DNA of 64,000 nucleotides, taken from an uncultured Candidatus Rokubacteria bacterium. Its GTDB lineage: Bacteria; Methylomirabilota; Methylomirabilia; Rokubacteriales; DASRDR01. The notes beneath the pieces were generated by a model. The model saw only the letters and a program-made list of their open reading frames with translations. It did not search any database and was not told the DNA's origin. Where the stretch lies: contig CAWGVS010000006.1 of assembly GCA_963826115.1 (NCBI GenBank), positions 864,001-928,000 of the forward strand, given 5' to 3'. Below, one piece after another: positions 1 to 64,000 of this stretch. The position numbers were made by a program, and so were the translations under genes. Every line of letters starts with the position of its first letter. Positions within the stretch are counted from its first letter, which is position 1.

Positions 1-760
1 CATCGTCGTGGCCGCCGTCGGCGCGATGGCGGCGACGGCCGCTGCTGGCGGTCGGGCTGCACTTCACGGTGCTGCGTCCGCTCCGGGGCCGTGGCCTGGT
101 GGCGCTGTCGCTCATCACGACCGGGCTCGCGCTCATGCTCCGCGAACGTCATCTTCATCGGCGCCGGCCCGATGATCCGGAGCTACGACGATCGACCAGT
201 CCGCCGTCTACGATCTGGGGCTCGTGCGCATCTCGCCGGGGCAGGCGGTGGCGCTCGCGATCGCCGTAGTCGGTGGCGCCCTCGGTCGCGCTGTTTCTCG
301 CCCGACGCGGCTCGGCAAGGCGATGCGCGCGGTCGCCGACAACCGCGACCTCGCGGCGATCGCGGGCATCGACGTCGACCGGATCGGCGCGTACGTCTGG
401 CTTCTCGCCGGTGCGCTGGCCGGGCTCGGCGGCGTGATGTTCGCTGTGGTGCAGGGCACCTTCGACCCGAACCTGGGCTTCCAGGTGCTGTTCCTGATCT
501 TCACGACGGTCGTGCTGGCGGGATCGGGAGCGCCTACGGCGCGCTGGTCGCGCGGGCTGGTGCTCGGCCTGGCCATGGATCTGTCGACGTGGAGCGGCTT
601 CTTCGGCGGGCTCGACGCGCGCTTCAAGCCGCTCCTCGCCTTCGCCGCGCTGATCCGTCTCCTCCTCTACCGGCCGCAGGGGCTCTTCGGCAAGGCGCGG
701 GTCCTGATGTGCTCGACGTGACTTCCACACACTGCAAGATACGCAGTGGACGGATAATCT
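1..760 (+). CDS. livH: Branched-chain amino acid ABC transporter permease (LivH-like), 5'-truncated and frameshifted
   Basis: ORF 224..721 has TRLGKAMRAVADNRDLAAIAGIDV...LAGALAGLGG; the other helices lie in adjacent frames (indels probably sequencing errors). Confidence 0.75.
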
Positions 761-761
761 G

Positions 762-1593
762 ATGGACCTCTTCAATCCGGCATTCTGGACCTTCATGGCG
801 GTCATCGCGGGGATCTACGTGATCCTCTCGCTGGGCCTCTACGTCCAGTTCTCGATGGCCGGCCTCCCGAACTTCGGCCACGTGGCGTTCATGGCGGTGG
901 CCGCGTACACGATGGCCATCTTGGTGGTGCGCCTCGCCGCATGCCCCTCCCGGTCGCCGTCGATCCTGGCCGCTGGTGGCCGCGGTGGTCCCTGGGGCTG
1001 ATCCTCGGCGTCCCGGCGCTGCGGCTCCGCGCGGACTACCTGGCCATCGCCACGGTGGCGGGCGGCGAGATCGTCCGCTACCTGGCGATGAACTTTCCCG
1101 GGCTGACCGGCGGGCCGCTGGGCTCGATCGGCCTCCTCGGGCCCGGGTGAGATCGCGTCGTACAACGACGCCTGGCATGCAGATGCTCAACCGCGCTGGC
1201 CGCGAGGGCGTGTCGGCGCTCCTGGGCTCGACGGTCCCACGTGACCTCGTGATGGCCTCCCTGTCTGGGCGATCGCGTCGTGCTCCTCGCGGTCGTTCTG
1301 GCGGCTCGAGCGCTCGCCGTGGGGGCGCGTCTCAGAGCGATCCGGGAGGACGAGACGGCGGCGGCTGCGGTCGGCAAGAACGTTTCGGCTTCAAGCTCCA
1401 GGCGCTCGTCCTCGGCGCATCCTCGGCGCCTGCAGGCTGCTCTAGCATGGCAATCGGCGTGTTCGCTCCAGACGACTACCAGCCGAGCATGACCTTCTAC
1501 GCCTACCTATCCTATTCTGGGTGGAGACCGCTGTGGGCGATTCCAGTCGGCGCCTGCTGTTCAGTCTGCTCTACACGGGCACGCGGTTCCTGA
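762..1593 (+). CDS. livM: Branched-chain amino acid ABC transporter permease (LivM-like), frameshifted
   Basis: Pieces across frames: GLPNFGHVAFMAVAAY, PALRLRADYLAIATV, LRAIREDETAAAAVGKN. Confidence 0.75.
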
Positions 1594-1616
1594 TTTTATT
1601 TTTTTATTTTTTTGCA

Positions 1617-2319
1617 CGCTTCGACCTGATCATCTTCGACAACGACGGCGTGCTCGTCGACAGCGAGCCGGTCGCGAATCGGGTCCTGTCCTCGCTGCTG
1701 ACGGAGTACGGGTTCCCGTGCACGCCCGAGGAGCTCCATCGCGACCTTCATGGGGCATTCGGCCCCGCAGGTTCGCGCCATGGTGGAGGCGCAGCTCGGC
1801 CGAGCCCTCCCCGCCGATCTCGAGGCACGTTACGTCGAAGAGCTCTTTCCGACGTTCCGGCGGTCGCTTCAGCCGATTCCCGGCATCGTGGACGCGCTCC
1901 GCGCGATCGACCAAGTGGTGTGCGTCGCCTCGAGCGGCACCCACGAGCGCATCCGCCTGACGCTCGTCACCACCGGCCTCTGGGACCGCTTCGGAGGCCG
2001 GGTGTTCAGCGCGCAGGACGTGGCCCGCGGGAAGCCAGCGCCGGACTTGTTTCTCCACGCGGCAGCTTCACTCGGGGTGGATCCGCGCCGCTGCGCCGTC
2101 GTCGAGGACAGCCCGGCGGGCGTCACCGCGGCCAATGCGGCCGAGATGACGAGCTTCGGCTTCGCGCGACTGGCGCCCGCCGAGCGGCTTGCGCATGCCA
2201 CGGGCGCGGTCTTCTCGGACATGCGCCGGCTTCCGGCGCTGCTCCGGGTAGCGACGGCCCCGACGGAGGAGATGTGGGGGGGCGCGTCTTACTCGTTGGT
2301 TTCGCCGGACGGCCGATAG
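1617..2319 (+). CDS. HAD-IA family hydrolase, one frameshift near 1740, start missing
   Basis: Motif I FDNDGVLVDSE (ORF 1521), then VASSG, KPAPDLF and VVEDSPAGV (ORF 1750..2319). Confidence 0.8.
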
Positions 2320-2329
2320 CTTCGCGGCG

Positions 2330-2892
2330 CGATCGAGCGCAGCGCGGGACGCATCGCGCGCGCCGGCCTCGTCGCCGTTCAGGCCGCGCGGTGCTGACGC
2401 ACATGAGCGTGCTCGAAAATGCTGCCGCGCCAGCGCAGCGGAGCGCTAGTAATCGCTCTCCGCCGCAGCGCGTGGCGCGCGCGCGAGCGGAAGTGCGCAC
2501 GAGCGATCGCGCTGCTCGACTCGTCCGCCTCGCGCATCTCGCCGACGCGTACGCCGGGACGCTCTCCGGCGGCAGCGGAAGCTTCTCGAGCTCGGGCGGG
2601 CGCTGATGGTCGAGCCGCGCATGATTCTGCTCGACGAGCCGATGGCTGGCGTGGCGCCGGTGCTCGCCGAGCAGCTTCTCGATCATATCCGCGCGCTCCG
2701 CGAGCGGAACGCGGCGTCGACGTGCTCGTCATCGAGCACGACATGGACGTCGTGATGTCGATCAGCGACCACGTGATCGTGATGGACGAGGGACACGTAA
2801 TCGCCGAGGGACGCCGGAGGCGATCCAGCGGAACGAGCGCGTCATCGAGGCGTATCTCGGCCGGCTCGATGCCGGAGACGGTAGCGCGATGA
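2330..2892 (+). CDS. livG: ABC ATP-binding protein (LivG-like), degraded fragments
   Basis: LSGG signature, ILLDEPMAGV, VIEHDMDVVMSISDHVIVMDEG across frames; Walker A missing. Confidence 0.6.
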
Positions 2893-3645
2893 GCGATCGT
2901 CGTGCTCACCGTCGCGCGACATCTCACGCCGGCTACGGCGACGAGGACATTCTCCACGGCGTCTCGCATCGCCGTGGCGCGCGGCGCGATCGTCGCGGTG
3001 ATCGGACCGAACGGCTCCGGCAAGTCGACGCTGCTCAAGACGATGTACGGGCTCGTTCCGGCGCGCCGCGGCGGATCACGCTCTCCGCGCGAGGCCGGGC
3101 AGGCCGACAGACCTTGACCGGACTGAAGCCGAACGCGGATCACTGCGCTCGGGTGTCAACATGGTGCCGCAGATCGCCAACGTCTTCCCCGAGCTGTCGG
3201 TTGTCGAGAATCTCGAGATCGGGGCGCTGCCGGTCCGGCGACCGTTTCAAGGAGCAGGCGGAGCATGTACTGATCGGCGTGCCGCTGCTGCAGCGGCATG
3301 CTCGGAAAGCGCGCCGCACGCTGTCCGGCGGCAGCGGCAGATGCTGGGCGATCGGCGCGCGCTATGATGTCCGACCCGCAGGCTCCTGATACTCGACGAG
3401 CCGTCCGCCGGGCTCACGCCGCCGGAGTGAGGACGAGGTCTTCGCCAAGCGTAAGGCAAGTCAATGCGGCCGGGAGTGTCGATCCTGATGGTCGAGCAGA
3501 AGGCGCGCGCAGTGCCTCGCGATGGCGACTACGGCTATGTCTCGACAGGGGCGAACCGCTGGAAGGCCCAGGCGCCGGCGCTACTGCAGGATCCCGAGGT
3601 CGAGCGGCTGTACCTCGGCGTGCAGGAGACGCACGTGGCACATGA
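2889..3645 (+). CDS. livF: ABC ATP-binding protein (LivF-like), frameshifted
   Basis: GPNGSGKSTLLK, VPQIANVFPELSVVENL, ILDEPSAGL, ILMVEQKA, DPEVERLYLG across frames. Confidence 0.7.
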
Positions 3646-4300
3646 CGCCGCCGGACGGGCTCAACGGGCCAACATCCTCGTCATCAGGTGCTCGGCTGCG
3701 CCGCGGCGTACCATCTGGCGCGCGTGGAGTGGACGTACTGGTCGTGAGCAGGATGAGCTCAATCGAGAGGCGTAAGCTGAACGCAGAACGCTCCACGTGC
3801 AGATGCCGGGCAGCATTTCGCGGTGACTAGACCGGCAGATATGACGCGGCCGACGGACCACGTGTGCGCCACGACCGTCTCTACGCGAGGCCAGCGCGGC
3901 ATGGCGGACTCTCGAGGCGGAGCTGGAGTCCGACCTCGGAGTGCGAGCGAGACGATCTCAGGGGCCGAGACGGAGGAGGACCTCGCGCGCCTCGACCAGG
4001 AAGTCCGCCTCAGCGCCCTTCGGCATCGAGAGAGATCGATCACGAGGCACATGACATGCTGGATCAGCGCAGCATATGTCGAAAGCGCTCGCGGGCGCAG
4101 CGTTCTGCAAAGGGCTTTGCAATCGTTGCTAGTGCGCCGCCTACGTGAGGCGCGACACGCGCGCGCATCAGCGTCATGCGCAGGTCGTCGAGATCAGTCG
4201 CGGAGCGCGCTTCCACGTACGACCGTCAGCGCGGACGTCGAGGCCGGGCGCGTCGTATGCGCGCAGGGCGCAGACACCGAGATCGCCGCGATGGTGATAG
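3642..4300 (+). pseudogene. FAD-dependent oxidoreductase (DAO/HcnC-like), badly garbled
   Basis: Remnants NILVIG.., RGVDVLVV, EQDELNREA, TLHVQM, AETEEDLARL; the sequence is low quality. Confidence 0.35.
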
Positions 4301-4719
4301 CATTATAAGGCATAGTATGTAAGGGGGTTTGATAGTATAGAGAAGAATGCTATATGAAAAGCACAGAGTTGTATAATAGGGCAGTGAGAGAGAAGAAGCA
4401 GACCGTGCTTTCGTCGATCGTCGGCAGCGCGCGCGTGTAGCGACGTGCTCCCGTCGTCGCGGAGGCGCCTGCGTGGCGGCTGGGCGGATGACGACGGCGA
4501 CGGCGCGCGGATAATGCGATTCGGCTTCATCGGCGAGTACGCGCAGTACCGGGATTCTACGTGCTGAATGGCAGGGCGGATGGGGCTTTGCGCTGAGCCC
4601 GGTCCTGGCCGTGCTCTAGAGCTCCTGCTGGACGGAGCGCCAGCCTGCCGTTCGACGAGTTCAGCGTGACCGCTGGGCCGAGGGCGCCTAGTTAGCGCGA
4701 TCGGCAATTGACGCGCGTC

Positions 4720-5304
4720 GGCGTCACAGTAGCGTGCCGCCAATGCACGCGCCAGCTCCCTGACGAGCGCCGCCTCGCCCAGATGCGCACGGCCGTGCCC
4801 GACGTCGAGCGCCACGACCTCGCCGAGCGTCTGTGTCCACATCGACTGCACCTCCGCCTGGTACCCGGGCGTCCGGTACGCGGGGTGGCGGGCGAGATGG
4901 GCGCGGTTGTCCGGCACGCGGCCGAGGTCGGCCTCGGTCACGGTATGGAGCCAGCCGACGTTCTCGGCGAGCACCGCGTCCGCGTAGTCGAGCACGTCGC
5001 TGACGGAGACGGCGCGAGCCGCGGCATCCGCCTCGTCGAGGGTGATGCCGAAGGCCATGCCGAGCCGGTCGAGGCCCGCCCGATGCCGCCACGCGTCGCG
5101 GTCCCGAACCTCCGGGACGTTGCGCGCCCACGTCTGCACCGTCCAGTCCTGGCAGGCCGGGATGTGCCAGAGCGTGAAGCCCAGGAGGTTCTGCCCGGGC
5201 GCGACGCGGAAGGTCCACTCGTCGGGGCGGAGATCGCGCGCGAGCGAGTGGAGCGCGGTGTTGACCGCGGCCCACTGGGTCGCGAGGAGCGCCATCGCGT
5301 TCAC
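4720..5304 (-). CDS. DinB-family protein (3' end uncertain)
   Basis: N-terminal ~190 aa of ORF 4303..5304: NLLGFTLWHIP and GHGRAHLGEA His motifs; downstream part runs into low-quality sequence. Confidence 0.7.
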
Positions 5305-5307
5305 GGC

Positions 5308-7156
5308 CTACCAGGCGGCGCAGGTCCCGACGGGAGAGCCGTCGCGGTTGCCGCCGCCGCGCGCCGCGTGGCCTCCGCCGAGCCGGGACCTCACCGGCGC
5401 ACGGCCTCGACGGCCGGCGCCGTGACCGCGTCGAGGACCGGATCGGCCAGCACGGTGACCGGCACCGGGCGGCGGGGAGCCGGGGGGCAGGCGGCCGGCC
5501 GTCTCCTGAGACAGGCCGGCCCAGCGGCCGAGGAGCCCCGCCACGGTCGGGACGCAGAAGCGACCCTGGCAGAGCCCCATGCCCGCGCGGTCACCCGCGC
5601 GGACCTCGGTCATCCGGTGGGCGCCCTCCTCGATGGCGACGCGCACCTCGGCGCCCGAGACCTCCTCGCAGCGGCAGACGATCGTGTCGTCGGTGGCCAG
5701 CTCGTAGAGGCCCGCGCGCGGCGCGAGCACGCGCCCGAGCGTCCGCCGGAACGCGGCGAAGCGGCGGAGCGCGCGAAGCGCCGGCGCGGCCCGCTCCGGG
5801 CCCAGGCCGGATCGAGCCGCCCGACGTGGAGCGCGGCGCCCAGGCCCGCGAGCCGCCCCTGCTGCTCCGCGACGTCGGCGCCGCCGACGCCGGCGCCGTC
5901 GCCCGCCACGAAGACGCCCGGCGCCGACGTCGCCATGAGGCGCTCGGGATCGGCCACGGGGACCCAGCCGCCGCGGCTCGCGTCGTGGACGATCGCGCAT
6001 CCCGCGAGGTCGGCCAGCTCCGGCGAGGGGACCAGCCCGTAGCCGAGGACGACGGTGTCGACGTCGACCGTGCGCTCCGTCCCGGTGACCGGACGCCAGT
6101 CACGGTCGAGCCGCGCGAGGACCGCGCGCTCGACGCCCTCCGCGCCCTCGATCCGCACGAGGCCGGTCCGGGTCCACACCGGGGTGCGCCACAGGGCCCG
6201 CATCACCTCGAGCGTCTGGCTCACGACGCCCGGGCGGCGGAGGAGCCCGAGGAGCGCTCGTCGCGGCGCCGCCTCGGCGATCCCGACGACGCGCGCCCCG
6301 CCGTGGACGAGCGCGGTCGCGGCGGCAAGGAGGAGCGGACCGGTGCCCGCCAGGAGCACGCGCCGGCCGGGCAGGACGCGCTGGGCCTTGACCAGCGCGG
6401 TGACGCCGCCGGCGGTGACGACCCCGGGCAGCGTCCAGCCGGGCATCGCGGCGGGTCGGTCGTAGGCGCCGGTGGCCAGCACCAGCGCTCCCGGCCTGGA
6501 GCACGGCGGCCCCTCCCGCCTGGTGCAGGAGGAGCACGCGCTCCGGGAGCACGCCCCAGCACCTCGGCGCCCGACTGGAGGCGTCGCGCCGGCCCGCTCG
6601 AGGTCGGCGAGCAGCGGCGCGCTCTTCGGCGCGAGAGGCGGCCGAGCGGATCGCGCGGCGCGGGGCGGATCTCGGGCGGGAGCTGGCGGTAGATCTGGCC
6701 GCCGGGGCGCGGCGCCTCGTCGAGGAGCAGCACCTGGGCGCCGGCCGCGCGCGCCGCGATGGCGGCGCGGATGCCCGCCGGGCCGGCCCCCACGACGACG
6801 ACCTCGGCGACCCCGGGCCCGGTCACGGCGTCCGGGCGCCGCTCGAGCCCGCGCGCGGGTCCGAACCCGGGCTGGGTCTCGACGACCAGGCCCGCCCGCG
6901 CGGGCGCGAGGCACGTGCGGACGTTGGCCTGGCCGTCGACGATCATCCGGCAGTCGTGGCAAACGCCGATGGCGCAGAAGACGCCGCGGGGCGCGCCACG
7001 GTGGGCGGTGCGCCGCGCGGTGCGGCGGCCGGCGGCCAGGAGCGCGGTGGCGACCGTCTCGCCGGGATACGCGTCGATCGACTCGCCATCCACGGTCAGC
7101 GCGAAGGGCGCGCCCCGCGCGACGCCCTCGCCGACCCGCCGTCCCGTCGACCTCAT
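5308..7156 (-). CDS. 2Fe-2S subunit plus FAD/NAD(P)-binding oxidoreductase (HcnA/HcnB, opine/sarcosine oxidase-like), frameshifted
   Basis: GVFCAIGVCHDC...NVRTC; VVGAGPAG; LATGAYDRP..PGWTLPGV; CRCEEV...GMGLCQGRFC. Confidence 0.8.
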
Positions 7157-7176
7157 GTCTCGCTCTCGATGAGAGG

Positions 7177-8274
7177 CTACTGGTGGACGACGACGCTGCG
7201 CTTCACCTCGCCCTGCAGCATGAGGTCGAAGGCGTGGTTCAGCTCGTCGAGCCCGACCCGCCGGCTGATCAGCTCCTCGATGCGATACTGGCCGCTCATG
7301 TAGAGGTCGATCAGCATCGGGACGTCGGTGCGCTGGTGCCCGGCCCCGAACGAGCTGCCGGTGAGGGTCCGCTGCTGGAGGAAGAGCATCGGGTCGATCG
7401 ACAGACGCGTCCCCGCCGGGCACACGCCGACCGCGACGCACGTGCCGCCCCGCCGCGTCGCCAGGAGCGCCTGCTCGATGGTCTTCTGGGTGCCGACCAC
7501 CTCGAACGCGAAGTCCACGCCGCCGGTGCCGCTGAGCGCCTGGACGCGCGCGACGGGATCCTCCTTCGAGGCGTCGACGACGTGCGTGGCCCCGAACTCC
7601 TCCGCCCACGCGAGCTTCTGGCGCATCACGTCCACGGCGATGATCCGCCCGGCGCCGACCAGGCGCGCGGCCTGGATCGTGTTGAGCCCGACGCCGCCAC
7701 AGCCCCAGACGGCGACGCTAGCGCCGGGCGGAACGCGGGCTCGGTTGAAGACGGGGCCCGCGCCGGCGAGGACGCCGCAGCTCACCAGGCACACGACGTC
7801 GAGCGGCGCGTCCTTCCTGACGGGGATGACGCTCTCCTCCGGTAACACGGCGTGGGTCGCGTAGCCGGAGACCTGGAGGAAGTGGTGGAGCGGCTGGCCG
7901 TTCCGCCGGAAGCGAGCCGTGCCGTCCATCATGAACCAGCGCGGCCGGTCGCGGAGCGCGCAGAGGGTCGGCTGGCCGTTGATGCAGTACCGGCACTTCC
8001 CGCACGAGGGGATGTAGCTCGAGCAGACGTGGTCGCCGGGTTTCACGGTCTCGACCGCAGCCCCCACGCGCTCGACGACGCCCGCCGCCTCGTGGCCCAG
8101 CACGACGGGCAGGGGATGGGGATAGTCGCCGGTGATCACGTGGTAGTCGCTGTGGCAGACGCCGTTCGCCGCCCACCGGACCAGCACCTCGTGCGAGCCC
8201 GGCTCCAGCACCTCGACGTCCTCGACGACGACCGGCTTGTGGACCTCGTACAGGACCGCGGCGCTCGCGCGCAT
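7177..8274 (-). CDS. Zn-dependent alcohol dehydrogenase (MDR family)
   Basis: GVCHSD, GHEAAG, CGKCRYC..C, GCGGVG; RBS AAGGAGG before ATG 8274. Confidence 0.92.
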   Translation of the reverse strand: MRASAAVLYEVHKPVVVEDVEVLEPGSHEVLVRWAANGVCHSDYHVITGDYPHPLPVVLGHEAAGVVERVGAAVETVKPGDHVCSSYIPSCGKCRYCINGQPTLCALRDRPRWFMMDGTARFRRNGQPLHHFLQVSGYATHAVLPEESVIPVRKDAPLDVVCLVSCGVLAGAGPVFNRARVPPGASVAVWGCGGVGLNTIQAARLVGAGRIIAVDVMRQKLAWAEEFGATHVVDASKEDPVARVQALSGTGGVDFAFEVVGTQKTIEQALLATRRGGTCVAVGVCPAGTRLSIDPMLFLQQRTLTGSSFGAGHQRTDVPMLIDLYMSGQYRIEELISRRVGLDELNHAFDLMLQGEVKRSVVVHQ

Positions 8275-8356
8275 GGGCTCCTCCTTCGGGTCTGGGACAG
8301 CGTCTCTCGTCATTCTGAACGAGTGGGGTGGCCCGGGGGAAGAGCGGTCCGGCGCC

Positions 8357-9130
8357 CTACCGGGCCAGGAAGCGTCGCACCTCTTCGCGCGCCGCGGCGG
8401 CGGACTCCGGATGGTGGCCGATGGGCCTGCCGTTGGGCAACCGCGTGAGCGCGGGCAGTTCGGGCACGTCGAACGCGTGGCGCGCGCCCGGGTACACGCG
8501 GACCTCGATCGGCTGGCCTTGGCCAAGCCGCGTGACGAGATCCTGGCACAGGAAGGGCGAGGCGACCTCGTCGCGACCGGCGAGGAGCATGAGCAGAGGA
8601 ATCCTCGACAGACCAGGGTGTGTGGATGCCCGAGCATCCCGGGTAGTACGCGATCGCCCGCCGGAACGGGGCGGGTCGGTCAGCCGGCAACGCCGCGATC
8701 GCGGCCAGGATTCCACTGCCTCCCTGGACCAGCCGATGACGCTGACGTCGGAGGCCCGGACGAACGGCTGGGCGCTCGCGTACGCCGCCGCCGCGAGGAT
8801 GTCAGGCACCACGTCGGTCGGATGGATTGTGCCGCCGCAGACCTTGCGGCCGCGAGCACCGAGGTAGTCCACAAAGACGACGACGAACCCCTCCGCCGCG
8901 AACATCCGGGCCTCGCGTGGGTAGCTGTCGGGCGCCGCGTCCGGGGCGAAGCCGCTGCAGCCCGACACGAACAGGAGGGCCGGGTGCGGCCCCGGACCCT
9001 GTGGCATGACGACACGATAGGGCGCCGCGGGATCCGTTTGGCTCCAGCCGGGCAGCGGCGCAGCGAGGGCACTCGCGAGGAGCGCCGTCGCAGCAAGAGC
9101 CCGCGGGACGGCCCGCCCGGGCTCGGCGAC
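8357..9130 (-). CDS. Exported dienelactone hydrolase-family protein, two compensating frameshifts (start approximate)
   Basis: SGCSG, IGWS nucleophile elbow, AIAYYPGC (other frame), YPGARHAFD. Confidence 0.75.
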   Translation of the reverse strand, partial: VAEPGRAVPRALAATALLASALAAPLPGWSQTDPAAPYRVVMPQGPGPHPALLFVSGCSGFAPDAAPDSYPREARMFAAEGFVVVFVDYLGARGRKVCGGTIHPTDVVPDILAAAAYASAQPFVRASDVSVIGWSREAVESWPRSRRCRLTDPPRSGGRSRTTRDARASTHPGLSRIPLLMLLAGRDEVASPFLCQDLVTRLGQGQPIEVRVYPGARHAFDVPELPALTRLPNGRPIGHHPESAAAAREEVRRFLAR

Positions 9131-9204
9131 GGGCTGCCCTCGTGAGCCTGCCGGGACGCAGCTCGAGAGCGCGGTCGTCGCCAGCCCGAGCACGGAGACG
9201 ACCG

Positions 9205-9759
9205 CTACTTCACCGGGATCATCAGGTGCTGGTACGGCGTGCCGGGCCACATCACGTACGGCTTCTTCGGATCGTCGGCGGTCTTCGGGTAGGCATCCGC
9301 CATCGAACCCGGGTTCAACACCATCACGTGGGCGCCCGTGTCGACCCACTTCTTCCCCGCGGCCGGCTTGGTCGCGTAGGGATCGTCGTTGCTCGCATCC
9401 GATCCGCCCATCAGCATGTAACCGAACCCGACTCCGGGCGGCGGCGTGCCCTTGGTCATCCACGCGTGGGCCCACTCCATGCCGGCCTTGTCGAGGCACA
9501 TGGGGTCGTTGCCCGGCGTCGTCGGGTTGTCGGGCATGCAGGTGAACGTCCCCTTGCCCTCGCGGAGGACCTTCATCTTGCCCTGCGCGTCGATGTCCAT
9601 GATCGTCGCGTCCTGCGCGACGGCCTTGGGCGCCGCCGACATCGCGTTGGCGATCTTCTCCTTGTCGGTCTTCGGCGGGGCGTGCTTGGGCTGCGCGGCG
9701 GCGAGGCCGGCCAGCGCCACCACGGACACGAGGGCGATCGAGACACGGCGCATCGTCAT
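9205..9759 (-). CDS. Exported hypothetical protein
   Basis: Signal peptide, AMSAAPKAVAQDAT, two Cys, YMLMGGSDASNDDP, PYVMWPGTPYQHLMIPV; RBS GGAGG. Confidence 0.8.
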   Translation of the reverse strand: MTMRRVSIALVSVVALAGLAAAQPKHAPPKTDKEKIANAMSAAPKAVAQDATIMDIDAQGKMKVLREGKGTFTCMPDNPTTPGNDPMCLDKAGMEWAHAWMTKGTPPPGVGFGYMLMGGSDASNDDPYATKPAAGKKWVDTGAHVMVLNPGSMADAYPKTADDPKKPYVMWPGTPYQHLMIPVK

Positions 9760-9897
9760 GAGGCACCTCCTGGGTGAGCGTGAAGGCCATCGGGCGGGAA
9801 CCACTGAGCGAGACGAAGACTCATGGTCCGTCGCCCACGATGATAGTGCCGGGGGCGATCGGGTTGGTCGGGGCGTTCCCTGACAGATGCACGCGGG

Positions 9898-10872
9898 CTA
9901 GCCGAGCGTCTCCGCGATGCGGACCAGCTCCTCGTACTCCTGCATCCAGTAGCGGTGATCGTGGAAGCTCGGGAAGGCCGGGGGGAAGGAGGGGTCCTCC
10001 CAGCGCCTGGCGATCCAGCCCGACATGTACACGATGCGCATGGCCCGGAGGGGTTCGACCAGCGCGAGGGTCGAGCGGTCGAACTCCCGGAAGACCTCGT
10101 AGCCCTCGAGCAGGTCCTCGCGCGCCTTCTTGGCTTCCTCGTCGAGGCCGCGGGCGAGGAGCCAGAGATCCTGGACGGGCGGGCCCATCAGGCAGTCGTC
10201 GAAGTCCACCAGCACCGGCCCGGGCGTCCAGAGGATGTTCCCGTAGTGGAGGTCGCCGTGGATGCGCTGGGGCGTGACGGCACCGAGATCCGCCGCCACG
10301 GCGTCGGCGATCCGGAGGGCGACCTCCCGGTAGCGCGGCCCCAGGTTCTCCGGCCAGAACCGGCCCTTCGTCAGGACCTCGAGCGGCTCGTGGATGTACC
10401 GCTCGAGCGTCAGCTTCGCGCGGTGGGGCGCGGGGCGCGCGGCGCCGATGGCATGCATCCGGCCGATCGTGCGGCCGATGTGGCGGCGCTTCTCGGCGTC
10501 GAGCTCGTCGAGGGTCCGCCCCCGGATCTTGGGAAACGCCGCGTACAGGATGCCCTCGATCTCGTTGAGGGTCTGGCCGGTCCCGAGGTCGAGCGGCGCC
10601 ACCGCGGGCAGCTCGGCGGCCGCCAGGTCCAGCAGGAAGCCGTGCTCGTCGAGGATCGTCTCGCGCGTCCAGCGGCCGGGCCGGTAGAACTTGACGACCA
10701 GGCGGCGCTGGTCGTCCAGCTCCACCTCGTAGACGCGGTTCTCGAAGGCGCGAAGCGGGAGGCAGCGGCCCGTGCTCCGGAGCCCGCCCGCCTCGACGGC
10801 GTCGAGGACGCGCTCGGGCGTGAGGGAGAAGAACGACGCGTGGGGCGCTCGAGCCTTCGCCTTCCTGGCCAT
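9898..10872 (-). CDS. srkA: Stress response Ser/Thr kinase SrkA/RdoA (APH-like)
   Basis: FENRVY, VVKFYRPGRW, HGDLHYGN, VDFDD, RRWEDPSFPPAFP. Confidence 0.92.
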   Translation of the reverse strand: MARKAKARAPHASFFSLTPERVLDAVEAGGLRSTGRCLPLRAFENRVYEVELDDQRRLVVKFYRPGRWTRETILDEHGFLLDLAAAELPAVAPLDLGTGQTLNEIEGILYAAFPKIRGRTLDELDAEKRRHIGRTIGRMHAIGAARPAPHRAKLTLERYIHEPLEVLTKGRFWPENLGPRYREVALRIADAVAADLGAVTPQRIHGDLHYGNILWTPGPVLVDFDDCLMGPPVQDLWLLARGLDEEAKKAREDLLEGYEVFREFDRSTLALVEPLRAMRIVYMSGWIARRWEDPSFPPAFPSFHDHRYWMQEYEELVRIAETLG

Positions 10873-10991
10873 GGAAGATCGAGTGTACCCCACGGGGTCT
10901 CGGGGCCGCGGCGTCAATCGGGACGGCAAGATGGCGCGTGCCCGACTATCCCGGCCGGCTCGGCCGTCTGACAGACAGGGAGGGGACGCGC

Positions 10992-13034
10992 ATGCGGACG
11001 GGCACGGTCATCGGAGCGGGCATCCTGGCGACGGTCCTGGCTATCGGGTCCGGGCCTGCTGCTCGGGCGGACGAGCCGCCGGATCCCCGGTTCGAGGAGG
11101 CGCCGCCCCGGCTGAGCCTCATCGACGGGCAGGTCTCGTTCTGGCGGCCGGGCGCGCCGGATTGGACCCAGGCGCAGCTCAACATGCCGCTCGCCCCCGG
11201 CGACGCGCTCTCCACGGGCTTGCCGGGCACGCTCGAGGTCCAGGTGGGCGCGCGGGCCTTCGTCCGGGCGTGGGCGAACACGCAGCTCGCGCTCGGCGCC
11301 CACGACCCGAGCTTCCTTCAGCTCACGCTGGCGGCCGGCAGCGCGGTCATCGACCTCCGCGCGCTGGACCCGGGCGACACGGTGGAGGTCGACACGCCCA
11401 ACGCGGCGGTCGTGATCCAGCAGGCGGGGTATTACCGCGTGGACGTCACCGGACAGCGCTCGCGGGTGATGACGCGCGGCGGCGGGCGGGCCGCGGTCAC
11501 GGCGACCGGCGGCCAGCCTGTCGCGGTGACGCCGAGCGAGGAGCTGGTGGTCGAGGGGACGGCCAGCCCTCAGCTCGCGGCGTACGCCGCGCCGCCGCTC
11601 GACGACTGGGACCGCTGGAACTACGCGCGGACGGACGGGATCCTCGACGCGGTGAGCGCGCGCTACGTCACCCCGGGCACGTACGGGCTCAGCGATCTCG
11701 ATCCGTACGGCACGTGGCGCGTCGTCCCGGCCTACGGGCCGGTCTGGGTGCCGACGGGCGTGCCCGCCGGCTGGACGCCGTACAGCACGGGCTCGTGGAT
11801 CCTCGACCCGGGGTACGGCTGGACGTGGGTGGACGCGGCCCCGTGGGGCTGGGCGCCCTACCATCACGGGCGCTGGTGCTACGTGGACGGCTACTGGGCG
11901 TGGGCCCCGGGCCCCGTGCTGGCGCGCCAGGTCTACGCGCCCGCGCTCGTGGCGTTCCTCGGCGAGCCCGGCGGGGTCGTGGTGGGGCCGGGTGGTCCGC
12001 CGGTGGGCTGGGTGGCGCTCGGCTGGGGCGAGCCGGTCATTCCCTGGTGGGGCCCGCGCGGCCGGCCTCGCGCACCGTCTTGGCGCGGCTGGGGTGGCCC
12101 GCGCGTCGTGAACAACGTGGTGGTGACGAACGCCACCGCGATCAACGCCCCGAGCATCACGGTGTACCGGAACGCGGTCGTGCCGCACGCGGTCGTGGCG
12201 GTCGACCGCGAGCGCTTCGGCCACGGGCCGGTCACGGGTCGACGGATCGTGCAGGTCGACCCCCAGCGGCTCCGGCCGATGCCGGGCGCGCCCGAGGTGT
12301 CGACGCCCAGCGTCGTGCCGACGGCAAGGCGGGGCGTCCGACCGCCCGAGGCCGCGGTGAAGCGCCTCGAGATCGCGCCCGAGCGTCTGCGACGCGAGCG
12401 CGAGGCGACGGCCGCGCCGCCGGCGAGCCCGGTGGTCACGAACCCCGCGCTGCGCGAGCCGGCCGCGCCGCTCCCGCGCCCGTCATTCGGTCGCGGGACG
12501 CCCGAGCGGCCGATGGTGGATCGCCGGACGCTGCCCGGGCCGCCGCGAGCTCACGCGAGCCCGCCGGTGATTCCCGCCACCGCATCGCCGCCCAAGCACG
12601 AAGGCGCGAAGACGCCGGCAGGGCCGCCGCTCCAGCCCGCGCCGCGCCCGAGCCTTGCGCCGACGCCCGGGCCGAGCGGGGCGCCGCCGTCGATTCGATC
12701 CGGGCCCGGCCCGTCGGTGGCCCGTCCGGCGCCGGTCCCGCCGGACGTCGGGAAGGGGCACGGATCACCGCCGCCCGCGGTCCGCGCGGTCCCCGTGACG
12801 CCGGGCGGGCCCGCGCGCGTGGAGGCGCCGAAGCCCAGTGGCGCGCGCGGCCCGGGATCTCCGGCGCCCACCGCGTATCCCGGCGGCGGCCACTCGAATC
12901 CGGCGACGGTGCGGTCCGGGCCGGCGCGCCAGCCGGCGCAGCCCTTGCCGGGGGAGCCCGCGAACCGCATGGCGCCCGGCCGGGGACCGCGCGGCCCGGC
13001 GCGCCCCGACCAGTCGCAGGGTCAGTCGAAGTAG
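10992..13034 (+). CDS. Exported FecR-domain/DUF6600 protein with long Pro-rich tail
   Basis: Signal peptide, FecR-like beta region, DLDPYGTW...YGWTWV..PWGWAPYHHGRW, Pro-rich C-terminus. Confidence 0.8.
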   Translation: MRTGTVIGAGILATVLAIGSGPAARADEPPDPRFEEAPPRLSLIDGQVSFWRPGAPDWTQAQLNMPLAPGDALSTGLPGTLEVQVGARAFVRAWANTQLALGAHDPSFLQLTLAAGSAVIDLRALDPGDTVEVDTPNAAVVIQQAGYYRVDVTGQRSRVMTRGGGRAAVTATGGQPVAVTPSEELVVEGTASPQLAAYAAPPLDDWDRWNYARTDGILDAVSARYVTPGTYGLSDLDPYGTWRVVPAYGPVWVPTGVPAGWTPYSTGSWILDPGYGWTWVDAAPWGWAPYHHGRWCYVDGYWAWAPGPVLARQVYAPALVAFLGEPGGVVVGPGGPPVGWVALGWGEPVIPWWGPRGRPRAPSWRGWGGPRVVNNVVVTNATAINAPSITVYRNAVVPHAVVAVDRERFGHGPVTGRRIVQVDPQRLRPMPGAPEVSTPSVVPTARRGVRPPEAAVKRLEIAPERLRREREATAAPPASPVVTNPALREPAAPLPRPSFGRGTPERPMVDRRTLPGPPRAHASPPVIPATASPPKHEGAKTPAGPPLQPAPRPSLAPTPGPSGAPPSIRSGPGPSVARPAPVPPDVGKGHGSPPPAVRAVPVTPGGPARVEAPKPSGARGPGSPAPTAYPGGGHSNPATVRSGPARQPAQPLPGEPANRMAPGRGPRGPARPDQSQGQSK

Positions 13035-13035
13035 G

Positions 13036-13584
13036 TCAGCCCGCCGAGGCGGACGAGAATCCCTGGGGCGCGAGCCGGAACGCCTTCGCGAACTTGCTGG
13101 CGAAGGTCTGATAGCCGACGATGAACGTCAGCTCGACGACCTCCGCGTCCGAGAAGTGCTCCCGGAGGCGCGCGCGGCACCCGTCGGACACCTCGAGGTC
13201 GTCCCGCGTGATCCGCTCGCAGAATTCGAGCGCGGCGCGCTCGCGAGCCGTGAAGTGCGGGCTCTCCCGGTACCGCCCGAGGTCGGCGAGCGCCTCGGTG
13301 GCCACCCCGCTTCTCACGCCGACGGCGTGGCGGATGTCCATTCAGTAGGGCACGCCGTAGAGCGTCGCGACCTGGAGGTTGAGCAGCGCGCGGAGCCGGG
13401 CGTCGATCGTCCCCAGCCACTCGATGGCGCCGTAGAGCACCCCCATCCCGAGCATGAGGGGCAGCCGGTGAGCCATGAGCCGCTGCGGGGTCGGCACCTG
13501 GCCGAACATCCGCGCGCCGATCCGGAAGAAGAGTCTTGCCGCGATACCCGGGCCCTCGATCGTCTCGATCCGTGTCATCGCCAT
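13036..13584 (-). CDS. AhpD/carboxymuconolactone decarboxylase-family protein with in-frame UGA (probable selenocysteine)
   Basis: ORFs 13342..13584 and 13036..13341 are in frame and joined by one TGA (YGVPY*MDIRH); FTARERAALEF and FSDAEVVELT motifs. Confidence 0.8.
13301..13341 (-). promoter_or_regulatory. Putative bacterial SECIS hairpin
   Basis: After the UGA: ATGGACAT-CCGC-CACGCC-GTC-GGCGTG-AGAA-GCGG; apical loop starts with G 18 nt after the UGA. Confidence 0.55.
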
Positions 13585-13728
13585 CCTCCTTCGCCGCCGC
13601 GGCCGAGTGCGGGCCGAGGATTCAGCGGAGCCTGACCGCCTCCGTCATCGTGGGCGGCGCCTCGCTCACGACCCGCCTCGCCGCCGGCACATCGACTCCA
13701 CTATGCGCCTGGCCGGCGTGCAAGGGAA

Positions 13729-13794
13729 CGGTCAGGCGCTCCAGATCGTCTGGCTGCCTTCGATGAAGAGCGACGCACCGGGGACGAGCCACGA
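13729..13794 (-). repeat. Diverged copy of the 3' end of the SDR gene (14884..14949)
   Basis: 59/66 nt identical by manual alignment; LVPGASLFIEGSQTIWSA* vs LVTGASLFIDGGQTIWSA*. Confidence 0.9.
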
Positions 13795-14733
13795 GGAGCG
13801 GGCCGGCGTGCTTCCGGGCGCGCGAGGCGGCGGGCCGCACGACGGCCCACCCGTCCCCACTCGATGCTCGGGAAAGCGCGCCAGCAAGTCGAGGATCTGC
13901 TCGCACGCCGTCGGCTGGCCGCTCGGCGGCGTGATTCCCTTCATGTGCAGCGCGAGGAGCCACGCGTGCAGGTTGTGGACGGCCTCCCGCTCCGTCGAAC
14001 CCTTGACTCGAACGAGGATCTCCACGGCCTTGGCGTTCGCCTCGAGGCTCTGCTGCCGTTGCTGCCGCTGATAGTCGTCCAGCGAAGCGGCGGACCGGAT
14101 GCGTGGAGCGAGCTGGAGCGCCAGCACCTTGGCGATGAGCGGGTCTTGCGTCGGCGCGCCGAGCATTCGGGGATCCACGTGCAATCGTCCGAGGCTGTAG
14201 GAGACTCCGACGTTGGCGAGCGACGCGAGGTTCGTCGAGGCCAGCGGCATCACGACCACCTCGACCGTCAGCGGCGGCTTGTACTCGCTGACGAACCCGT
14301 TCACCAGCCGGCGGACGTCCGCGAGGGCCCCGCGCTGCGCCTCGGTGAGCGATGCCTCGGCCGCCGGCAAGGGCACGTCCGGCGGCGGGGCGAGTGGGAT
14401 GCGGGGCGCGGTCGCCTGGGGGACGACGGGCGGCGGCGGCGCTCCGAGCGTCATCGTCGGCGGCGGCGCCGCGGCCGGGCAGGGCTCCGTCGGCGGAGCC
14501 TCTTCGATCCGCACGACCTGGTCCCGCGGCACGCGGATGGCCACGCCACCGCGCGTGACGATCACGGCGTCCTCCGCTGTCCAATGACACTCGATCGCCA
14601 GCATCCCTGTGCGCAGGTGGAGGGTGGCCCCCTCGGCTCGGGCGAACGGACCGCATAGGAGCGCCATCCCGAGCAACCCCAGGGGCGCAACGGCGGCGGC
14701 GTGGCTCCGTGAGTCCGGTCGACGCAGACGCAT
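13732..14733 (-). CDS. Exported hypothetical protein with degenerate M48-like domain, ending in the duplicated SDR tail
   Basis: RBS GAGGAGG, signal peptide, Pro-rich linker, LEANAKAVEIL, no HExxH. Confidence 0.7.
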   Translation of the reverse strand: MRLRRPDSRSHAAAVAPLGLLGMALLCGPFARAEGATLHLRTGMLAIECHWTAEDAVIVTRGGVAIRVPRDQVVRIEEAPPTEPCPAAAPPPTMTLGAPPPPVVPQATAPRIPLAPPPDVPLPAAEASLTEAQRGALADVRRLVNGFVSEYKPPLTVEVVVMPLASTNLASLANVGVSYSLGRLHVDPRMLGAPTQDPLIAKVLALQLAPRIRSAASLDDYQRQQRQQSLEANAKAVEILVRVKGSTEREAVHNLHAWLLALHMKGITPPSGQPTACEQILDLLARFPEHRVGTGGPSCGPPPRAPGSTPARSSWLVPGASLFIEGSQTIWSA

Positions 14734-14780
14734 CGCTGGGTCCTCCTCGCACCGGGCTTGCCCGGTGACCATCGGAGGGG

Positions 14781-14796
14781 AGCAATCGCGGTGCCA
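14781..14796 (-). promoter_or_regulatory. Sigma-54 (-24/-12) promoter
   Basis: TGGCACCGCGATTGCT matches the TGGCAC-N5-TTGCW consensus, ~50 nt upstream of ATG 14733. Confidence 0.75.
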
Positions 14797-14886
14797 TCGA
14801 GTCCTTCAACGAAGTCGCGCACTTCCGGCCTTCAAGGCCGGGGAGACCGCTTATGGGTGGGGGAATCCTCGGCGACCGTCGCCCGG

Positions 14887-15660
14887 TCAGGCGCTCCAGA
14901 TCGTCTGGCCGCCGTCGATGAAGAGCGAGGCGCCCGTGACGAGCCGCGACTCCGACGTCGCGGCGAGGAACACCACGGCGCCTACCACGTCGTCCGGGAC
15001 GCCGATCTCGCGGAGCGGGATGCGCGCGAGCCGGCGCTCCCGGAACGCGGGCTGGGCGATGTCGGCGCGGTTCAGGTCCGTCTCGATGAGCCCGGGGCAG
15101 ATCGCGTTGACCCGAATCCGGTGGGGCGCCAGCTCCAGCGCGAGCTGCTTCGTCAGCATCTCGATCCCGGCCTTCGCCACGCAGTAGTGGGTGAGGTTGG
15201 GCGCGGCGACGGCCTGACCCGCCGAGGACGTGTTGACGATGGCGCCCTCGATCCCGCGCTCGATCATGTGCCGCGCGACGGCCTGACTGACGAGGAAGTA
15301 GCCCTTCAGGTTCGTGTCCAGGATCCAGTCCCACTCGCGCTCCTCGATCTCGAGGAGCGGCGTGCGCTTGAGGACGCCCGCGTTGTTGATCAGGAGGTCG
15401 ATCGCCCCCAGGGCTTCCACGGCGTCCCGCACGAGCCGGTCGACGTCCGCCCGGACCGAGGTGTCCCCCTGGACGACGGCCGCACGGCGCCCGAGCGCCC
15501 GGATGGCCCCCGCTGTCTCCTCCGCCGCCGCGCGGTCCTGGCGGTAGTTGACCGCCACATCGGCGCCTTCCCGCGCCAGGCCGACGGAGATGGCCCGCCC
15601 GATGCTGCGGGATCCGCCGGTCACCAGCGCGCGCCGACCCTGGAGGCGCACGGGGCTCAC
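14887..15660 (-). CDS. SDR-family oxidoreductase
   Basis: TGGSRSIG, NNAG, YCVAK, NAICPG. Confidence 0.92.
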   Translation of the reverse strand: MSPVRLQGRRALVTGGSRSIGRAISVGLAREGADVAVNYRQDRAAAEETAGAIRALGRRAAVVQGDTSVRADVDRLVRDAVEALGAIDLLINNAGVLKRTPLLEIEEREWDWILDTNLKGYFLVSQAVARHMIERGIEGAIVNTSSAGQAVAAPNLTHYCVAKAGIEMLTKQLALELAPHRIRVNAICPGLIETDLNRADIAQPAFRERRLARIPLREIGVPDDVVGAVVFLAATSESRLVTGASLFIDGGQTIWSA

Positions 15661-15815
15661 CGGGCCACCGGGCGGCGGGGGGATCCCGCGCATTCGGCCG
15701 GGGGAAGTGGCTCGGACGGGCATCTTTCTGGGCTCACGGGTGGCCTCCTCGCCGGGCTGGGCGCCCGACGAGAATTTACCGCCGGCGAGGCCGTCGATAC
15801 TACCCTTGGGGCGGG

Positions 15816-16355
15816 ATGGCTCCGAGAGCGCGCCGAGGGGGCGAGATCGAGGGCCTCAAGGCCCGGATCGCGGAGGCCTTTGTCGAGTCGATCTTCCGGC
15901 GGGCCGGCTACCGCGTGTCGCGCGCCGGCCGCGAGGGCCCGCCGCTCCGCCCGGTGAAGGTGGGGCTCGACGAGTTCGTGCCGGACTTCCTGCTCCACAA
16001 GCCGAGTGGCGAGACACCCGGCGGACGCGCGCGTCATCGCCTCGTCCCGATCGAGGTCAAGTATCGCGAGAGCGTCGAGGAGTTCCTCGGGAGTCACGGC
16101 CCGGAGCTCCTCTCGACGCTGCGCGGGCAGTGGCCGGAGCTCTGCCTCGTCCTCGTGACCGACCATCCCGCTGCGGGGCGCTCGTGCTTCCAGGTGCTCG
16201 ACGTCGCCGCGGCGCGTCCCGACGCGCCACTCACGACCGTCGATCTCCACTACGTCCACGACTTCGACGTCTACCTCACCACCGCGCAGGAATACGAAGG
16301 GCTCGTCCGGCAGATCTTCCCGCTACTGCGCTTGGGCGGAGTGCCCGCGCCGTAG
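15816..16355 (+). CDS. Hypothetical protein with PD-(D/E)XK nuclease-like motif
   Basis: IAEAFVE...VPDFLL...IEVKYR. Confidence 0.6.
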   Translation: MAPRARRGGEIEGLKARIAEAFVESIFRRAGYRVSRAGREGPPLRPVKVGLDEFVPDFLLHKPSGETPGGRARHRLVPIEVKYRESVEEFLGSHGPELLSTLRGQWPELCLVLVTDHPAAGRSCFQVLDVAAARPDAPLTTVDLHYVHDFDVYLTTAQEYEGLVRQIFPLLRLGGVPAP

Positions 16356-16382
16356 ACGCGGCCGGGCCACCGCGAAGGTCAG

Positions 16383-16407
16383 GCCGCCGTCCTGGCTGGA
16401 CGGCGGC
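16383..16407. terminator. Hairpin between convergent genes
   Basis: GCCGCCGTCC-TGGCT-GGACGGCGGC, 10-bp stem, no U-tract. Confidence 0.4.
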
Positions 16408-16422
16408 TGTCCGGGCGCGGCG

Positions 16423-16866
16423 TCAGGGCGCGACGTTGCAGCCCATCCTCCCGCGCCCGCCGCGGTCGTCGGCCCATCGACCCGTGTGGGAGAAGGCTCC
16501 GGCTCCCTCGGCCAACCTGAACTGGACGTGGACTCCCAGCGGCTCGATCCCGAACGGCGCGCCCGGCAGCGGGTCGCCGGTGAAGCCGACGTAGGTGAAC
16601 CCACCGACGATCCCGAAGTTCTGGGCCACGAGAAGGGATCCGTAGACGGGGAGCAGCGGGGTGAGCGAGGCGTCATCCCACCGCCCCGTCAGGGCCAGCG
16701 TGGGGCCGGGCCCACTCAGCTGAAGAACGATGGCGATGCTGTTGCCACCGCCGAGGGTGCACGTGAGCGTGTCACCGTCCTGGAGCGCTGAGGCGCTCGT
16801 TGGGACGGCCAGGGTCCACACGGTCCACAGTCCGATCGCAACGAGGAGCCTCGGAAGCCTGGGCAT
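16423..16866 (-). CDS. Exported hypothetical protein
   Basis: MPRLPRLLVAIGLWTVWTLAVPTSASA signal, two Cys, purine-rich RBS. Confidence 0.65.
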   Translation of the reverse strand: MPRLPRLLVAIGLWTVWTLAVPTSASALQDGDTLTCTLGGGNSIAIVLQLSGPGPTLALTGRWDDASLTPLLPVYGSLLVAQNFGIVGGFTYVGFTGDPLPGAPFGIEPLGVHVQFRLAEGAGAFSHTGRWADDRGGRGRMGCNVAP

Positions 16867-16960
16867 GGGGTCCCCCTTTCCCGTTGTATGGCCGTAGCAT
16901 GGTGAGGCTACCCGGCCGAAGCCGGGGCACCAGGCATTATCTCGTATCGACCGCCAAACG

Positions 16961-17755
16961 TCAGCGCCGGGCCTGGCGCTCCTCCAGCAGCAGCGTCTGC
17001 ACGTCCGCCATGAGGAGGCGCGGGTCGAGGAAGTCGAGCCCGTAGATGTTGCGGACCCGCTGCTGGCGATCGATGAGATAGACGCGGAGCAGGTGGCTCG
17101 GGCTCGCCGTGGCGACGCCGGGCGCCGGGGGCCCCGCCGGACGCTGGACCAGCTGACCGTACCCCGCCAGGATCGGCGCGAGCTCCTTCTCCGACGGTGT
17201 CGTGAGGAAGTCCCACGGGCTCCGGGTCTCGCGGGTCGTGGCCACTCGGCCATACTTCGCCATCGTCTCGGGCGTGTCGTTGCCCGGGTCGAAGCTGAGC
17301 GTCACGAGCTTCACGTGGCGGACGAGCTCCGGATCGCCCGCGGTCGCGGCGTGGATCTGATGGAGCACGGCGGTCGCCAGGGGGCACCCGCGCGCGTCGC
17401 TGCAGCGGGTGAAGATGAAGCTCAGGATGACGAGCCTGCCGGACATGACGTCGCGCAGCCGCCGCGTGCGGCCGGCGGCGTCCAACACTGCCCCGTCGGC
17501 GGCGGGCTTCACGACCGGCAGCCGGTAGCTGCCCGGGCGGGGCGTCTCGAAGTCGAACTGCGCGCTCCTCACCTGCCGCTCGTCGACCGCCGCGGCCGGC
17601 GCCGCGCCCGCGCTCCCGTGGGCATGACCGCCGTGGGCCCACGCCCGGGCCGCCGGCCCCACGCCCAGGAGCAGGAGGGCCGCCGCCACGGCCACCCCGC
17701 CCGCCATGGTCCTCCCGCGCCCGCGCCGCCCCACCGAGTCGTGCCGAGTCGCCAT
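16961..17755 (-). CDS. SCO/SenC-family copper chaperone
   Basis: FIFTRCSDARGCP, LSFDPGNDTPE, SHLLRVYLID; directly downstream of mtoX. Confidence 0.88.
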   Translation of the reverse strand: MATRHDSVGRRGRGRTMAGGVAVAAALLLLGVGPAARAWAHGGHAHGSAGAAPAAAVDERQVRSAQFDFETPRPGSYRLPVVKPAADGAVLDAAGRTRRLRDVMSGRLVILSFIFTRCSDARGCPLATAVLHQIHAATAGDPELVRHVKLVTLSFDPGNDTPETMAKYGRVATTRETRSPWDFLTTPSEKELAPILAGYGQLVQRPAGPPAPGVATASPSHLLRVYLIDRQQRVRNIYGLDFLDPRLLMADVQTLLLEERQARR

Positions 17756-17822
17756 CGCATCCTCCGCCTTCGCCGCCGGAGCGGCGAGCCCCTGCCGGGC
17801 CCGCCGCTCCGGGCCGTCGTCC

Positions 17823-19289
17823 TTACTTGTAGAGGGCCGCGCTGCCGAACCGCATGACGTGCGGCCGCCCCAGCTTGAGCTGCGTGAAGTCGAGCTGGAA
17901 GCGCTCGCGCAGCTCGGCGCCGTCCCAGGTGTAGGCGCGAAGGAACTGCTCGTTGTCCGCGCCGCCCTTGTCCCACTTGGCGAGGAGCGAGCTCGTGAAG
18001 TACAGGCGCTTGCCGTCCCAGCTCTGGGACACCATGTTGAGCTGGCGGCCGATCTTCTTCTCGTAGACCTGCTTCGGCTTGAAGGGGTCCGACACGTCGT
18101 ACGCCCGGACCAGGCCGTCCATGAAGGAGTCGACCCACAGCGTCCGGTCGTCGGCCGAGAGGCTGATGTCGACCGGGAGGGGGACCTTCGTCGGGTCGCC
18201 GACGTTCCCCACGGCCTTGGCCTGCCACTCGCCCCGCTCGTCCTCGTAGATCAGCCAGATCTGCGCGCCGAGGGCCGTCGTCGTGAACGCGTAGTTGTGC
18301 GTCGGGCCCCACGCCACGCGGACCTCGAGCGGGGCGCCGGGCACGTGGAAGACCTTCTTCGGCTGCCGCTGGTGGAAGTTCCACACGGCCGCGGTCTGGC
18401 CGAAGCGCTTCATCGCCTCCGGGTCCTGCAGCACCTCGCCGATGTTGCGCATGTAGTTGTCCCAGCCGGTGAACGAGGTCGTGAACATGACGTTCTTCCG
18501 CGGGAGGACGCGGGCGTCGTAGCCGTACCCGTCCGCGACCTTCTCGATGACCGCGCCGCGCGGGTCGGCGCTGGTGGGCATCCAGTGGGTGGTGATGAAC
18601 CGGCCCTCGTTCGTGTACTCGACGATGGCCGTCCGGCCCGTCTTGTCGTTGGCGTTCGACAGGCCGCCGATCAGCATCCGCCCGGGAAGCGCGTAGAAGC
18701 CGTGCGGGCCGACCACGCCGCCCGAGGCCTGGACGAAGTCGTCGATCGTCCGCACGAGCCGAGGCTTTGCCGGATCCGTGTGGACGTCGAAGACGAAGAT
18801 CTGGCTCGTGTCGATGCCGCTCGCCCAGAGGAACCGCCGGTCGTCGGTGAAGTCCGCGTGGTGCGCCTCGTACCGCCCGCCGACCGAGACCGAGTGGATC
18901 ACCTGGCCGTGGGTCGGCGACCCGCGGCGCGAGTCGACGGTCACGAGCTTGTCGGAGCCGTCGCCCAGGCCCTCGACGCCGAGGGTCCAGACGTAGACGT
19001 ACTCCTCCTCGCCGGTGATCTTCGGCATGTACGGCGACTGGCACGTCTCGTCCGCCCGCGCGCCCATGGGCGTGGCGAAGAGGGCCAGGAGGGCGATAGC
19101 CGCCGCCGCCCCGCGCGCGCCCCGCAGGCTCGCCACCGGCCTCCGCGTGGCTCGGATGACCCTGCCGGGCATCCGCGCCGGCGCGGCGACGAGCCGATCG
19201 GCCAGCCAACCGATCCCGCCGATCAGGGAGAGCCCGAGATACCCCCACCACCACTCGATCCATTCGGCCCGTTCGCGTCGCTCGTCCAT
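17823..19289 (-). CDS. mtoX: Methanethiol oxidase / selenium-binding protein SBP56 family
   Basis: DETCQSPYM, EAHH, GPHGFYALPGRM, FTGWDNYM, QLNMVSQSWDGKRLYFTSSLLAKWDK. Confidence 0.88.
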   Translation of the reverse strand: MDERRERAEWIEWWWGYLGLSLIGGIGWLADRLVAAPARMPGRVIRATRRPVASLRGARGAAAAIALLALFATPMGARADETCQSPYMPKITGEEEYVYVWTLGVEGLGDGSDKLVTVDSRRGSPTHGQVIHSVSVGGRYEAHHADFTDDRRFLWASGIDTSQIFVFDVHTDPAKPRLVRTIDDFVQASGGVVGPHGFYALPGRMLIGGLSNANDKTGRTAIVEYTNEGRFITTHWMPTSADPRGAVIEKVADGYGYDARVLPRKNVMFTTSFTGWDNYMRNIGEVLQDPEAMKRFGQTAAVWNFHQRQPKKVFHVPGAPLEVRVAWGPTHNYAFTTTALGAQIWLIYEDERGEWQAKAVGNVGDPTKVPLPVDISLSADDRTLWVDSFMDGLVRAYDVSDPFKPKQVYEKKIGRQLNMVSQSWDGKRLYFTSSLLAKWDKGGADNEQFLRAYTWDGAELRERFQLDFTQLKLGRPHVMRFGSAALYK

Positions 19290-19343
19290 GGCCCGTCCTC
19301 CTTCTCTCGTATCGGATGTGATTGAGCGTCCTGCATGAGGAAT

Positions 19344-19360
19344 GGCAAGGACGGTGCCGA
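19344..19360 (-). promoter_or_regulatory. Sigma-54 promoter of mtoX
   Basis: TCGGCACCGTCCTTGCC (GG-N10-GC) with an AT-rich tract upstream. Confidence 0.65.
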
Positions 19361-19421
19361 CCTGTTGAGTCGTTAAAACAGATAGTTGCGTGGTACTCGT
19401 CCAATCGGCGGCTGGCGAAGC

Positions 19422-19448
19422 CTGTCGAATTCGACAGCTTTCGACAGG
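19422..19448. promoter_or_regulatory. Palindromic upstream activator site
   Basis: CTGTCGAATTCGACAG perfect 16-bp palindrome plus a third TTCGACAG half-site. Confidence 0.55.
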
Positions 19449-19496
19449 CAGGGGGCGGCGGTTACGGAGGTGCAGCCGCCCGGGGGATCGAGGGGG

Positions 19497-22274
19497 CTAC
19501 GGGTCTCCGGCGCCGGGGTCCGTGCCGGCGACGACGAGCGTGGCCCGCTCCGGATGGAGGTGCTGCCGGGCGGCCCGGTTCGCCTGGGCGACCGTCACCG
19601 CGCGGTAGTGATCCGCGTAGCGGTCGAGGTAGTCCGCGCCGAGGCGATAGAACTCCATCGCCCAGAGCACGTCGGCCATCCCGACGTTGGTCTCGAGGCG
19701 GAGCGGGAAGCGGCCGGTCAGGTACGCGACGGCCTCGTCCCGTTCCCGCCGGGTGATCCCGCGGTCGCGGAGGCGCTCCACCTCGGAGAGGAGGGTCTCG
19801 ATGGCGCGCCGGGCGTTCGAGGGGTTCGTGCCGAGCGCCGCCGCGAACGGTCCGGGATACCAGCCCGCGTCGAAGAAGCTCTCGACGGTGTAGGCGAGCC
19901 CCAGCTCGTCGCGGATCACGGTGCCGAGCCGGCTGTTGAGCGCGCCACCGCCGCCGAGGACCAGGTTCATGACCTGGGCGGCGTAGAAGTCGGGGTCGCT
20001 CCGGCGGAGTCCCCCCGCGTGCCCCCACAGGATCGCGGTCTGGCTCTTGTCGGGGATCGCGATCAGGATCCTTTCCGGGGCTGGCTGGAGCGGGAGGTCG
20101 AGCGCCGGCGGCGGCTCGGCCTCGGGGTTCCGTGGCCAGGCGCCGAGACGCGTCTCCACGACCTCGCGGATCCGGTCCGCGGTCACGTTGCCCGTCACGA
20201 CGAGGATCAGCCCATCGGGCCCGTACTGGTGGGCGTGGAACGCGAGCAGGTCGTCGCGGGTCAAACGCCCGACGGCGGCCTCGGCCTCGTCGAACGTCGG
20301 CGGCCGGAGCGGGTGTCCCGGCGGGAAGATGGCGCGCTCGAACGCCCGCTCCGCCGCGCTGTCCGGGTCGTCCTTCGCCTGGGCGAGCTGGGCCAGGACC
20401 TCGCCCTTCAGGCGGCCGAACTCGGCGGCCGGGAACGCCGGGTGGCGCAGCATCTCGGCGAAGAGGTCCATCAGCCGGTCGAGGTCCCGGCTCTCCGCGC
20501 GGCCGGAGATCATCGTGGCGAGCGAGTCCGCGGAGGCGGAGAGGTTCGCGCCGACGTCCTCCAGCTGGGTGGCGAACGCGCGCGCCGTCCGCACCTCGGT
20601 CCCGCGGCTCAGCATGGCGGCGGTGAGGGAGGCGAGGCCCGACTTGCCCTCGGGATCGAGGACGTGCCCCGCCGGCAGGCTGGCCCGGAGCGCGAGCGTC
20701 GGGCTCGCGGGGCTTTCCTGGACGACGAGGGTGATCCCGTTCGCCAGCGTGAAGCGGGTGACGTGCCGGTCGACCGGGGCCAGCCGCGACGGCGGCGGGA
20801 TCGGGATCGCGCGGGCGCCCCGGCCCGCCTTCTCGACGCGCGCGGCCGCCTCCTGGAGCGGCGTCGCCGGCGATCCGGCGCCGAGCGTGGGCACGAAGTG
20901 CCCGACGGTGCGCGTGTCCGCGAGGAAGTACTTCCGCGCCACCGCTTGCACCGCGTCGGGGGTCAACGCGCGGATGCGCTCCAGGTACGTCGTGAGGTAG
21001 CGCCAGTCGTCGACCATCGCCCAGTAGCCGAGCTCGCGGCACTGCGCCGAGACGCTCTCCGTCTGGTACGCGAAGCTCGACTCGATCCGGCGCGTGGCGC
21101 GCTGGAGCTCCTCGACGGTGATCGGCGCCTCCCGGACCCGCTCGATCTCCTCGAGCAGCGCGGCCTCGAGCTTCGGGGCGGACACGCCCGGCCGCGCGGT
21201 CGCCGTCACGAAGAACAGGAAGGGATCGTGGAGGGTCGGGGCGCCCGCATCGACGCTCGAGGCCAGCTCGGTCTCGACGAGCGCCTGGTAGAGGCGCCCG
21301 GTTCGACCCTCGCCCAGGACGGTCCCCAGCACGTCGAGCGCGTAGAAGTCCGAGCTCGAGCCCGCCGGCGCTCGGTACGCCAGCGTCACGATCGGGAGGG
21401 CGCCCGCCTGGTTGACCGTGACGCGCCGCTCGCCGCGCTGCTCGGGCTCGGCCGTGTAGACGCGGGGCGGCGCGGGGATCGGCGGGATCGGGCCGAAGTG
21501 CTTGTGGACGAGGTCCAGGGCCTGCTTGGTGTCGAAGTCGCCGACGATGACGACCGTCGCGTTGTTGGGCCCGTAGTGGGCCCGGTAGTACTCGCGGAGG
21601 GCCTCGCGCGGCATCTGCTCGACGTCGCTCCGCCAGCCGATGACCGGCCAGTGGTAGGGATGCGCCTGGATCGCCGTGGCCGTCACCGCCTGGCGGAGCA
21701 GCGTCTCGGGGTCGTTCTCTCCGCCCTCGAGCTCGCTCCGGACGACCGTCATCTCCGAGTCGAGGTCCGCCTTGTCGATCCGGCTGTGGGTCATCCGGTC
21801 CGCCTCGAGCTCGACGGCCAGCTCCAGGCGGTCGGCGGCCAGCGTCTCGAAGTAGCTGGTCCAGTCGTAGTACGTGTTGGCGTTGAAGCTCGCGCCGTTC
21901 AGGAACAGCGTGCGGGCGATCTCGCCGGCGCGGTACCGCCGCGTGCCCTTGAACATCATGTGCTCGAGCAGGTGCGAGACCCCGGTGATGCCGGTGTGCT
22001 CGTTGCGGGAGCCGACCCGGTACCACACGCCGAAGCTCACCACCGGCGCGCTCCGGACCTCCTTCGTCAGGACGCGGAGCCCGTTGGGGAGGCGAGTCTC
22101 GGTCACCCCCGCCGTCGGCCCGCGGTCCGACGCCGGGGGCGCCGCCTGGCCTGAGACGAGGGTCACGACCGGGAACCCCAGGAGGGCGCCGAGGAGGACC
22201 GCCGGGAGCAGGGGGCGGGGACCGGGCCGGGGGCGGGGCGGACGCGAGGTGCCATCCATCGATCGTACCTCCAC
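19497..22274 (-). CDS. M16 (pitrilysin-family) zinc peptidase, fused two-module form
   Basis: HLLEHMMFKGT inverted zinc motif; second inactive M16 module; hydrophobic N-terminus. Confidence 0.92.
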   Translation of the reverse strand: MEVRSMDGTSRPPRPRPGPRPLLPAVLLGALLGFPVVTLVSGQAAPPASDRGPTAGVTETRLPNGLRVLTKEVRSAPVVSFGVWYRVGSRNEHTGITGVSHLLEHMMFKGTRRYRAGEIARTLFLNGASFNANTYYDWTSYFETLAADRLELAVELEADRMTHSRIDKADLDSEMTVVRSELEGGENDPETLLRQAVTATAIQAHPYHWPVIGWRSDVEQMPREALREYYRAHYGPNNATVVIVGDFDTKQALDLVHKHFGPIPPIPAPPRVYTAEPEQRGERRVTVNQAGALPIVTLAYRAPAGSSSDFYALDVLGTVLGEGRTGRLYQALVETELASSVDAGAPTLHDPFLFFVTATARPGVSAPKLEAALLEEIERVREAPITVEELQRATRRIESSFAYQTESVSAQCRELGYWAMVDDWRYLTTYLERIRALTPDAVQAVARKYFLADTRTVGHFVPTLGAGSPATPLQEAAARVEKAGRGARAIPIPPPSRLAPVDRHVTRFTLANGITLVVQESPASPTLALRASLPAGHVLDPEGKSGLASLTAAMLSRGTEVRTARAFATQLEDVGANLSASADSLATMISGRAESRDLDRLMDLFAEMLRHPAFPAAEFGRLKGEVLAQLAQAKDDPDSAAERAFERAIFPPGHPLRPPTFDEAEAAVGRLTRDDLLAFHAHQYGPDGLILVVTGNVTADRIREVVETRLGAWPRNPEAEPPPALDLPLQPAPERILIAIPDKSQTAILWGHAGGLRRSDPDFYAAQVMNLVLGGGGALNSRLGTVIRDELGLAYTVESFFDAGWYPGPFAAALGTNPSNARRAIETLLSEVERLRDRGITRRERDEAVAYLTGRFPLRLETNVGMADVLWAMEFYRLGADYLDRYADHYRAVTVAQANRAARQHLHPERATLVVAGTDPGAGDP

Positions 22275-22281
22275 TGTCGAG

Positions 22282-22953
22282 TCATCGTCTCACCGGATCG
22301 ACGATTCTCACCGAGCGGCGGCCCGTCCGCCCGAGGGGGACCCGGACGCGCTCGCCCAGTCCGACGAACGTCCCCGGCGCCATCGAATAGAGGAGCTGGA
22401 CGAACGTGACGTCGGCGGCGGTGATGTCGCCGTTGCCGCCATCAGGGTCCATCAGCCCGCCGTCCGAGGTGTGGCCGAGGAACCCGATGGCATGGCCCGT
22501 CTCGTGAGCGACCGTGCGCTGGCACTGAGGTCCCCGGAAGACGCTCTGGACGACCTCGATGTCGGCGCCCACGATGCGGCCGTCGGGGCCGTAGTCGACC
22601 ACCGTCGATCCGCACTCGTCCTCGCCGCCGCCGTAGCGGAAGGAGATGCCTGCCGCGGGCGGGCTCCCGACGAAGGTGAACGACACGGCGCCGGCGGTGG
22701 CCCCGGCCCACGCGTTCACCTCGTCCGCTCGCGCGATGTCGTTCAGGAGGACCGGGATCGGCAGGCTCGGCCATCGCACTGTCCGGCCGTCGTTCTGGCT
22801 GGCGTTGAGGGCGATGAGGAGGTCGGTGCCACTGCCGGGCGGGCCGCTCGGGTGGTCCTTGCCGCCGCATCCCGCGGTCGCGAGGACGACCGTGACGAGC
22901 GCCAGCGCGATCCGGAGGGTCCGATGGAGGGACGCGGGCCGCTCGGCCATCAC
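22282..22953 (-). CDS. Lipoprotein, M10/matrixin-like metallopeptidase
   Basis: Lipobox TAGC, HETGHAIGFLGH, Met-turn GLMDP. Confidence 0.8.
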   Translation of the reverse strand: MMAERPASLHRTLRIALALVTVVLATAGCGGKDHPSGPPGSGTDLLIALNASQNDGRTVRWPSLPIPVLLNDIARADEVNAWAGATAGAVSFTFVGSPPAAGISFRYGGGEDECGSTVVDYGPDGRIVGADIEVVQSVFRGPQCQRTVAHETGHAIGFLGHTSDGGLMDPDGGNGDITAADVTFVQLLYSMAPGTFVGLGERVRVPLGRTGRRSVRIVDPVRR

Positions 22954-23109
22954 GCCAGCCCTCCGCTCGATCGGTTCACGCGTGTCTCCTCTTCGGTCGG
23001 GAGCCCTCGGGTCCGCGGTGCCCCGGCTCGTGCGCCGTCGCTCCGGCGCGGTGAGGCGGAACGCGGCGGGCGGGGTTGCCCGGCGTCAGGGCGCCGGGCC
23101 GAAGGGGGA

Positions 23110-23409
23110 TCAGCCGGCGATCGGCGGGCCGCGCGACGCCGACGCCTGGTGCGCGGCGTCCGACCCGTCGGGCGGCGGCGGGAGGAGCGCAACCCCGGCG
23201 AGGGCGAGGGGGACGACGAGGTCCACGACCGGCGAGGGGCCGATCTCGGGTCCGCTGGCCGAGAGCTGGGCGAGGGCGCACTCGTCGTCGTGCAGCGTGG
23301 GGGCGTCCGCGCGGTGCTCGTGGAGCGGGGGCGCCGTCGCGGCGACGAGCGCGAGCGCCAGGACCACCGGGAGTGCGCGCGCGAGGCGCGCGAGGATCGA
23401 CTCGCCCAT
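23110..23409 (-). CDS. DUF2946-like leader protein with C-terminal RGPP motif
   Basis: Hydrophobic N-terminus, HEH..HDDECALA, Pro-rich spacer, SRGPPIAG*. Confidence 0.6.
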   Translation of the reverse strand: MGESILARLARALPVVLALALVAATAPPLHEHRADAPTLHDDECALAQLSASGPEIGPSPVVDLVVPLALAGVALLPPPPDGSDAAHQASASRGPPIAG

Positions 23410-23454
23410 GGCTGTCCCGGAGTATACGCCTCGGCGCACCGCGCCCCGATCCGG

Positions 23455-23674
23455 GCTCGCGGTGGGAGACGCCGCCGTCAGGATCGACGCGCGGGAGGAC
23501 GAGGGCACGGCGTTCCGGGCCGAGGCGCGCCAGGCATACCTCCTGGCGCTCTTCCGCGCGCGCGACGCCAGAGCGCCGGAGGGCATCGCCCGCGTGGCCG
23601 ACGCCTTCGCCGCGCTCGGCGACCGGGAGATGGCCGCGCGGGCTCGCGCGGTCCGCGTCCGGGGAGCCCGCTGA
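23455..23674 (+). pseudogene. C-terminal fragment of a helical hypothetical protein
   Basis: VGDAAVRI...ARQAYLLALFRAR...ADAFAALGDRE reads as coding but lacks a credible start. Confidence 0.4.
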
Positions 23675-23698
23675 TGGGCCGGGGCCGGAGCTCGCGCG

Positions 23699-23732
23699 CT
23701 ACGCGCGCTTGAGCAGGTCCCTGTCGATGGGC
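23699..23732 (-). repeat. Diverged copy of the 3' end of the molybdoenzyme gene (27856..27889)
   Basis: 29/34 nt identical; PIDRDLLKRA* vs PIDREALKRA*. Confidence 0.85.
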
Positions 23733-23947
23733 CACCGAAAACGCCCCGTTCACGCTGCTGTTTCGCGGACTTCGTCAGCCGCGCGCGGGTCGAACGGTCG
23801 TGCGCCGTCGCCATCGGGAACGTCGCGGATGCACGGTCGACACTCCTGCTGCTCCCCTCCGCCAGTAACCGATAAGACAGTCCGGCCGGGCCAGGCGCCT
23901 GGGTTCTGGCGCTCCCGCTGACTTCCTGCGCAAGCTCGCACGGGTTA

Positions 23948-24018
23948 GGTGACACGCAGCATGTCACCCGTGGGACGAGCACACCGTATTGACAAGCTTC
24001 GCCGGCGAATCCTAGACT
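23948..24018 (+). promoter_or_regulatory. Sigma-70 promoter with upstream inverted repeat
   Basis: GGTGACA-N7-TGTCACC (23948..23968); TTGACA-18 nt-TAGACT (23989..24018). Confidence 0.6.
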
Positions 24019-24165
24019 CCGGATACGTCCCGTCCAGTTTCCGCCCATGATTCGGTCATGAACCACCGGACGGGTCGGGCGAAACTCCACGGCTGCACCC
24101 AGCGGCGTACTGACGCGATTTGGGCGATTCATCGGCTCAAACTCCTAGCCGACCGGGAGGCGCGC

Positions 24166-25785
24166 ATGCCTGACTCTGGAACCTCCTACCTCTCCAAGCT
24201 CCTGACGATCAACATCGGCCGGCGGGGGTTCATACGGGTCGCCACCGGCGCCGCGGCGGGGCTGGCGACGGGGCCCTTCGTGATCCGCCGCGCCAGCGGG
24301 CAGAGCAAGCAGCCGCTGGTCATCATCTACGGCGTCCCACGGGCCACCATGGACGCCCAGAATCACATCAACACCTACGACGAGAGCCCGCTCGGGAACA
24401 TGTTCGAAAACCTCGTCGACATGAGCAATCCGATCGATCCCTACAAGGGCTGGCGGCCGATGCTGGCCGTTTCGTGGAAGCGCGTCAACGACACCACCTT
24501 CCAGTTCAAGCTTCGGGAGAACGTGAAGTTTCACAATGGCGAGCCGTTCGACTCGGAGGCCGTCAAGTTCAGCATCGATCGCCTTCTCGGACGCGTGGAC
24601 AAGGACTTCCTGCCCCCCACCGTGGCCTGGCACGCCTACGACACGGTGAGCAAGGCCGAGCCGGTGGACCGGCATACGGTCAACGTCATCACGAAGATCC
24701 CGGATCCCATCGTGCTCAACCGGTTCAACGGCTTTGGGACCCGCATGGTGTCACCGAAGTACTACAGCGAGCACCCGACCGCGTTCCTGCAGAACAACGC
24801 GAACGGAACCGGGCCCTATCGCTTCGTGAGCTGGGTGAAGGACGGGGACCTCGTGCTGGAGGCCAACCAGCAGTACTGGGGCGGAGCGCCCGCCTTCGAG
24901 AAGGTCGTCATCCGGACGGTACCGGAGGCCTCCACCCGGGTGTCCGCCCTCATGTCGGGGCAGGCGGACGTCGTCGTCGCCGTCCCGGCCGAGCAGGGTG
25001 ACATCGTCAGCCGGTCGGGCCGCGCAAGGATCGAGCACGTCAACAGCAACCGGTTCGGATGGTGGCGGATGAACGCCAGCGTGGCGCCGACCAACAACGT
25101 GAAGGTGCGGCAGGCGGTGAACTTCGGCGCGAACGTCGGGGAGCTGTTGCGGACGGTCTACGGCGGGCTGGGCGAGCAGATCTCGACCGTCATCGGCAAG
25201 TATCACTTCGGCTACGACCCGGCGGTTCCCTTCTACCCTCACGATCCGGATCGGGCCAGGAAGCTCCTGAAGGAGTCCGGCCTGCCCTTGCCCGTCACCG
25301 TCAACTTCCACTTCATCCAGGGCCGGTACACCAAGGACAAGGACATGGGCGAGGGGATCATCGGGGAGCTGAACAAGGTGGGGCAGGAGTATCTCCGGGT
25401 CATCCCGCGCCTCTACGAGGCAGGCGGCTACTACTCCCAGGCCAATGCCGGGAAGCTGGACGGGATCATCTTCAACAGCTGGGGCAACTGGATGTTCGAT
25501 GCGGACATCGACCTCGGCCCTCTCTGGCGCACGAAGACCACGCCGACGCCCGACTACCCGAACGACCCAGCGCTCGACAAGCTGATCGACGAGGGCCGCG
25601 GAACGCTCGACGAGACGAAGCGCAAGGGCATTTATTCTCGGATCCAGAAGTTGATGTGGGAGGGCTCCTACTCGATCCCGGGGATGCAGGTCGTCGACAT
25701 GTACGGCGTCAGCAACCGGGTGAACTGGAAGCCCAGACCCGACGAGATGATCTGGGCGAAGGAAATGAAGCCTCGCACGACGTGA
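24166..25785 (+). CDS. Peptide/nickel ABC substrate-binding protein (family 5), Tat signal
   Basis: GRRGFI, FKLRENVKFHNGEPFDSEAVKFS, GTGPY. Confidence 0.92.
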   Translation: MPDSGTSYLSKLLTINIGRRGFIRVATGAAAGLATGPFVIRRASGQSKQPLVIIYGVPRATMDAQNHINTYDESPLGNMFENLVDMSNPIDPYKGWRPMLAVSWKRVNDTTFQFKLRENVKFHNGEPFDSEAVKFSIDRLLGRVDKDFLPPTVAWHAYDTVSKAEPVDRHTVNVITKIPDPIVLNRFNGFGTRMVSPKYYSEHPTAFLQNNANGTGPYRFVSWVKDGDLVLEANQQYWGGAPAFEKVVIRTVPEASTRVSALMSGQADVVVAVPAEQGDIVSRSGRARIEHVNSNRFGWWRMNASVAPTNNVKVRQAVNFGANVGELLRTVYGGLGEQISTVIGKYHFGYDPAVPFYPHDPDRARKLLKESGLPLPVTVNFHFIQGRYTKDKDMGEGIIGELNKVGQEYLRVIPRLYEAGGYYSQANAGKLDGIIFNSWGNWMFDADIDLGPLWRTKTTPTPDYPNDPALDKLIDEGRGTLDETKRKGIYSRIQKLMWEGSYSIPGMQVVDMYGVSNRVNWKPRPDEMIWAKEMKPRTT

Positions 25786-25819
25786 GGTCGCGGGGCGCCC
25801 GCCCCGCCGATCGGCCGGC

Positions 25820-25846
25820 GGCCGGGGGACTGCGTTCCCCCGGCCG
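25820..25846 (+). terminator. Intercistronic stem-loop after the binding-protein gene
   Basis: GGCCGGGGGA...TCCCCCGGCC stem. Confidence 0.45.
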
Positions 25847-25888
25847 GCCGGACGCACGGGTTCGCCGCCACGGCTCGAGCCTGCTGTC

Positions 25889-26905
25889 GTGACGCGCTAC
25901 GTCGTCTCGCGACTGCTCCAGTCTCTCTTCGTCGTGGTGGGTGTCCTGCTCATGGTCTTCGTCATCATCAACCTGACCGGCGATCCCGCGGCCATGCTGA
26001 TGCCGCTCGGCGCCTCCGAAGACGTCATGGCCACGATCCGGCACCGATACGGTCTCGACAAGCCGTGGCCGGTCCAGCTCTACCGCTTCTTCGTCGGCGA
26101 CCTCTTCGCGGCTCCGGATGAGACCGGGCAAACCGTGGAGGTGGGCAGTTTCGGGACCGGTACCATCAAGGCGAAGATGCGCCCCCTCGGCGGGGCCATT
26201 CGGGGAGACTTCGGCGATTCCCTCCGGTTCCTAGGCCAGCCCGCGATGCCGATCGTCCTCGAGCGGTTCCCGTTCACGGTCCAGCTCATGCTGGCGGCCA
26301 CCCTCTACTCGACGGTGCTATCGCTCGTCCTCGGCACGATCTCGGCCGTCCGCCCCCACTCGTGGACAGATCAGGTCGTGCGGACGTTTGCGGTCATGAA
26401 CCAGTCGATCCCAAACTTCTGGCTCGGGCTGCTGCTCATCCTCGTGTTCGCGGTCTACCTGGGAGTGCTGCCTGCGATGGGCTATGGGGACTGGAGGAAC
26501 GTGATTCTGCCGGCTGTCACGCTAGGCGCTCAGTCCCTGGGGCGGAACACCCGGTTCGTCCGCTCGAGCGTGCTGGAGTGCCTCTCCCAGGACTACGTTC
26601 GCACGGCGCGGTCAAAGGGAGTGCCAGAGCGTGTGATCGTCGTGAAGCACGTCCTGAAGAACGCGATGATGCCCGTGGTGACCGCGTGGGCGCTGGACGT
26701 CGCCAACCTCTTCGGCGGCGCGGTGATCACCGAGTCCATCTTCGGCTGGCCGGGGATGGGACGCCTGATCGTGGAGTCCGTCACATTCAGGGACTTTCCG
26801 ACGGTCGCGTCGGCCGTCCTGTTCATCACGCTGATCTTCGTGGGCCTCAATCTTCTCGTGGACCTGAGCTACGCGTGGCTGGATCCCCGCGTGAAGATGG
26901 CGTGA
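25889..26905 (+). CDS. Peptide ABC permease (DppB-like)
   Basis: DYVRTARSKG, ESIFGWPGMG, LDPRV. Confidence 0.92.
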   Translation: MTRYVVSRLLQSLFVVVGVLLMVFVIINLTGDPAAMLMPLGASEDVMATIRHRYGLDKPWPVQLYRFFVGDLFAAPDETGQTVEVGSFGTGTIKAKMRPLGGAIRGDFGDSLRFLGQPAMPIVLERFPFTVQLMLAATLYSTVLSLVLGTISAVRPHSWTDQVVRTFAVMNQSIPNFWLGLLLILVFAVYLGVLPAMGYGDWRNVILPAVTLGAQSLGRNTRFVRSSVLECLSQDYVRTARSKGVPERVIVVKHVLKNAMMPVVTAWALDVANLFGGAVITESIFGWPGMGRLIVESVTFRDFPTVASAVLFITLIFVGLNLLVDLSYAWLDPRVKMA

Positions 26906-27834
26906 TGCCGGCGATCCCGGAGACCGGCCTGCCGCTCGAGACGCTCAGCCCAGCTGCGACCGAATTCGGCCGGGTCCCCTGGTATCGACAGCGGCTCTGG
27001 CGAACCCTCCGGCGCGGGAGCGGAGTGTTCAACGTCGTGTTCCTGCTCATAGTGACCTTCGCCGCGATGGCGGCCCCCTGGATCAGCCATCGGGACCCGA
27101 CGTTCGGGGAGCCGGCGAAGCGTCTCCGGCCCCCGGCCTGGGAGGCCGGCGGAAACCGGGAGAGCCCCCTCGGTACCGATCAGCTGGGGCGGGACGTCTA
27201 CACGCGGCTCGTGCACGGCGCCCGGATCTCCCTCGTCGTCGGCCTCGGAACCGTGCTGATCTCGGCGCTGCTGGGGTCCTCGGTGGGCGTGGTGGCCGGC
27301 TACTTCGAGGGACGACTCGGCACCGGGCTGATGCGGCTGGCCGATGTCCAGCTCGCTTTTCCGTTCCTGCTGCTGGCGCTGGCGGTGGTGGCGTCAGTGG
27401 GCCCCGGTCTGCTCAACGTGATCCTCATTCTGGGCATCGCCGGCTGGGCGACGTTCGCCCGCGTGGTCCGGGCCCAGGTGCTGTCGATCAAGCAGCGAGA
27501 GTACGTGGAGGCGGTGCGGGCCCTTGGCGCCGCTCAGGCAACAATCGTCACCCGGCACGTGGTGCCGAACGTCCTCACGCCGATCATCGTTCTGGCCACC
27601 GCGACCGTGGCCAACAACATCGTGGTCGAGGCGAGCCTCACGTTCCTGGGGCTCGGGGTGCAGGCAACCCTGCCGAGTTGGGGCAGCATGCTGGCCGATG
27701 CCCGCGACTACTTGGCGGTCGCATGGTGGATGGGCGTCTTTCCAGGTCTGGCGCTGATGCTCACGGTGCTCGCCATCAATTTACTAGGCGATTGGCTCCG
27801 CGACTACCTGGACCCGACGCTGCGGAACGCCTGA
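26905..27834 (+). CDS. Peptide ABC permease (DppC-like)
   Basis: LGTDQLGRD, REYVEA, PSWGSML, GDWLRDYLDP. Confidence 0.92.
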   Translation: MPAIPETGLPLETLSPAATEFGRVPWYRQRLWRTLRRGSGVFNVVFLLIVTFAAMAAPWISHRDPTFGEPAKRLRPPAWEAGGNRESPLGTDQLGRDVYTRLVHGARISLVVGLGTVLISALLGSSVGVVAGYFEGRLGTGLMRLADVQLAFPFLLLALAVVASVGPGLLNVILILGIAGWATFARVVRAQVLSIKQREYVEAVRALGAAQATIVTRHVVPNVLTPIIVLATATVANNIVVEASLTFLGLGVQATLPSWGSMLADARDYLAVAWWMGVFPGLALMLTVLAINLLGDWLRDYLDPTLRNA

Positions 27835-27855
27835 GCCGCGAGGGGATGCGCGCCA

Positions 27856-30015
27856 CTACGCGCGCTTGAGCGCCTCCCGGTCGATCGGCAAGCGCCGGAT
27901 GCGCTTCCCGGTGGCGGCGAAGATCGCGTTGCACACGGCGGGCGCGACCGTGGGCACGCCTGGCTCGCCGAGCCCGCCGGGTGGCTGGCCCGAATCGAGG
28001 ATGTGCACCTCGGTGACCGGGACCTCGGCGATCCGCATCATCGGGTACGTGTGGAAGTTCGTCTGCTGGACCCGGCCGGCGTCGAGGGTGATCCGGCCGT
28101 AGAGCGTCGCGGTCATCGCGTAGACGGCGCCGCCTTCCATCTGGGCCTTCACCTGGTCCGGGTTGACCGCGATCCCGCAGTCGATCGCGCAGACGACGCG
28201 GTGGATCCGCACGGCGCCGTCGTCGGCGACCGACACCTCGGCCACGTGCGCGGAGTAGCTCGCGTACGAGAAGCACACGGCGATCCCGCGCGCGCGCCCC
28301 GCCGGCAGCGGCGTGCCCCACCCGGCCTTCGTCGCGGCCAGCTCGAGGACGCCCTTGTGGCGGGGTGACTTCCCGAGGAGGGCGCGGCGGTACTCGTAGG
28401 GGTCCTGGCCCGCCTGGTGCGCCAGCTCGTCGACGAAGGTCTCGACGATGAACGCGTTCTGGGACGAGCCGACCGAGCGCCAGAACCCGATCGGCACGCC
28501 GACGTCCCGGTCGACCCATTCGATCCTCACGTTGGGGATGTCGTACGGGAGATCGCGGAGCCCGGCCATCGACGTGTTGTCCACCTGACCGGCGGCGACC
28601 ATCCCCCGCTGGCGGAGGAGCCCGCCGCCCACCGCGCGCGTGAACCAGGCCGTCGGCTTGCCGCCCGCGTCGAGGGCGGCCCGGAAGACGTTGTACGTGC
28701 TCGGGCGGTAGAAGCTGTGCGTGAGGTCGTCCTCGCGCGTCCAGATGACCTTCACCGGCCCGCCGCCGATCGCCTTGGCGACCTCGACGGCATCCACCAC
28801 GTAGTCGGTCTGGCCGCGCCGGCCGAACCCGCCGCCGAGGAACGTGGTGTTGACGATCACCTTCTCGACCGGGAGCCCGGTCAGCTTGGCGGCGATCTCG
28901 CGCGACCCACCCGGGTTCTGCGTGGGCGCCCACACCGTGCACCGGTCGGCCGTGAGGTGCGCCGTCGCGTTCATCGGCTCCATGCACGCGTGCTCGAGAT
29001 AGGGGACCTCGTAGACCGCCTCGAAGGTTTTCCCGCCGGCAGCCAGGGCCGCCCCGGCGTCGCCCTCGTTCCGCGCCACGAGCCCCGGCTGGCCGGCGGC
29101 GGTTTCGTGCTCCTTCGAGATGCCCGCGCTGGTGAGCTGGCGGAGCGGACCCTCGTCCCACTCGACCTTCAGCGCCTTGCGGCCCTGGAGCGCGCTCCAG
29201 AAGCCGTCGGCGACCACGGCGACGCCGCTCGTCACTTGCACGACGTGCTTCACGCCGGGGACGGCCCTGGCCGCGGTCGCGTCGAAGGCCTTCACCTTCC
29301 CGCCGGCCACCACGGGACACTTCTCGATCGAGGCCACCAGCAGGCCGGGGACCTTGACGTCGATTCCGTAGACGGCCTGGCCGTTGACCTTCTCGGGCAC
29401 GTCGACGCGCGGCCGGTCCTTCCCGATGTAGCGGAACTGGTCCTTGCTCTTGAGCGGCGGGTTCTGGGGGACCGGGAGCGCCTGCGCCTTGTCGACCAGC
29501 TGACCGTACGGGAGACGCCGGCCCGTGGGGACGTGGATGACGACGCCCGGCTCGGTCGTGACCTCGTCGAGCGGGACGGCCCATTCCTGGGCCGCGGCCT
29601 GGCGGAGCATCAGGCGCGCGGCCGCGCCGGCCTTGCGGAGCGGCTCCAGATGATCACGGACGCCGCGGCTTCCGCCGTAGGACTGCTGGCCGGTGACCGG
29701 ATTTCCGTAGACCTTGGGGTCCGTGGGGGCGGTCTCGACCCGGATGCGGTCCCAGTCGGCGTCGAGCTCGTCGGCGACGATCATCGGCATGGTCGTCATC
29801 GAGCCCTGGCCCATCTCGGGGACCGAGTTGACGATCGTCACCACGCCGTCGCGGTCGATGCGGAGCCACTGGTTCGGCGCGAAGACGCCCGGCCCCTGGG
29901 CCTGGGCGAGGATGGCGTCGAGGAAGGGGAGCCGGAAGCCGACGACGAGCCCCGAGCCGACGGCGATCCCGCCCTTCAGCAGCGTGCGACGGCTGACGCG
30001 CGCGCCCCCGGCCAT
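27856..30015 (-). CDS. Xanthine dehydrogenase-family molybdopterin-binding subunit (IorB-like), Tat signal
   Basis: SRRTLLK, EMGQG, HACMEPMN, GGGFGRRG, FWRSVG, GGLGEPG. Confidence 0.92.
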   Translation of the reverse strand: MAGGARVSRRTLLKGGIAVGSGLVVGFRLPFLDAILAQAQGPGVFAPNQWLRIDRDGVVTIVNSVPEMGQGSMTTMPMIVADELDADWDRIRVETAPTDPKVYGNPVTGQQSYGGSRGVRDHLEPLRKAGAAARLMLRQAAAQEWAVPLDEVTTEPGVVIHVPTGRRLPYGQLVDKAQALPVPQNPPLKSKDQFRYIGKDRPRVDVPEKVNGQAVYGIDVKVPGLLVASIEKCPVVAGGKVKAFDATAARAVPGVKHVVQVTSGVAVVADGFWSALQGRKALKVEWDEGPLRQLTSAGISKEHETAAGQPGLVARNEGDAGAALAAGGKTFEAVYEVPYLEHACMEPMNATAHLTADRCTVWAPTQNPGGSREIAAKLTGLPVEKVIVNTTFLGGGFGRRGQTDYVVDAVEVAKAIGGGPVKVIWTREDDLTHSFYRPSTYNVFRAALDAGGKPTAWFTRAVGGGLLRQRGMVAAGQVDNTSMAGLRDLPYDIPNVRIEWVDRDVGVPIGFWRSVGSSQNAFIVETFVDELAHQAGQDPYEYRRALLGKSPRHKGVLELAATKAGWGTPLPAGRARGIAVCFSYASYSAHVAEVSVADDGAVRIHRVVCAIDCGIAVNPDQVKAQMEGGAVYAMTATLYGRITLDAGRVQQTNFHTYPMMRIAEVPVTEVHILDSGQPPGGLGEPGVPTVAPAVCNAIFAATGKRIRRLPIDREALKRA

Positions 30016-30479
30016 CACGCGCCTCCCCGCGCGAGCGCGGCGGCGCGATGGACCGCCGCCCGGATCCGCCGGTACGTGCCGCAGCGGCAGATGTTGCCCG
30101 CCATCGCCGCGTCGATGTCGTCGTCGGTCGGCGTCTTGTTCTGCGCGAGGAGCGCGGCTGCCGACATGATCTGGCCGGACTGACAGTAGCCGCACTGGGG
30201 CACGTCGATCTCGATCCACGCCCGCTGAGCCGGATGATCCGTCTTGGCCGAGAGGCCCTCGATGGTGGTGACCTGCTTGCCGGCGACCGCCGACACGGGC
30301 GTGACGCAGGACCGCGCCGGCACCCCGTCGACGTGGACCGTGCAGGCTCCGCAGAGCGCCATCCCGCAGCCGTACTTCGTGCCGGTCAACCCGAGCGTCT
30401 CCCGGACGGCCCAGAGGAGGGGCATGTCCGGGGGCACGTCGAGCTGGCGGGGAGTTCCGTTCACCGTGATCGAGACCAT
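30015..30479 (-). CDS. (2Fe-2S)-binding subunit (IorA-like)
   Basis: [24 protein letters not shown]. Confidence 0.93.
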
Positions 30480-30572
30480 GCTGCCTCCTTGCCCGGGGAC
30501 TCCCGGCCGCCCCGCCGAGGGCGGGCCGGGACCCGTCGATCAGCGCGCCGTCGGTACGGTCACGATTCGATA

Positions 30573-31451
30573 TTACGCCTTCAGGTGCTTGTCGAAGTGG
30601 GCGAGGCAGCGCTTCCAGGCCTCGGCGGCCGCGGCCGCGTTGTGCGAGGGGCGGTAGTCGGCGAAGAACGCATGTCCGGCCCCCGGATAGACGACGGCCT
30701 CGGCGCTCGGGTTGTGCGGCTTCAGCATCTCGACGAACTTCTGCGCGTCCGCGGGCGTGGGATTCGTATCAGTCTCACCGTAGAGGCCCAGGAACGGCGC
30801 CTTGATGTCCTTGGCCACGTCGAATCCGTTCACGGGGTTCGGCGTATCGACGAAGCCGCGCTGGAGCGGCCCGTACCAGGAAACCTCGGCCTTGATGTCC
30901 GGGTTGGTGGCCGCCACCTGGAGCACGACCCCGCCACCCCAGCACCAGCCGGTGACGCCGGCCCGATCCGGCCTCACGCCCGGACGCGTCTTCGCCCAGT
31001 CGATGGCCGCCGCGACGTCGCCCAGGAGCTGCTTCCGCGGCACGGCGAACACGATCTTCAGGATGGTCTGGATGTCGGTGAGCTGCGCGACGCCGCCCTC
31101 CCGCTGGAACAGCTCCGGCGCGACGCAGCAGTAGCCGGCCTTCGCGAATCGCCGGGCGACGTCCTTCACCCATTCGTGGACGCCCCAGACCTCCGAGATC
31201 GCGATGACGATCGGAGCGTTGGCGCCGGAGGCCGGGCGCGCCTCGTAGACCGGCATGCCGTAGTCGCCGATCTTGACCGTGGCGTCGCCGGCCACGATGC
31301 CGTCCGTGTCGGTCTTGATGGCCTGGGCCAGGGCCTTGTCCACGCCCATGGCGTAGCCGACGAAGGTCGCGGCGCCGACCTTGAGCGCTTGACGCCGCGA
31401 CAGTCCCGTCGACCGCATCGCGGCGGCGTCCCGATCGTTCGGTGCGGTCAT
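30573..31451 (-). CDS. Dienelactone hydrolase-family protein, Tat-like N-terminus
   Basis: SRRQALK, GWCWGG, YPGAGHAF. Confidence 0.9.
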   Translation of the reverse strand: MTAPNDRDAAAMRSTGLSRRQALKVGAATFVGYAMGVDKALAQAIKTDTDGIVAGDATVKIGDYGMPVYEARPASGANAPIVIAISEVWGVHEWVKDVARRFAKAGYCCVAPELFQREGGVAQLTDIQTILKIVFAVPRKQLLGDVAAAIDWAKTRPGVRPDRAGVTGWCWGGGVVLQVAATNPDIKAEVSWYGPLQRGFVDTPNPVNGFDVAKDIKAPFLGLYGETDTNPTPADAQKFVEMLKPHNPSAEAVVYPGAGHAFFADYRPSHNAAAAAEAWKRCLAHFDKHLKA

Positions 31452-31734
31452 CCGTCCCTCCCTGGACTCGAGGATTGTGAGCGCGCCCACGAGGGCGCAG
31501 TCGTGGCGGGCGCGCGAGTCGATGGGTAGACCACGCGTCAGGAGAACGCGCGGACCCGCGTCGTGAGTTCCCCGGCGCGCTTCGGCGGCGCTTCCTCTAC
31601 GGCGGGAGCGATGTGCGGGCCCTGAGGCATCCGCCTTTGGCGATGACAGGCCGCGGAGCATGCGTGGCGCGCGCCCGAGCCGGTCACGTACTAGACTTGG
31701 TGGACGGCCACGCACGCCGCAGAGGAGCGACACG

Positions 31735-32589
31735 ATGACGCGAACGGTGGGACTGCTGCATCCGGGTGAGATGGGCGCGGTGGTGGGCGAGTGCCTGCGG
31801 AAGGGTGGGGCGCGAGTCGTGTGGGCATCCGCGGGCCGCAGCGAGTCGAGCGCCCGCCGCGCCCGGGCTGCAGGCCTGGAGGACCTCGAGACGCTGTCGG
31901 CGGTCGTCGGGGCGAGCGAGGCGATCCTCTCGGTCTGCCCGCCGGGCTCGGCGACGGACGTGGCGCGCCAGGTGGCCGCCGAGCGGTTCCGCGGCCTCTA
32001 CGTGGACGGGAACGCCGTCGCTCCGGAGACCGCGCGCCGGGTGGGTGCGATCGTCGGCGCCGCGGGCGCCGAGCTGGTCGACGGCGGCATCATCGGCCCG
32101 CCGCCTCACGAGGCCGGGAAGACCCGCCTGTACCTGTCGGGCCCACGCGCCCGCGAGGTGGCGGGGCTCTTCAAGGGGACCGCGCTCGAGGCGATCGTGA
32201 TGCCGGGCGACGTCGGGGCGGCCTCGGCGCTCAAGATGGCCTACGCCGCGTGGACGAAGGGGTCGAGCGCGCTCCTGATCGCCGTGCGCGCGCTCGCGAT
32301 CCACGAGGGGATCGACGGCGACCTCCGGGCCGAGTGGGAGCGCTCCCAGCCCGGTCTCGGCGCGCGCTCCGAGTCGGCCGTCGCCGGCACCGCGAGGAAG
32401 GCGTGGCGCTTCGTGGGGGAGATGGAGGAGATCGCCCGGACGTTCGCGGCGGCCGGCCTGCCCCCGGGCTTCCACCAGGCGTGCGCCGCGCTCTACGGCG
32501 GCCTCGACCGCTACAAGGACGCTCCGACGGCGCCCACGGTCGTCGAGGCGGCCACGGCCCTCGCCGGGCCGGGCGGGCGCCGGCCCTAG
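31735..32589 (+). CDS. NAD(P)-dependent oxidoreductase (6PGDH-like, DUF1932)
   Basis: LLHPGEMG, VDGGIIGPPP, ASALKMAYA, KAWRFVGEMEEIA. Confidence 0.85.
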   Translation: MTRTVGLLHPGEMGAVVGECLRKGGARVVWASAGRSESSARRARAAGLEDLETLSAVVGASEAILSVCPPGSATDVARQVAAERFRGLYVDGNAVAPETARRVGAIVGAAGAELVDGGIIGPPPHEAGKTRLYLSGPRAREVAGLFKGTALEAIVMPGDVGAASALKMAYAAWTKGSSALLIAVRALAIHEGIDGDLRAEWERSQPGLGARSESAVAGTARKAWRFVGEMEEIARTFAAAGLPPGFHQACAALYGGLDRYKDAPTAPTVVEAATALAGPGGRRP

Positions 32590-33206
32590 GTGCCGAAGAG
32601 CCGGTCGCCGAAGTCGCCGAGGCCCGGCAGGATGAACTTCCGGGCGTTCAGCTCGCGGTCGATCGCCGCCGTGTAGACGGTGGCGTCCGGCACCGCCGCC
32701 TTCAGGTGGGCGAGTCCCTCCGGCGCCGCGACGATCGAGAGGAGCCGGACGCGCCGGGCGCCGAGCTCGGCGAGGCCCTCGATGGCCATCGCGGCCGACC
32801 CGCCCGTGGCCAGCATGGGATCCAGCAGGAAGACGGACGCGTCGGCGAGGTCCTTCGGCACCTTCTCGTAGTAGCAGCGCGCCACCGCCGTCCGCTCGTC
32901 GCGCTCGAGACCGAAGTAGCCGACCTGGGCCTGCGGGACCAGCTCGAGGAGCGCGTCGAGCATCCCCAGTCCCGCCCGCAGCACGGGCACCGCCACCACG
33001 CGCGCCGCGAGCCGCCGCACGGTCGCGCGCTCGAGCGGCGTCTCGACCGTGGTCTCGGCGAGGGGAAGGTCCCGCGTCGCCTCCGCGACCAGAACCAGGC
33101 TCACCCGGTGGGCGAGCTGGCGGAAGACGTCGCAGGGGGTGTCGCGGTCCCGGAGCGAGGCCAGGACGTTCTCGACCAGCGGGTGACGGACGACGTGGAC
33201 GTCCAC
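32586..33206 (-). CDS. upp: Uracil phosphoribosyltransferase
   Basis: VLRAGLGM, DPMLATGGS, ILPGLGDFGDRLFGT. Confidence 0.96.
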   Translation of the reverse strand: MDVHVVRHPLVENVLASLRDRDTPCDVFRQLAHRVSLVLVAEATRDLPLAETTVETPLERATVRRLAARVVAVPVLRAGLGMLDALLELVPQAQVGYFGLERDERTAVARCYYEKVPKDLADASVFLLDPMLATGGSAAMAIEGLAELGARRVRLLSIVAAPEGLAHLKAAVPDATVYTAAIDRELNARKFILPGLGDFGDRLFGT

Positions 33207-33216
33207 GCTCTCGACC

Positions 33217-34557
33217 TTACTCCATCGGGCCGATCCGGCGCAGCACCGGGGGGCCGGGCGGCCCGGCGGGCCCGTCGCCGACCGGAACGGCCAGCCGGAC
33301 CACCGCGGCGGCCTCGACCGCGTCGGCCATGGAGCGCGCGTGGACGACCGCGAGCGGCCGGTCCGCGCCGACCGGCTCCCCGGGACCCTGCACGTCCGCG
33401 AGGCCGACCGCGGAGTCGACGGCGTCCCCGGCGCGGCGCCGCCCGCCGCCCAGCGCCACGACCGCGAGGCCGAGGAGCCGCGCGTCCACCCGCAGGACGA
33501 CGCCGTCGCGGTCCGGCACGACGGGGAACCGCACCGGTGCCAGCTCGAGGTGGCGATCGGGATGCTCCAGGAGGTCGCTGGGACCGCCGAGCGCCACGAC
33601 CATCCGCGCGAAGCGCTCCGCCGCCGCGCCGGACTCGAGCGCCCGCTCGACCGGCCCGGAGGCCTCCGCGTGGTCGCGGGCGAGACCGCCCAGCACCAGC
33701 ATCTCCCGGGCGAGCGCGGCCGTGACGGCGTGGAGGCGAAGCTCGCGGCGGTGGCCGGTCAGGAAGTCGATGGCCTCCCGGATCTCGAGCGCGTTCCCCA
33801 CGTCGTGTCCGAGCGCCTGGTTCATGTCCGTCAGCAGCGCGACCGTCCGCAGGCCCGCGTCCGCGGCCACGGTGACCAGGCTCTCGGCGAGCGCCTGCGC
33901 GCTCTCGACCGACCCCGCGAAGGCACCCGTGCCCACCTTCACGTCCATGACCAGGGCGTCGAGGCCGGCGGCGAGCTTCTTCGAGAGGATCGACGCGGTG
34001 ATGAGCGGCACCGAGTCGACGGTGGCCGTGACGTCGCGGATCGCGTAGAGCCGCCGGTCCGCCGGGGCGAGCTCCGCGGTCTGCCCGACGATGGCGCAGC
34101 CGGCCTCCTTCACGGTCTTGCGGAAGCGGGCGAGGTCGGGCGCCACGTCGTAGCCGGGGATGCTGGCGAGCTTGTCGAGCGTGCCGCCCGTGTGGCCGAG
34201 CGCGCGACCGGAGATCATCGGCACGAAGGCGCCGCACGCCGCGACCAGCGGGGCGAGCACCAGGCTCACGGTGTCGCCCACGCCGCCGGTGGAGTGCTTG
34301 TCGAGGACCGGACCGTCGAGGCCGGCCCGGGACCAGTCGAGGACGAGGCCCGACCTCGCCATGGAGCGGGTGAGCGCCGCGCACTCCTCCCACGTCATCC
34401 CGCGGAAGTAGACGGCCATGGCGAAGGCGCCGACCTGGGCGTCGCTCACCGAGCCGTCGACGATCCCGCCGACGAGCGCCCCGATCTCGTCGGGGGTGAG
34501 CACCCCGCCGTCCCGCTTGTGGCGGATGAGCTCCGAGGGCACGGGCGGGCCGGTCAC
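33217..34557 (-). CDS. deoA: Thymidine phosphorylase
   Basis: DKHSTGGVGD, SGRALGHTGGTLDKL, SILSKKLA. Confidence 0.94.
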   Translation of the reverse strand: MTGPPVPSELIRHKRDGGVLTPDEIGALVGGIVDGSVSDAQVGAFAMAVYFRGMTWEECAALTRSMARSGLVLDWSRAGLDGPVLDKHSTGGVGDTVSLVLAPLVAACGAFVPMISGRALGHTGGTLDKLASIPGYDVAPDLARFRKTVKEAGCAIVGQTAELAPADRRLYAIRDVTATVDSVPLITASILSKKLAAGLDALVMDVKVGTGAFAGSVESAQALAESLVTVAADAGLRTVALLTDMNQALGHDVGNALEIREAIDFLTGHRRELRLHAVTAALAREMLVLGGLARDHAEASGPVERALESGAAAERFARMVVALGGPSDLLEHPDRHLELAPVRFPVVPDRDGVVLRVDARLLGLAVVALGGGRRRAGDAVDSAVGLADVQGPGEPVGADRPLAVVHARSMADAVEAAAVVRLAVPVGDGPAGPPGPPVLRRIGPME

Positions 34558-34577
34558 CGTGGGTCGCTCCGCGCGCC

Positions 34578-35018
34578 TCAAGCCCCGGGCGATCCGTCGC
34601 CCGGGCGGAGGGGACCGAGGGAGTCGCGGCCGAACGCCAGCGGCAGGAGCTCGCCCAGGCTGACGGTGACGCGCACGCCTTCGGGGCCCGCGAGGTGGAC
34701 GGGCACGTCCGCGCCCGCGAACTCGGCCAGCTGCTGGCGACAGCGGCCGCAGGGCGAGCAGAGCTGGGCGCCCTCGGTCGCGACCAGCACCTCGACGATC
34801 TCGCGGTCGCCGGCGGTGACCATCGCGCCGATGGCGCTCGCCTCGGCGCACTGGCCGACGGGGTAGGCGGAGTTCTCCACGTTGCATCCCGCGTAGAGCC
34901 GACCGCTCGCCGCGCGGAGGCAGGCGCCGACGCGGAAGCGCGAGTAAGGCGCGTGCGCGTGGGCGAGGGCCCGCCGCGCGAGGTCCAGCATGCCTTCGAA
35001 CGCGCGTGTCACGGTCAC
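34578..35018 (-). CDS. cdd: Cytidine deaminase
   Basis: PYSRFRVGA, GCNVEN, CAEASA, SPCGRCRQ. Confidence 0.94.
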   Translation of the reverse strand: MTVTRAFEGMLDLARRALAHAHAPYSRFRVGACLRAASGRLYAGCNVENSAYPVGQCAEASAIGAMVTAGDREIVEVLVATEGAQLCSPCGRCRQQLAEFAGADVPVHLAGPEGVRVTVSLGELLPLAFGRDSLGPLRPGDGSPGA

Positions 35019-35059
35019 GTGTCCCCCTCCATGGTAGTGATGCGACATCCCGACCTCGG

Positions 35060-35250
35060 CGAAGAGGCGCCGGGCCTCCGACTCCTGTCGTGGAGCGCGC
35101 GGGCCAGGAGACCCTTGCCCGTCCCTGTCTCGCCCTGGATCAAGAGGGGCGGGCGTCGCCCGCGGTCGGGCTGTCCGGGCAGCCGCTCTACCTGAGCCCG
35201 CACGGCTGCCATCTGGGGGCTCGCTCCCAGGAGGATGCCAGTCCCGGGCG
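35060..35250 (-). pseudogene. 5' fragment of a sigma-54-dependent activator
   Basis: LLGASPQMAAVRAQV...LLIQGETGTGKGLLARALH, truncated before GAFTGA. Confidence 0.7.
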
Positions 35251-35420
35251 TCGGGCGGCATGTTACCCCGGAACGTCAGCGAGTGGCTGATTTCGGCCCG
35301 CCGCAGAGACCGACTGGTTGGGCGGAGAGACGTAAATAGCTGTATTTTCGAAATAGGATGCCACCCGTTGTTGGCATCTCGTTGCCACTCGCGTCCGTTC
35401 GACATGGACGGAGCACCGCT

Positions 35421-35461
35421 GCGGTCAGAGTTCCTTGACGTAGGGGACGCCGATGGCGCGC
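35421..35461 (-). repeat. Diverged copy of the 3' end of the nucleoside permease gene (36414..36454)
   Basis: 36/41 nt identical; RAIGVPYVKEL* vs RAIGVPYVKER*. Confidence 0.9.
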
Positions 35462-35557
35462 CGCGACCCGTGAGCCGCGCATCCGCTGGTCGAAAATCGA
35501 CCTCTCCAACCACGACGTGCTCGGCATGGCGCTCACTCCCACGAAGGAGGGTTACCA

Positions 35558-36361
35558 GTGAATTTCCGCCGATGCCTGCTCTTCCTGCTCCCGCTGGCGC
35601 TCGGCCTGCTACTTACCGCCACCCTCGCATTGGCCGAGACCGTCAATTGCACGGCGATCACCTCGGTGCCGTTCACGATCAGCGCTGCGGGTATCTACTG
35701 TCTGACCAAGGACTTGGACTACACCACCGGTAGCGCGGCCGCCGCCATCCAGATCGACGAGAGCCACGTCGTGCTGGACCTCAATGGATGGACGCTGAAG
35801 GGCGAATCGACCTACGGGGTCGCCGCGGGACCCGATGTGCGTCACGTCACCGTGAAGAACGGCACGATCCGAGGATTCCTGACCGGCGTGTATCTGGGAA
35901 ACGCCTACGATTCGGATTCCGGACGAACCTCGGGCGCGGTGGTGGAGTCGCTTCACGTCCTGGGGCCGTCGCGGGACACCCCGTCCGCGCCCCAGGGCAT
36001 TCTGGTCGGCCGCGGCGCGATCGTCCGGCGCAACGTGGTCACCGACCTGACGTTCACCCAGGAGAAGCAGGCCTATTCGGTCATCGGGATCCACGCCGGA
36101 CACGGGACCCGAGTGATCGAGAACGACATCATGCGGATCCGGGCGGTGGGGAGCTCGGCCGTCTGGGCCAACGCGGTCGGTATCTATCTGGAGAACGGCG
36201 CGATCGCGGTCGAGAACCGGATCTCCGACGTGTCGTCACCGGCCAGCGCGTTCGGGATCTCGTGTCTGCCATCCACGCCGATGTCCAGGATCCGGGGGAA
36301 CATCGTGATGTCGGCGGCGACGTCGTACACGGGGTGCAAGGACCTCGGAAACAACGACTGA
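35558..36361 (+). CDS. Exported right-handed beta-helix repeat protein
   Basis: RBS AAGGAGG, signal peptide, GIYCLTKDL, VVLDLNGWTL, VTVKNGTIRGF. Confidence 0.75.
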   Translation: MNFRRCLLFLLPLALGLLLTATLALAETVNCTAITSVPFTISAAGIYCLTKDLDYTTGSAAAAIQIDESHVVLDLNGWTLKGESTYGVAAGPDVRHVTVKNGTIRGFLTGVYLGNAYDSDSGRTSGAVVESLHVLGPSRDTPSAPQGILVGRGAIVRRNVVTDLTFTQEKQAYSVIGIHAGHGTRVIENDIMRIRAVGSSAVWANAVGIYLENGAIAVENRISDVSSPASAFGISCLPSTPMSRIRGNIVMSAATSYTGCKDLGNND

Positions 36362-36417
36362 CACGGGACGCCGCGAGGCGGGGATACCGAGTCGCGCGCC
36401 GGGCCCCCTGGCGGCGG

Positions 36418-37392
36418 TCAGCGCTCCTTCACGTAGGGAACGCCGATGGCCCGCGGCGCGACCGCGCGCCCGACGAAGCCGGCCAGGAGGCACACCGTCA
36501 AGACGTAGGGGATCGCCTGGATGAGCTGGACCGGGACCACGCCGACGACGGGCAGGGGCGTGCCCTGGAGCCGGATCTGGACCACGTCGGCGAAGGCGAA
36601 GAGGAGGCACGCCAGGAGGGTCGGCACCGGGCGCCACTGGCCGAAGATGAGCGCGGCGAGCGAGAGGTAGCCCTTGCCCGCCGACATGTCTCGGATGAAC
36701 CCGGAGTGATGCGCGATGGAAAGGTACGCTCCCGCCAGCCCGCAGAGGACGCCGCCCGCCGCGAGCGCCTTGTAGCGGGTCGCGGCGACGGAGATGCCGG
36801 CGGTGTCGACCGCGCCTGGGTTCTCGCCGACCGCGCGGAGGCGCAGGCCGAAGCGCGTCCGGTAGACGAGCCACGCCACGACCGGGGCCGCGACCGCCGC
36901 CATGTACACGAGCGCGTTGTGGCCGCTCACGACCTCCGTGTACAGGAGGCCGAGGATGGGGACGCCCGCGAGGCTCGTCGCGCCCGGCAGCGCGATGGGC
37001 CCGAAGCGCGCGGTGTCGGCGAGAAGCGGCGTCTGGCCGCCCTGCTGGAACCACGCGAAGCCGAGGACCACCGTCAGGCCCGACATCAGGATGTTGAGCG
37101 CCATGCCCGACACGACCTGGTTGCCGTGGTAGGTGACGCTGGCGAGGCCGTGGACCATGGCCAGCGCGACCGCCGCGGCAACGCCGGCGCCGAGCCCGAG
37201 CCACGCCGAGCCCGTGACGGCCGCGGTCGCGGCCGCGGCGAACGCCGCCGCCAGCATCTTGCCCTCGAGCCCGATGTCGACCACGCCGGAGCGCTCCGCG
37301 AACAGGCCGCCGAGCGCCGCGAGGACCAGGGGCGCGGCCTCGCGCACCGTCGCCGCGGCGAGGAGCGCCACGAGGAGGACGGCGTCGTTCAC
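36418..37392 (-). CDS. Nucleoside ABC permease (NupC-like)
   Basis: ERSGVVDIGLEG, TRFGLRLRAVGENP, GKGYLSLAALIFG. Confidence 0.9.
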   Translation of the reverse strand: MNDAVLLVALLAAATVREAAPLVLAALGGLFAERSGVVDIGLEGKMLAAAFAAAATAAVTGSAWLGLGAGVAAAVALAMVHGLASVTYHGNQVVSGMALNILMSGLTVVLGFAWFQQGGQTPLLADTARFGPIALPGATSLAGVPILGLLYTEVVSGHNALVYMAAVAAPVVAWLVYRTRFGLRLRAVGENPGAVDTAGISVAATRYKALAAGGVLCGLAGAYLSIAHHSGFIRDMSAGKGYLSLAALIFGQWRPVPTLLACLLFAFADVVQIRLQGTPLPVVGVVPVQLIQAIPYVLTVCLLAGFVGRAVAPRAIGVPYVKER

Positions 37393-37853
37393 CGGGGCCG
37401 CGCCGTGTCCACCGCGCGATGCCGCGTGCCGCGGGCGGGCGTGATGAAGAGGAGGTCGCTCGGCCGGCGGACCACGAGCCGGTGCCACGTCCCGCGCGGG
37501 ACGAGACAGGCCTGGCCGCCCCGGAGGGGGAAGCGGCGCTCGCCGCGAGGCTCCTCGAGAATCACCTGGAGCGCGCCGGTCACGAGGTAGAGAAGCTCGT
37601 CGCCGGCCGGGTGCATCTCCCACTCGTCCGCGTGGAAGTCGGCGGGCACGGCGCCGTGCTTCATTCCCACCAGGCGGTCCCGGTCGGTCGTTCGGAGCCG
37701 CCGGAAGACACCGCGCGTCCACGCGATCGGGAGCGCCCGGCCGTTCCCCCGGAGGCGTACCAGCGTGGCGAACGGATCGAACGCCGGCCGGCGGGCGCGC
37801 GGGCGCGCCCGTCCCGCGCCTGCGCGAGACCGCGCGGAGCCGGCGCCCGTCAT
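37389..37853 (-). CDS. Cupin-domain protein
   Basis: WEMHPAGDELLY, VPRGTWHR. Confidence 0.8.
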   Translation of the reverse strand: MTGAGSARSRAGAGRARPRARRPAFDPFATLVRLRGNGRALPIAWTRGVFRRLRTTDRDRLVGMKHGAVPADFHADEWEMHPAGDELLYLVTGALQVILEEPRGERRFPLRGGQACLVPRGTWHRLVVRRPSDLLFITPARGTRHRAVDTARPR

Positions 37854-38182
37854 GCGCGCCGCGCCTCCTGGGCCTCGGTCACGACGGCGGTCCCGTAGCA
37901 GAGGACCTCCGCGGCTCCGACCATGGGGCCGGTGTCGTAGCGGACGCCGACGACCGCGTTGGCGCCGAGCTCCCGCGCGTGCGCCACCATCAGCCGGAAG
38001 GACTCGTCGCGGGCGGTCTCGCAGAGGTCGGTGAAGATCCCGGCCCGGCCGCCGAAGAGCATCCGCAGGCTGCCGAGGATGGTGACCGGGAGGGACCGCG
38101 TCCGGACCGTGAGCCCCCGGACCAGCCCGAGACACCTGACGGTCCGGGCGCCCGGTACCTCGAACGTCGTGCTCGTCAGCAT
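37850..38182 (-). CDS. YbjQ/UPF0145-family protein
   Basis: LGLVRGLTVR, GANAVVGVRYD, EVLCYGTAV. Confidence 0.9.
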   Translation of the reverse strand: MLTSTTFEVPGARTVRCLGLVRGLTVRTRSLPVTILGSLRMLFGGRAGIFTDLCETARDESFRLMVAHARELGANAVVGVRYDTGPMVGAAEVLCYGTAVVTEAQEARRA

Positions 38183-38198
38183 GATGCCTCCTGTCCGG

Positions 38199-39323
38199 TC
38201 AGGTCCCCTGGGACCGCGCCGGCCGGCGGAACAGGGCCTCGATCGGTCCGCGGAGCGCGTACTCGAGCGCGCCGCAGACGAGGATGATCAGGCCCTGGAT
38301 GACGACGACCATGTCCCGGGTCAGCTTGGGCATGTCGAACGACAGCTCGGATCCGCCCTGGTAGAGCGCGCCGAACAGCACGGCGGCCAGCACGATGCCC
38401 GCCGGGTGGTTGCGCCCCATCAGCGAGACGGCGATGCCGACGTAGCCGGCGCCGCCAACGAAGTTGAGGAGCAGGCGGTGCTGGACGCCGGTGATCTCGT
38501 TCAGGCTCACGAGCCCCGCCAGCGCGCCCGAGATCGACATGGCGACGATGATCGTGCGGGCGGGCGAGATGCCCGCATAGACCGCGGCCGTCTCGTTGAG
38601 GCCGAGGGCGCGCAGCTCGTACCCCCAGCGTGTGTGCCAGAGGTAGAACCAGACGAGCACGCATGCCGCGAGGGCGAAGACCGCCGACAGGTTGAGCGGC
38701 GACCGCCCGATCTCCACCCCGACCGCGCGGAGGACCTCGTGGACCTGCGGGAGCCAGGTGTTCGGATCGAACTCCCGCGTTTCCGGCGACTGCTGCCCCG
38801 GCTTGATGAGGACGTTCACGAGGAGGTGCGTCATGACCGCGGCCGCGATGAAGTTGAACATGATCGTCGTGATCACGACGTGGCTGCCGCGCCGGGCCTG
38901 GAGCCACGCCGGCACGAACGCCCACGCGGCGCCGCCGGCCGCCGCCACGACGATCGTGGCCGGGATGACCAGGAGCGTCGGCCAGCCCCCCGCGCCGAGA
39001 CAGAGGAGCGCCACGCCGAGGCCGGCGATGTAGGCCTGGCCCTCGGCGCCGATGTTGAAGAGCCCGCCGTGGAACGCCACGGCGACCGCGAGCCCCGTGA
39101 ACACGAAGTTCGTCGCGTAGTAGAGCGTGTAGCCGATGGCCTCCGCGTTGCCGAAGGCGCCGGCGGTCAGGAGCCTGAGCGCGCGCACGGGGTTCTCGCC
39201 CACCAGGAGCACGACCACCCCCGACAGGAGGAGCGCCAGGGCGAGGTTCGCGGCGGGCACGAGCGCGACGCTCACCCAGGCGGGCGGCCGCCGCGCGATC
39301 CCGGAGGTGGCCGGCGCCTTCAC
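38199..39323 (-). CDS. Nucleoside ABC permease (NupB-like)
   Basis: GLFNIGAEGQ, VITTIMFNF, GIAVSLMGRNHP. Confidence 0.9.
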   Translation of the reverse strand: MKAPATSGIARRPPAWVSVALVPAANLALALLLSGVVVLLVGENPVRALRLLTAGAFGNAEAIGYTLYYATNFVFTGLAVAVAFHGGLFNIGAEGQAYIAGLGVALLCLGAGGWPTLLVIPATIVVAAAGGAAWAFVPAWLQARRGSHVVITTIMFNFIAAAVMTHLLVNVLIKPGQQSPETREFDPNTWLPQVHEVLRAVGVEIGRSPLNLSAVFALAACVLVWFYLWHTRWGYELRALGLNETAAVYAGISPARTIIVAMSISGALAGLVSLNEITGVQHRLLLNFVGGAGYVGIAVSLMGRNHPAGIVLAAVLFGALYQGGSELSFDMPKLTRDMVVVIQGLIILVCGALEYALRGPIEALFRRPARSQGT

Positions 39324-40897
39324 GGAGTCGACGCGCTCTCGGCCGTCGCCGGCACGCCGGCCATCATGAGGCCGATCTCGCGCTCGGTGGCGGTCGCCTG
39401 CGGCACCTCGCCCACGATGCGCCCGTCGTGCATCACCAGGATGCGGTCGGAGAGCGCCAGGATCTCGTCGAGCTCGACGGAGACCAGGAGGATCGCCTTC
39501 CCGGCGTCGCGGAGCGCGACCAGGCGCCGGTGGATGAACTCGATCGCGCCGATGTCCACCCCGCGCGTGGGCTGCCCGACGAGGAGGAGGTCGGGATTCC
39601 GGTCGAGCTCGCGGGCCAGCACGATCTTCTGCTGGTTGCCGCCCGAGAAGGCCGACGTGGGGAGGCTGCCGTCCCCCGGGCGGACGTCGTACTCCGCCGC
39701 CTGACGGCGGAAGCCCGACGCGACCGCGCCCCGGCGCAGGCGGAGGCGGCGGTTGTACGTCGGCTCGTCGTGGTAGCCGAGGATCGCGCTCTCGCGGGCC
39801 GTGAAGGGGATGACGAGGCCCGTCCGCTGCCGGTCCTCGGGCACGTGGGAGAGCCCGAGCCAGCGCATGCCCCGGGGCGAGCGCGTCTTCTCGTCGGTGA
39901 TGTCCTGGCCCCGCCAGCGGATCCGGCCCGACTTCACGGGGTGGATGCCGGCCAGCGCCTCGAGGAGCTCCGACTGGCCGTTGCCGGCGACGCCGGCGAT
40001 CCCGACGATCTCGCCGCGCCGGACCGCGAAGCTCACGCCCTTCACGCGCGTCACGCCGAGCCCGTCCTCGACGACGAGGTCAGAGACCTCCAGGACGGGC
40101 TGCCCGGGTCGAGCGGGCGTCTTGTCGACGCGCAGGCTCACGCGGCGGCCCACCATCATCTCCGCGAGCTGCTCGGCCGTCGTCTCGGCGGTCGGCAGGG
40201 TCGCGACGATCTGCCCCTGGCGCATCACCGTGACCGTGTCCGTGACCTCGCGGATCTCGCGGAGCTTGTGCGTGATCAGGACCACGGTCTTGCCCTCGCC
40301 GCGGAGCGCGCGGAGGATGCGGAAGAGGTGGTCCGCCTCCTGGGGCGTGAGGACGGCGGTCGGCTCGTCGAGGATGAGGACGTCGGCGCCCCGGTAGAGC
40401 GCCTTCAGGATCTCGACGCGCTGCCGCTGGCCCACGCCGAGGTCGCCGACGCGCGCGTCCAGGTCCACCTCGAGGTGGTACTCCCGGCCGAGCCGGAGGA
40501 GCTCGGCCCGTGCGCGCGCGAGTCCGCGCCGCAGGAGGAAGCCGCCCTCCACGCCGAGCACGACGTTCTCCACCACCGTGAACGGCTCCACGAGCATGAA
40601 GTGCTGGTGGACCATGCCGATGCCCGCCGCGAGCGCGTCCTGTGGGCTCCGGATGGCCGCCGGCTGCCCGCGCACCAGGATCTCGCCCTGGTCGGGCAGG
40701 TGATACCCGTACAGGATCCCCATCAGGGTGGACTTGCCCGCGCCGTTCTCGCCGACGATGCCGTGGACGGTGCCGGGCCGGATGGCGAGCGAGACGTCGC
40801 GGTTCGCGTGGACCGCGCCGAACCACTTGTGAATGCCGCGAAGCTCGATGACGGGCGGCGGCGACCCGCCGCTCGAAACCATCGCGCGGTCAGACAC
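39320..40897 (-). CDS. Nucleoside ABC ATP-binding protein (two ATPase domains)
   Basis: GENGAGKST, ILDEPT, SGGNQQK, QPTRGVDIGA. Confidence 0.93.
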   Translation of the reverse strand: MSDRAMVSSGGSPPPVIELRGIHKWFGAVHANRDVSLAIRPGTVHGIVGENGAGKSTLMGILYGYHLPDQGEILVRGQPAAIRSPQDALAAGIGMVHQHFMLVEPFTVVENVVLGVEGGFLLRRGLARARAELLRLGREYHLEVDLDARVGDLGVGQRQRVEILKALYRGADVLILDEPTAVLTPQEADHLFRILRALRGEGKTVVLITHKLREIREVTDTVTVMRQGQIVATLPTAETTAEQLAEMMVGRRVSLRVDKTPARPGQPVLEVSDLVVEDGLGVTRVKGVSFAVRRGEIVGIAGVAGNGQSELLEALAGIHPVKSGRIRWRGQDITDEKTRSPRGMRWLGLSHVPEDRQRTGLVIPFTARESAILGYHDEPTYNRRLRLRRGAVASGFRRQAAEYDVRPGDGSLPTSAFSGGNQQKIVLARELDRNPDLLLVGQPTRGVDIGAIEFIHRRLVALRDAGKAILLVSVELDEILALSDRILVMHDGRIVGEVPQATATEREIGLMMAGVPATAESASTP

Positions 40898-41379
40898 TAT
40901 CGCGTGAACTCCTGTCGGAATTCGTCTCGGGTCATGATGCGAGTCTTGAACTCTCGTTCCAGCTGCTCGCGCCTGCCGGCCCGAACGAAGCCTCGCATGT
41001 CGTTCGTCACGAAGATGTGTCTGCCCGCCTGCACGTGTGCGCAGAAGATCATCGCGTCGCGCAGCTGGCGGCGCTGACCGTCCGTCAGACTCGAGCGTTG
41101 CCCGGCTGGCGGGAAGCTCCCGGCGCTGATGATAGCCAGTACCCCTTCGAGACAGTCACTACTGGCGGGATCCCCCCACGTGGCGTTGCCCCACTGAGAT
41201 TCGCCCCATACGGCGGTTTCGACAGTACGTTTCACAGATGTTGGTGCCGCTCGCTGGGCAAGGCCTCCGACTTCGCGGTCCGTGACTGAGACGATGGAAA
41301 ACTCGAGCTCGGCGGGGCGCACTGCGGCAAGTAGATCGTCAATCGGGAGGACATTCGTGTCGACTGTTACGAGAAGTAC
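40897..41379 (-). CDS. PIN-domain-like protein (start non-canonical or uncertain)
   Basis: VTVDTNVL, RDAMI, IFVTND acidic PIN motifs; GGAGG followed by GTA. Confidence 0.6.
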   Translation of the reverse strand, partial: VLLVTVDTNVLPIDDLLAAVRPAELEFSIVSVTDREVGGLAQRAAPTSVKRTVETAVWGESQWGNATWGDPASSDCLEGVLAIISAGSFPPAGQRSSLTDGQRRQLRDAMIFCAHVQAGRHIFVTNDMRGFVRAGRREQLEREFKTRIMTRDEFRQEFTR

Positions 41380-41398
41380 GCTCGCCTCCGCGGTGCTG

Positions 41399-41653
41399 CT
41401 AGCCAAGGATCTGGTCGTAGTCCGAGTGGCTGCCGATCCAGAACCACACGAGGCCATCGGCGGCTTCGACCGCGAGTGCTCGATGACGATTTCCAACGCG
41501 AGCAGACCAGAAACGACCCACCTTCTTGAAGTGAAGGGAAGGATGGTGCGGGTCGTGCTTCAAGTGGGCATAGGATCGATCGGCGAGCTTTTGGACCTCC
41601 GGCGACAGCGATCGGTAGCAGGCCCAGAAATCGGGTGACGCGTGGTGAGTCAG
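41399..41653 (-). CDS. RelE/ParE-superfamily toxin, CTG start (absent from the ORF track)
   Basis: Hand translation, 84 aa: LTHHASPDFWACYRSL...DPHHPSLHFKKVGRFWSARVG...WFWIGSHSDYDQILG*; CTGA overlap with the upstream stop. Confidence 0.8.
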   Translation of the reverse strand: MTHHASPDFWACYRSLSPEVQKLADRSYAHLKHDPHHPSLHFKKVGRFWSARVGNRHRALAVEAADGLVWFWIGSHSDYDQILG

Positions 41654-41850
41654 AAGGGCTTGGTCTTCCCGGCTGCGTGGTCACGAAGGGCTTTGTCGGC
41701 AAGGCGATCCAGCTTGCCAGCCTGGACGTCACGCTCGAGCTGACGGTCCCACTCGGCCCAGTCGTACTCCAGAAACCAGGCCCGAAATTGCGCAAGCTCC
41801 TCGGGAGAGAGCGCCCGGACGTCCTGCTCGATCCTTTCGACGTTGCCCAT
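41650..41850 (-). CDS. Putative antitoxin
   Basis: 66-aa acidic protein (LSPEELAQFRAWF..WDRQLERDVQAGKLD) coupled to the toxin gene. Confidence 0.75.
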   Translation of the reverse strand: MGNVERIEQDVRALSPEELAQFRAWFLEYDWAEWDRQLERDVQAGKLDRLADKALRDHAAGKTKPF

Positions 41851-41949
41851 GACCGCGTACCGGCACCGCTAGTCTAGCATCCGACCCCGTTTCGACGCGT
41901 CTGCGGCTTCGGCCTGCGCCCTCCGTCAGGGGGGCCGCAGGCGGGCGGC

Positions 41950-42954
41950 CTACTTCGCCATGTAGTCGGTGACCTTGAGCTTGCCGGCCACGATGTCGGC
42001 GCGCGCCTGCTGGAGACGCTTCTCCATCTCCGGCGTGATCAGCTTCCGGTTGTGCTCGTCGATCGAGTAGCCCACGCCGTTCTCGGCCAGGCCGAGGTTC
42101 CGGACGCCGGCCTTCCACGTGCCGTCCTTCGCCGTCTTGAACGTCTCGAAGATCGCGACGTCGACCCGCTTGATCATGGAGGTCAGGATCGTGCCGGGGT
42201 GGAGATGGTTCTGGTTCGAGTCGACCCCGATCGCGAGCTTCCCCTTGTCCTTGGCCGCCTGCAGCACTCCGAGGCCGGTCGCGCCCGCCGCCGCGTAGAC
42301 GACGTCGGCGCCGCGGTCGAACTGGCTCCGCGCCAGCTCGCCGCCCCGCGTCGGATCGTTCCAGGCCGCCGGCGTCGTCCCGGTCATGTTCTGGAAGATC
42401 TCGATCTTCGGGTTGACGTACTTCGCGCCCTCCTCGTAGCCGAGGGCGAAGCGGCGGATGAGCGGGATGTCCATCCCGCCGACGAAGCCGACCTTGCCGG
42501 TCTTCGACGCCATGGCCGCCGCCATCCCGACCAGGAACGAGCCCTCGTGCTCCTTGAAGACGATCGACTGGACGTTCGGCAGGTCCACGACCGCGTCGAT
42601 GATGGCGAACTTCAGGTTCGGGAACTCCTTGGCCACCTTCTCCATGCCGGTCGCCTGCGCGAAGCCGATGCCCACCGTGATCTGGGAGCCGCGCCGCGCC
42701 ATGTTGCGGAGCGCCTGCTCGCGCTGGGCCTCGTTCGTCACCTCGAACTCGCGGTACGCGATCCCGGTTTCCTTCTTGAATCGCTCCGCGCCGTTGAACG
42801 CGGCCTCGTTGAAGGACTTGTCGAACTTCCCGCCCATGTCGAACACGAGGGCGGGGGCGAACTCCTGGGCGGAGGCCACCCCGGCCGGGCCGCCGGCCAG
42901 CGCGACGAGCAGGAGCACGAGGACGGCCACGATGGATCTCCGCGGATGTGTCAT
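41950..42954 (-). CDS. BMP-family nucleoside-binding protein
   Basis: DKSFNEAA, FKEHEGSFLVG, AIGVDSNQ, SMIKRVD. Confidence 0.92.
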   Translation of the reverse strand: MTHPRRSIVAVLVLLLVALAGGPAGVASAQEFAPALVFDMGGKFDKSFNEAAFNGAERFKKETGIAYREFEVTNEAQREQALRNMARRGSQITVGIGFAQATGMEKVAKEFPNLKFAIIDAVVDLPNVQSIVFKEHEGSFLVGMAAAMASKTGKVGFVGGMDIPLIRRFALGYEEGAKYVNPKIEIFQNMTGTTPAAWNDPTRGGELARSQFDRGADVVYAAAGATGLGVLQAAKDKGKLAIGVDSNQNHLHPGTILTSMIKRVDVAIFETFKTAKDGTWKAGVRNLGLAENGVGYSIDEHNRKLITPEMEKRLQQARADIVAGKLKVTDYMAK

Positions 42955-43186
42955 GTCGAGCGCCCCCCGTTCAGTCGCGATGGTGTGGACGACGGCGGGC
43001 GAGCCGAGCGCCCGCGTCGGTTCCGGCGCCCCGATGATACCCATCCGCCCGGGGTTAGCCTAGCCCGTGTCCGGGTCCGCAGCCGCCGGCGTCGACCCTA
43101 TCCGGCCCGGCCCCGGCGCCGTCGTCTGGCGAGGCCGGCGCGATTCGGCTAAGCTCGATGCCGGCCTGGAGGCGGGCGAGCCGACG

Positions 43187-43735
43187 ATGAGCGCCAAGGT
43201 CCGGATCTACCTGGCGGGTCCACTCGGCTTCTCCGAGGCCGGCCGGCACTTCTACAACACGGTCCTCGTGCCCCACGTGCGGGCGCTCGGCTACGAGGTC
43301 CTCGATCCCTGGACGCTCACGGACGCCCGGCGGATCCGGGCCGTCCAGGACCTGCCGTACGGTCCCGCGAAGCGCGAGGCGTGGCGCGCGCTCAACCTCG
43401 AGATGGGGGCGACGAACCGGACGGCCATCGATTCCGCCCGGGCGGTCGTCGCGGTCCTCGACGGCACCGACGTGGACAGCGGGACCGCCGCGGAGATCGG
43501 CTACGCGTTCGCGCGGGGCAAGCTGATCGTCGGCTACCGGGGCGACTTCCGCCTGAGCGCCGACAACGAGGGCAGCACGGTCAACCTGCAGGTCGAGTAC
43601 TTCATCCGCGAGAGCGGTGGTACGATCGTCGATCGCTACGAGGACCTCGGTCGAACGCTGCGCGCGCTGCGGACGCCGAGCCGGCCGCGCCGCGCGGCGT
43701 CTCGCCGCCGCGAGCGTCCCCGAAGCGTGAGATGA
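43187..43735 (+). CDS. Nucleoside 2-deoxyribosyltransferase-family protein
   Basis: IYLAGPLGFS, VDSGTAAEIGYA. Confidence 0.88.
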   Translation: MSAKVRIYLAGPLGFSEAGRHFYNTVLVPHVRALGYEVLDPWTLTDARRIRAVQDLPYGPAKREAWRALNLEMGATNRTAIDSARAVVAVLDGTDVDSGTAAEIGYAFARGKLIVGYRGDFRLSADNEGSTVNLQVEYFIRESGGTIVDRYEDLGRTLRALRTPSRPRRAASRRRERPRSVR

Positions 43736-43807
43736 TCGCGTGAGAGGATCGGTGGTGCGCGCTGCGCGCGTCGGGCCCACGTCGATGAGCGTCACGGGAG
43801 GAGTCGC

Positions 43808-44731
43808 ATGAGAGCCAGGATCGCGAGACACCCCATGGCCAGCTGGTTGATCGTCCTCACCCTGATCGCGGCGATGGGATGCGCCGCGCAGGCCCCGGCC
43901 CCGGCGGCCAAGGCTCCGGCTCCCGCGGCCGCGCCGGTTGCCGCCGCACCGGCAGGCCCACCCCAGCACGATCTCCTCGACGCGGTCCTCTGGATGCAGA
44001 AGTCCGTGGAGTACAAGGCGGCGACCATGGCCGCCTACGCGCTGGCCAAGCTCCGCCTCGACCAGGCCCTGGCCGATCCCAGCTGGACGGCCCTCGTGCC
44101 GAAGGAGCAGTCGGGCAACTACCAGTCGCTGCCGCCGGCAGTGATCCTGGACGTCGACGAGACGGTGCTCGACAACTCCGGGTACCAGGCCTGGAACGCG
44201 ATCAAGGACACGACCTTCGACTCGAAGACCTGGACCGCCTACGTGAACTCGGAGACGTCGCTGCCGATTCCCGGCTCCCTCGAGTTCGCCAAGTACGCCG
44301 CCTCGAAGGGGGTGAAGGTCTTCTACGTCTCGAACCGCACCGCCGAGGAGGAGCCGGCGACGCGGAAGAACCTCGAGAAGTACGGGTACCCGCTCGACGG
44401 CGGCATCGACACGGTGCTGACCTCGCGGGAGAAGCCGGACTGGACCTCCGCGAAGAGCACGCGCCGCGCGTACGTCGCCAAGGATTACCGGGTGCTGCTG
44501 AACCTCGGCGACAACTTCGGCGACTTCGTCGACGAGTACCGGGGCACCGAGGCCGAGCGTCTCGCCGTTCTGGAGCGGCACCAGGGCCGCTGGGGCCGCG
44601 AGTGGATCATGCTCCCGAACCCGACGTATGGGTCCTTCGAGTCCGCGCCGTACAAGCATGACTTCAAGCTGTCCGAGGCGGACAAGCGCAAGGCGAAGCG
44701 GGACGCGCTCCAGCCCTGGCCCGGTCCCTGA
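43808..44731 (+). CDS. 5'-nucleotidase lipoprotein, e(P4) family
   Basis: Lipobox AMGC, LDVDETVLDNS, YVSNR, GDNFGDF, LPNPTYGS. Confidence 0.9.
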   Translation: MRARIARHPMASWLIVLTLIAAMGCAAQAPAPAAKAPAPAAAPVAAAPAGPPQHDLLDAVLWMQKSVEYKAATMAAYALAKLRLDQALADPSWTALVPKEQSGNYQSLPPAVILDVDETVLDNSGYQAWNAIKDTTFDSKTWTAYVNSETSLPIPGSLEFAKYAASKGVKVFYVSNRTAEEEPATRKNLEKYGYPLDGGIDTVLTSREKPDWTSAKSTRRAYVAKDYRVLLNLGDNFGDFVDEYRGTEAERLAVLERHQGRWGREWIMLPNPTYGSFESAPYKHDFKLSEADKRKAKRDALQPWPGP

Positions 44732-44765
44732 GGGGCCCGGCGTCCCACGGGATGGCGTCCTCCCG

Positions 44766-45239
44766 GTGAGGAGCGAGCGCGCGCGGGTGGCCCTGGTCGG
44801 CGGGGCCGGGACCTTCCTCGCGCTGCGCGCGCTCCGCCTCCCGTCCTGGGCGGTGGCGGCCGCTCTTCCGGAGGTCGTCGTCTACAAGAGCGCCACCTGC
44901 GGGTGCTGCGCGGAGTGGGTGTCGCACCTCCGGCGTCACGGGTCCCCCGTGAAGAGCACGGACGTCTCCGACCTCCAGGCGGTCAAGGCGCGACACGGCG
45001 TCCCCGCGGATCTCCAGTCGTGCCACACCGCGCTGGTCGCGGGCTACGTCGTGGAGGGGCACGTCCCGGCCGACCTGGTCGGGCGTCTGCTCCGCGAGAA
45101 GCCGCGCGTCCTCGGTCTCGCCGTCCCGGGGATGCCGGCCGGATCGCCCGGGATGGAGACGGCGGACGGGCGCGTCGACCGCTACCAGGTCCTCACGTTC
45201 GATCGGAGCGGGAAGACGGCGGTCTTCGCGACGCGGTGA
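44766..45239 (+). CDS. DUF411 (CopG-like) metal-binding protein
   Basis: [28 protein letters not shown]. Confidence 0.88.
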
Positions 45240-45268
45240 CACCCTCGGGCCCTCCCGGCGGACCGCCG

Positions 45269-47764
<2,496 letters not shown>

Positions 47765-47776
47765 AGGGGAGCTGGC

Positions 47777-48280
47777 CTAGACGGACGACGGAACGCCGAG
47801 CGCCGCCGCGACGTCGCGGATCGCGCGGGTCTCCGCCTCGCTCACGCGGACCCCGCCGATCCCGAGGATGCCACCCTCTTTCGCCGCCTCGGCGGTCCGG
47901 TGGGCGATCGACAGGAGCCACCGCTTGACCTCGTCGGCCTCGTCGCGGGGCGCCTTCCGGTCGACGAGCGCAGCGAACGCCCGGCAGGCATCGAGCGCCT
48001 GTGCCCGGAGCTGTTCGACCGCGACCCCCCGGAGGTCGCCGGCGTCCACCGACGCACGCCCGTCCGGCGAGGCGAGGTCGACGACGAGCGCCCGCAGGAG
48101 CGCGCCGTGACCCTCGGGGCGCGCCTTCGTCTCGGCCACGACCTTGCCCACGGCGAACATCTCGCGCAGCACCCCGAGGGGGCCGCTGGGGCTGGCGGCC
48201 ACCACCGCCAGCCCCGCCATCAGAGGGGCCTTGAGGACGATCTTCCACTCGTCGGCCGAGTAGTCGGTCTTGCTCGACAC
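47777..48280 (-). CDS. Conserved hypothetical protein
   Basis: YSADEW..., AEAAKEGGILGIGGVRVSEAE; coding-like composition. Confidence 0.75.
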   Translation of the reverse strand: MSSKTDYSADEWKIVLKAPLMAGLAVVAASPSGPLGVLREMFAVGKVVAETKARPEGHGALLRALVVDLASPDGRASVDAGDLRGVAVEQLRAQALDACRAFAALVDRKAPRDEADEVKRWLLSIAHRTAEAAKEGGILGIGGVRVSEAETRAIRDVAAALGVPSSV

Positions 48281-48307
48281 GGCGAGTCCCTCGTTACCGG
48301 CGATGCC

Positions 48308-48898
48308 TCAGGACTTGGCGGCCGGCGGCACCGGCATGCCGAGCGCCTGGAGCGCCTCGACGGTCTTCGCCTTGACCGTGTTCGCCTTGGCGACGGCGTC
48401 CGCGACATTGCCGCCGGTGTACGCGGCCATCGCGTCGGCCCAACCCTGGGTCGCCGCGGCCACGTCGGTCTTCGCGGTCTCGAACTGCTCCTTCGTCACG
48501 TTCGCGGGGAGCTTCTTGCTCTTGGAGAGGATGTCGACGCGGGACTTGACGGCCTCGATCATCTTGGGCAGGCCGGCGCTCATCTCCTCCCAGCTCTTGG
48601 TCAGTTCCGCCTTCTTCGCGGCGGCCGCCGCGGCGACGCTCTTCGCCTGGGTCGCGAGCGCCGGCGCCTCGGCCAGGACGGCCTTGTAGTCGCCCTTCGC
48701 GAACTTGTCCTTCACGGCGGCCAGGGAGGTGTCCAGCGCCCGCATCTGGTCCGGGATCCACTTCGCGGCCTCCGCCTTGACCTCGGCGATCGCGGCCTCG
48801 GCCCCCTTGATCGCCTGCTCCGCCGGCGCCTTGTCGCTGGCGCAGGCCGACAGGAGCGCCAGGGCCGTCGCGCAGATGACACCTCTCACGCCTCGCAT
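48308..48898 (-). CDS. Ala/Lys-rich helical lipoprotein
   Basis: Lipobox LSAC, RBS GAGGAG. Confidence 0.8.
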   Translation of the reverse strand: MRGVRGVICATALALLSACASDKAPAEQAIKGAEAAIAEVKAEAAKWIPDQMRALDTSLAAVKDKFAKGDYKAVLAEAPALATQAKSVAAAAAAKKAELTKSWEEMSAGLPKMIEAVKSRVDILSKSKKLPANVTKEQFETAKTDVAAATQGWADAMAAYTGGNVADAVAKANTVKAKTVEALQALGMPVPPAAKS

Positions 48899-48941
48899 CG
48901 TCGTCTCCTCGCGTCGGGTGATGTGCTTCGGCCAGCCGGGC

Positions 48942-49151
48942 TCAGGGGATGCGGAGTCGCTGGCCGATCTTGATCTTGTCCGGATCCTTCAGCACGTCGC
49001 GGTTGGCCTCGAAGATCTTCGGGTAGAGGCTCCCGTCGCCGTAGTAGCGCTCGGCGATCTTCCACAGGGACTCGCCCTTCGCCACCTCGTGCCACTGCTC
49101 GGCGCTCCACGCGTCCCCGCCGCCCTGCACCGCCTCCATCCTGTCGCTCAC
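48942..49151 (-). CDS. Stand-alone LysM protein
   Basis: HEVAKGESLWKIAERYYG...IFEAN..DPDKIKIGQRLRIP. Confidence 0.88.
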   Translation of the reverse strand: MSDRMEAVQGGGDAWSAEQWHEVAKGESLWKIAERYYGDGSLYPKIFEANRDVLKDPDKIKIGQRLRIP

Positions 49152-49293
49152 GCTTCGCCCTCCTTTTCCTCACGCCGTTGTGCTCGCCGCGTCTCGACCT
49201 CGCCCATCCAGGCCGCGGGACGACCAGCGGCCTCGGGGCGGCCGACCGCGCGCCACTGATCTCAGACTCCGACACCGGCATGGGCCTGCGCAA

Positions 49294-49309
49294 TACGACC
49301 TTGGTCGTA
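49294..49309. promoter_or_regulatory. 7-2-7 inverted repeat in a divergent promoter region
   Basis: TACGACC-TT-GGTCGTA. Confidence 0.4.
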
Positions 49310-49433
49310 CAGAGTCTTCCGGGCCCGATGGTGGCCGGGGGGACGGGTCCCATGGCGTGGGCGCCGTGCTACGATACGCCCCGCCTCGACCGGGGCGGTC
49401 CATGCCCGCGAGGACGTCGAAGGAGGCCCCACG

Positions 49434-51032
49434 ATGAGCGCACGGTTCCCCGTCCCCGCCCTCGTCCGGTTCACCGTCGCGGCCCTGGTCGCGGGGCTGG
49501 CGGCCCTGGGGCTGGCCGCCGACGCCGGCGCTCAGGCCCTGGTCGTCGGCGCCAACTTCGTCGTCAAGAGCCTCGATCCCGCGCGCACCGTCGAGACGAC
49601 CAGCAACATGGTCAATCACTCCGTCTACGACTCGCTGGTCACCTTCGACGGCGAGGACCTCACGACCCCCAAGCCGTCGCTGGCCACGGACTGGACGGTC
49701 TCGCCGGACGGCCGGACGTACACGTTCCGGCTCCGGCGCAACGTGCGCTTCGCCAGCGGGAACCCACTGACCTCGGCGGACGTGAAGTGGTCGCTCGACC
49801 GGGTGCGGTACATCAAGAGCAACCCCGCCTTCTTCCTGAACTCGGTCGAGGACATCCAGGCCCCGGACCCCTACACCGTGGTCCTCAGGCTGAAGGCGCC
49901 GAACCCGGCGCTCCTGCCCATCCTGTCGAGCTCGAGCCTGGGCGCGGTGGACAGCAAGCTCGTCGCCCAGAAGGGCGGGGACGCCAGCCCGGACGCGAAG
50001 GACAAGGACAAGGCGGAGGCGTTCCTGATCGCGCAGTCCGCCGGTACCGGCGCCTACCTCATGGAGCGCTACGTTCCGGACCAGGAGATCGTCCTCGTCC
50101 GGAACCCGAGCCACTGGCGCGGGCCCGCGAAGGTCGAGCGCATCGTGATCCGCAACATCACCGAGCCGGCCGCCCAGAAGCTCCAGCTCGAGCGGGGCGA
50201 CCTCGACATCGCCACCGGGCTCGATCAGGACCAGATGCGCGCCATCCGGACCGCGAGCGGCGTCACCGCCAAGGCGAGCCCGGCCGCCACCACCTTCTAC
50301 GTCCTCATGAACGCCGACCCCCAGATCGGGGGCCCGTTCGCGAACCCGAAGGTGCAGCAGGCCGTGCGCTACGCGCTCGACTACGACGGCATCCTGGCGC
50401 TGGCCGGGCCGGGGGCCGTCCGGATGGCGGGCGTCATCCCGACGGTGTTCTCCGGCGCCATGGATCCGCAGCAGGGCGCGCGGATCGACCGCGACCGGGC
50501 CCGCGCGCTCCTGAAGGAGGCGAACCTGGGCGAGGTGAAGGGCGCGCTGAGCTACGCGAGCGACTCGACGATCTTCGGCGTCCAGATGAACCTGCTCGCC
50601 CAGAAGATCCAGGCCGACCTCGCCGCGGTGGGCATCACGCTCAGCCTGAACGGCCTGCCGCGCGCGACGGCGCTCCAGCTCTACCGGGACGGCAAGAACC
50701 AGATCAGCGCCTGGAGCTGGGCCGCGGACTATCCGGACGGCCAGAACTTCCTCGTCTACGCGCCGGGCCGGACCGTCGGGAAGCGGGCGGGCTGGCTCCC
50801 CGAGGCGAGCCCGGAGGCGCGGGAGCTCGCCCAGATCGCCGCCGACGCCGAGACCGAGCGGGATCCGTCGAAGAGCGCCGGCCTCTACCGGAAGCTCGAC
50901 GAGCGCATCGCGCAGGTCGGGCCGTACGCGCCGCTCTTCCAGCCCGCGGTGCCCTACGCCTTCCGCTCCAACGTGCAGGGCGTGACCTACAGCAGCGTGT
51001 GGGGCGTGGATTTCTGGACGGTGAGCAAGTAG
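49434..51032 (+). CDS. Peptide/nickel ABC substrate-binding protein (family 5)
   Basis: LDPAR, YTFRLRRNVRFASGNPLTSADVKWS, GTGAY. Confidence 0.92.
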   Translation: MSARFPVPALVRFTVAALVAGLAALGLAADAGAQALVVGANFVVKSLDPARTVETTSNMVNHSVYDSLVTFDGEDLTTPKPSLATDWTVSPDGRTYTFRLRRNVRFASGNPLTSADVKWSLDRVRYIKSNPAFFLNSVEDIQAPDPYTVVLRLKAPNPALLPILSSSSLGAVDSKLVAQKGGDASPDAKDKDKAEAFLIAQSAGTGAYLMERYVPDQEIVLVRNPSHWRGPAKVERIVIRNITEPAAQKLQLERGDLDIATGLDQDQMRAIRTASGVTAKASPAATTFYVLMNADPQIGGPFANPKVQQAVRYALDYDGILALAGPGAVRMAGVIPTVFSGAMDPQQGARIDRDRARALLKEANLGEVKGALSYASDSTIFGVQMNLLAQKIQADLAAVGITLSLNGLPRATALQLYRDGKNQISAWSWAADYPDGQNFLVYAPGRTVGKRAGWLPEASPEARELAQIAADAETERDPSKSAGLYRKLDERIAQVGPYAPLFQPAVPYAFRSNVQGVTYSSVWGVDFWTVSK

Positions 51033-51044
51033 CAGGGTCGCGAC

Positions 51045-52070
51045 CTGACGAGCCTCCGGCTGTTCGTCGCCCGCCGGCTTCTCTTGCTGGCGCCGATGCT
51101 CGTCGGCATCACGCTCCTGACATTCCTGCTCTCGCACGCCGTTCCCGCCGACCCGGTCACCGCGAGCCTCGGCGAGCAGGCGGCGGCGGACCCCGCCGTC
51201 GTGGCGGCGTTCCGCCGGGAGTGGGGGCTCGACCGGTCCCTGCCCGAGCAGTACGGGATCTACCTCTGGAACCTGGTCCGCGGTAACTTCGGCGTCTCGA
51301 TCTCCACCCGTCAGCCGGTCTGGCTCGACCTCCGTCAGACCTTCCCGGCCACGGTCGAGCTGGCGGTGGTCGCCATGAGCCTGAGCATCCTTGTCGGGAT
51401 CCCGCTCGGGATTCTCTCCGCGGTGAAGCGCGACCGCCTCGTCGACCAGGTGGCGCGCGTGGTCTCGCTGGTGGGCGTCTCGATGCCGATCTTCTGGCTG
51501 GGACTCGTGGCCTTGGTGGTCTTCTACGCGCGGCTCGGCTGGGCACCGCCGCCGGGACGGCTCTCGGCGACGCTCGCGGCGCCGCCCATGGTCACGGGCT
51601 TTCTCCTGGTGGACTCGCTCCTGGCCGGCCGGCCCGCCGTCGCGCTCGACGCCGTCCGCCACCTGATCCTGCCGGCCGCCGTGCTCTCGACCTACAACCT
51701 CGGCATTCTGACCCGCATGATGCGGGGGAGCCTGCTCGACGTCCTCGGCGAGGACTACGTCCGGACAGCCCGGGCCAAGGGCCTCGCGGAAGGGGCCGTG
51801 ACTCTCCGCCACGCGGCGCGGAACGCGCTCATCCCCGTGGTGACGGTCATCGGGCTGAGCTTCGGCCGGCTCCTGTCGGGCGCCGTCATCATCGAGAGCG
51901 TTTTCGCCTGGCCGGGGCTTGGCCTGTACGCCTTCCGGACCGCGACCTCGCTCGACTTCCCGGCCATCATGGGCGTCGGGATCGTCGTGGCCACGATCTA
52001 CGTGGTCGCCAACCTCCTGGTCGACGTCGCCTACGCGCTGATCGACCCCAGGATCCAGGTCGGGTCGTGA
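51045..52070 (+). CDS. Peptide ABC permease (DppB-like), start uncertain (in-frame CTG at 51045)
   Basis: FPATVEL, DYVRTARAKG, ESVFAWPGLG. Confidence 0.9.
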   Translation: MTSLRLFVARRLLLLAPMLVGITLLTFLLSHAVPADPVTASLGEQAAADPAVVAAFRREWGLDRSLPEQYGIYLWNLVRGNFGVSISTRQPVWLDLRQTFPATVELAVVAMSLSILVGIPLGILSAVKRDRLVDQVARVVSLVGVSMPIFWLGLVALVVFYARLGWAPPPGRLSATLAAPPMVTGFLLVDSLLAGRPAVALDAVRHLILPAAVLSTYNLGILTRMMRGSLLDVLGEDYVRTARAKGLAEGAVTLRHAARNALIPVVTVIGLSFGRLLSGAVIIESVFAWPGLGLYAFRTATSLDFPAIMGVGIVVATIYVVANLLVDVAYALIDPRIQVGS

Positions 52071-52876
52071 GGCTCTCCCCGCTCGCCGCCGCGGCCTTCG
52101 CGGTGGTCTTCCTGTGGCTAGCGCTGGCCGCGGCGGCGCCGCTGCTCGCGCCGTACGAGCCGCTCGGGCAGGACATCGCGGGCCGGCTCGCCCCGCCGAG
52201 CGCGCGCCACTGGCTCGGGACGGACGCGCTCGGCCGCGACATCCTGAGCCGCGTCCTTCACGGCGCGCGCATCTCCGTCCCCGTCGGGCTCGCCGCCGTG
52301 TCGCTGGCCGCCGTGCTCGGGGCGCTGATCGGCGGCGTGGCCGGCTTCGTGGGCCGCTGGCTCGACGACGTCACGATGCGGGTGACCGACCTCATGTTGG
52401 CGTTCCCGACCGTCATCCTCGCGCTGGTCATCACCGCCGCGCTCGGGGTCGGCATCCGGAACGCCGTCATTGCCATCATGGTCGCCTGGTGGCCCACCTA
52501 CGCGCGGCTGGTTCGCGGGCTCGTGCTGGCCGTGCGCGAGCGCGAGTACGTCCAGGTGGCGTACGCGCTGGGCGCGTCGGACGGGCGCGTGGCCTGGCGG
52601 TACGTCGCGCCCAACGTGGTGTCGTCGATCATCGTCCTCGCCACCCTCGACGTGGGCCACGCGATCCTCACGTTCGCGTCGCTCTCGTTCCTCGGGCTGG
52701 GCCCGCCGCCCGAGGTGCCGGAATGGGGGTCGATGATCGCCGCCGGCCGGAACTACCTCGACCAGTGGTGGATCGCGACCTTCCCGGGGCTCGCCATTCT
52801 GAGCCTGACGATCGCGTTCAACGTCGTCGGCGACAGCCTCCGGGACTTCCTGGATCCTCGCCTCCGCAAGCTGTGA
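52067..52876 (+). CDS. Peptide ABC permease (DppC-like)
   Basis: LGTDALGRD, PEWGSMI, GDSLRDFLDP. Confidence 0.92.
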   Translation: MRLSPLAAAAFAVVFLWLALAAAAPLLAPYEPLGQDIAGRLAPPSARHWLGTDALGRDILSRVLHGARISVPVGLAAVSLAAVLGALIGGVAGFVGRWLDDVTMRVTDLMLAFPTVILALVITAALGVGIRNAVIAIMVAWWPTYARLVRGLVLAVREREYVQVAYALGASDGRVAWRYVAPNVVSSIIVLATLDVGHAILTFASLSFLGLGPPPEVPEWGSMIAAGRNYLDQWWIATFPGLAILSLTIAFNVVGDSLRDFLDPRLRKL

Positions 52877-53104
52877 CGGCGGCACGGATCGGACGACCCG
52901 GCCGGCCATGCTGCGGTCGTCTCGGGGGCGTCGCCGCCCATGCGTGCCGGGCGGTAGCCGGGCGCCTCGTGCACGGCACGACCGGCTTCGAGTCGCTGCG
53001 GTCCACTGTCGGAGCGGCATGAGCGACCGGAGACGGCTCCCGCGCGGCACGTGCGGAACCGAACGCGCTGCCGGGCTCGATGTCCGCGATCGCGGGGATC
53101 GTCG

Positions 53105-54310
53105 GTGATCCCTCGCCTGACCGTGCTTTGCATGGGCGTGTCCCAGCTCGTGTGCTGGGGCGTCACCTACCATCTGATCGGCGTGTTCGGCGAGCCGATC
53201 GCCGCCGATCTCGGCTGGAGCCGTCCGCTTGCGTATGGCGGCCTGACGACCGCGCTCGTCGTGACGGGCGTGTTTTCGCCCCTGGCCGGCCCCATGATCG
53301 ACCGCCACGGCGGACGGCCCGCGATGGTGGCGGGATCCATTCTCGGCGCGATCGGATGTGTCGGAATCGCGATGGCCCACGATGTCTGGGTCTACTACGC
53401 CGCCTGGGTGTGCCTTGGCCTCGCGATGCGCCTCACCCTCTACGAGGCGGCGTTTGCGGCGCTCGCCCGGATCGGTGGCGCGGAGGCCCGGCGGCCGATC
53501 TCGCAGATCACGCTCCTGGGGGGTCTCGCCTCGACCGTGTTCTGGCCGATCGGGCATGCGCTCGGCGAGCGTCTTGGCTGGCGGGGCGCCGTGTTCACGT
53601 ACGCGGCCCTCGCTCTCCTCACCATCCCGCTCCACCTCACGATTCCGAGCGTCCGCTACGGAGAAGCGCGCGGGGAGCCATCCGGCCCCAAGCACGTTCC
53701 GCTCGCCCGGACCGAGCGGGAGCGGTTCGTCGCCGGAAGCCTCTATGCGCTGATCGCCACCCTGGCCGGCTTCCTCAATTCCGGCATCTCGCCGCACCTC
53801 ATCGGCCTGCTGATCGGGTTCGGGCTGGCGGGCTCTCTTTCGGTCTGGATCTCGTCGCTCCGAGGCGTCGGCCAGTCCTCGGCGAGGATCTGCGAGATCC
53901 TGTTCGGAAGCCGGGTCCATCCGCTCACGCTCAACCTGATCGGCGTGCTCGTCCTGCCGGTCTGCTTCGCCGTCGGTCTTCTGAGCGGGCGTTTCGTCGT
54001 CGCGGCGGTCGTCCTGGCCTTCCTGTCCGGCGCGGGCAACGGGATCGTCGCGATCACTCGCGGCACCCTGCCGCTCGTCCTGTTCGATCCCCGCACCTAT
54101 GGCGCGGTCACCGGCCGTCTGCTCGTGCCGAGCCTGCTCCTGGCCGCCGCGGCGCCCCTGACGTATGCCTTCGTCATCGAGCGATTCGGCGAGAGCGGCG
54201 CCCTCTACCTGTCGGTCGCGCTCGCCACCGCCGCTCTCGTCGCGGCAATCGCCCTCAAGGCGATGTTCCCCGTCACGGCGATGCCGGAGAGGGCGACCGC
54301 GAGGCGCTGA
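53105..54310 (+). CDS. MFS transporter
   Basis: About 12 hydrophobic segments, GPMIDRHGGR motif A, LYEAAFAAL, GGLASTVFWP. Confidence 0.85.
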   Translation: MIPRLTVLCMGVSQLVCWGVTYHLIGVFGEPIAADLGWSRPLAYGGLTTALVVTGVFSPLAGPMIDRHGGRPAMVAGSILGAIGCVGIAMAHDVWVYYAAWVCLGLAMRLTLYEAAFAALARIGGAEARRPISQITLLGGLASTVFWPIGHALGERLGWRGAVFTYAALALLTIPLHLTIPSVRYGEARGEPSGPKHVPLARTERERFVAGSLYALIATLAGFLNSGISPHLIGLLIGFGLAGSLSVWISSLRGVGQSSARICEILFGSRVHPLTLNLIGVLVLPVCFAVGLLSGRFVVAAVVLAFLSGAGNGIVAITRGTLPLVLFDPRTYGAVTGRLLVPSLLLAAAAPLTYAFVIERFGESGALYLSVALATAALVAAIALKAMFPVTAMPERATARR

Positions 54311-54379
54311 CCGGGCGAGGCACGTCGGTCGGGCGGGGGAGGAACACCTTGTTCGTCAGGCAGGGTGATCGCTTCCAGG

Positions 54380-54586
54380 CTACGCGGGGAGGATGCGCGC
54401 CTCCGGAACCTCCACTCGCCTGACCCCCTTGAAGCTGAAGAGCAGCTCGACGAGGTAGACCGGCGGCTCCGCGGACGTCTGCTGGACGATCGTCCCCAGC
54501 GCCTCGCGAACGTTCTGGCTGAACGCGACGCCCTGCACCACCATCCCGGAGAGATCGACCTTCACGCGCTGGCCGGGAGCAAGCAT
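54380..54586 (-). CDS. Small hypothetical protein
   Basis: 68 aa, directly downstream of the TPR gene, coding-like. Confidence 0.6.
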   Translation of the reverse strand: MLAPGQRVKVDLSGMVVQGVAFSQNVREALGTIVQQTSAEPPVYLVELLFSFKGVRRVEVPEARILPA

Positions 54587-54591
54587 GCTCG

Positions 54592-54921
54592 TTACTGGGC
54601 CTGCGTCTCGAGGCGACGGAGGAAGACCTCGATCTCCTTCTTGGTCTGGAGATCCCCGTTCCGCGTGGCGACGTCGAGCCCTTTCGCGTACGCCGCCCTC
54701 GCCTCGTCGAGACGCGCGACCCGCTCGAGGGAGCGCCCGAGCCCCCGGTACGCCGCCGAGTAGTCGGGCTTCAGGCGTATGGCTTCCCGGTACTCCGTCA
54801 CCGCGCTCTCGAACTGTTCCGCGGCCAGGTACGCGCCGGCGAGGCCGAAGCGGACGTCCGGATCCTCGGGCATGAGCTCCAGGACCTCCAGGAACTCGGC
54901 GATACGATCAGGCTCGGTCAT
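54592..54921 (-). CDS. Tetratricopeptide repeat protein
   Basis: AIRLKPDYSAAYRGLGRSL; RBS GGAAGGA. Confidence 0.85.
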   Translation of the reverse strand: MTEPDRIAEFLEVLELMPEDPDVRFGLAGAYLAAEQFESAVTEYREAIRLKPDYSAAYRGLGRSLERVARLDEARAAYAKGLDVATRNGDLQTKKEIEVFLRRLETQAQ

Positions 54922-54947
54922 GTCGGATTCCTTCCTGGCTCGCTCTC

Positions 54948-54971
54948 GAAGTGAGCGCCGGCGCTCACTTC
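54948..54971. repeat. Perfect 24-bp palindrome
   Basis: GAAGTGAGCGCCGGCGCTCACTTC equals its reverse complement. Confidence 0.85.
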
Positions 54972-55023
54972 CCGAACATCCCGCGGAGGTTCGCGAATTC
55001 CGCCGGTGGGCTCCGAGGCGACC

Positions 55024-56325
55024 CTAGGCGCGGCGGTCCACGACGATCCGTCCCTCGCGCATCACCACGAGGATGCGCGCCGGGTCCTGCAGGACGCGGA
55101 CGTCACGGTCCGGCTCGCCCGCGACCACGAGCAGGTCGGCGAGCTTGCCGGGCTCGAGGGTGCCCAGGCGGTCTCCCGCGCCCAGCGCCTCGGCGGCGTT
55201 CCGGGTGGCGGTCAGCAGCGCCTGCTCCGGCGACAGGCCGCGCTCCACCATCAGCTCGAGCTCGTAGGCGTTCTTCCCCCAGTAGTCGCGGAGGGACCGG
55301 TAGGTGTCCGTCCCGAGCGCCATCCGCACCCCGGCCTCCGAGGCGCGCCGGAACCACTGGTCCCCGATAGCGGCGACGCGCTGGTATTTCCGGACGACCT
55401 CGGCGGGTGCCTGGCCGGCGGCGCGCCCCGTTCTCGCGCGCTCGGAGCGAATCGAGATGGTCGGCACCATGAACGCGCCGGTCTCCAGGAAGAGCGCGAG
55501 GCACTCCTCGTCGAGCTCGGTGCCGTGCTCGATCGTGTCGACGCCGGCCCGGAGCGCCCGCTTCGTGGCCTCCGCGGTGTGGCTGTGGACGGCCACCCGC
55601 TTGCCCACGGCGTGCGCCTCATCGACGAGGGCGGCGAGCTCCTCGGCCGTGTAGTTCCGCCACCAGAGCTCCTCCTTGTGGCCGGCGGCCCCGCCCGACG
55701 CGGACGTCTTGAAGAGGTCGACGCCCAGTCGGATCTCGGCGCGCACCAGCCGGCGCACCGCCCAGGGCCCGTCGGCGTACACCGACTCGTTCCGCGGCCA
55801 GGCGTCCGGGAGGGGAAGATCAGAATGGCCGCCCGTCTGCCCCACCCAGCCCGCCACGAAGATGCGCGGGCCGGGCACGAGCCCGATCGCGATCGCGCGC
55901 CGGAGGGCCAGCACCTCGAGGTTGAGGGGATTGATGGGGCCCGCGAGGTCGCGCACGGTGGTGAAGCCCGCCTCCAGCATGAGCCGCGCGTTCTTCGCCG
56001 CGTGGAGCGTGAGGAGCTGGGTGCGGGCGCCCACCTCGGCCCAGATCGCGTTCGGCTCGTCGGGGTCGACCACGCTGACGAGGTGGACGTGGAGGTCCAT
56101 GAGCCCGGGCATGACGGTGGCGCCGGCGACGTCCAGGCGCGGGCCAGTCCAGTCGGCGAGCTCGCTGGCCGGTGCCACGCGCTCGACGCGGCCGTCCCGG
56201 ACGAGGAGCGCCGCGTTTCGCCGGGCCCCGGTCCCCGTGCCGTCCCAGAGGCGACCGGCCACGAGGAGGAGGTCGGCCGACGCGGAGCCGTGTGGTGCGG
56301 CGTCGTGACGGACGGGATCCGGCAT
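55024..56325 (-). CDS. Amidohydrolase-family protein (prolidase-like)
   Basis: MPGLMDLHVH, GFTTVRD, TIEHG, ALGTD, GKLADL. Confidence 0.9.
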   Translation of the reverse strand: MPDPVRHDAAPHGSASADLLLVAGRLWDGTGTGARRNAALLVRDGRVERVAPASELADWTGPRLDVAGATVMPGLMDLHVHLVSVVDPDEPNAIWAEVGARTQLLTLHAAKNARLMLEAGFTTVRDLAGPINPLNLEVLALRRAIAIGLVPGPRIFVAGWVGQTGGHSDLPLPDAWPRNESVYADGPWAVRRLVRAEIRLGVDLFKTSASGGAAGHKEELWWRNYTAEELAALVDEAHAVGKRVAVHSHTAEATKRALRAGVDTIEHGTELDEECLALFLETGAFMVPTISIRSERARTGRAAGQAPAEVVRKYQRVAAIGDQWFRRASEAGVRMALGTDTYRSLRDYWGKNAYELELMVERGLSPEQALLTATRNAAEALGAGDRLGTLEPGKLADLLVVAGEPDRDVRVLQDPARILVVMREGRIVVDRRA

Positions 56326-56434
56326 CGGCCGCTAGCTTGCCTCACGCGGGAATCGCGGCACAAGGGCCCGCACGATGCGAGTACAGCCAGGCGATGACGG
56401 CCGCCGGACCGTGCGGCACCGCGTCACGGCGAGG

Positions 56435-57382
56435 CTAGGCGCCGGGATCGTTGCGGTAGATGTCGGTGCTCAGGTAGCGCAGACCGGAATCGATGATGAT
56501 CGTCGCGACCGTGGCATCGGGCCCGAGTCGCTCGGCAACCCGGATGGCCGCGACCACGTTCGCTCCGGACGAAGCGCCTGCGAAGATGCCTTCCTCGCGC
56601 GCCAGTCGCCGGGCCATCTGCTTCGCGTCGCCCGTGGTGACCGTCTGGATCTCGTTGACGAGCTCCGGCTGCCAGAGCGGAGGGGTGAATCCGATGCCGA
56701 TTCCTTCGATCTTGTGCGAGCCCGACGGCCTTCCCGAGAGCACCGCGGACTCCGCCGGCTCGACGGCCACGATCAGGATCTGCTTGTTGTGATTCCACAG
56801 GGCCCTCGTCACCCCATGGATCGAATGCGCCGTGCCCACGGCGTGGACGAATGCGTCGATCCGCCCGTCGGTCTGCCGCCAGAGCTCCTCCCCGAGCGGG
56901 AGGTATCCTTCGATGGCATCGTGGTTGTTGAGCTGATCGCAGTACCAGTGCCCCGGCCGCCGGCTCACTTCCGCGGCCACGCGGATCATGTCCTTGATCA
57001 GGGCCTCGCTGATCATCTTGTTGACGCTCGGCACGTCGGTCACGCGCGCGCCGAACGCCTGCATCGTGCGCCGCTTCTCGTCGCTGAACGCGTCCGAGAA
57101 GACGATCTCGATGCCGTACCCCTTCGCGGCGCATACCAGGGCCAGGGAGATGCCGGTGGTTCCCGAGGTGTACTCGACGACCGTGCCCCCGGGCCGAAGC
57201 CGCCCGTCGGTCTCCGCGCGCTTGACCGCGGCGTCCGCCATGCGGTCCTTCATGCTCCCCGTCGGATTCGCCCACTCCAGCTTCGCGACGACGCGCGCGG
57301 AGCCGCGCGGCAGGACGTGGCGCAGCTGGACCAGCGGTGTATTGCCGATCCCACCCAGGACATTCGGGCCAATGGAGTCCAA
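56435..57382 (-). CDS. cysK: Cysteine synthase-family PLP enzyme
   Basis: IGNTPLV, NPTGSMKDR, TSGTTG, HKIEGIG, DSGLRYLST. Confidence 0.85.
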   Translation of the reverse strand: MDSIGPNVLGGIGNTPLVQLRHVLPRGSARVVAKLEWANPTGSMKDRMADAAVKRAETDGRLRPGGTVVEYTSGTTGISLALVCAAKGYGIEIVFSDAFSDEKRRTMQAFGARVTDVPSVNKMISEALIKDMIRVAAEVSRRPGHWYCDQLNNHDAIEGYLPLGEELWRQTDGRIDAFVHAVGTAHSIHGVTRALWNHNKQILIVAVEPAESAVLSGRPSGSHKIEGIGIGFTPPLWQPELVNEIQTVTTGDAKQMARRLAREEGIFAGASSGANVVAAIRVAERLGPDATVATIIIDSGLRYLSTDIYRNDPGA

Positions 57383-57540
57383 CGCTACCTCCTGTGCGGA
57401 TGGTGCCGGCGGCGGCCGCGCCTGCGAATCATCGGGAATGGCCGTACGCTTCTGAGCTGTCTGCCGAGATCCTGACGAGCCTCGATTTCAATCCGCCGAG
57501 CGGCTCGGTTCCCAGGTCACGGAATCTGGAGCCGGCCGCT

Positions 57541-58350
57541 CTACGGCCCGAAGTAGAGGCCGCCGTTGACGTCGATGGTGGCGCCGGAGACGTAGGCGCC
57601 CTGGTCGGAGCAGAGGAGCGCCACGACCCCGGCGATGTCGTCCGGACGCCCGAGGCGCCCGAGCGGGATCGCGCGGAGCAGCGCCTCGTGCTGCCCGGGC
57701 TCCCGGCGACCCCAGGACATGGCCGCCATTCGCTCCGTGTTGATGAAGCCCGGTGCGATCGCGTTCACCGTGATGCCGTGGGGGCCGAGCTCGAGCGCCA
57801 GGGTCTTCGTGAGCCCGATCACGCCGCCCTTGGCGGCGGCGTAGTGGACGCCCACGCGGTCGCTGCCGCGTCGGGCGGCGATCGACGTGAAGTTCACGAT
57901 GCGCCCGGACCGCCGAGCCTTGAGCGCGGGGACGAAGGCGCGGCACACGAGGAACGCGGTCGTGAGGTTGCTCGCTACGATGCGCGCCCAGTCGACGTCG
58001 TCGATCTCCTCGATCGGAGCCGCGCGAGTCTGGAGCGGCGGGAGCTGATCCTCACGGCTCGGGGCGACCGGTCCGCCGGCAACGTTGACGAGGAAGCTCA
58101 CGTCGCCGACCTCCCCGAGCACCCGCTTGGCGAGATCCATGACCTCGTGGGGGTCGGTCAGGTCGGCGACGTACGACTCGGGTGCCGCCGGGCCGAGCTC
58201 ACGGGCGAGCTCCTGCAGCCCCGCCTCGTAGATGTCGACCGCCGCGACGCGGACGCGCTCCCCGACCAAACGGCGCACCACGGCCCCGCCGATGCCGCTG
58301 GCGGCCCCGGTCACGACCGCCACTCGCTCCGCGAGCCCGGTCAGCTGCAT
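57541..58350 (-). CDS. SDR-family oxidoreductase
   Basis: TGAASGIG, YAAAK, NAIAPG. Confidence 0.92.
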   Translation of the reverse strand: MQLTGLAERVAVVTGAASGIGGAVVRRLVGERVRVAAVDIYEAGLQELARELGPAAPESYVADLTDPHEVMDLAKRVLGEVGDVSFLVNVAGGPVAPSREDQLPPLQTRAAPIEEIDDVDWARIVASNLTTAFLVCRAFVPALKARRSGRIVNFTSIAARRGSDRVGVHYAAAKGGVIGLTKTLALELGPHGITVNAIAPGFINTERMAAMSWGRREPGQHEALLRAIPLGRLGRPDDIAGVVALLCSDQGAYVSGATIDVNGGLYFGP

Positions 58351-58360
58351 CGATACGTCC

Positions 58361-59203
58361 TCACGCCGTGTACGAGGCCCCGTTGACGTCGAGCGTCACG
58401 CCCGTCATGTAGCTCGTCTCGTCGGTGCAGAGGGCGACTACGAGCCCCGCCACCTCATCTACCGTGGCGAAGCGCCGGAGCGGGACGCTGGCCGCCATGC
58501 CCTCCGGCCCGCGCTGGTCCCCGATCGTGGCCATGAGGCGCGTCGCGCGCCCGCTCAGGACGACGCCGGGCGCCACGCAGTTGACACGGACGCCGTCGGC
58601 CCCGAGCTCCAGCGCGAGCTGCCGCGTGAGCGCCATGATCCCGGCCTTCGCGACGGCGTACGGGCCGCTGCTGCCCTCGCTCCCGGGCGCGAGGCCCTTC
58701 CGCGCGGCGACCGACGCGAAGTTCACGATCGCGCCGCCCCGGGACGCGCGGAGGTACGGTGCCGCGGCCCGGGCGCAGTAGAAGGCGCCGTCCAGGTTCG
58801 CGCCGAGGATCGTCCGCCAGTCGCCGAGGCTGCAGTTCGTGAGGCCCACGAACCCCCGGCGGGGCGGCGCGGTGAGGTCCTCCGGCGTGATGCCCCAGCT
58901 CCCGCCGACGGCGTTGACCAGGATGTCGATCCGTCCGAGCTCGCTGGCGGCTTCCTTCACCATCGCCTCGGCCGAGGCGGGGTCGGCCACGTCGGTCCGG
59001 ATCGAGCGGGCCCGCCGCCCGGCGGCCTCGATCGCGCGCGTGACCTCGGTGAAGCCGGCCTCGTAGAGGTCGGCCACGACGACGTCGGCGCCCTCGCGGG
59101 CGAGCCCGAGAGCCACGGCGTGGCCGATGCTGTCCGGCTTGGCGGCGCCGGTCACGATGGCGACCCGGCCGGCGAGCGGCGGCGGCCCCTCCACGCGGGT
59201 CAC
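58361..59203 (-). CDS. SDR-family oxidoreductase
   Basis: TGAAKPDSIG, YAVAK, NCVAPG. Confidence 0.9.
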   Translation of the reverse strand: MTRVEGPPPLAGRVAIVTGAAKPDSIGHAVALGLAREGADVVVADLYEAGFTEVTRAIEAAGRRARSIRTDVADPASAEAMVKEAASELGRIDILVNAVGGSWGITPEDLTAPPRRGFVGLTNCSLGDWRTILGANLDGAFYCARAAAPYLRASRGGAIVNFASVAARKGLAPGSEGSSGPYAVAKAGIMALTRQLALELGADGVRVNCVAPGVVLSGRATRLMATIGDQRGPEGMAASVPLRRFATVDEVAGLVVALCTDETSYMTGVTLDVNGASYTA

Positions 59204-60057
59204 CTCGCGAGCGCCGCCCGCCGCGCCGCGCCGGTGGGCCCGCCCCACATCTCCTGGACGTGCGGGTCCAGGGCGTCGCGGATCGCGTCGCCGACGAGGT
59301 TGAACGCGATCACCGTCAGGACCAGCGCGACGCTCGGAAACACGGTGAGCCAGGGCGCCTCACGCAGCACCAGGCGGCCATTGTCGATCATGTTGCCCCA
59401 GGTCGGGGTCGGCTCGGTGATGCCGAGGCCGAGGAAGCTCAGCATCGACTCGGTGAGGATCGCCGCGGGGACCAGGAGCGTGCAGAGGACGATGACCGGG
59501 TCGACGCCGTTCGGCAGCACGTGCCGCAGGAGGATGCGTCCGGTGCTCGCGCCGGCGGCGCGCGCCGCCTCGACGTACTCCCGCTCGCGCACGGCGAGGG
59601 CCGCCGCCCGCGTGACCCGGGCGAACTGCGGGACGTAGCCGAGGCTGATGCCCGCGATCACGGTGCCGAGGCCGGGGCCGAGGGCGGTCACGATGGCGAG
59701 CGCCAGGATCAGCGCCGGGAAGGACTGGAGCACGTCGACGCCCCGCACGAGGAGGTCGCTCGCGGGACCCCGGAAGTATCCGGAGGTGAGGCCGACGACG
59801 GTGCCGGTGACGGCGCTGATGACCACGACGGCGGCGCCCACCGCCAGCGACACGCGCGCCCCCCAGACCACGCGGCTCAGGATGTCGCGCCCCAGCCGGT
59901 CCGTGCCGAGGACGTGCTCCGCGGAGGGCGCCTTCAGCCGGCGGACCACCGACTGGGCGGTCGGACTCTTCACAGGGAGGCCGGGCGCGGCGAGGGCGAC
60001 CACGACGACGCTCGTGATGAACAGGCCGCTCAGGAGCACGGGGAGGCGGAGCCTCAC
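59200..60057 (-). CDS. Peptide ABC permease (DppC-like)
   Basis: LGTDRLGRD, REYVEAA, GDAIRDALDP. Confidence 0.92.
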   Translation of the reverse strand: MRLRLPVLLSGLFITSVVVVALAAPGLPVKSPTAQSVVRRLKAPSAEHVLGTDRLGRDILSRVVWGARVSLAVGAAVVVISAVTGTVVGLTSGYFRGPASDLLVRGVDVLQSFPALILALAIVTALGPGLGTVIAGISLGYVPQFARVTRAAALAVREREYVEAARAAGASTGRILLRHVLPNGVDPVIVLCTLLVPAAILTESMLSFLGLGITEPTPTWGNMIDNGRLVLREAPWLTVFPSVALVLTVIAFNLVGDAIRDALDPHVQEMWGGPTGAARRAALAR

Positions 60058-60986
60058 GTCGCGCGCACCCTAGGGTCCGCGAGCCCGTAGAGAAGGTCGA
60101 CCACGAGGTTCAGCAGGAGCACCGCAAAGGACGAGATCAGCACCACGCCCTGGATCACCGGGTAGTCGCGGGCCAGGATGGCGTCGAGGGCCAGCCGCCC
60201 GATGCCCGGCCGCGTGAAGACCGTCTCGGCCACGACGGCGCCCGACAGGAGCGTACCGACGTTCAGCCCGATGACGGTCAGCACCGGGATGATCGCGTTC
60301 CGGAGCACGTGGCGGCCAACCACCGCGCGCTCGCCGAGCCCCTTCGCGCGGGCCGTCCGCGCGAAGTCCTGGTTCAGCATCTGGAGGATGCTCGCGCGTG
60401 TGATCCGCGAGACGACGCCCGCCAGGAAGAAGCCGGTGGCGATGGCCGGCAGAACGAGGGCGCGCAGCATCTCGCCGAGCGTTGCGCCGGCGCCGGAGGT
60501 CGGGAACACGCGCCAGTGGAGGCTGAACGCCAGCAGGAGGACGAGGCCCCAGACGAACACTGGCACCGAGACCCCGAGGAGCGCCCCCACGCTGGCCGCG
60601 TAGTCGAGCCAGGTGCCGCGCCGGAGGGCCGCGACGGCACCGAGCGGCACCCCGATCGCCGCCGCGACCAGCGTCCCGCCGACCGTGAGGAGGAGCGTGT
60701 GGGGCACCGCGTCGAGCACCAGCCCCGTCACGGGCGCGCGGAGCGCAAGGGACTGCCCGAGGTCGAGCCGGAGGACACCCCCGAGGTATGCGGCGAACTG
60801 TTCGGCGAGCGGGCGGTCGACGCCCAGGTCGCGACGGAGCGCCGCCACGGCGTCGGGCGTGGCCGCGGTGCCGAGCAAGGCGATCGCGGGGTCGCCGGGG
60901 AGGACGCGCATCACCAGGAACACCAGCACGAGCGCCCCGAGCATGGTCGGGAGGATCTGGCCGAGCCGACGGGCGAGGTGCCGCAT
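60054..60986 (-). CDS. Peptide ABC permease (DppB-like)
   Basis: PGDPA, TARAKG, ETVFTRPGIG. Confidence 0.92.
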   Translation of the reverse strand: MRHLARRLGQILPTMLGALVLVFLVMRVLPGDPAIALLGTAATPDAVAALRRDLGVDRPLAEQFAAYLGGVLRLDLGQSLALRAPVTGLVLDAVPHTLLLTVGGTLVAAAIGVPLGAVAALRRGTWLDYAASVGALLGVSVPVFVWGLVLLLAFSLHWRVFPTSGAGATLGEMLRALVLPAIATGFFLAGVVSRITRASILQMLNQDFARTARAKGLGERAVVGRHVLRNAIIPVLTVIGLNVGTLLSGAVVAETVFTRPGIGRLALDAILARDYPVIQGVVLISSFAVLLLNLVVDLLYGLADPRVRAT

Positions 60987-61035
60987 GCGTGCCGTCTACG
61001 CCCGGTCCGTCATCACTCGAACGTGCTCCTGTCCA

Positions 61036-62022
61036 CTACTGGATGACCTCGGCTGCCCGCGCCAGCACGGCCGGGGGGATCGTGAGGCTCAGGGCCTTGG
61101 CGGCCTTGAGATTGATGACTAGGTCGAACTTCGTCGGCTGCTCGACGGGGAGGTCGGCGGGCTTGGCGCCCTTGAGGATCCGGTCCACGTACCCGGCCGC
61201 TCGGCGCCAGTTGTCGCGGACGTCGGCCCCGTACGCCATCAGGCCGCCCACGTGCGCGAACTCCAGGGGCCCGTACATCGCCGGCAGACGTCTCTGGGCC
61301 GCGAGCTCGACGAGCCGGAGTCGGTGCGCGAAGAACAACGAGCCACCCAGGACAACGATCGCGCCGACCCGCTCCCGCGTCGCCGCCGCGAACGCACCTT
61401 CGAACCCGCTTGGGGCCCGCGCTTCCAGGACCTGGAGCTGCATCTTCAGGAGGCGCGCCGAGGCCTCGATCTCTCTCACGGAGAGCGAATGGGACGGTAT
61501 GGTCGGATTCGACAGAACAGCCGCGCGGTCGAGGCTGGGCAGGGTCTCCTTGAGCAGCTGGAGTTGTTTTCCAGCGAGCTCCGGTCCGACGGAGGAGATT
61601 CCCGTGACATTGCCCCCCGGTCTCGCGAGGCTCGACACGAGCCCGCTCGCCACGGGATCGGGATGACTGGCCATGACGATGGGGATCGTCGATGTGGCGC
61701 GCTTGGCCGCCTCGGGTGAGGGGGCCGTGCCCGCGACGATCACGTCGACCGGGAGCCGCACGAGCTCGGCCGCGAGGGCGGAAAGATCTTCGGGGCGGTT
61801 TCCGTACCATCGGCCCTCGATGACGATGTTCCGCCCCTCGACGTAGCCGAGGTCTCGTAACACTTGGAAGAATCCACCCCAGAGATGCGCGGCCTCCGGG
61901 CTGTTCGGGGGCGAACCCCCGAGGAGGCCAATTCGATGGACCTTCGTCGCCGGCTGCGCCGTCGCGCCCGCCGGGCCGGCGACCACGCCGACCGCGCCCG
62001 CCAGGAATGCCCGTCGGTCCAC
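61036..62022 (-). CDS. ABC_sub_bind-family substrate-binding protein
   Basis: DRRAFL, DPVASGLVSSLARPGGNVTG, ILKGAKPADLPVEQPTKF. Confidence 0.9.
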   Translation of the reverse strand: MDRRAFLAGAVGVVAGPAGATAQPATKVHRIGLLGGSPPNSPEAAHLWGGFFQVLRDLGYVEGRNIVIEGRWYGNRPEDLSALAAELVRLPVDVIVAGTAPSPEAAKRATSTIPIVMASHPDPVASGLVSSLARPGGNVTGISSVGPELAGKQLQLLKETLPSLDRAAVLSNPTIPSHSLSVREIEASARLLKMQLQVLEARAPSGFEGAFAAATRERVGAIVVLGGSLFFAHRLRLVELAAQRRLPAMYGPLEFAHVGGLMAYGADVRDNWRRAAGYVDRILKGAKPADLPVEQPTKFDLVINLKAAKALSLTIPPAVLARAAEVIQ

Positions 62023-62095
62023 CAGACGATCCTCTCGTTCAGCGCCCCCGACGTTCCGAGGGCCGCGGTCGATGCCGGCAGTCACCGCCGCCGCG

Positions 62096-63625
62096 CTAGT
62101 TGAACGTCAACCGCGTGATGTCGAGGCCCCAGATCGGCTCGAGGCTCGGCAGGCCCTGGAGCTTCGGGGAGTGGAGCATCGCCTCGGGGCGCATCATGAG
62201 CGGGATCATCGGGACGTCTCGCATCAGCTTCCGCTGGATCTCGTGGTACAGCTGCTCGCGCTTCTTGGGATCGAGCTCCCGGCGCGCGGGGATCAGGTCC
62301 GCTTCGAGGTTGTACTTGCTGACGGCGATCGCGCCGCCCGCGGGCGTGAAGGCGTCGGTCAGCCAGATGTCCGGATCGGGCTGGCGGACACAGCAGTGGA
62401 TGGCGAAGTAGACGCCCTGGCCGCGGAACATCCGTCCGAGCCACGTCGGCTGGTCCAGGAGCTCGAGCTTGACCGTGATGCCGGCGGGCTTCAGCTGCTC
62501 GGCGATCACCTCGCCGCCCAGCTTGTTCTCGTCGTAGTTCACCATCGTGACCTCGAGGCCGTTCGGGTAGCCGGCCTCGGCCAGGAGCTGCTTGGCCTTC
62601 TGGACGTCGTGCTCGTAGCGGGGGAGGTTGTCGGTCACGAAGGGGTACCCCTTGGGGATGGGCGAGAACCACGGCTCGCCGATGCCGTTGTAGCCGAGCT
62701 CGATGAGCTGCTTCCGGTCGATCGAGTGAGCGATCGCCTGGCGCACCTTGACGCTGTCGAAGGGCTTCACGGTCACGTTCATCATGAGGACCTGCGGCAG
62801 GTTCCGGTGGACGAGCGTCTCCTTGAAGCCCGCCCGCTTCAGCCGGTCCGCCACGGCCTGCTCGCGGACCTGCGAGTAGATCAGGTCGTACTCGCCGTTC
62901 TCCAGGCCGATCACCTGGGCGTTGATGTCGGTGACCGTCCGGAAGACCACCTTCTTGATGGCCGGGGCGCCGCCCCAGTACTTCTCGTTGGCCCGGATCA
63001 CCGCCTCGCGGTTGGGGATCCGGCTCTCGAACACGTACGGCCCCGTCCCGATGGGATCCCACGCGTAGCCCTGGCCCTTCTCCGCCACCGCCCGCGCGTT
63101 GACGATGGGGCCGGCCCGGTAGGGCGTGAGCAGGTAGAGGAAGCCGGCGTAGGGCTCCTTCAGGACGAGCTTCACCGTGTAGTCGTCGACGACCACGGCC
63201 TCCTTCAGCATGCGCATGCTGCCGGCGAACGGGGACTTGGTGTTCGGATCGAGCAAGCGGTCGAACGAGCCCTTCACGTCGGCGGCGGTCAGCTTCCCGT
63301 AGCCCTTGTGCCACTCGACGTCGCGGCGGAGCTTGAACGTGTACTCGAGGCCGTCCTTCGAGGCCGTCCAGGACGTCGCCAGGTCCGGCTCGAACTCGAT
63401 GCTGTTCGGCTTGAACTTGACGAGCGCGTTGTAGATGTTGCGGTTGAAGATCAGGTCCTGCGTGGTGATCGCGAAGTGCGGGTCGAGCGTGGCCTGGTGG
63501 ACGCCGGCGACCACCGAGAGCGTGTCCTTCGTCGACTTCTGGGCGTCCGCGGACGGAGTGGCGACGCCCACGACCAGGGCGACGGCCAGGAGCATCCGAC
63601 CGGCAAGCGCGGCGTTACACCTCAT
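62096..63625 (-). CDS. Peptide/nickel ABC substrate-binding protein (family 5)
   Basis: LDPH, YTFKLRRDVEWH, IGTGPY. Confidence 0.92.
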   Translation of the reverse strand: MRCNAALAGRMLLAVALVVGVATPSADAQKSTKDTLSVVAGVHQATLDPHFAITTQDLIFNRNIYNALVKFKPNSIEFEPDLATSWTASKDGLEYTFKLRRDVEWHKGYGKLTAADVKGSFDRLLDPNTKSPFAGSMRMLKEAVVVDDYTVKLVLKEPYAGFLYLLTPYRAGPIVNARAVAEKGQGYAWDPIGTGPYVFESRIPNREAVIRANEKYWGGAPAIKKVVFRTVTDINAQVIGLENGEYDLIYSQVREQAVADRLKRAGFKETLVHRNLPQVLMMNVTVKPFDSVKVRQAIAHSIDRKQLIELGYNGIGEPWFSPIPKGYPFVTDNLPRYEHDVQKAKQLLAEAGYPNGLEVTMVNYDENKLGGEVIAEQLKPAGITVKLELLDQPTWLGRMFRGQGVYFAIHCCVRQPDPDIWLTDAFTPAGGAIAVSKYNLEADLIPARRELDPKKREQLYHEIQRKLMRDVPMIPLMMRPEAMLHSPKLQGLPSLEPIWGLDITRLTFN

Positions 63626-63660
63626 GGAGCCCTCCTTCGGGATGGCCGGCGGCCTCGCGG

Positions 63661-64000
63661 TCAGGGGAACTCGGCCCGCAGGGCGGGCATCACCTCGCGC
63701 GCGAACAGCGTCATGTTCTTCGTCGCCAGCTCGTGGGGCATGCTGCCGACCTGGAAGATCCCCTGGACGATGCCGCAGCCCGTCTGCTTCAGGACCTCCC
63801 GCATGCGGTCGCGGACGGTCGCGGGGCTCCCCACGACCGCGTACATGCCGTCCTCGACCTCGCTCCAGGAGGTGAGGGTGGTGACGAACTTGCGCTTGCC
63901 GCCGGTCACCCGCGTCAGCGACTCCACCGACGTGTGGCCGGGCGGGTACATGAACTCCCGCGGCATGCGGAGACTCTTCTTCGCGAGGTACCAGAAGTGC
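63661..64000 (-). CDS. LLM-class flavin-dependent oxidoreductase, C-terminal part
   Basis: VVGSPATVRD, MTLFAREVMPALR; runs off the window end. Confidence 0.75.
   Translation of the reverse strand, partial: HFWYLAKKSLRMPREFMYPPGHTSVESLTRVTGGKRKFVTTLTSWSEVEDGMYAVVGSPATVRDRMREVLKQTGCGIVQGIFQVGSMPHELATKNMTLFAREVMPALRAEFP

Follow-up and report, generated by a model that had tools for sequence, protein, structure and literature searches.

Insertion with long target duplication was reportedly described by Nobusato in 2000 (Gene 259:99, as cited). As set out in the relevant sections of Furuta, Abe and Kobayashi (2010, NAR, PMC2853133), the rearrangement consists of a small insert without transposase, integrase or other mobile-element genes, bounded by direct repeats of more than 30 bp, while a related genome contains the empty site with one copy of the repeat. 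The repeats often lie across a stop or start codon, which keeps the target gene intact. Cargo with restriction-modification (RM) genes was a criterion of the screen in that work and not part of the definition of the rearrangement type. In homology-facilitated illegitimate recombination (HFIR; de Vries and Wackernagel, 2002; Prudhomme et al., 2002, as cited in PMC5361080), as outlined there, foreign DNA is gained without a recombinase beside a homologous anchor, and a joint inside the anchor gene could leave a displaced gene end. At rhs, CDI and T6SS effector loci (Jackson et al., 2009, as cited; Kirchberger et al., 2017, PMC5361080) new genes are described as entering behind a conserved gene body, with older 3' pieces shifted downstream, and HFIR was proposed by Kirchberger et al. 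(2017) for comparable displacement arrays. Finally, e14 and phage 21 in icd leave an icdC fragment (Hill et al., 1989, as cited in PMC13626634), so that the intact gene is followed by the element and by a displaced C-terminal fragment at its far end.

The locus described here resembles each of these systems in part. It shares with the type of Furuta et al. (2010) the direct repeats of more than 30 bp, the inserts without transposase or integrase, the intact target genes and, for two of three inserts, the empty site in relatives. In the published cases, as far as the cited sections describe them, the repeats were nearly identical, only RM genes were screened and RM was credited with the rearrangement, while the copies here are old (85–89% identical), the cargo is ordinary and some 13–19 cases at 3' ends were found in a single 6.2-Mb genome. 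HFIR would make the segment from the homologous crossover to the insert donor-derived, with an illegitimate joint at a microhomology of 3–10 nt, but the present 3' ends show no donor-derived signal. The incoming end at rhs, CDI and T6SS loci is portrayed as a different toxin tip with an immunity gene; here the two ends comprise the same codons rather than different domains, the cargo has no relation to the target, and C-terminal displacement was rejected. The icd arrangement, as described, requires an element-encoded integrase with an att core and ends that differ mostly synonymously; the window shows no such integrase or core, and its ends differ mostly synonymously in pair 3 only.

Results

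The window, a stretch of 64,000 nucleotides on a 1.24-Mb contig (C6) of the 6.2-Mb genome, contained 59 genes predicted by our own codon-bias caller and 4 extra ORFs. Three pairs of direct repeats of 66, 34 and 41 nt were recovered where they had been predicted, with 59 of 66, 29 of 34 and 36 of 41 positions identical, and the segments between them measured 1089, 4123 and 952 nt, in agreement with the expected sizes of about 1.1, 4.1 and 1.0 kb. All target genes and repeat copies lie on the minus strand. Every upstream copy coincides with the actual 3' end and stop codon of a Pfam-supported gene (SDR, MoCoBD or BPD_transp_2). The view that each cargo lies behind an intact gene with a relic of that gene's end at its far edge was borne out: the segments are insertions, and the far-edge copies derive from the same gene ends.

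Neither a recombinase nor a tRNA was involved in the window, as had been claimed from the sequence. A Pfam search of the 59 genes and 4 ORFs gave no integrase or transposase domain, no recombinase remnant was detected in the three cargoes of 1–4 kb, and none of the 10 PF00589 matches in the genome lay on contig C6. An Rfam scan of positions 12000–39000 gave no match, and the sole ARAGORN call was an odd tRNA with a four-base anticodon within a coding region, which was not considered credible. A classical DNA transposon was also rejected, given the absence of a transposase domain and the long duplications of variable length.

The first target is an intact short-chain dehydrogenase gene (SDR, 14887..15723; Pfam adh_short_C2, 6.9e-62), with orthologues of 85–90% DNA identity in two relatives from the same-genus comparison set (labelled G0xx), G008 and G009. 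The upstream copy (14884..14949) comprises its last 63 coding nt with the stop plus 3 nt and matches the G008 orthologue in all but 3 of these 66 positions. Cargo 1 (13795..14883, minus strand) contains a single ORF and about 110 nt of upstream DNA. This ORF (13732–14772) is without its own stop and continues in frame into the displaced SDR end (13729..13794), which now forms its last 20 codons and stop. The ORF matched no Pfam family and its homologues in relatives were about 31–44% identical; 16 of 17 homologue alignments stopped by query residue 326, which is the junction, and one reached residue 329. The GC3 of the cargo is at the 10th percentile. Using an ungapped score of +1/-2 the repeat scored 45, far above chance. 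In both G008 and G009 the site is empty: the SDR end leads straight to the sequence that in the window comes after the displaced copy, and the two DNA matches overlap by 66–67 nt. The displaced copy directly abuts the flank found after the SDR stop in G008, and against this genome the repeat edge is exact at 3 nt past the stop. Polarised with these two outgroups only, the displaced copy carries five derived changes, including R>W, T>P, D>E and G>S. Both window copies share AGC where 2 of 2 relatives have GGC. The SDR/cargo 1 junction is also covered by a 328-nt public metagenome contig (14794–15121, 3 differences), from a run that may be the genome's own source sample and is of uncertain independence. 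One further low-depth metagenome contig departs from cargo 1 at 13815 into dissimilar sequence, and by this single contig the cargo may perhaps be present in another context.

The third target is an intact nucleoside ABC-transporter permease gene (36418..37722; Pfam BPD_transp_2) in a one-strand row of nucleoside transport and salvage genes encoding a PnrA-like binding protein, an ABC ATPase, permeases, cdd, pyrimidine-nucleoside phosphorylase and upp. Its last 12 codons, the stop and 4 nt beyond form the upstream copy (36414..36454). Cargo 3 (35462..36413) holds a single ORF on the opposite, plus strand (35558–36361, 267 aa) with a GC3 at the 6th percentile. The N-terminus of the predicted product appeared signal-peptide-like when read by eye, and its sole Pfam match was a sub-threshold Beta_helix. 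The closest relatives were 34–38% identical among 185,579 species genomes and at most 41% within the genus (30 relatives). The displaced copy (35421..35461) scored 27, far above chance, and with a single indel permitted may extend to about 58 nt. It translates as RAIGVPYVKEL* compared with RAIGVPYVKER* in the intact copy, with a sharp break upstream. CCGC follows the stop in both window copies and in 0 of 11 relatives. Cargo 3 was missing at this site in all 11 relatives with both flanking genes matched; in 8 of them only 8–61 nt separate the permease stop from the cytidine deaminase gene (cdd, minus strand, 34578..35018 in the window; Pfam), while in G005 and G010 the site holds other cargo, a Phd/PIN pair. 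Between the displaced copy and cdd lies a fragment of a sigma-54 activator (35015..35212, minus strand; 65 codons of the Walker A region; Sigma54_activat, 27.5 bits at a cut-off of 20.2), a stretch with many weak DNA matches among relatives, which is a relic of a separate event at the same spot.

The second pair is weaker. The target, a molybdopterin-binding oxidoreductase subunit (MoCoBD_1/MoCoBD_2, 27856..30219), is intact and ends in the upstream copy with its stop (27856..27889). Cargo 2 (23733..27855, plus strand, convergent with the molybdoenzyme gene) is an ABC-transporter cassette of SBP_bac_5 (24058–25785) and two BPD_transp_1 permeases (25889–26905 and 26902–27834) with a GC content of 0.65 against about 0.72 in the surroundings and a GC3 at the 7th–19th percentile. 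The putative displaced copy (23699..23732) scored 19. When the 3' end of each gene was compared with the 10 kb downstream of a random other gene (n = 5297), scores of at least 19 arose 8 times and of at least 22 four times, and pair 2 is thus statistically borderline. The match is anchored at the stop and in frame (PIDRDLLKRA* and PIDREALKRA*), which strengthens it. Its flank showed only marginal likeness to those of cargo-free relatives (z 2.5–2.7 in 2 of 5). Among the relatives examined, the cassette adjoins the molybdoenzyme gene only in G008, at 91% identity, where the displaced copy has no recognisable counterpart; orthologous cassettes of 83–86% identity occur in other contexts in G003, G004 and G009. 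In G012 and G014, where the cassette is not beside the gene, the lacking segment (22333–27855) is larger than the repeat-bounded piece, so the edge of that indel does not coincide with the displaced copy. The whole 15–37 kb stretch is a mosaic of indels between species.

When the 17 differences between intact and displaced copies were compared with cargo-free relatives, 13 were derived in the displaced copy, 2 in the intact copy (both synonymous) and 2 were ambiguous. The intact ends diverge from the relatives no more than the remainder of each gene, and in pairs 1 and 3 states found in neither set of relatives occur in both window copies. Since the relatives agree with the intact copy and the lineage-specific states are shared, the displaced copies are decaying duplicates and not second functional alleles. 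The original prediction had taken both ends for functional alleles, with a diverged donor supplying the present 3' end by an HFIR-like exchange and cargo-free relatives expected to resemble the displaced copy. This part found no support, as these relatives match the displaced copy at 2 of 17 differences and the intact copy at 13. Mismatches had been called mostly synonymous or conservative in two pairs; mostly synonymous they are in pair 3 (4 of 5) and not in pair 1 (two codons synonymous, four non-synonymous) or pair 2 (2 of 5, the others being E>D and A>L).

A scan of the whole genome revealed 17 displaced 3'-end copies in downstream intergenic DNA, compared to 0–5 in eleven control classes (2, 4, 1, 5 and 5 for direct-repeat controls, 0–1 for inverted ones). 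The predicted excess is therefore real, and it is limited to direct copies of 3' ends lying downstream. An independent self-scan gave 29 downstream repeats between gene and intergenic DNA; 19 of them terminated no more than 36 nt from the stop, and of these 13 measured 120 nt or less. Thirteen informative remnants had 39, 30 and 55 mismatches at codon positions 1, 2 and 3, with 38 synonymous and 66 non-synonymous codons, a spectrum of near-neutral decay. The median GC3 of genes between remnant pairs was at the 16th percentile (p = 0.035), compared to the 73rd for target genes. Among the cargo genes were those for a putatively secreted protein and an ABC-transporter cassette as well as for oxidoreductases and glycosyltransferases, and no RM domain was among the Pfam matches of the 15 cargo genes scanned. 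In a clean additional case, C10:210177-211715, the remnant extends over about 150 nt and continues for 25 nt or more beyond the stop (about 175–200 nt, with indels); detailed alignment with 4 relatives (G008, G012, G014 and G002) showed its cargo to be missing in each. Two further cases do not suit simple target duplication and have complex histories: the remnant at C6:663161 is found on the far side of a cupin gene shared with relatives, and at C5:1295033 the empty site of G008 is 580 nt away from the intact copy. Insertion at gene ends looks like a recurrent route of gene gain in this genome. The idea of a systematic, unannotated route thus stood as to recurrence and excess; the scar type, common as it is across this genome, is already described in print.

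Discussion

Insertion with long target duplication, followed by neutral decay of the downstream copy, is the probable origin of these segments. A piece of DNA with arbitrary ends, carrying one to three ordinary genes, would have entered the chromosome right where a gene ends, leaving at either side of the insert the last 34–66 nt of the gene, or at other loci of the genome as much as about 200 nt. With the upstream copy the gene would stay whole and under selection, while the functionless downstream copy would decay by substitutions and indels; in pair 1 it was reused as tail and stop codon of the inserted ORF. In the preferred, though tentative, version of the joining step, a fragment would have been captured where a double-strand break had left staggered ends, and the Ku and LigD end-joining system would have filled these in and ligated them. 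The genome contains two Ku and two LigD_N matches, one of the latter in a 962-aa ORF beside Ku. An identical scar would also be left by a circularised or ends-in fragment that crossed over once within a short homology. At no other position, whether within a gene or at its 5' end, does the duplication spare both the gene and its promoter linkage, which is why the insertions are seen at 3' ends.

Some observations sit less easily with this origin. The duplicated stretch ends 0–8 nt beyond the stop in 6 of the 7 judgeable cases, a position that is not expected from random staggered breaks and not accounted for by selection alone. Faster drift of non-coding DNA may conceal part of the repeat, but in pair 1 the comparison with G008 places the edge exactly. 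The two cases with complex histories do not fit, pair 2 is statistically weak, pair 1 depends on two outgroups and the gene calls come from a codon-bias caller. The same scar would also be left by homology-assisted entry from a near-identical conspecific donor already carrying the cargo behind the same gene, either by HFIR with an illegitimate joint inside the last 34–66 nt of the resident gene or by a circularised fragment entering through one Campbell-type crossover in this short stretch. Repeat lengths of about 30–200 nt reach or exceed the minimum for RecA-dependent exchange, which counts for such a donor, and similarity would naturally end at or just past the stop, where the neighbourhoods of donor and recipient differ. 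Flank-driven exchange also predicts a site like that of the permease and cdd, with its Phd/PIN pair in two relatives, and the contig leaving cargo 1 possibly places that cargo in another context. Reported experimental HFIR products mostly show deletion of recipient DNA and not duplication. With only two intact-derived differences in 141 nt of repeats, any donor must have been almost identical, but no donor-like arrangement was found: the homologues of cargoes 1 and 3 are as distant as given above, and cargo 2 lies by the molybdoenzyme gene in G008 only. Such a donor would still require an unexplained initial insertion directly after the stop, and this course of events is considered unlikely.

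It is much less probable that no single process operated, with pair 2 and some other cases being chance matches or leftovers of unrelated rearrangements (such as tandem paralogue decay or deletions in a highly mosaic region), or that the repeats are assembly artefacts. At the score of pair 2 about 60% of matches are expected by chance, and both the indel mosaic and the complex cases suit such an origin, but pairs 1 and 3 are far above chance with exact empty sites and the excess is confined to one end, side and orientation. Assemblers do not yield diverged copies, the SDR junction is spanned by the public contig noted above (possibly from the genome's own sample) and the molybdoenzyme/cargo 2 junction recurs in G008. 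Least probable is that the segments are relics of site-specific integrative elements which, like e14 in icd, brought a substitute gene end and then lost the integrase. Three unrelated targets within 23 kb would require three recombinases, the small cargoes and the 1.24-Mb contig hold no trace of one in the searches above, cargo 1 is truncated within its own ORF, and the displaced copies decay rather than differ synonymously. The pattern was found once in the genome, at C5:1079811-1087295, where a Phage_integrase gene (1084931–1085848) lies directly behind the end of the gene at 1085877–1087295, a 32-nt displaced copy is located 6 kb away and 4 of the 5 differing codons are synonymous.

Repeat pairs, target genes and cargoes

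The source assembly comprises 6.24 Mb in 12 contigs, with a GC content of 72%. Three cargo segments had been described in the window, each lying between the 3' end of an intact gene and a displaced copy of that end. All three pairs are direct repeats, with identities of 59/66 nt (pair 1), 29/34 nt (pair 2) and 36/41 nt (pair 3), and in every pair the upstream copy is the genuine end, including the stop codon, of a gene assigned by Pfam. The target genes all lie on the minus strand and encode an SDR (14887-15723), a molybdopterin-binding oxidoreductase subunit, here called the molybdoenzyme (27856-30219), and a nucleoside ABC-transporter permease (36418-37722). Cargo 1 (1089 nt) contains one ORF of no known family. 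This ORF lacks its own stop and reads through in frame into the displaced SDR end, whose stop it uses; 16 of the 17 alignments to homologues in relatives extend no further than residue 326, the position of the junction, and the remaining one reaches residue 329. Cargo 2 (4123 nt) encodes three components of an Opp/Dpp-type ABC transporter, namely a solute-binding protein and two permeases. Cargo 3 (952 nt) contains one ORF on the opposite strand with only a sub-threshold beta-helix match. The GC3 values of the cargo genes fall at the 6th-19th percentiles of the genome and those of the target genes at the 59th-88th.

The proposal that these insertions involve neither a recombinase nor a tRNA was borne out. 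Neither the 59 genes predicted in the window nor 4 additional ORFs showed an integrase or transposase domain, and of the 10 matches to PF00589 in the genome none was on the window's contig (C6). The ARAGORN output consisted of one implausible tRNA-like call with a four-base anticodon, within a predicted coding region (37762-37855, minus strand), which is most likely a false positive. With no credible tRNA and no Rfam match in 12000-39000, tRNA or ncRNA targets were ruled out. The string GGAGCGC, an optional C and TGACCG spans the stop at the ends of pairs 1 and 3 (14884-14897 and 36414-36427); it was considered as a shared signal, however it is probably a coincidence because it is absent from eight other cases inspected by eye.

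The contigs that public sequencing runs provide for this organism or close relatives are all short and of low depth. These supported the junctions in part: the one between the SDR gene and cargo 1 is covered by a single 328-nt contig (14794-15121) with 3 differences. The junction between the molybdoenzyme gene and cargo 2 is also present in the independent assembly of the relative G008. One public contig diverges from cargo 1 at 13815 and continues in unlike sequence. Among the matches listed, none joins across a cargo with at least 31 nt on both sides, the parts that the runs leave uncovered being uninformative.

Empty and occupied sites in related genomes

In the relatives G008 and G009 the SDR end directly joins the sequence found in the window just after the displaced copy, with the two DNA matches overlapping by 66-67 nt. 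This locus is an exact empty site for cargo 1. A search for the cargo-1 donor gave only homologues of about 31-44% identity.

At the site of cargo 3 the permease stop is separated from cdd by 8-61 nt in eight genomes (G003, G004, G006, G008, G011, G012, G014 and G026) and by 210 nt in G002. In G005 and G010 this spot holds another insert, of ~810 nt, which encodes a Phd/YefM antitoxin and PIN toxin pair (747-1420 of locus L008 in G005; locus L007 in G010) and has no visible displaced gene end. The site between permease and cdd is an insertion hot spot. A search for the cargo-3 donor gave no close relative of the cargo in 30 relatives or 185,579 species genomes. The spacer between the displaced permease end and cdd, which is partly common to G002, also holds a 65-codon fragment of a sigma-54 activator covering the Walker A region (35015-35212, minus strand; PF00158, 27.5 bits), with an AT-richer stretch just upstream of it at 35330-35400.

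The cargo-2 cassette adjoins the molybdoenzyme gene in G008 too (91% identity) and is absent there in G012 and G014. G003, G004 and G009 contain the cassette in other contexts with nearly the same boundaries and no flanking repeats; the molybdoenzyme gene is absent beside it in these three genomes and in G010, and the cassette flanks of G003 map to three different places in the source genome. The three-gene cassette itself (23985-27842), which encodes a binding protein and two permeases and lacks ATPase genes, occupies at least four different genomic contexts within the genus (loci L041, L042, L043 and L048).

The 15-37 kb region of the window is a mosaic of small indels among conserved genes. 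The syntenic 20-36 kb contains two repeat pairs in G008, one in G012 and none in G014, with no 3'-end remnant among them. Genes for SCO1/SenC and a selenium-binding protein (SBP56) at 16961-19289 are missing at that position in G008, G012 and G014, where their neighbours are 54-283 nt apart. A G008-specific 7-kb segment of contig C45 (loci L049 and L050) contains a 57-nt direct repeat with 3.7 kb spacing (local positions 19384-19440 and 23051-23107), which was read as spanning the beginning of a response-regulator-like gene (start codon and first codons) and may correspond, at a 5' end, to the 3' remnants.

Genome-wide frequency of displaced gene ends

Genes were called with our own codon-bias caller (5450 genes), and for each gene a query of the final 80 nt plus 5 nt was compared with 10 kb on each side, in both orientations, by k-mer seed-and-extend; queries taken from inside genes and from 5' ends were the controls. 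For scores of at least 22 (ungapped, +1/-2) and targets in intergenic DNA, 3' ends gave 17 direct matches downstream and 2 upstream, compared to 4 and 1 for internal segments and 5 and 5 for 5' ends, while each of the six inverted classes gave 0-1. The recurrence of displaced 3' ends across the genome, as had been predicted, thus exceeds chance, with 17 against 0-5 in the control classes. When each gene end was tested against the region downstream of another, randomly chosen gene (n=5297), 16, 8 and 4 matches were obtained at scores of at least 18, 19 and 22, while the actual downstream direct counts were 57 at 18 and 37 at 22. A second scan covered all direct repeats spaced 40-10000 nt without using gene ends as queries. 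It yielded 851 HSPs in 384 clusters, 50 of which paired one genic with one intergenic copy. The intergenic copy was downstream of the gene in 29 of these 50. Among the 29, the repeat terminates no more than 36 nt from the stop in 19 cases, of which 13 have a length of at most 120 nt.

Pairs 1 and 3 score 45 and 27 and are therefore secure against both the control classes and the permutation, which reject a chance origin. Of the three pairs originally claimed these two are real and pair 2 is weak: its score of 19 is borderline, at a level compatible with chance. The pair-2 match is stop-anchored and in frame, the flank of its remnant has only marginal likeness to the flanks of cargo-free relatives, and the remnant was not recognisable in G008.

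Origin of the displaced copies

The original prediction was that the present 3' ends came from a donor and that both ends of a pair probably evolved as functional alleles. With a diverged donor, cargo-free relatives would be expected to resemble the displaced copy; they resemble the intact copy instead. For pair 1, with two outgroups, five differences are derived in the displaced copy, one in the intact copy and one is ambiguous; for pair 2, with five outgroups of which one shares one displaced state, all five are displaced-derived, with none intact-derived or ambiguous; for pair 3, with 11 outgroups, the counts are three, one and one. In total 13 differences are displaced-derived, two intact-derived and two ambiguous. 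Both intact-derived changes are synonymous, and among the displaced-derived changes are R>W, T>P, D>E and G>S, which affect the conserved SDR C-terminus. Both window copies of pair 1 have AGC where 2/2 relatives have GGC, and both copies of pair 3 have CCGC after the stop, which is found in 0/11 relatives.

Genome-wide, 14 remnants were entered in a codon tally, one of which yielded nothing. The 13 informative remnants have 39, 30 and 55 mismatches at codon positions 1, 2 and 3, with 66 non-synonymous against 38 synonymous codons, a spectrum at odds with two functional alleles. Such a spectrum is expected of a duplicate that decays unselected next to another copy on which purifying selection acts. 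Since the cargo-free relatives agree with the intact copy and the mismatches have this spectrum, a diverged donor is excluded.

Possible mechanisms of joining

The joining step has to fit the established duplication, empty sites, decay and absence of recombinases. In the favoured version a DNA fragment would be caught at a break with staggered ends, which end joining would fill in. The genome has two matches each to Ku and LigD_N, one of the latter in a 962-aa ORF adjoining Ku. The cargoes also look like arbitrary fragments, as cargo 1 is cut within its own ORF. Homology-facilitated illegitimate recombination (HFIR) from a diverged donor fails as stated, since there is no sign of diverged-donor 3' ends. 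The same scar would be left by HFIR from a near-identical, conspecific strain, or by a circularised or ends-in fragment entering in a single crossover via the short stretch. These two would better account for the duplication ending 0-8 nt past the stop, as it does in six of the seven judgeable cases. Staggered-break capture, crossover and near-identical HFIR are not separable on present data, with staggered-break capture favoured.

Comparison with known insertions

The best-fitting category for the window insertions is already known, namely insertion with long target duplication. In the sections of Furuta et al. (2010; PMC2853133) that describe it, this class has repeats of >30 bp, lacks mobile-element genes and has an unoccupied counterpart of the site in a related genome, and the repeats often span the stop or start codon so that the target gene survives; Nobusato et al. 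(2000), as cited there, concerns the same class. As described in those sections, the published studies deal with restriction-modification genes only, while the cargoes here are ordinary genes. The present case adds cargo other than restriction-modification genes and a high density of such insertions in a soil-type genome.

A clean further example is present on another contig of the source genome (C10:210177-211715), where the remnant comprises ~150 nt of gene end and at least 25 nt past the stop, with indels, and the cargo is absent in the four relatives aligned in detail (G008, G012, G014 and G002). Cases at C6:663161 and C5:1295033 are not simple, as the arrangements in relatives imply extra steps. 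At C5:1085877-1087295 a Phage_integrase gene lies directly behind the gene end and the differences are mostly synonymous. This case is of the e14/icd type outlined in PMC13626634, a classical integrative element with an integrase. The larger element (C5:1079395-1087295; locus L062) has a tyrosine recombinase next to a ChsH2-like gene, at the 3' end of that gene, and the displaced copy, 32 nt long, lies at a distance of 6 kb. The element also contains a cargo gene of the cyclase/AAA_16/TPR type, and a second integrase fragment (1079574-1079711) adjoins a further displaced gene end. The cyclase/AAA_16/TPR cargoes of two loci were considered as one element family, which was rejected because they are only 37% identical.

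Extent of the pattern

Most horizontally gained bacterial genes lie in spots without mobile-element genes, and their route of entry is usually obscure. The scars described here record the entry event, can be dated by decay and can be counted with a simple scan. About 13-19 are found at gene 3' ends in this genome, with landing points apparently concentrated in the first few bases after the stop, and dozens of small acquisitions, of ordinary genes for metabolism and transport, are marked by scars. It is a tentative suggestion, which we consider rather unlikely, that the lineage gains genes systematically and to a major extent by recombinase-free insertion with long target duplication, rather than such insertion being a rarity tied to restriction-modification genes. 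If true, landing after stops would point to breaks at the ends of translated regions and to Ku/LigD repair capturing stray DNA. Should the pattern follow the presence of end-joining repair in different genomes, how fast genes are gained would be tied to a DNA-repair pathway. Annotation is affected as well: a displaced gene end can become fused to a new ORF, as in cargo 1, or pass for a small gene.

The self-scan also gave 102 clusters with both repeat copies in intergenic DNA, 39 of them two-copy pairs enclosing 1-4 genes (64 genes in total). The median GC3 of the enclosed genes is at the 8th percentile (p=4e-16), which may reflect islands rather than the joining mechanism because many of the pairs cluster in a few island-like regions on contigs C1 and C12. 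One of the 64 genes has a mobility domain (IstB_IS21). The region C12:593800-648400 contains a 45-80 nt repeat family of about 9-10 copies amid longer two-copy repeats, together with an integrase fragment (629404-629568), and looks like an island with repeated attachment-like sites.

Other features of the window

Two adjacent fragments of a BPD_transp_2 permease at 224-1001 represent a broken gene. A 3.3-kb stretch of lower GC (0.66-0.71) at 2319-5610 received no gene from our caller, and an ORF at 4303-5304 encodes a DinB_2 domain.
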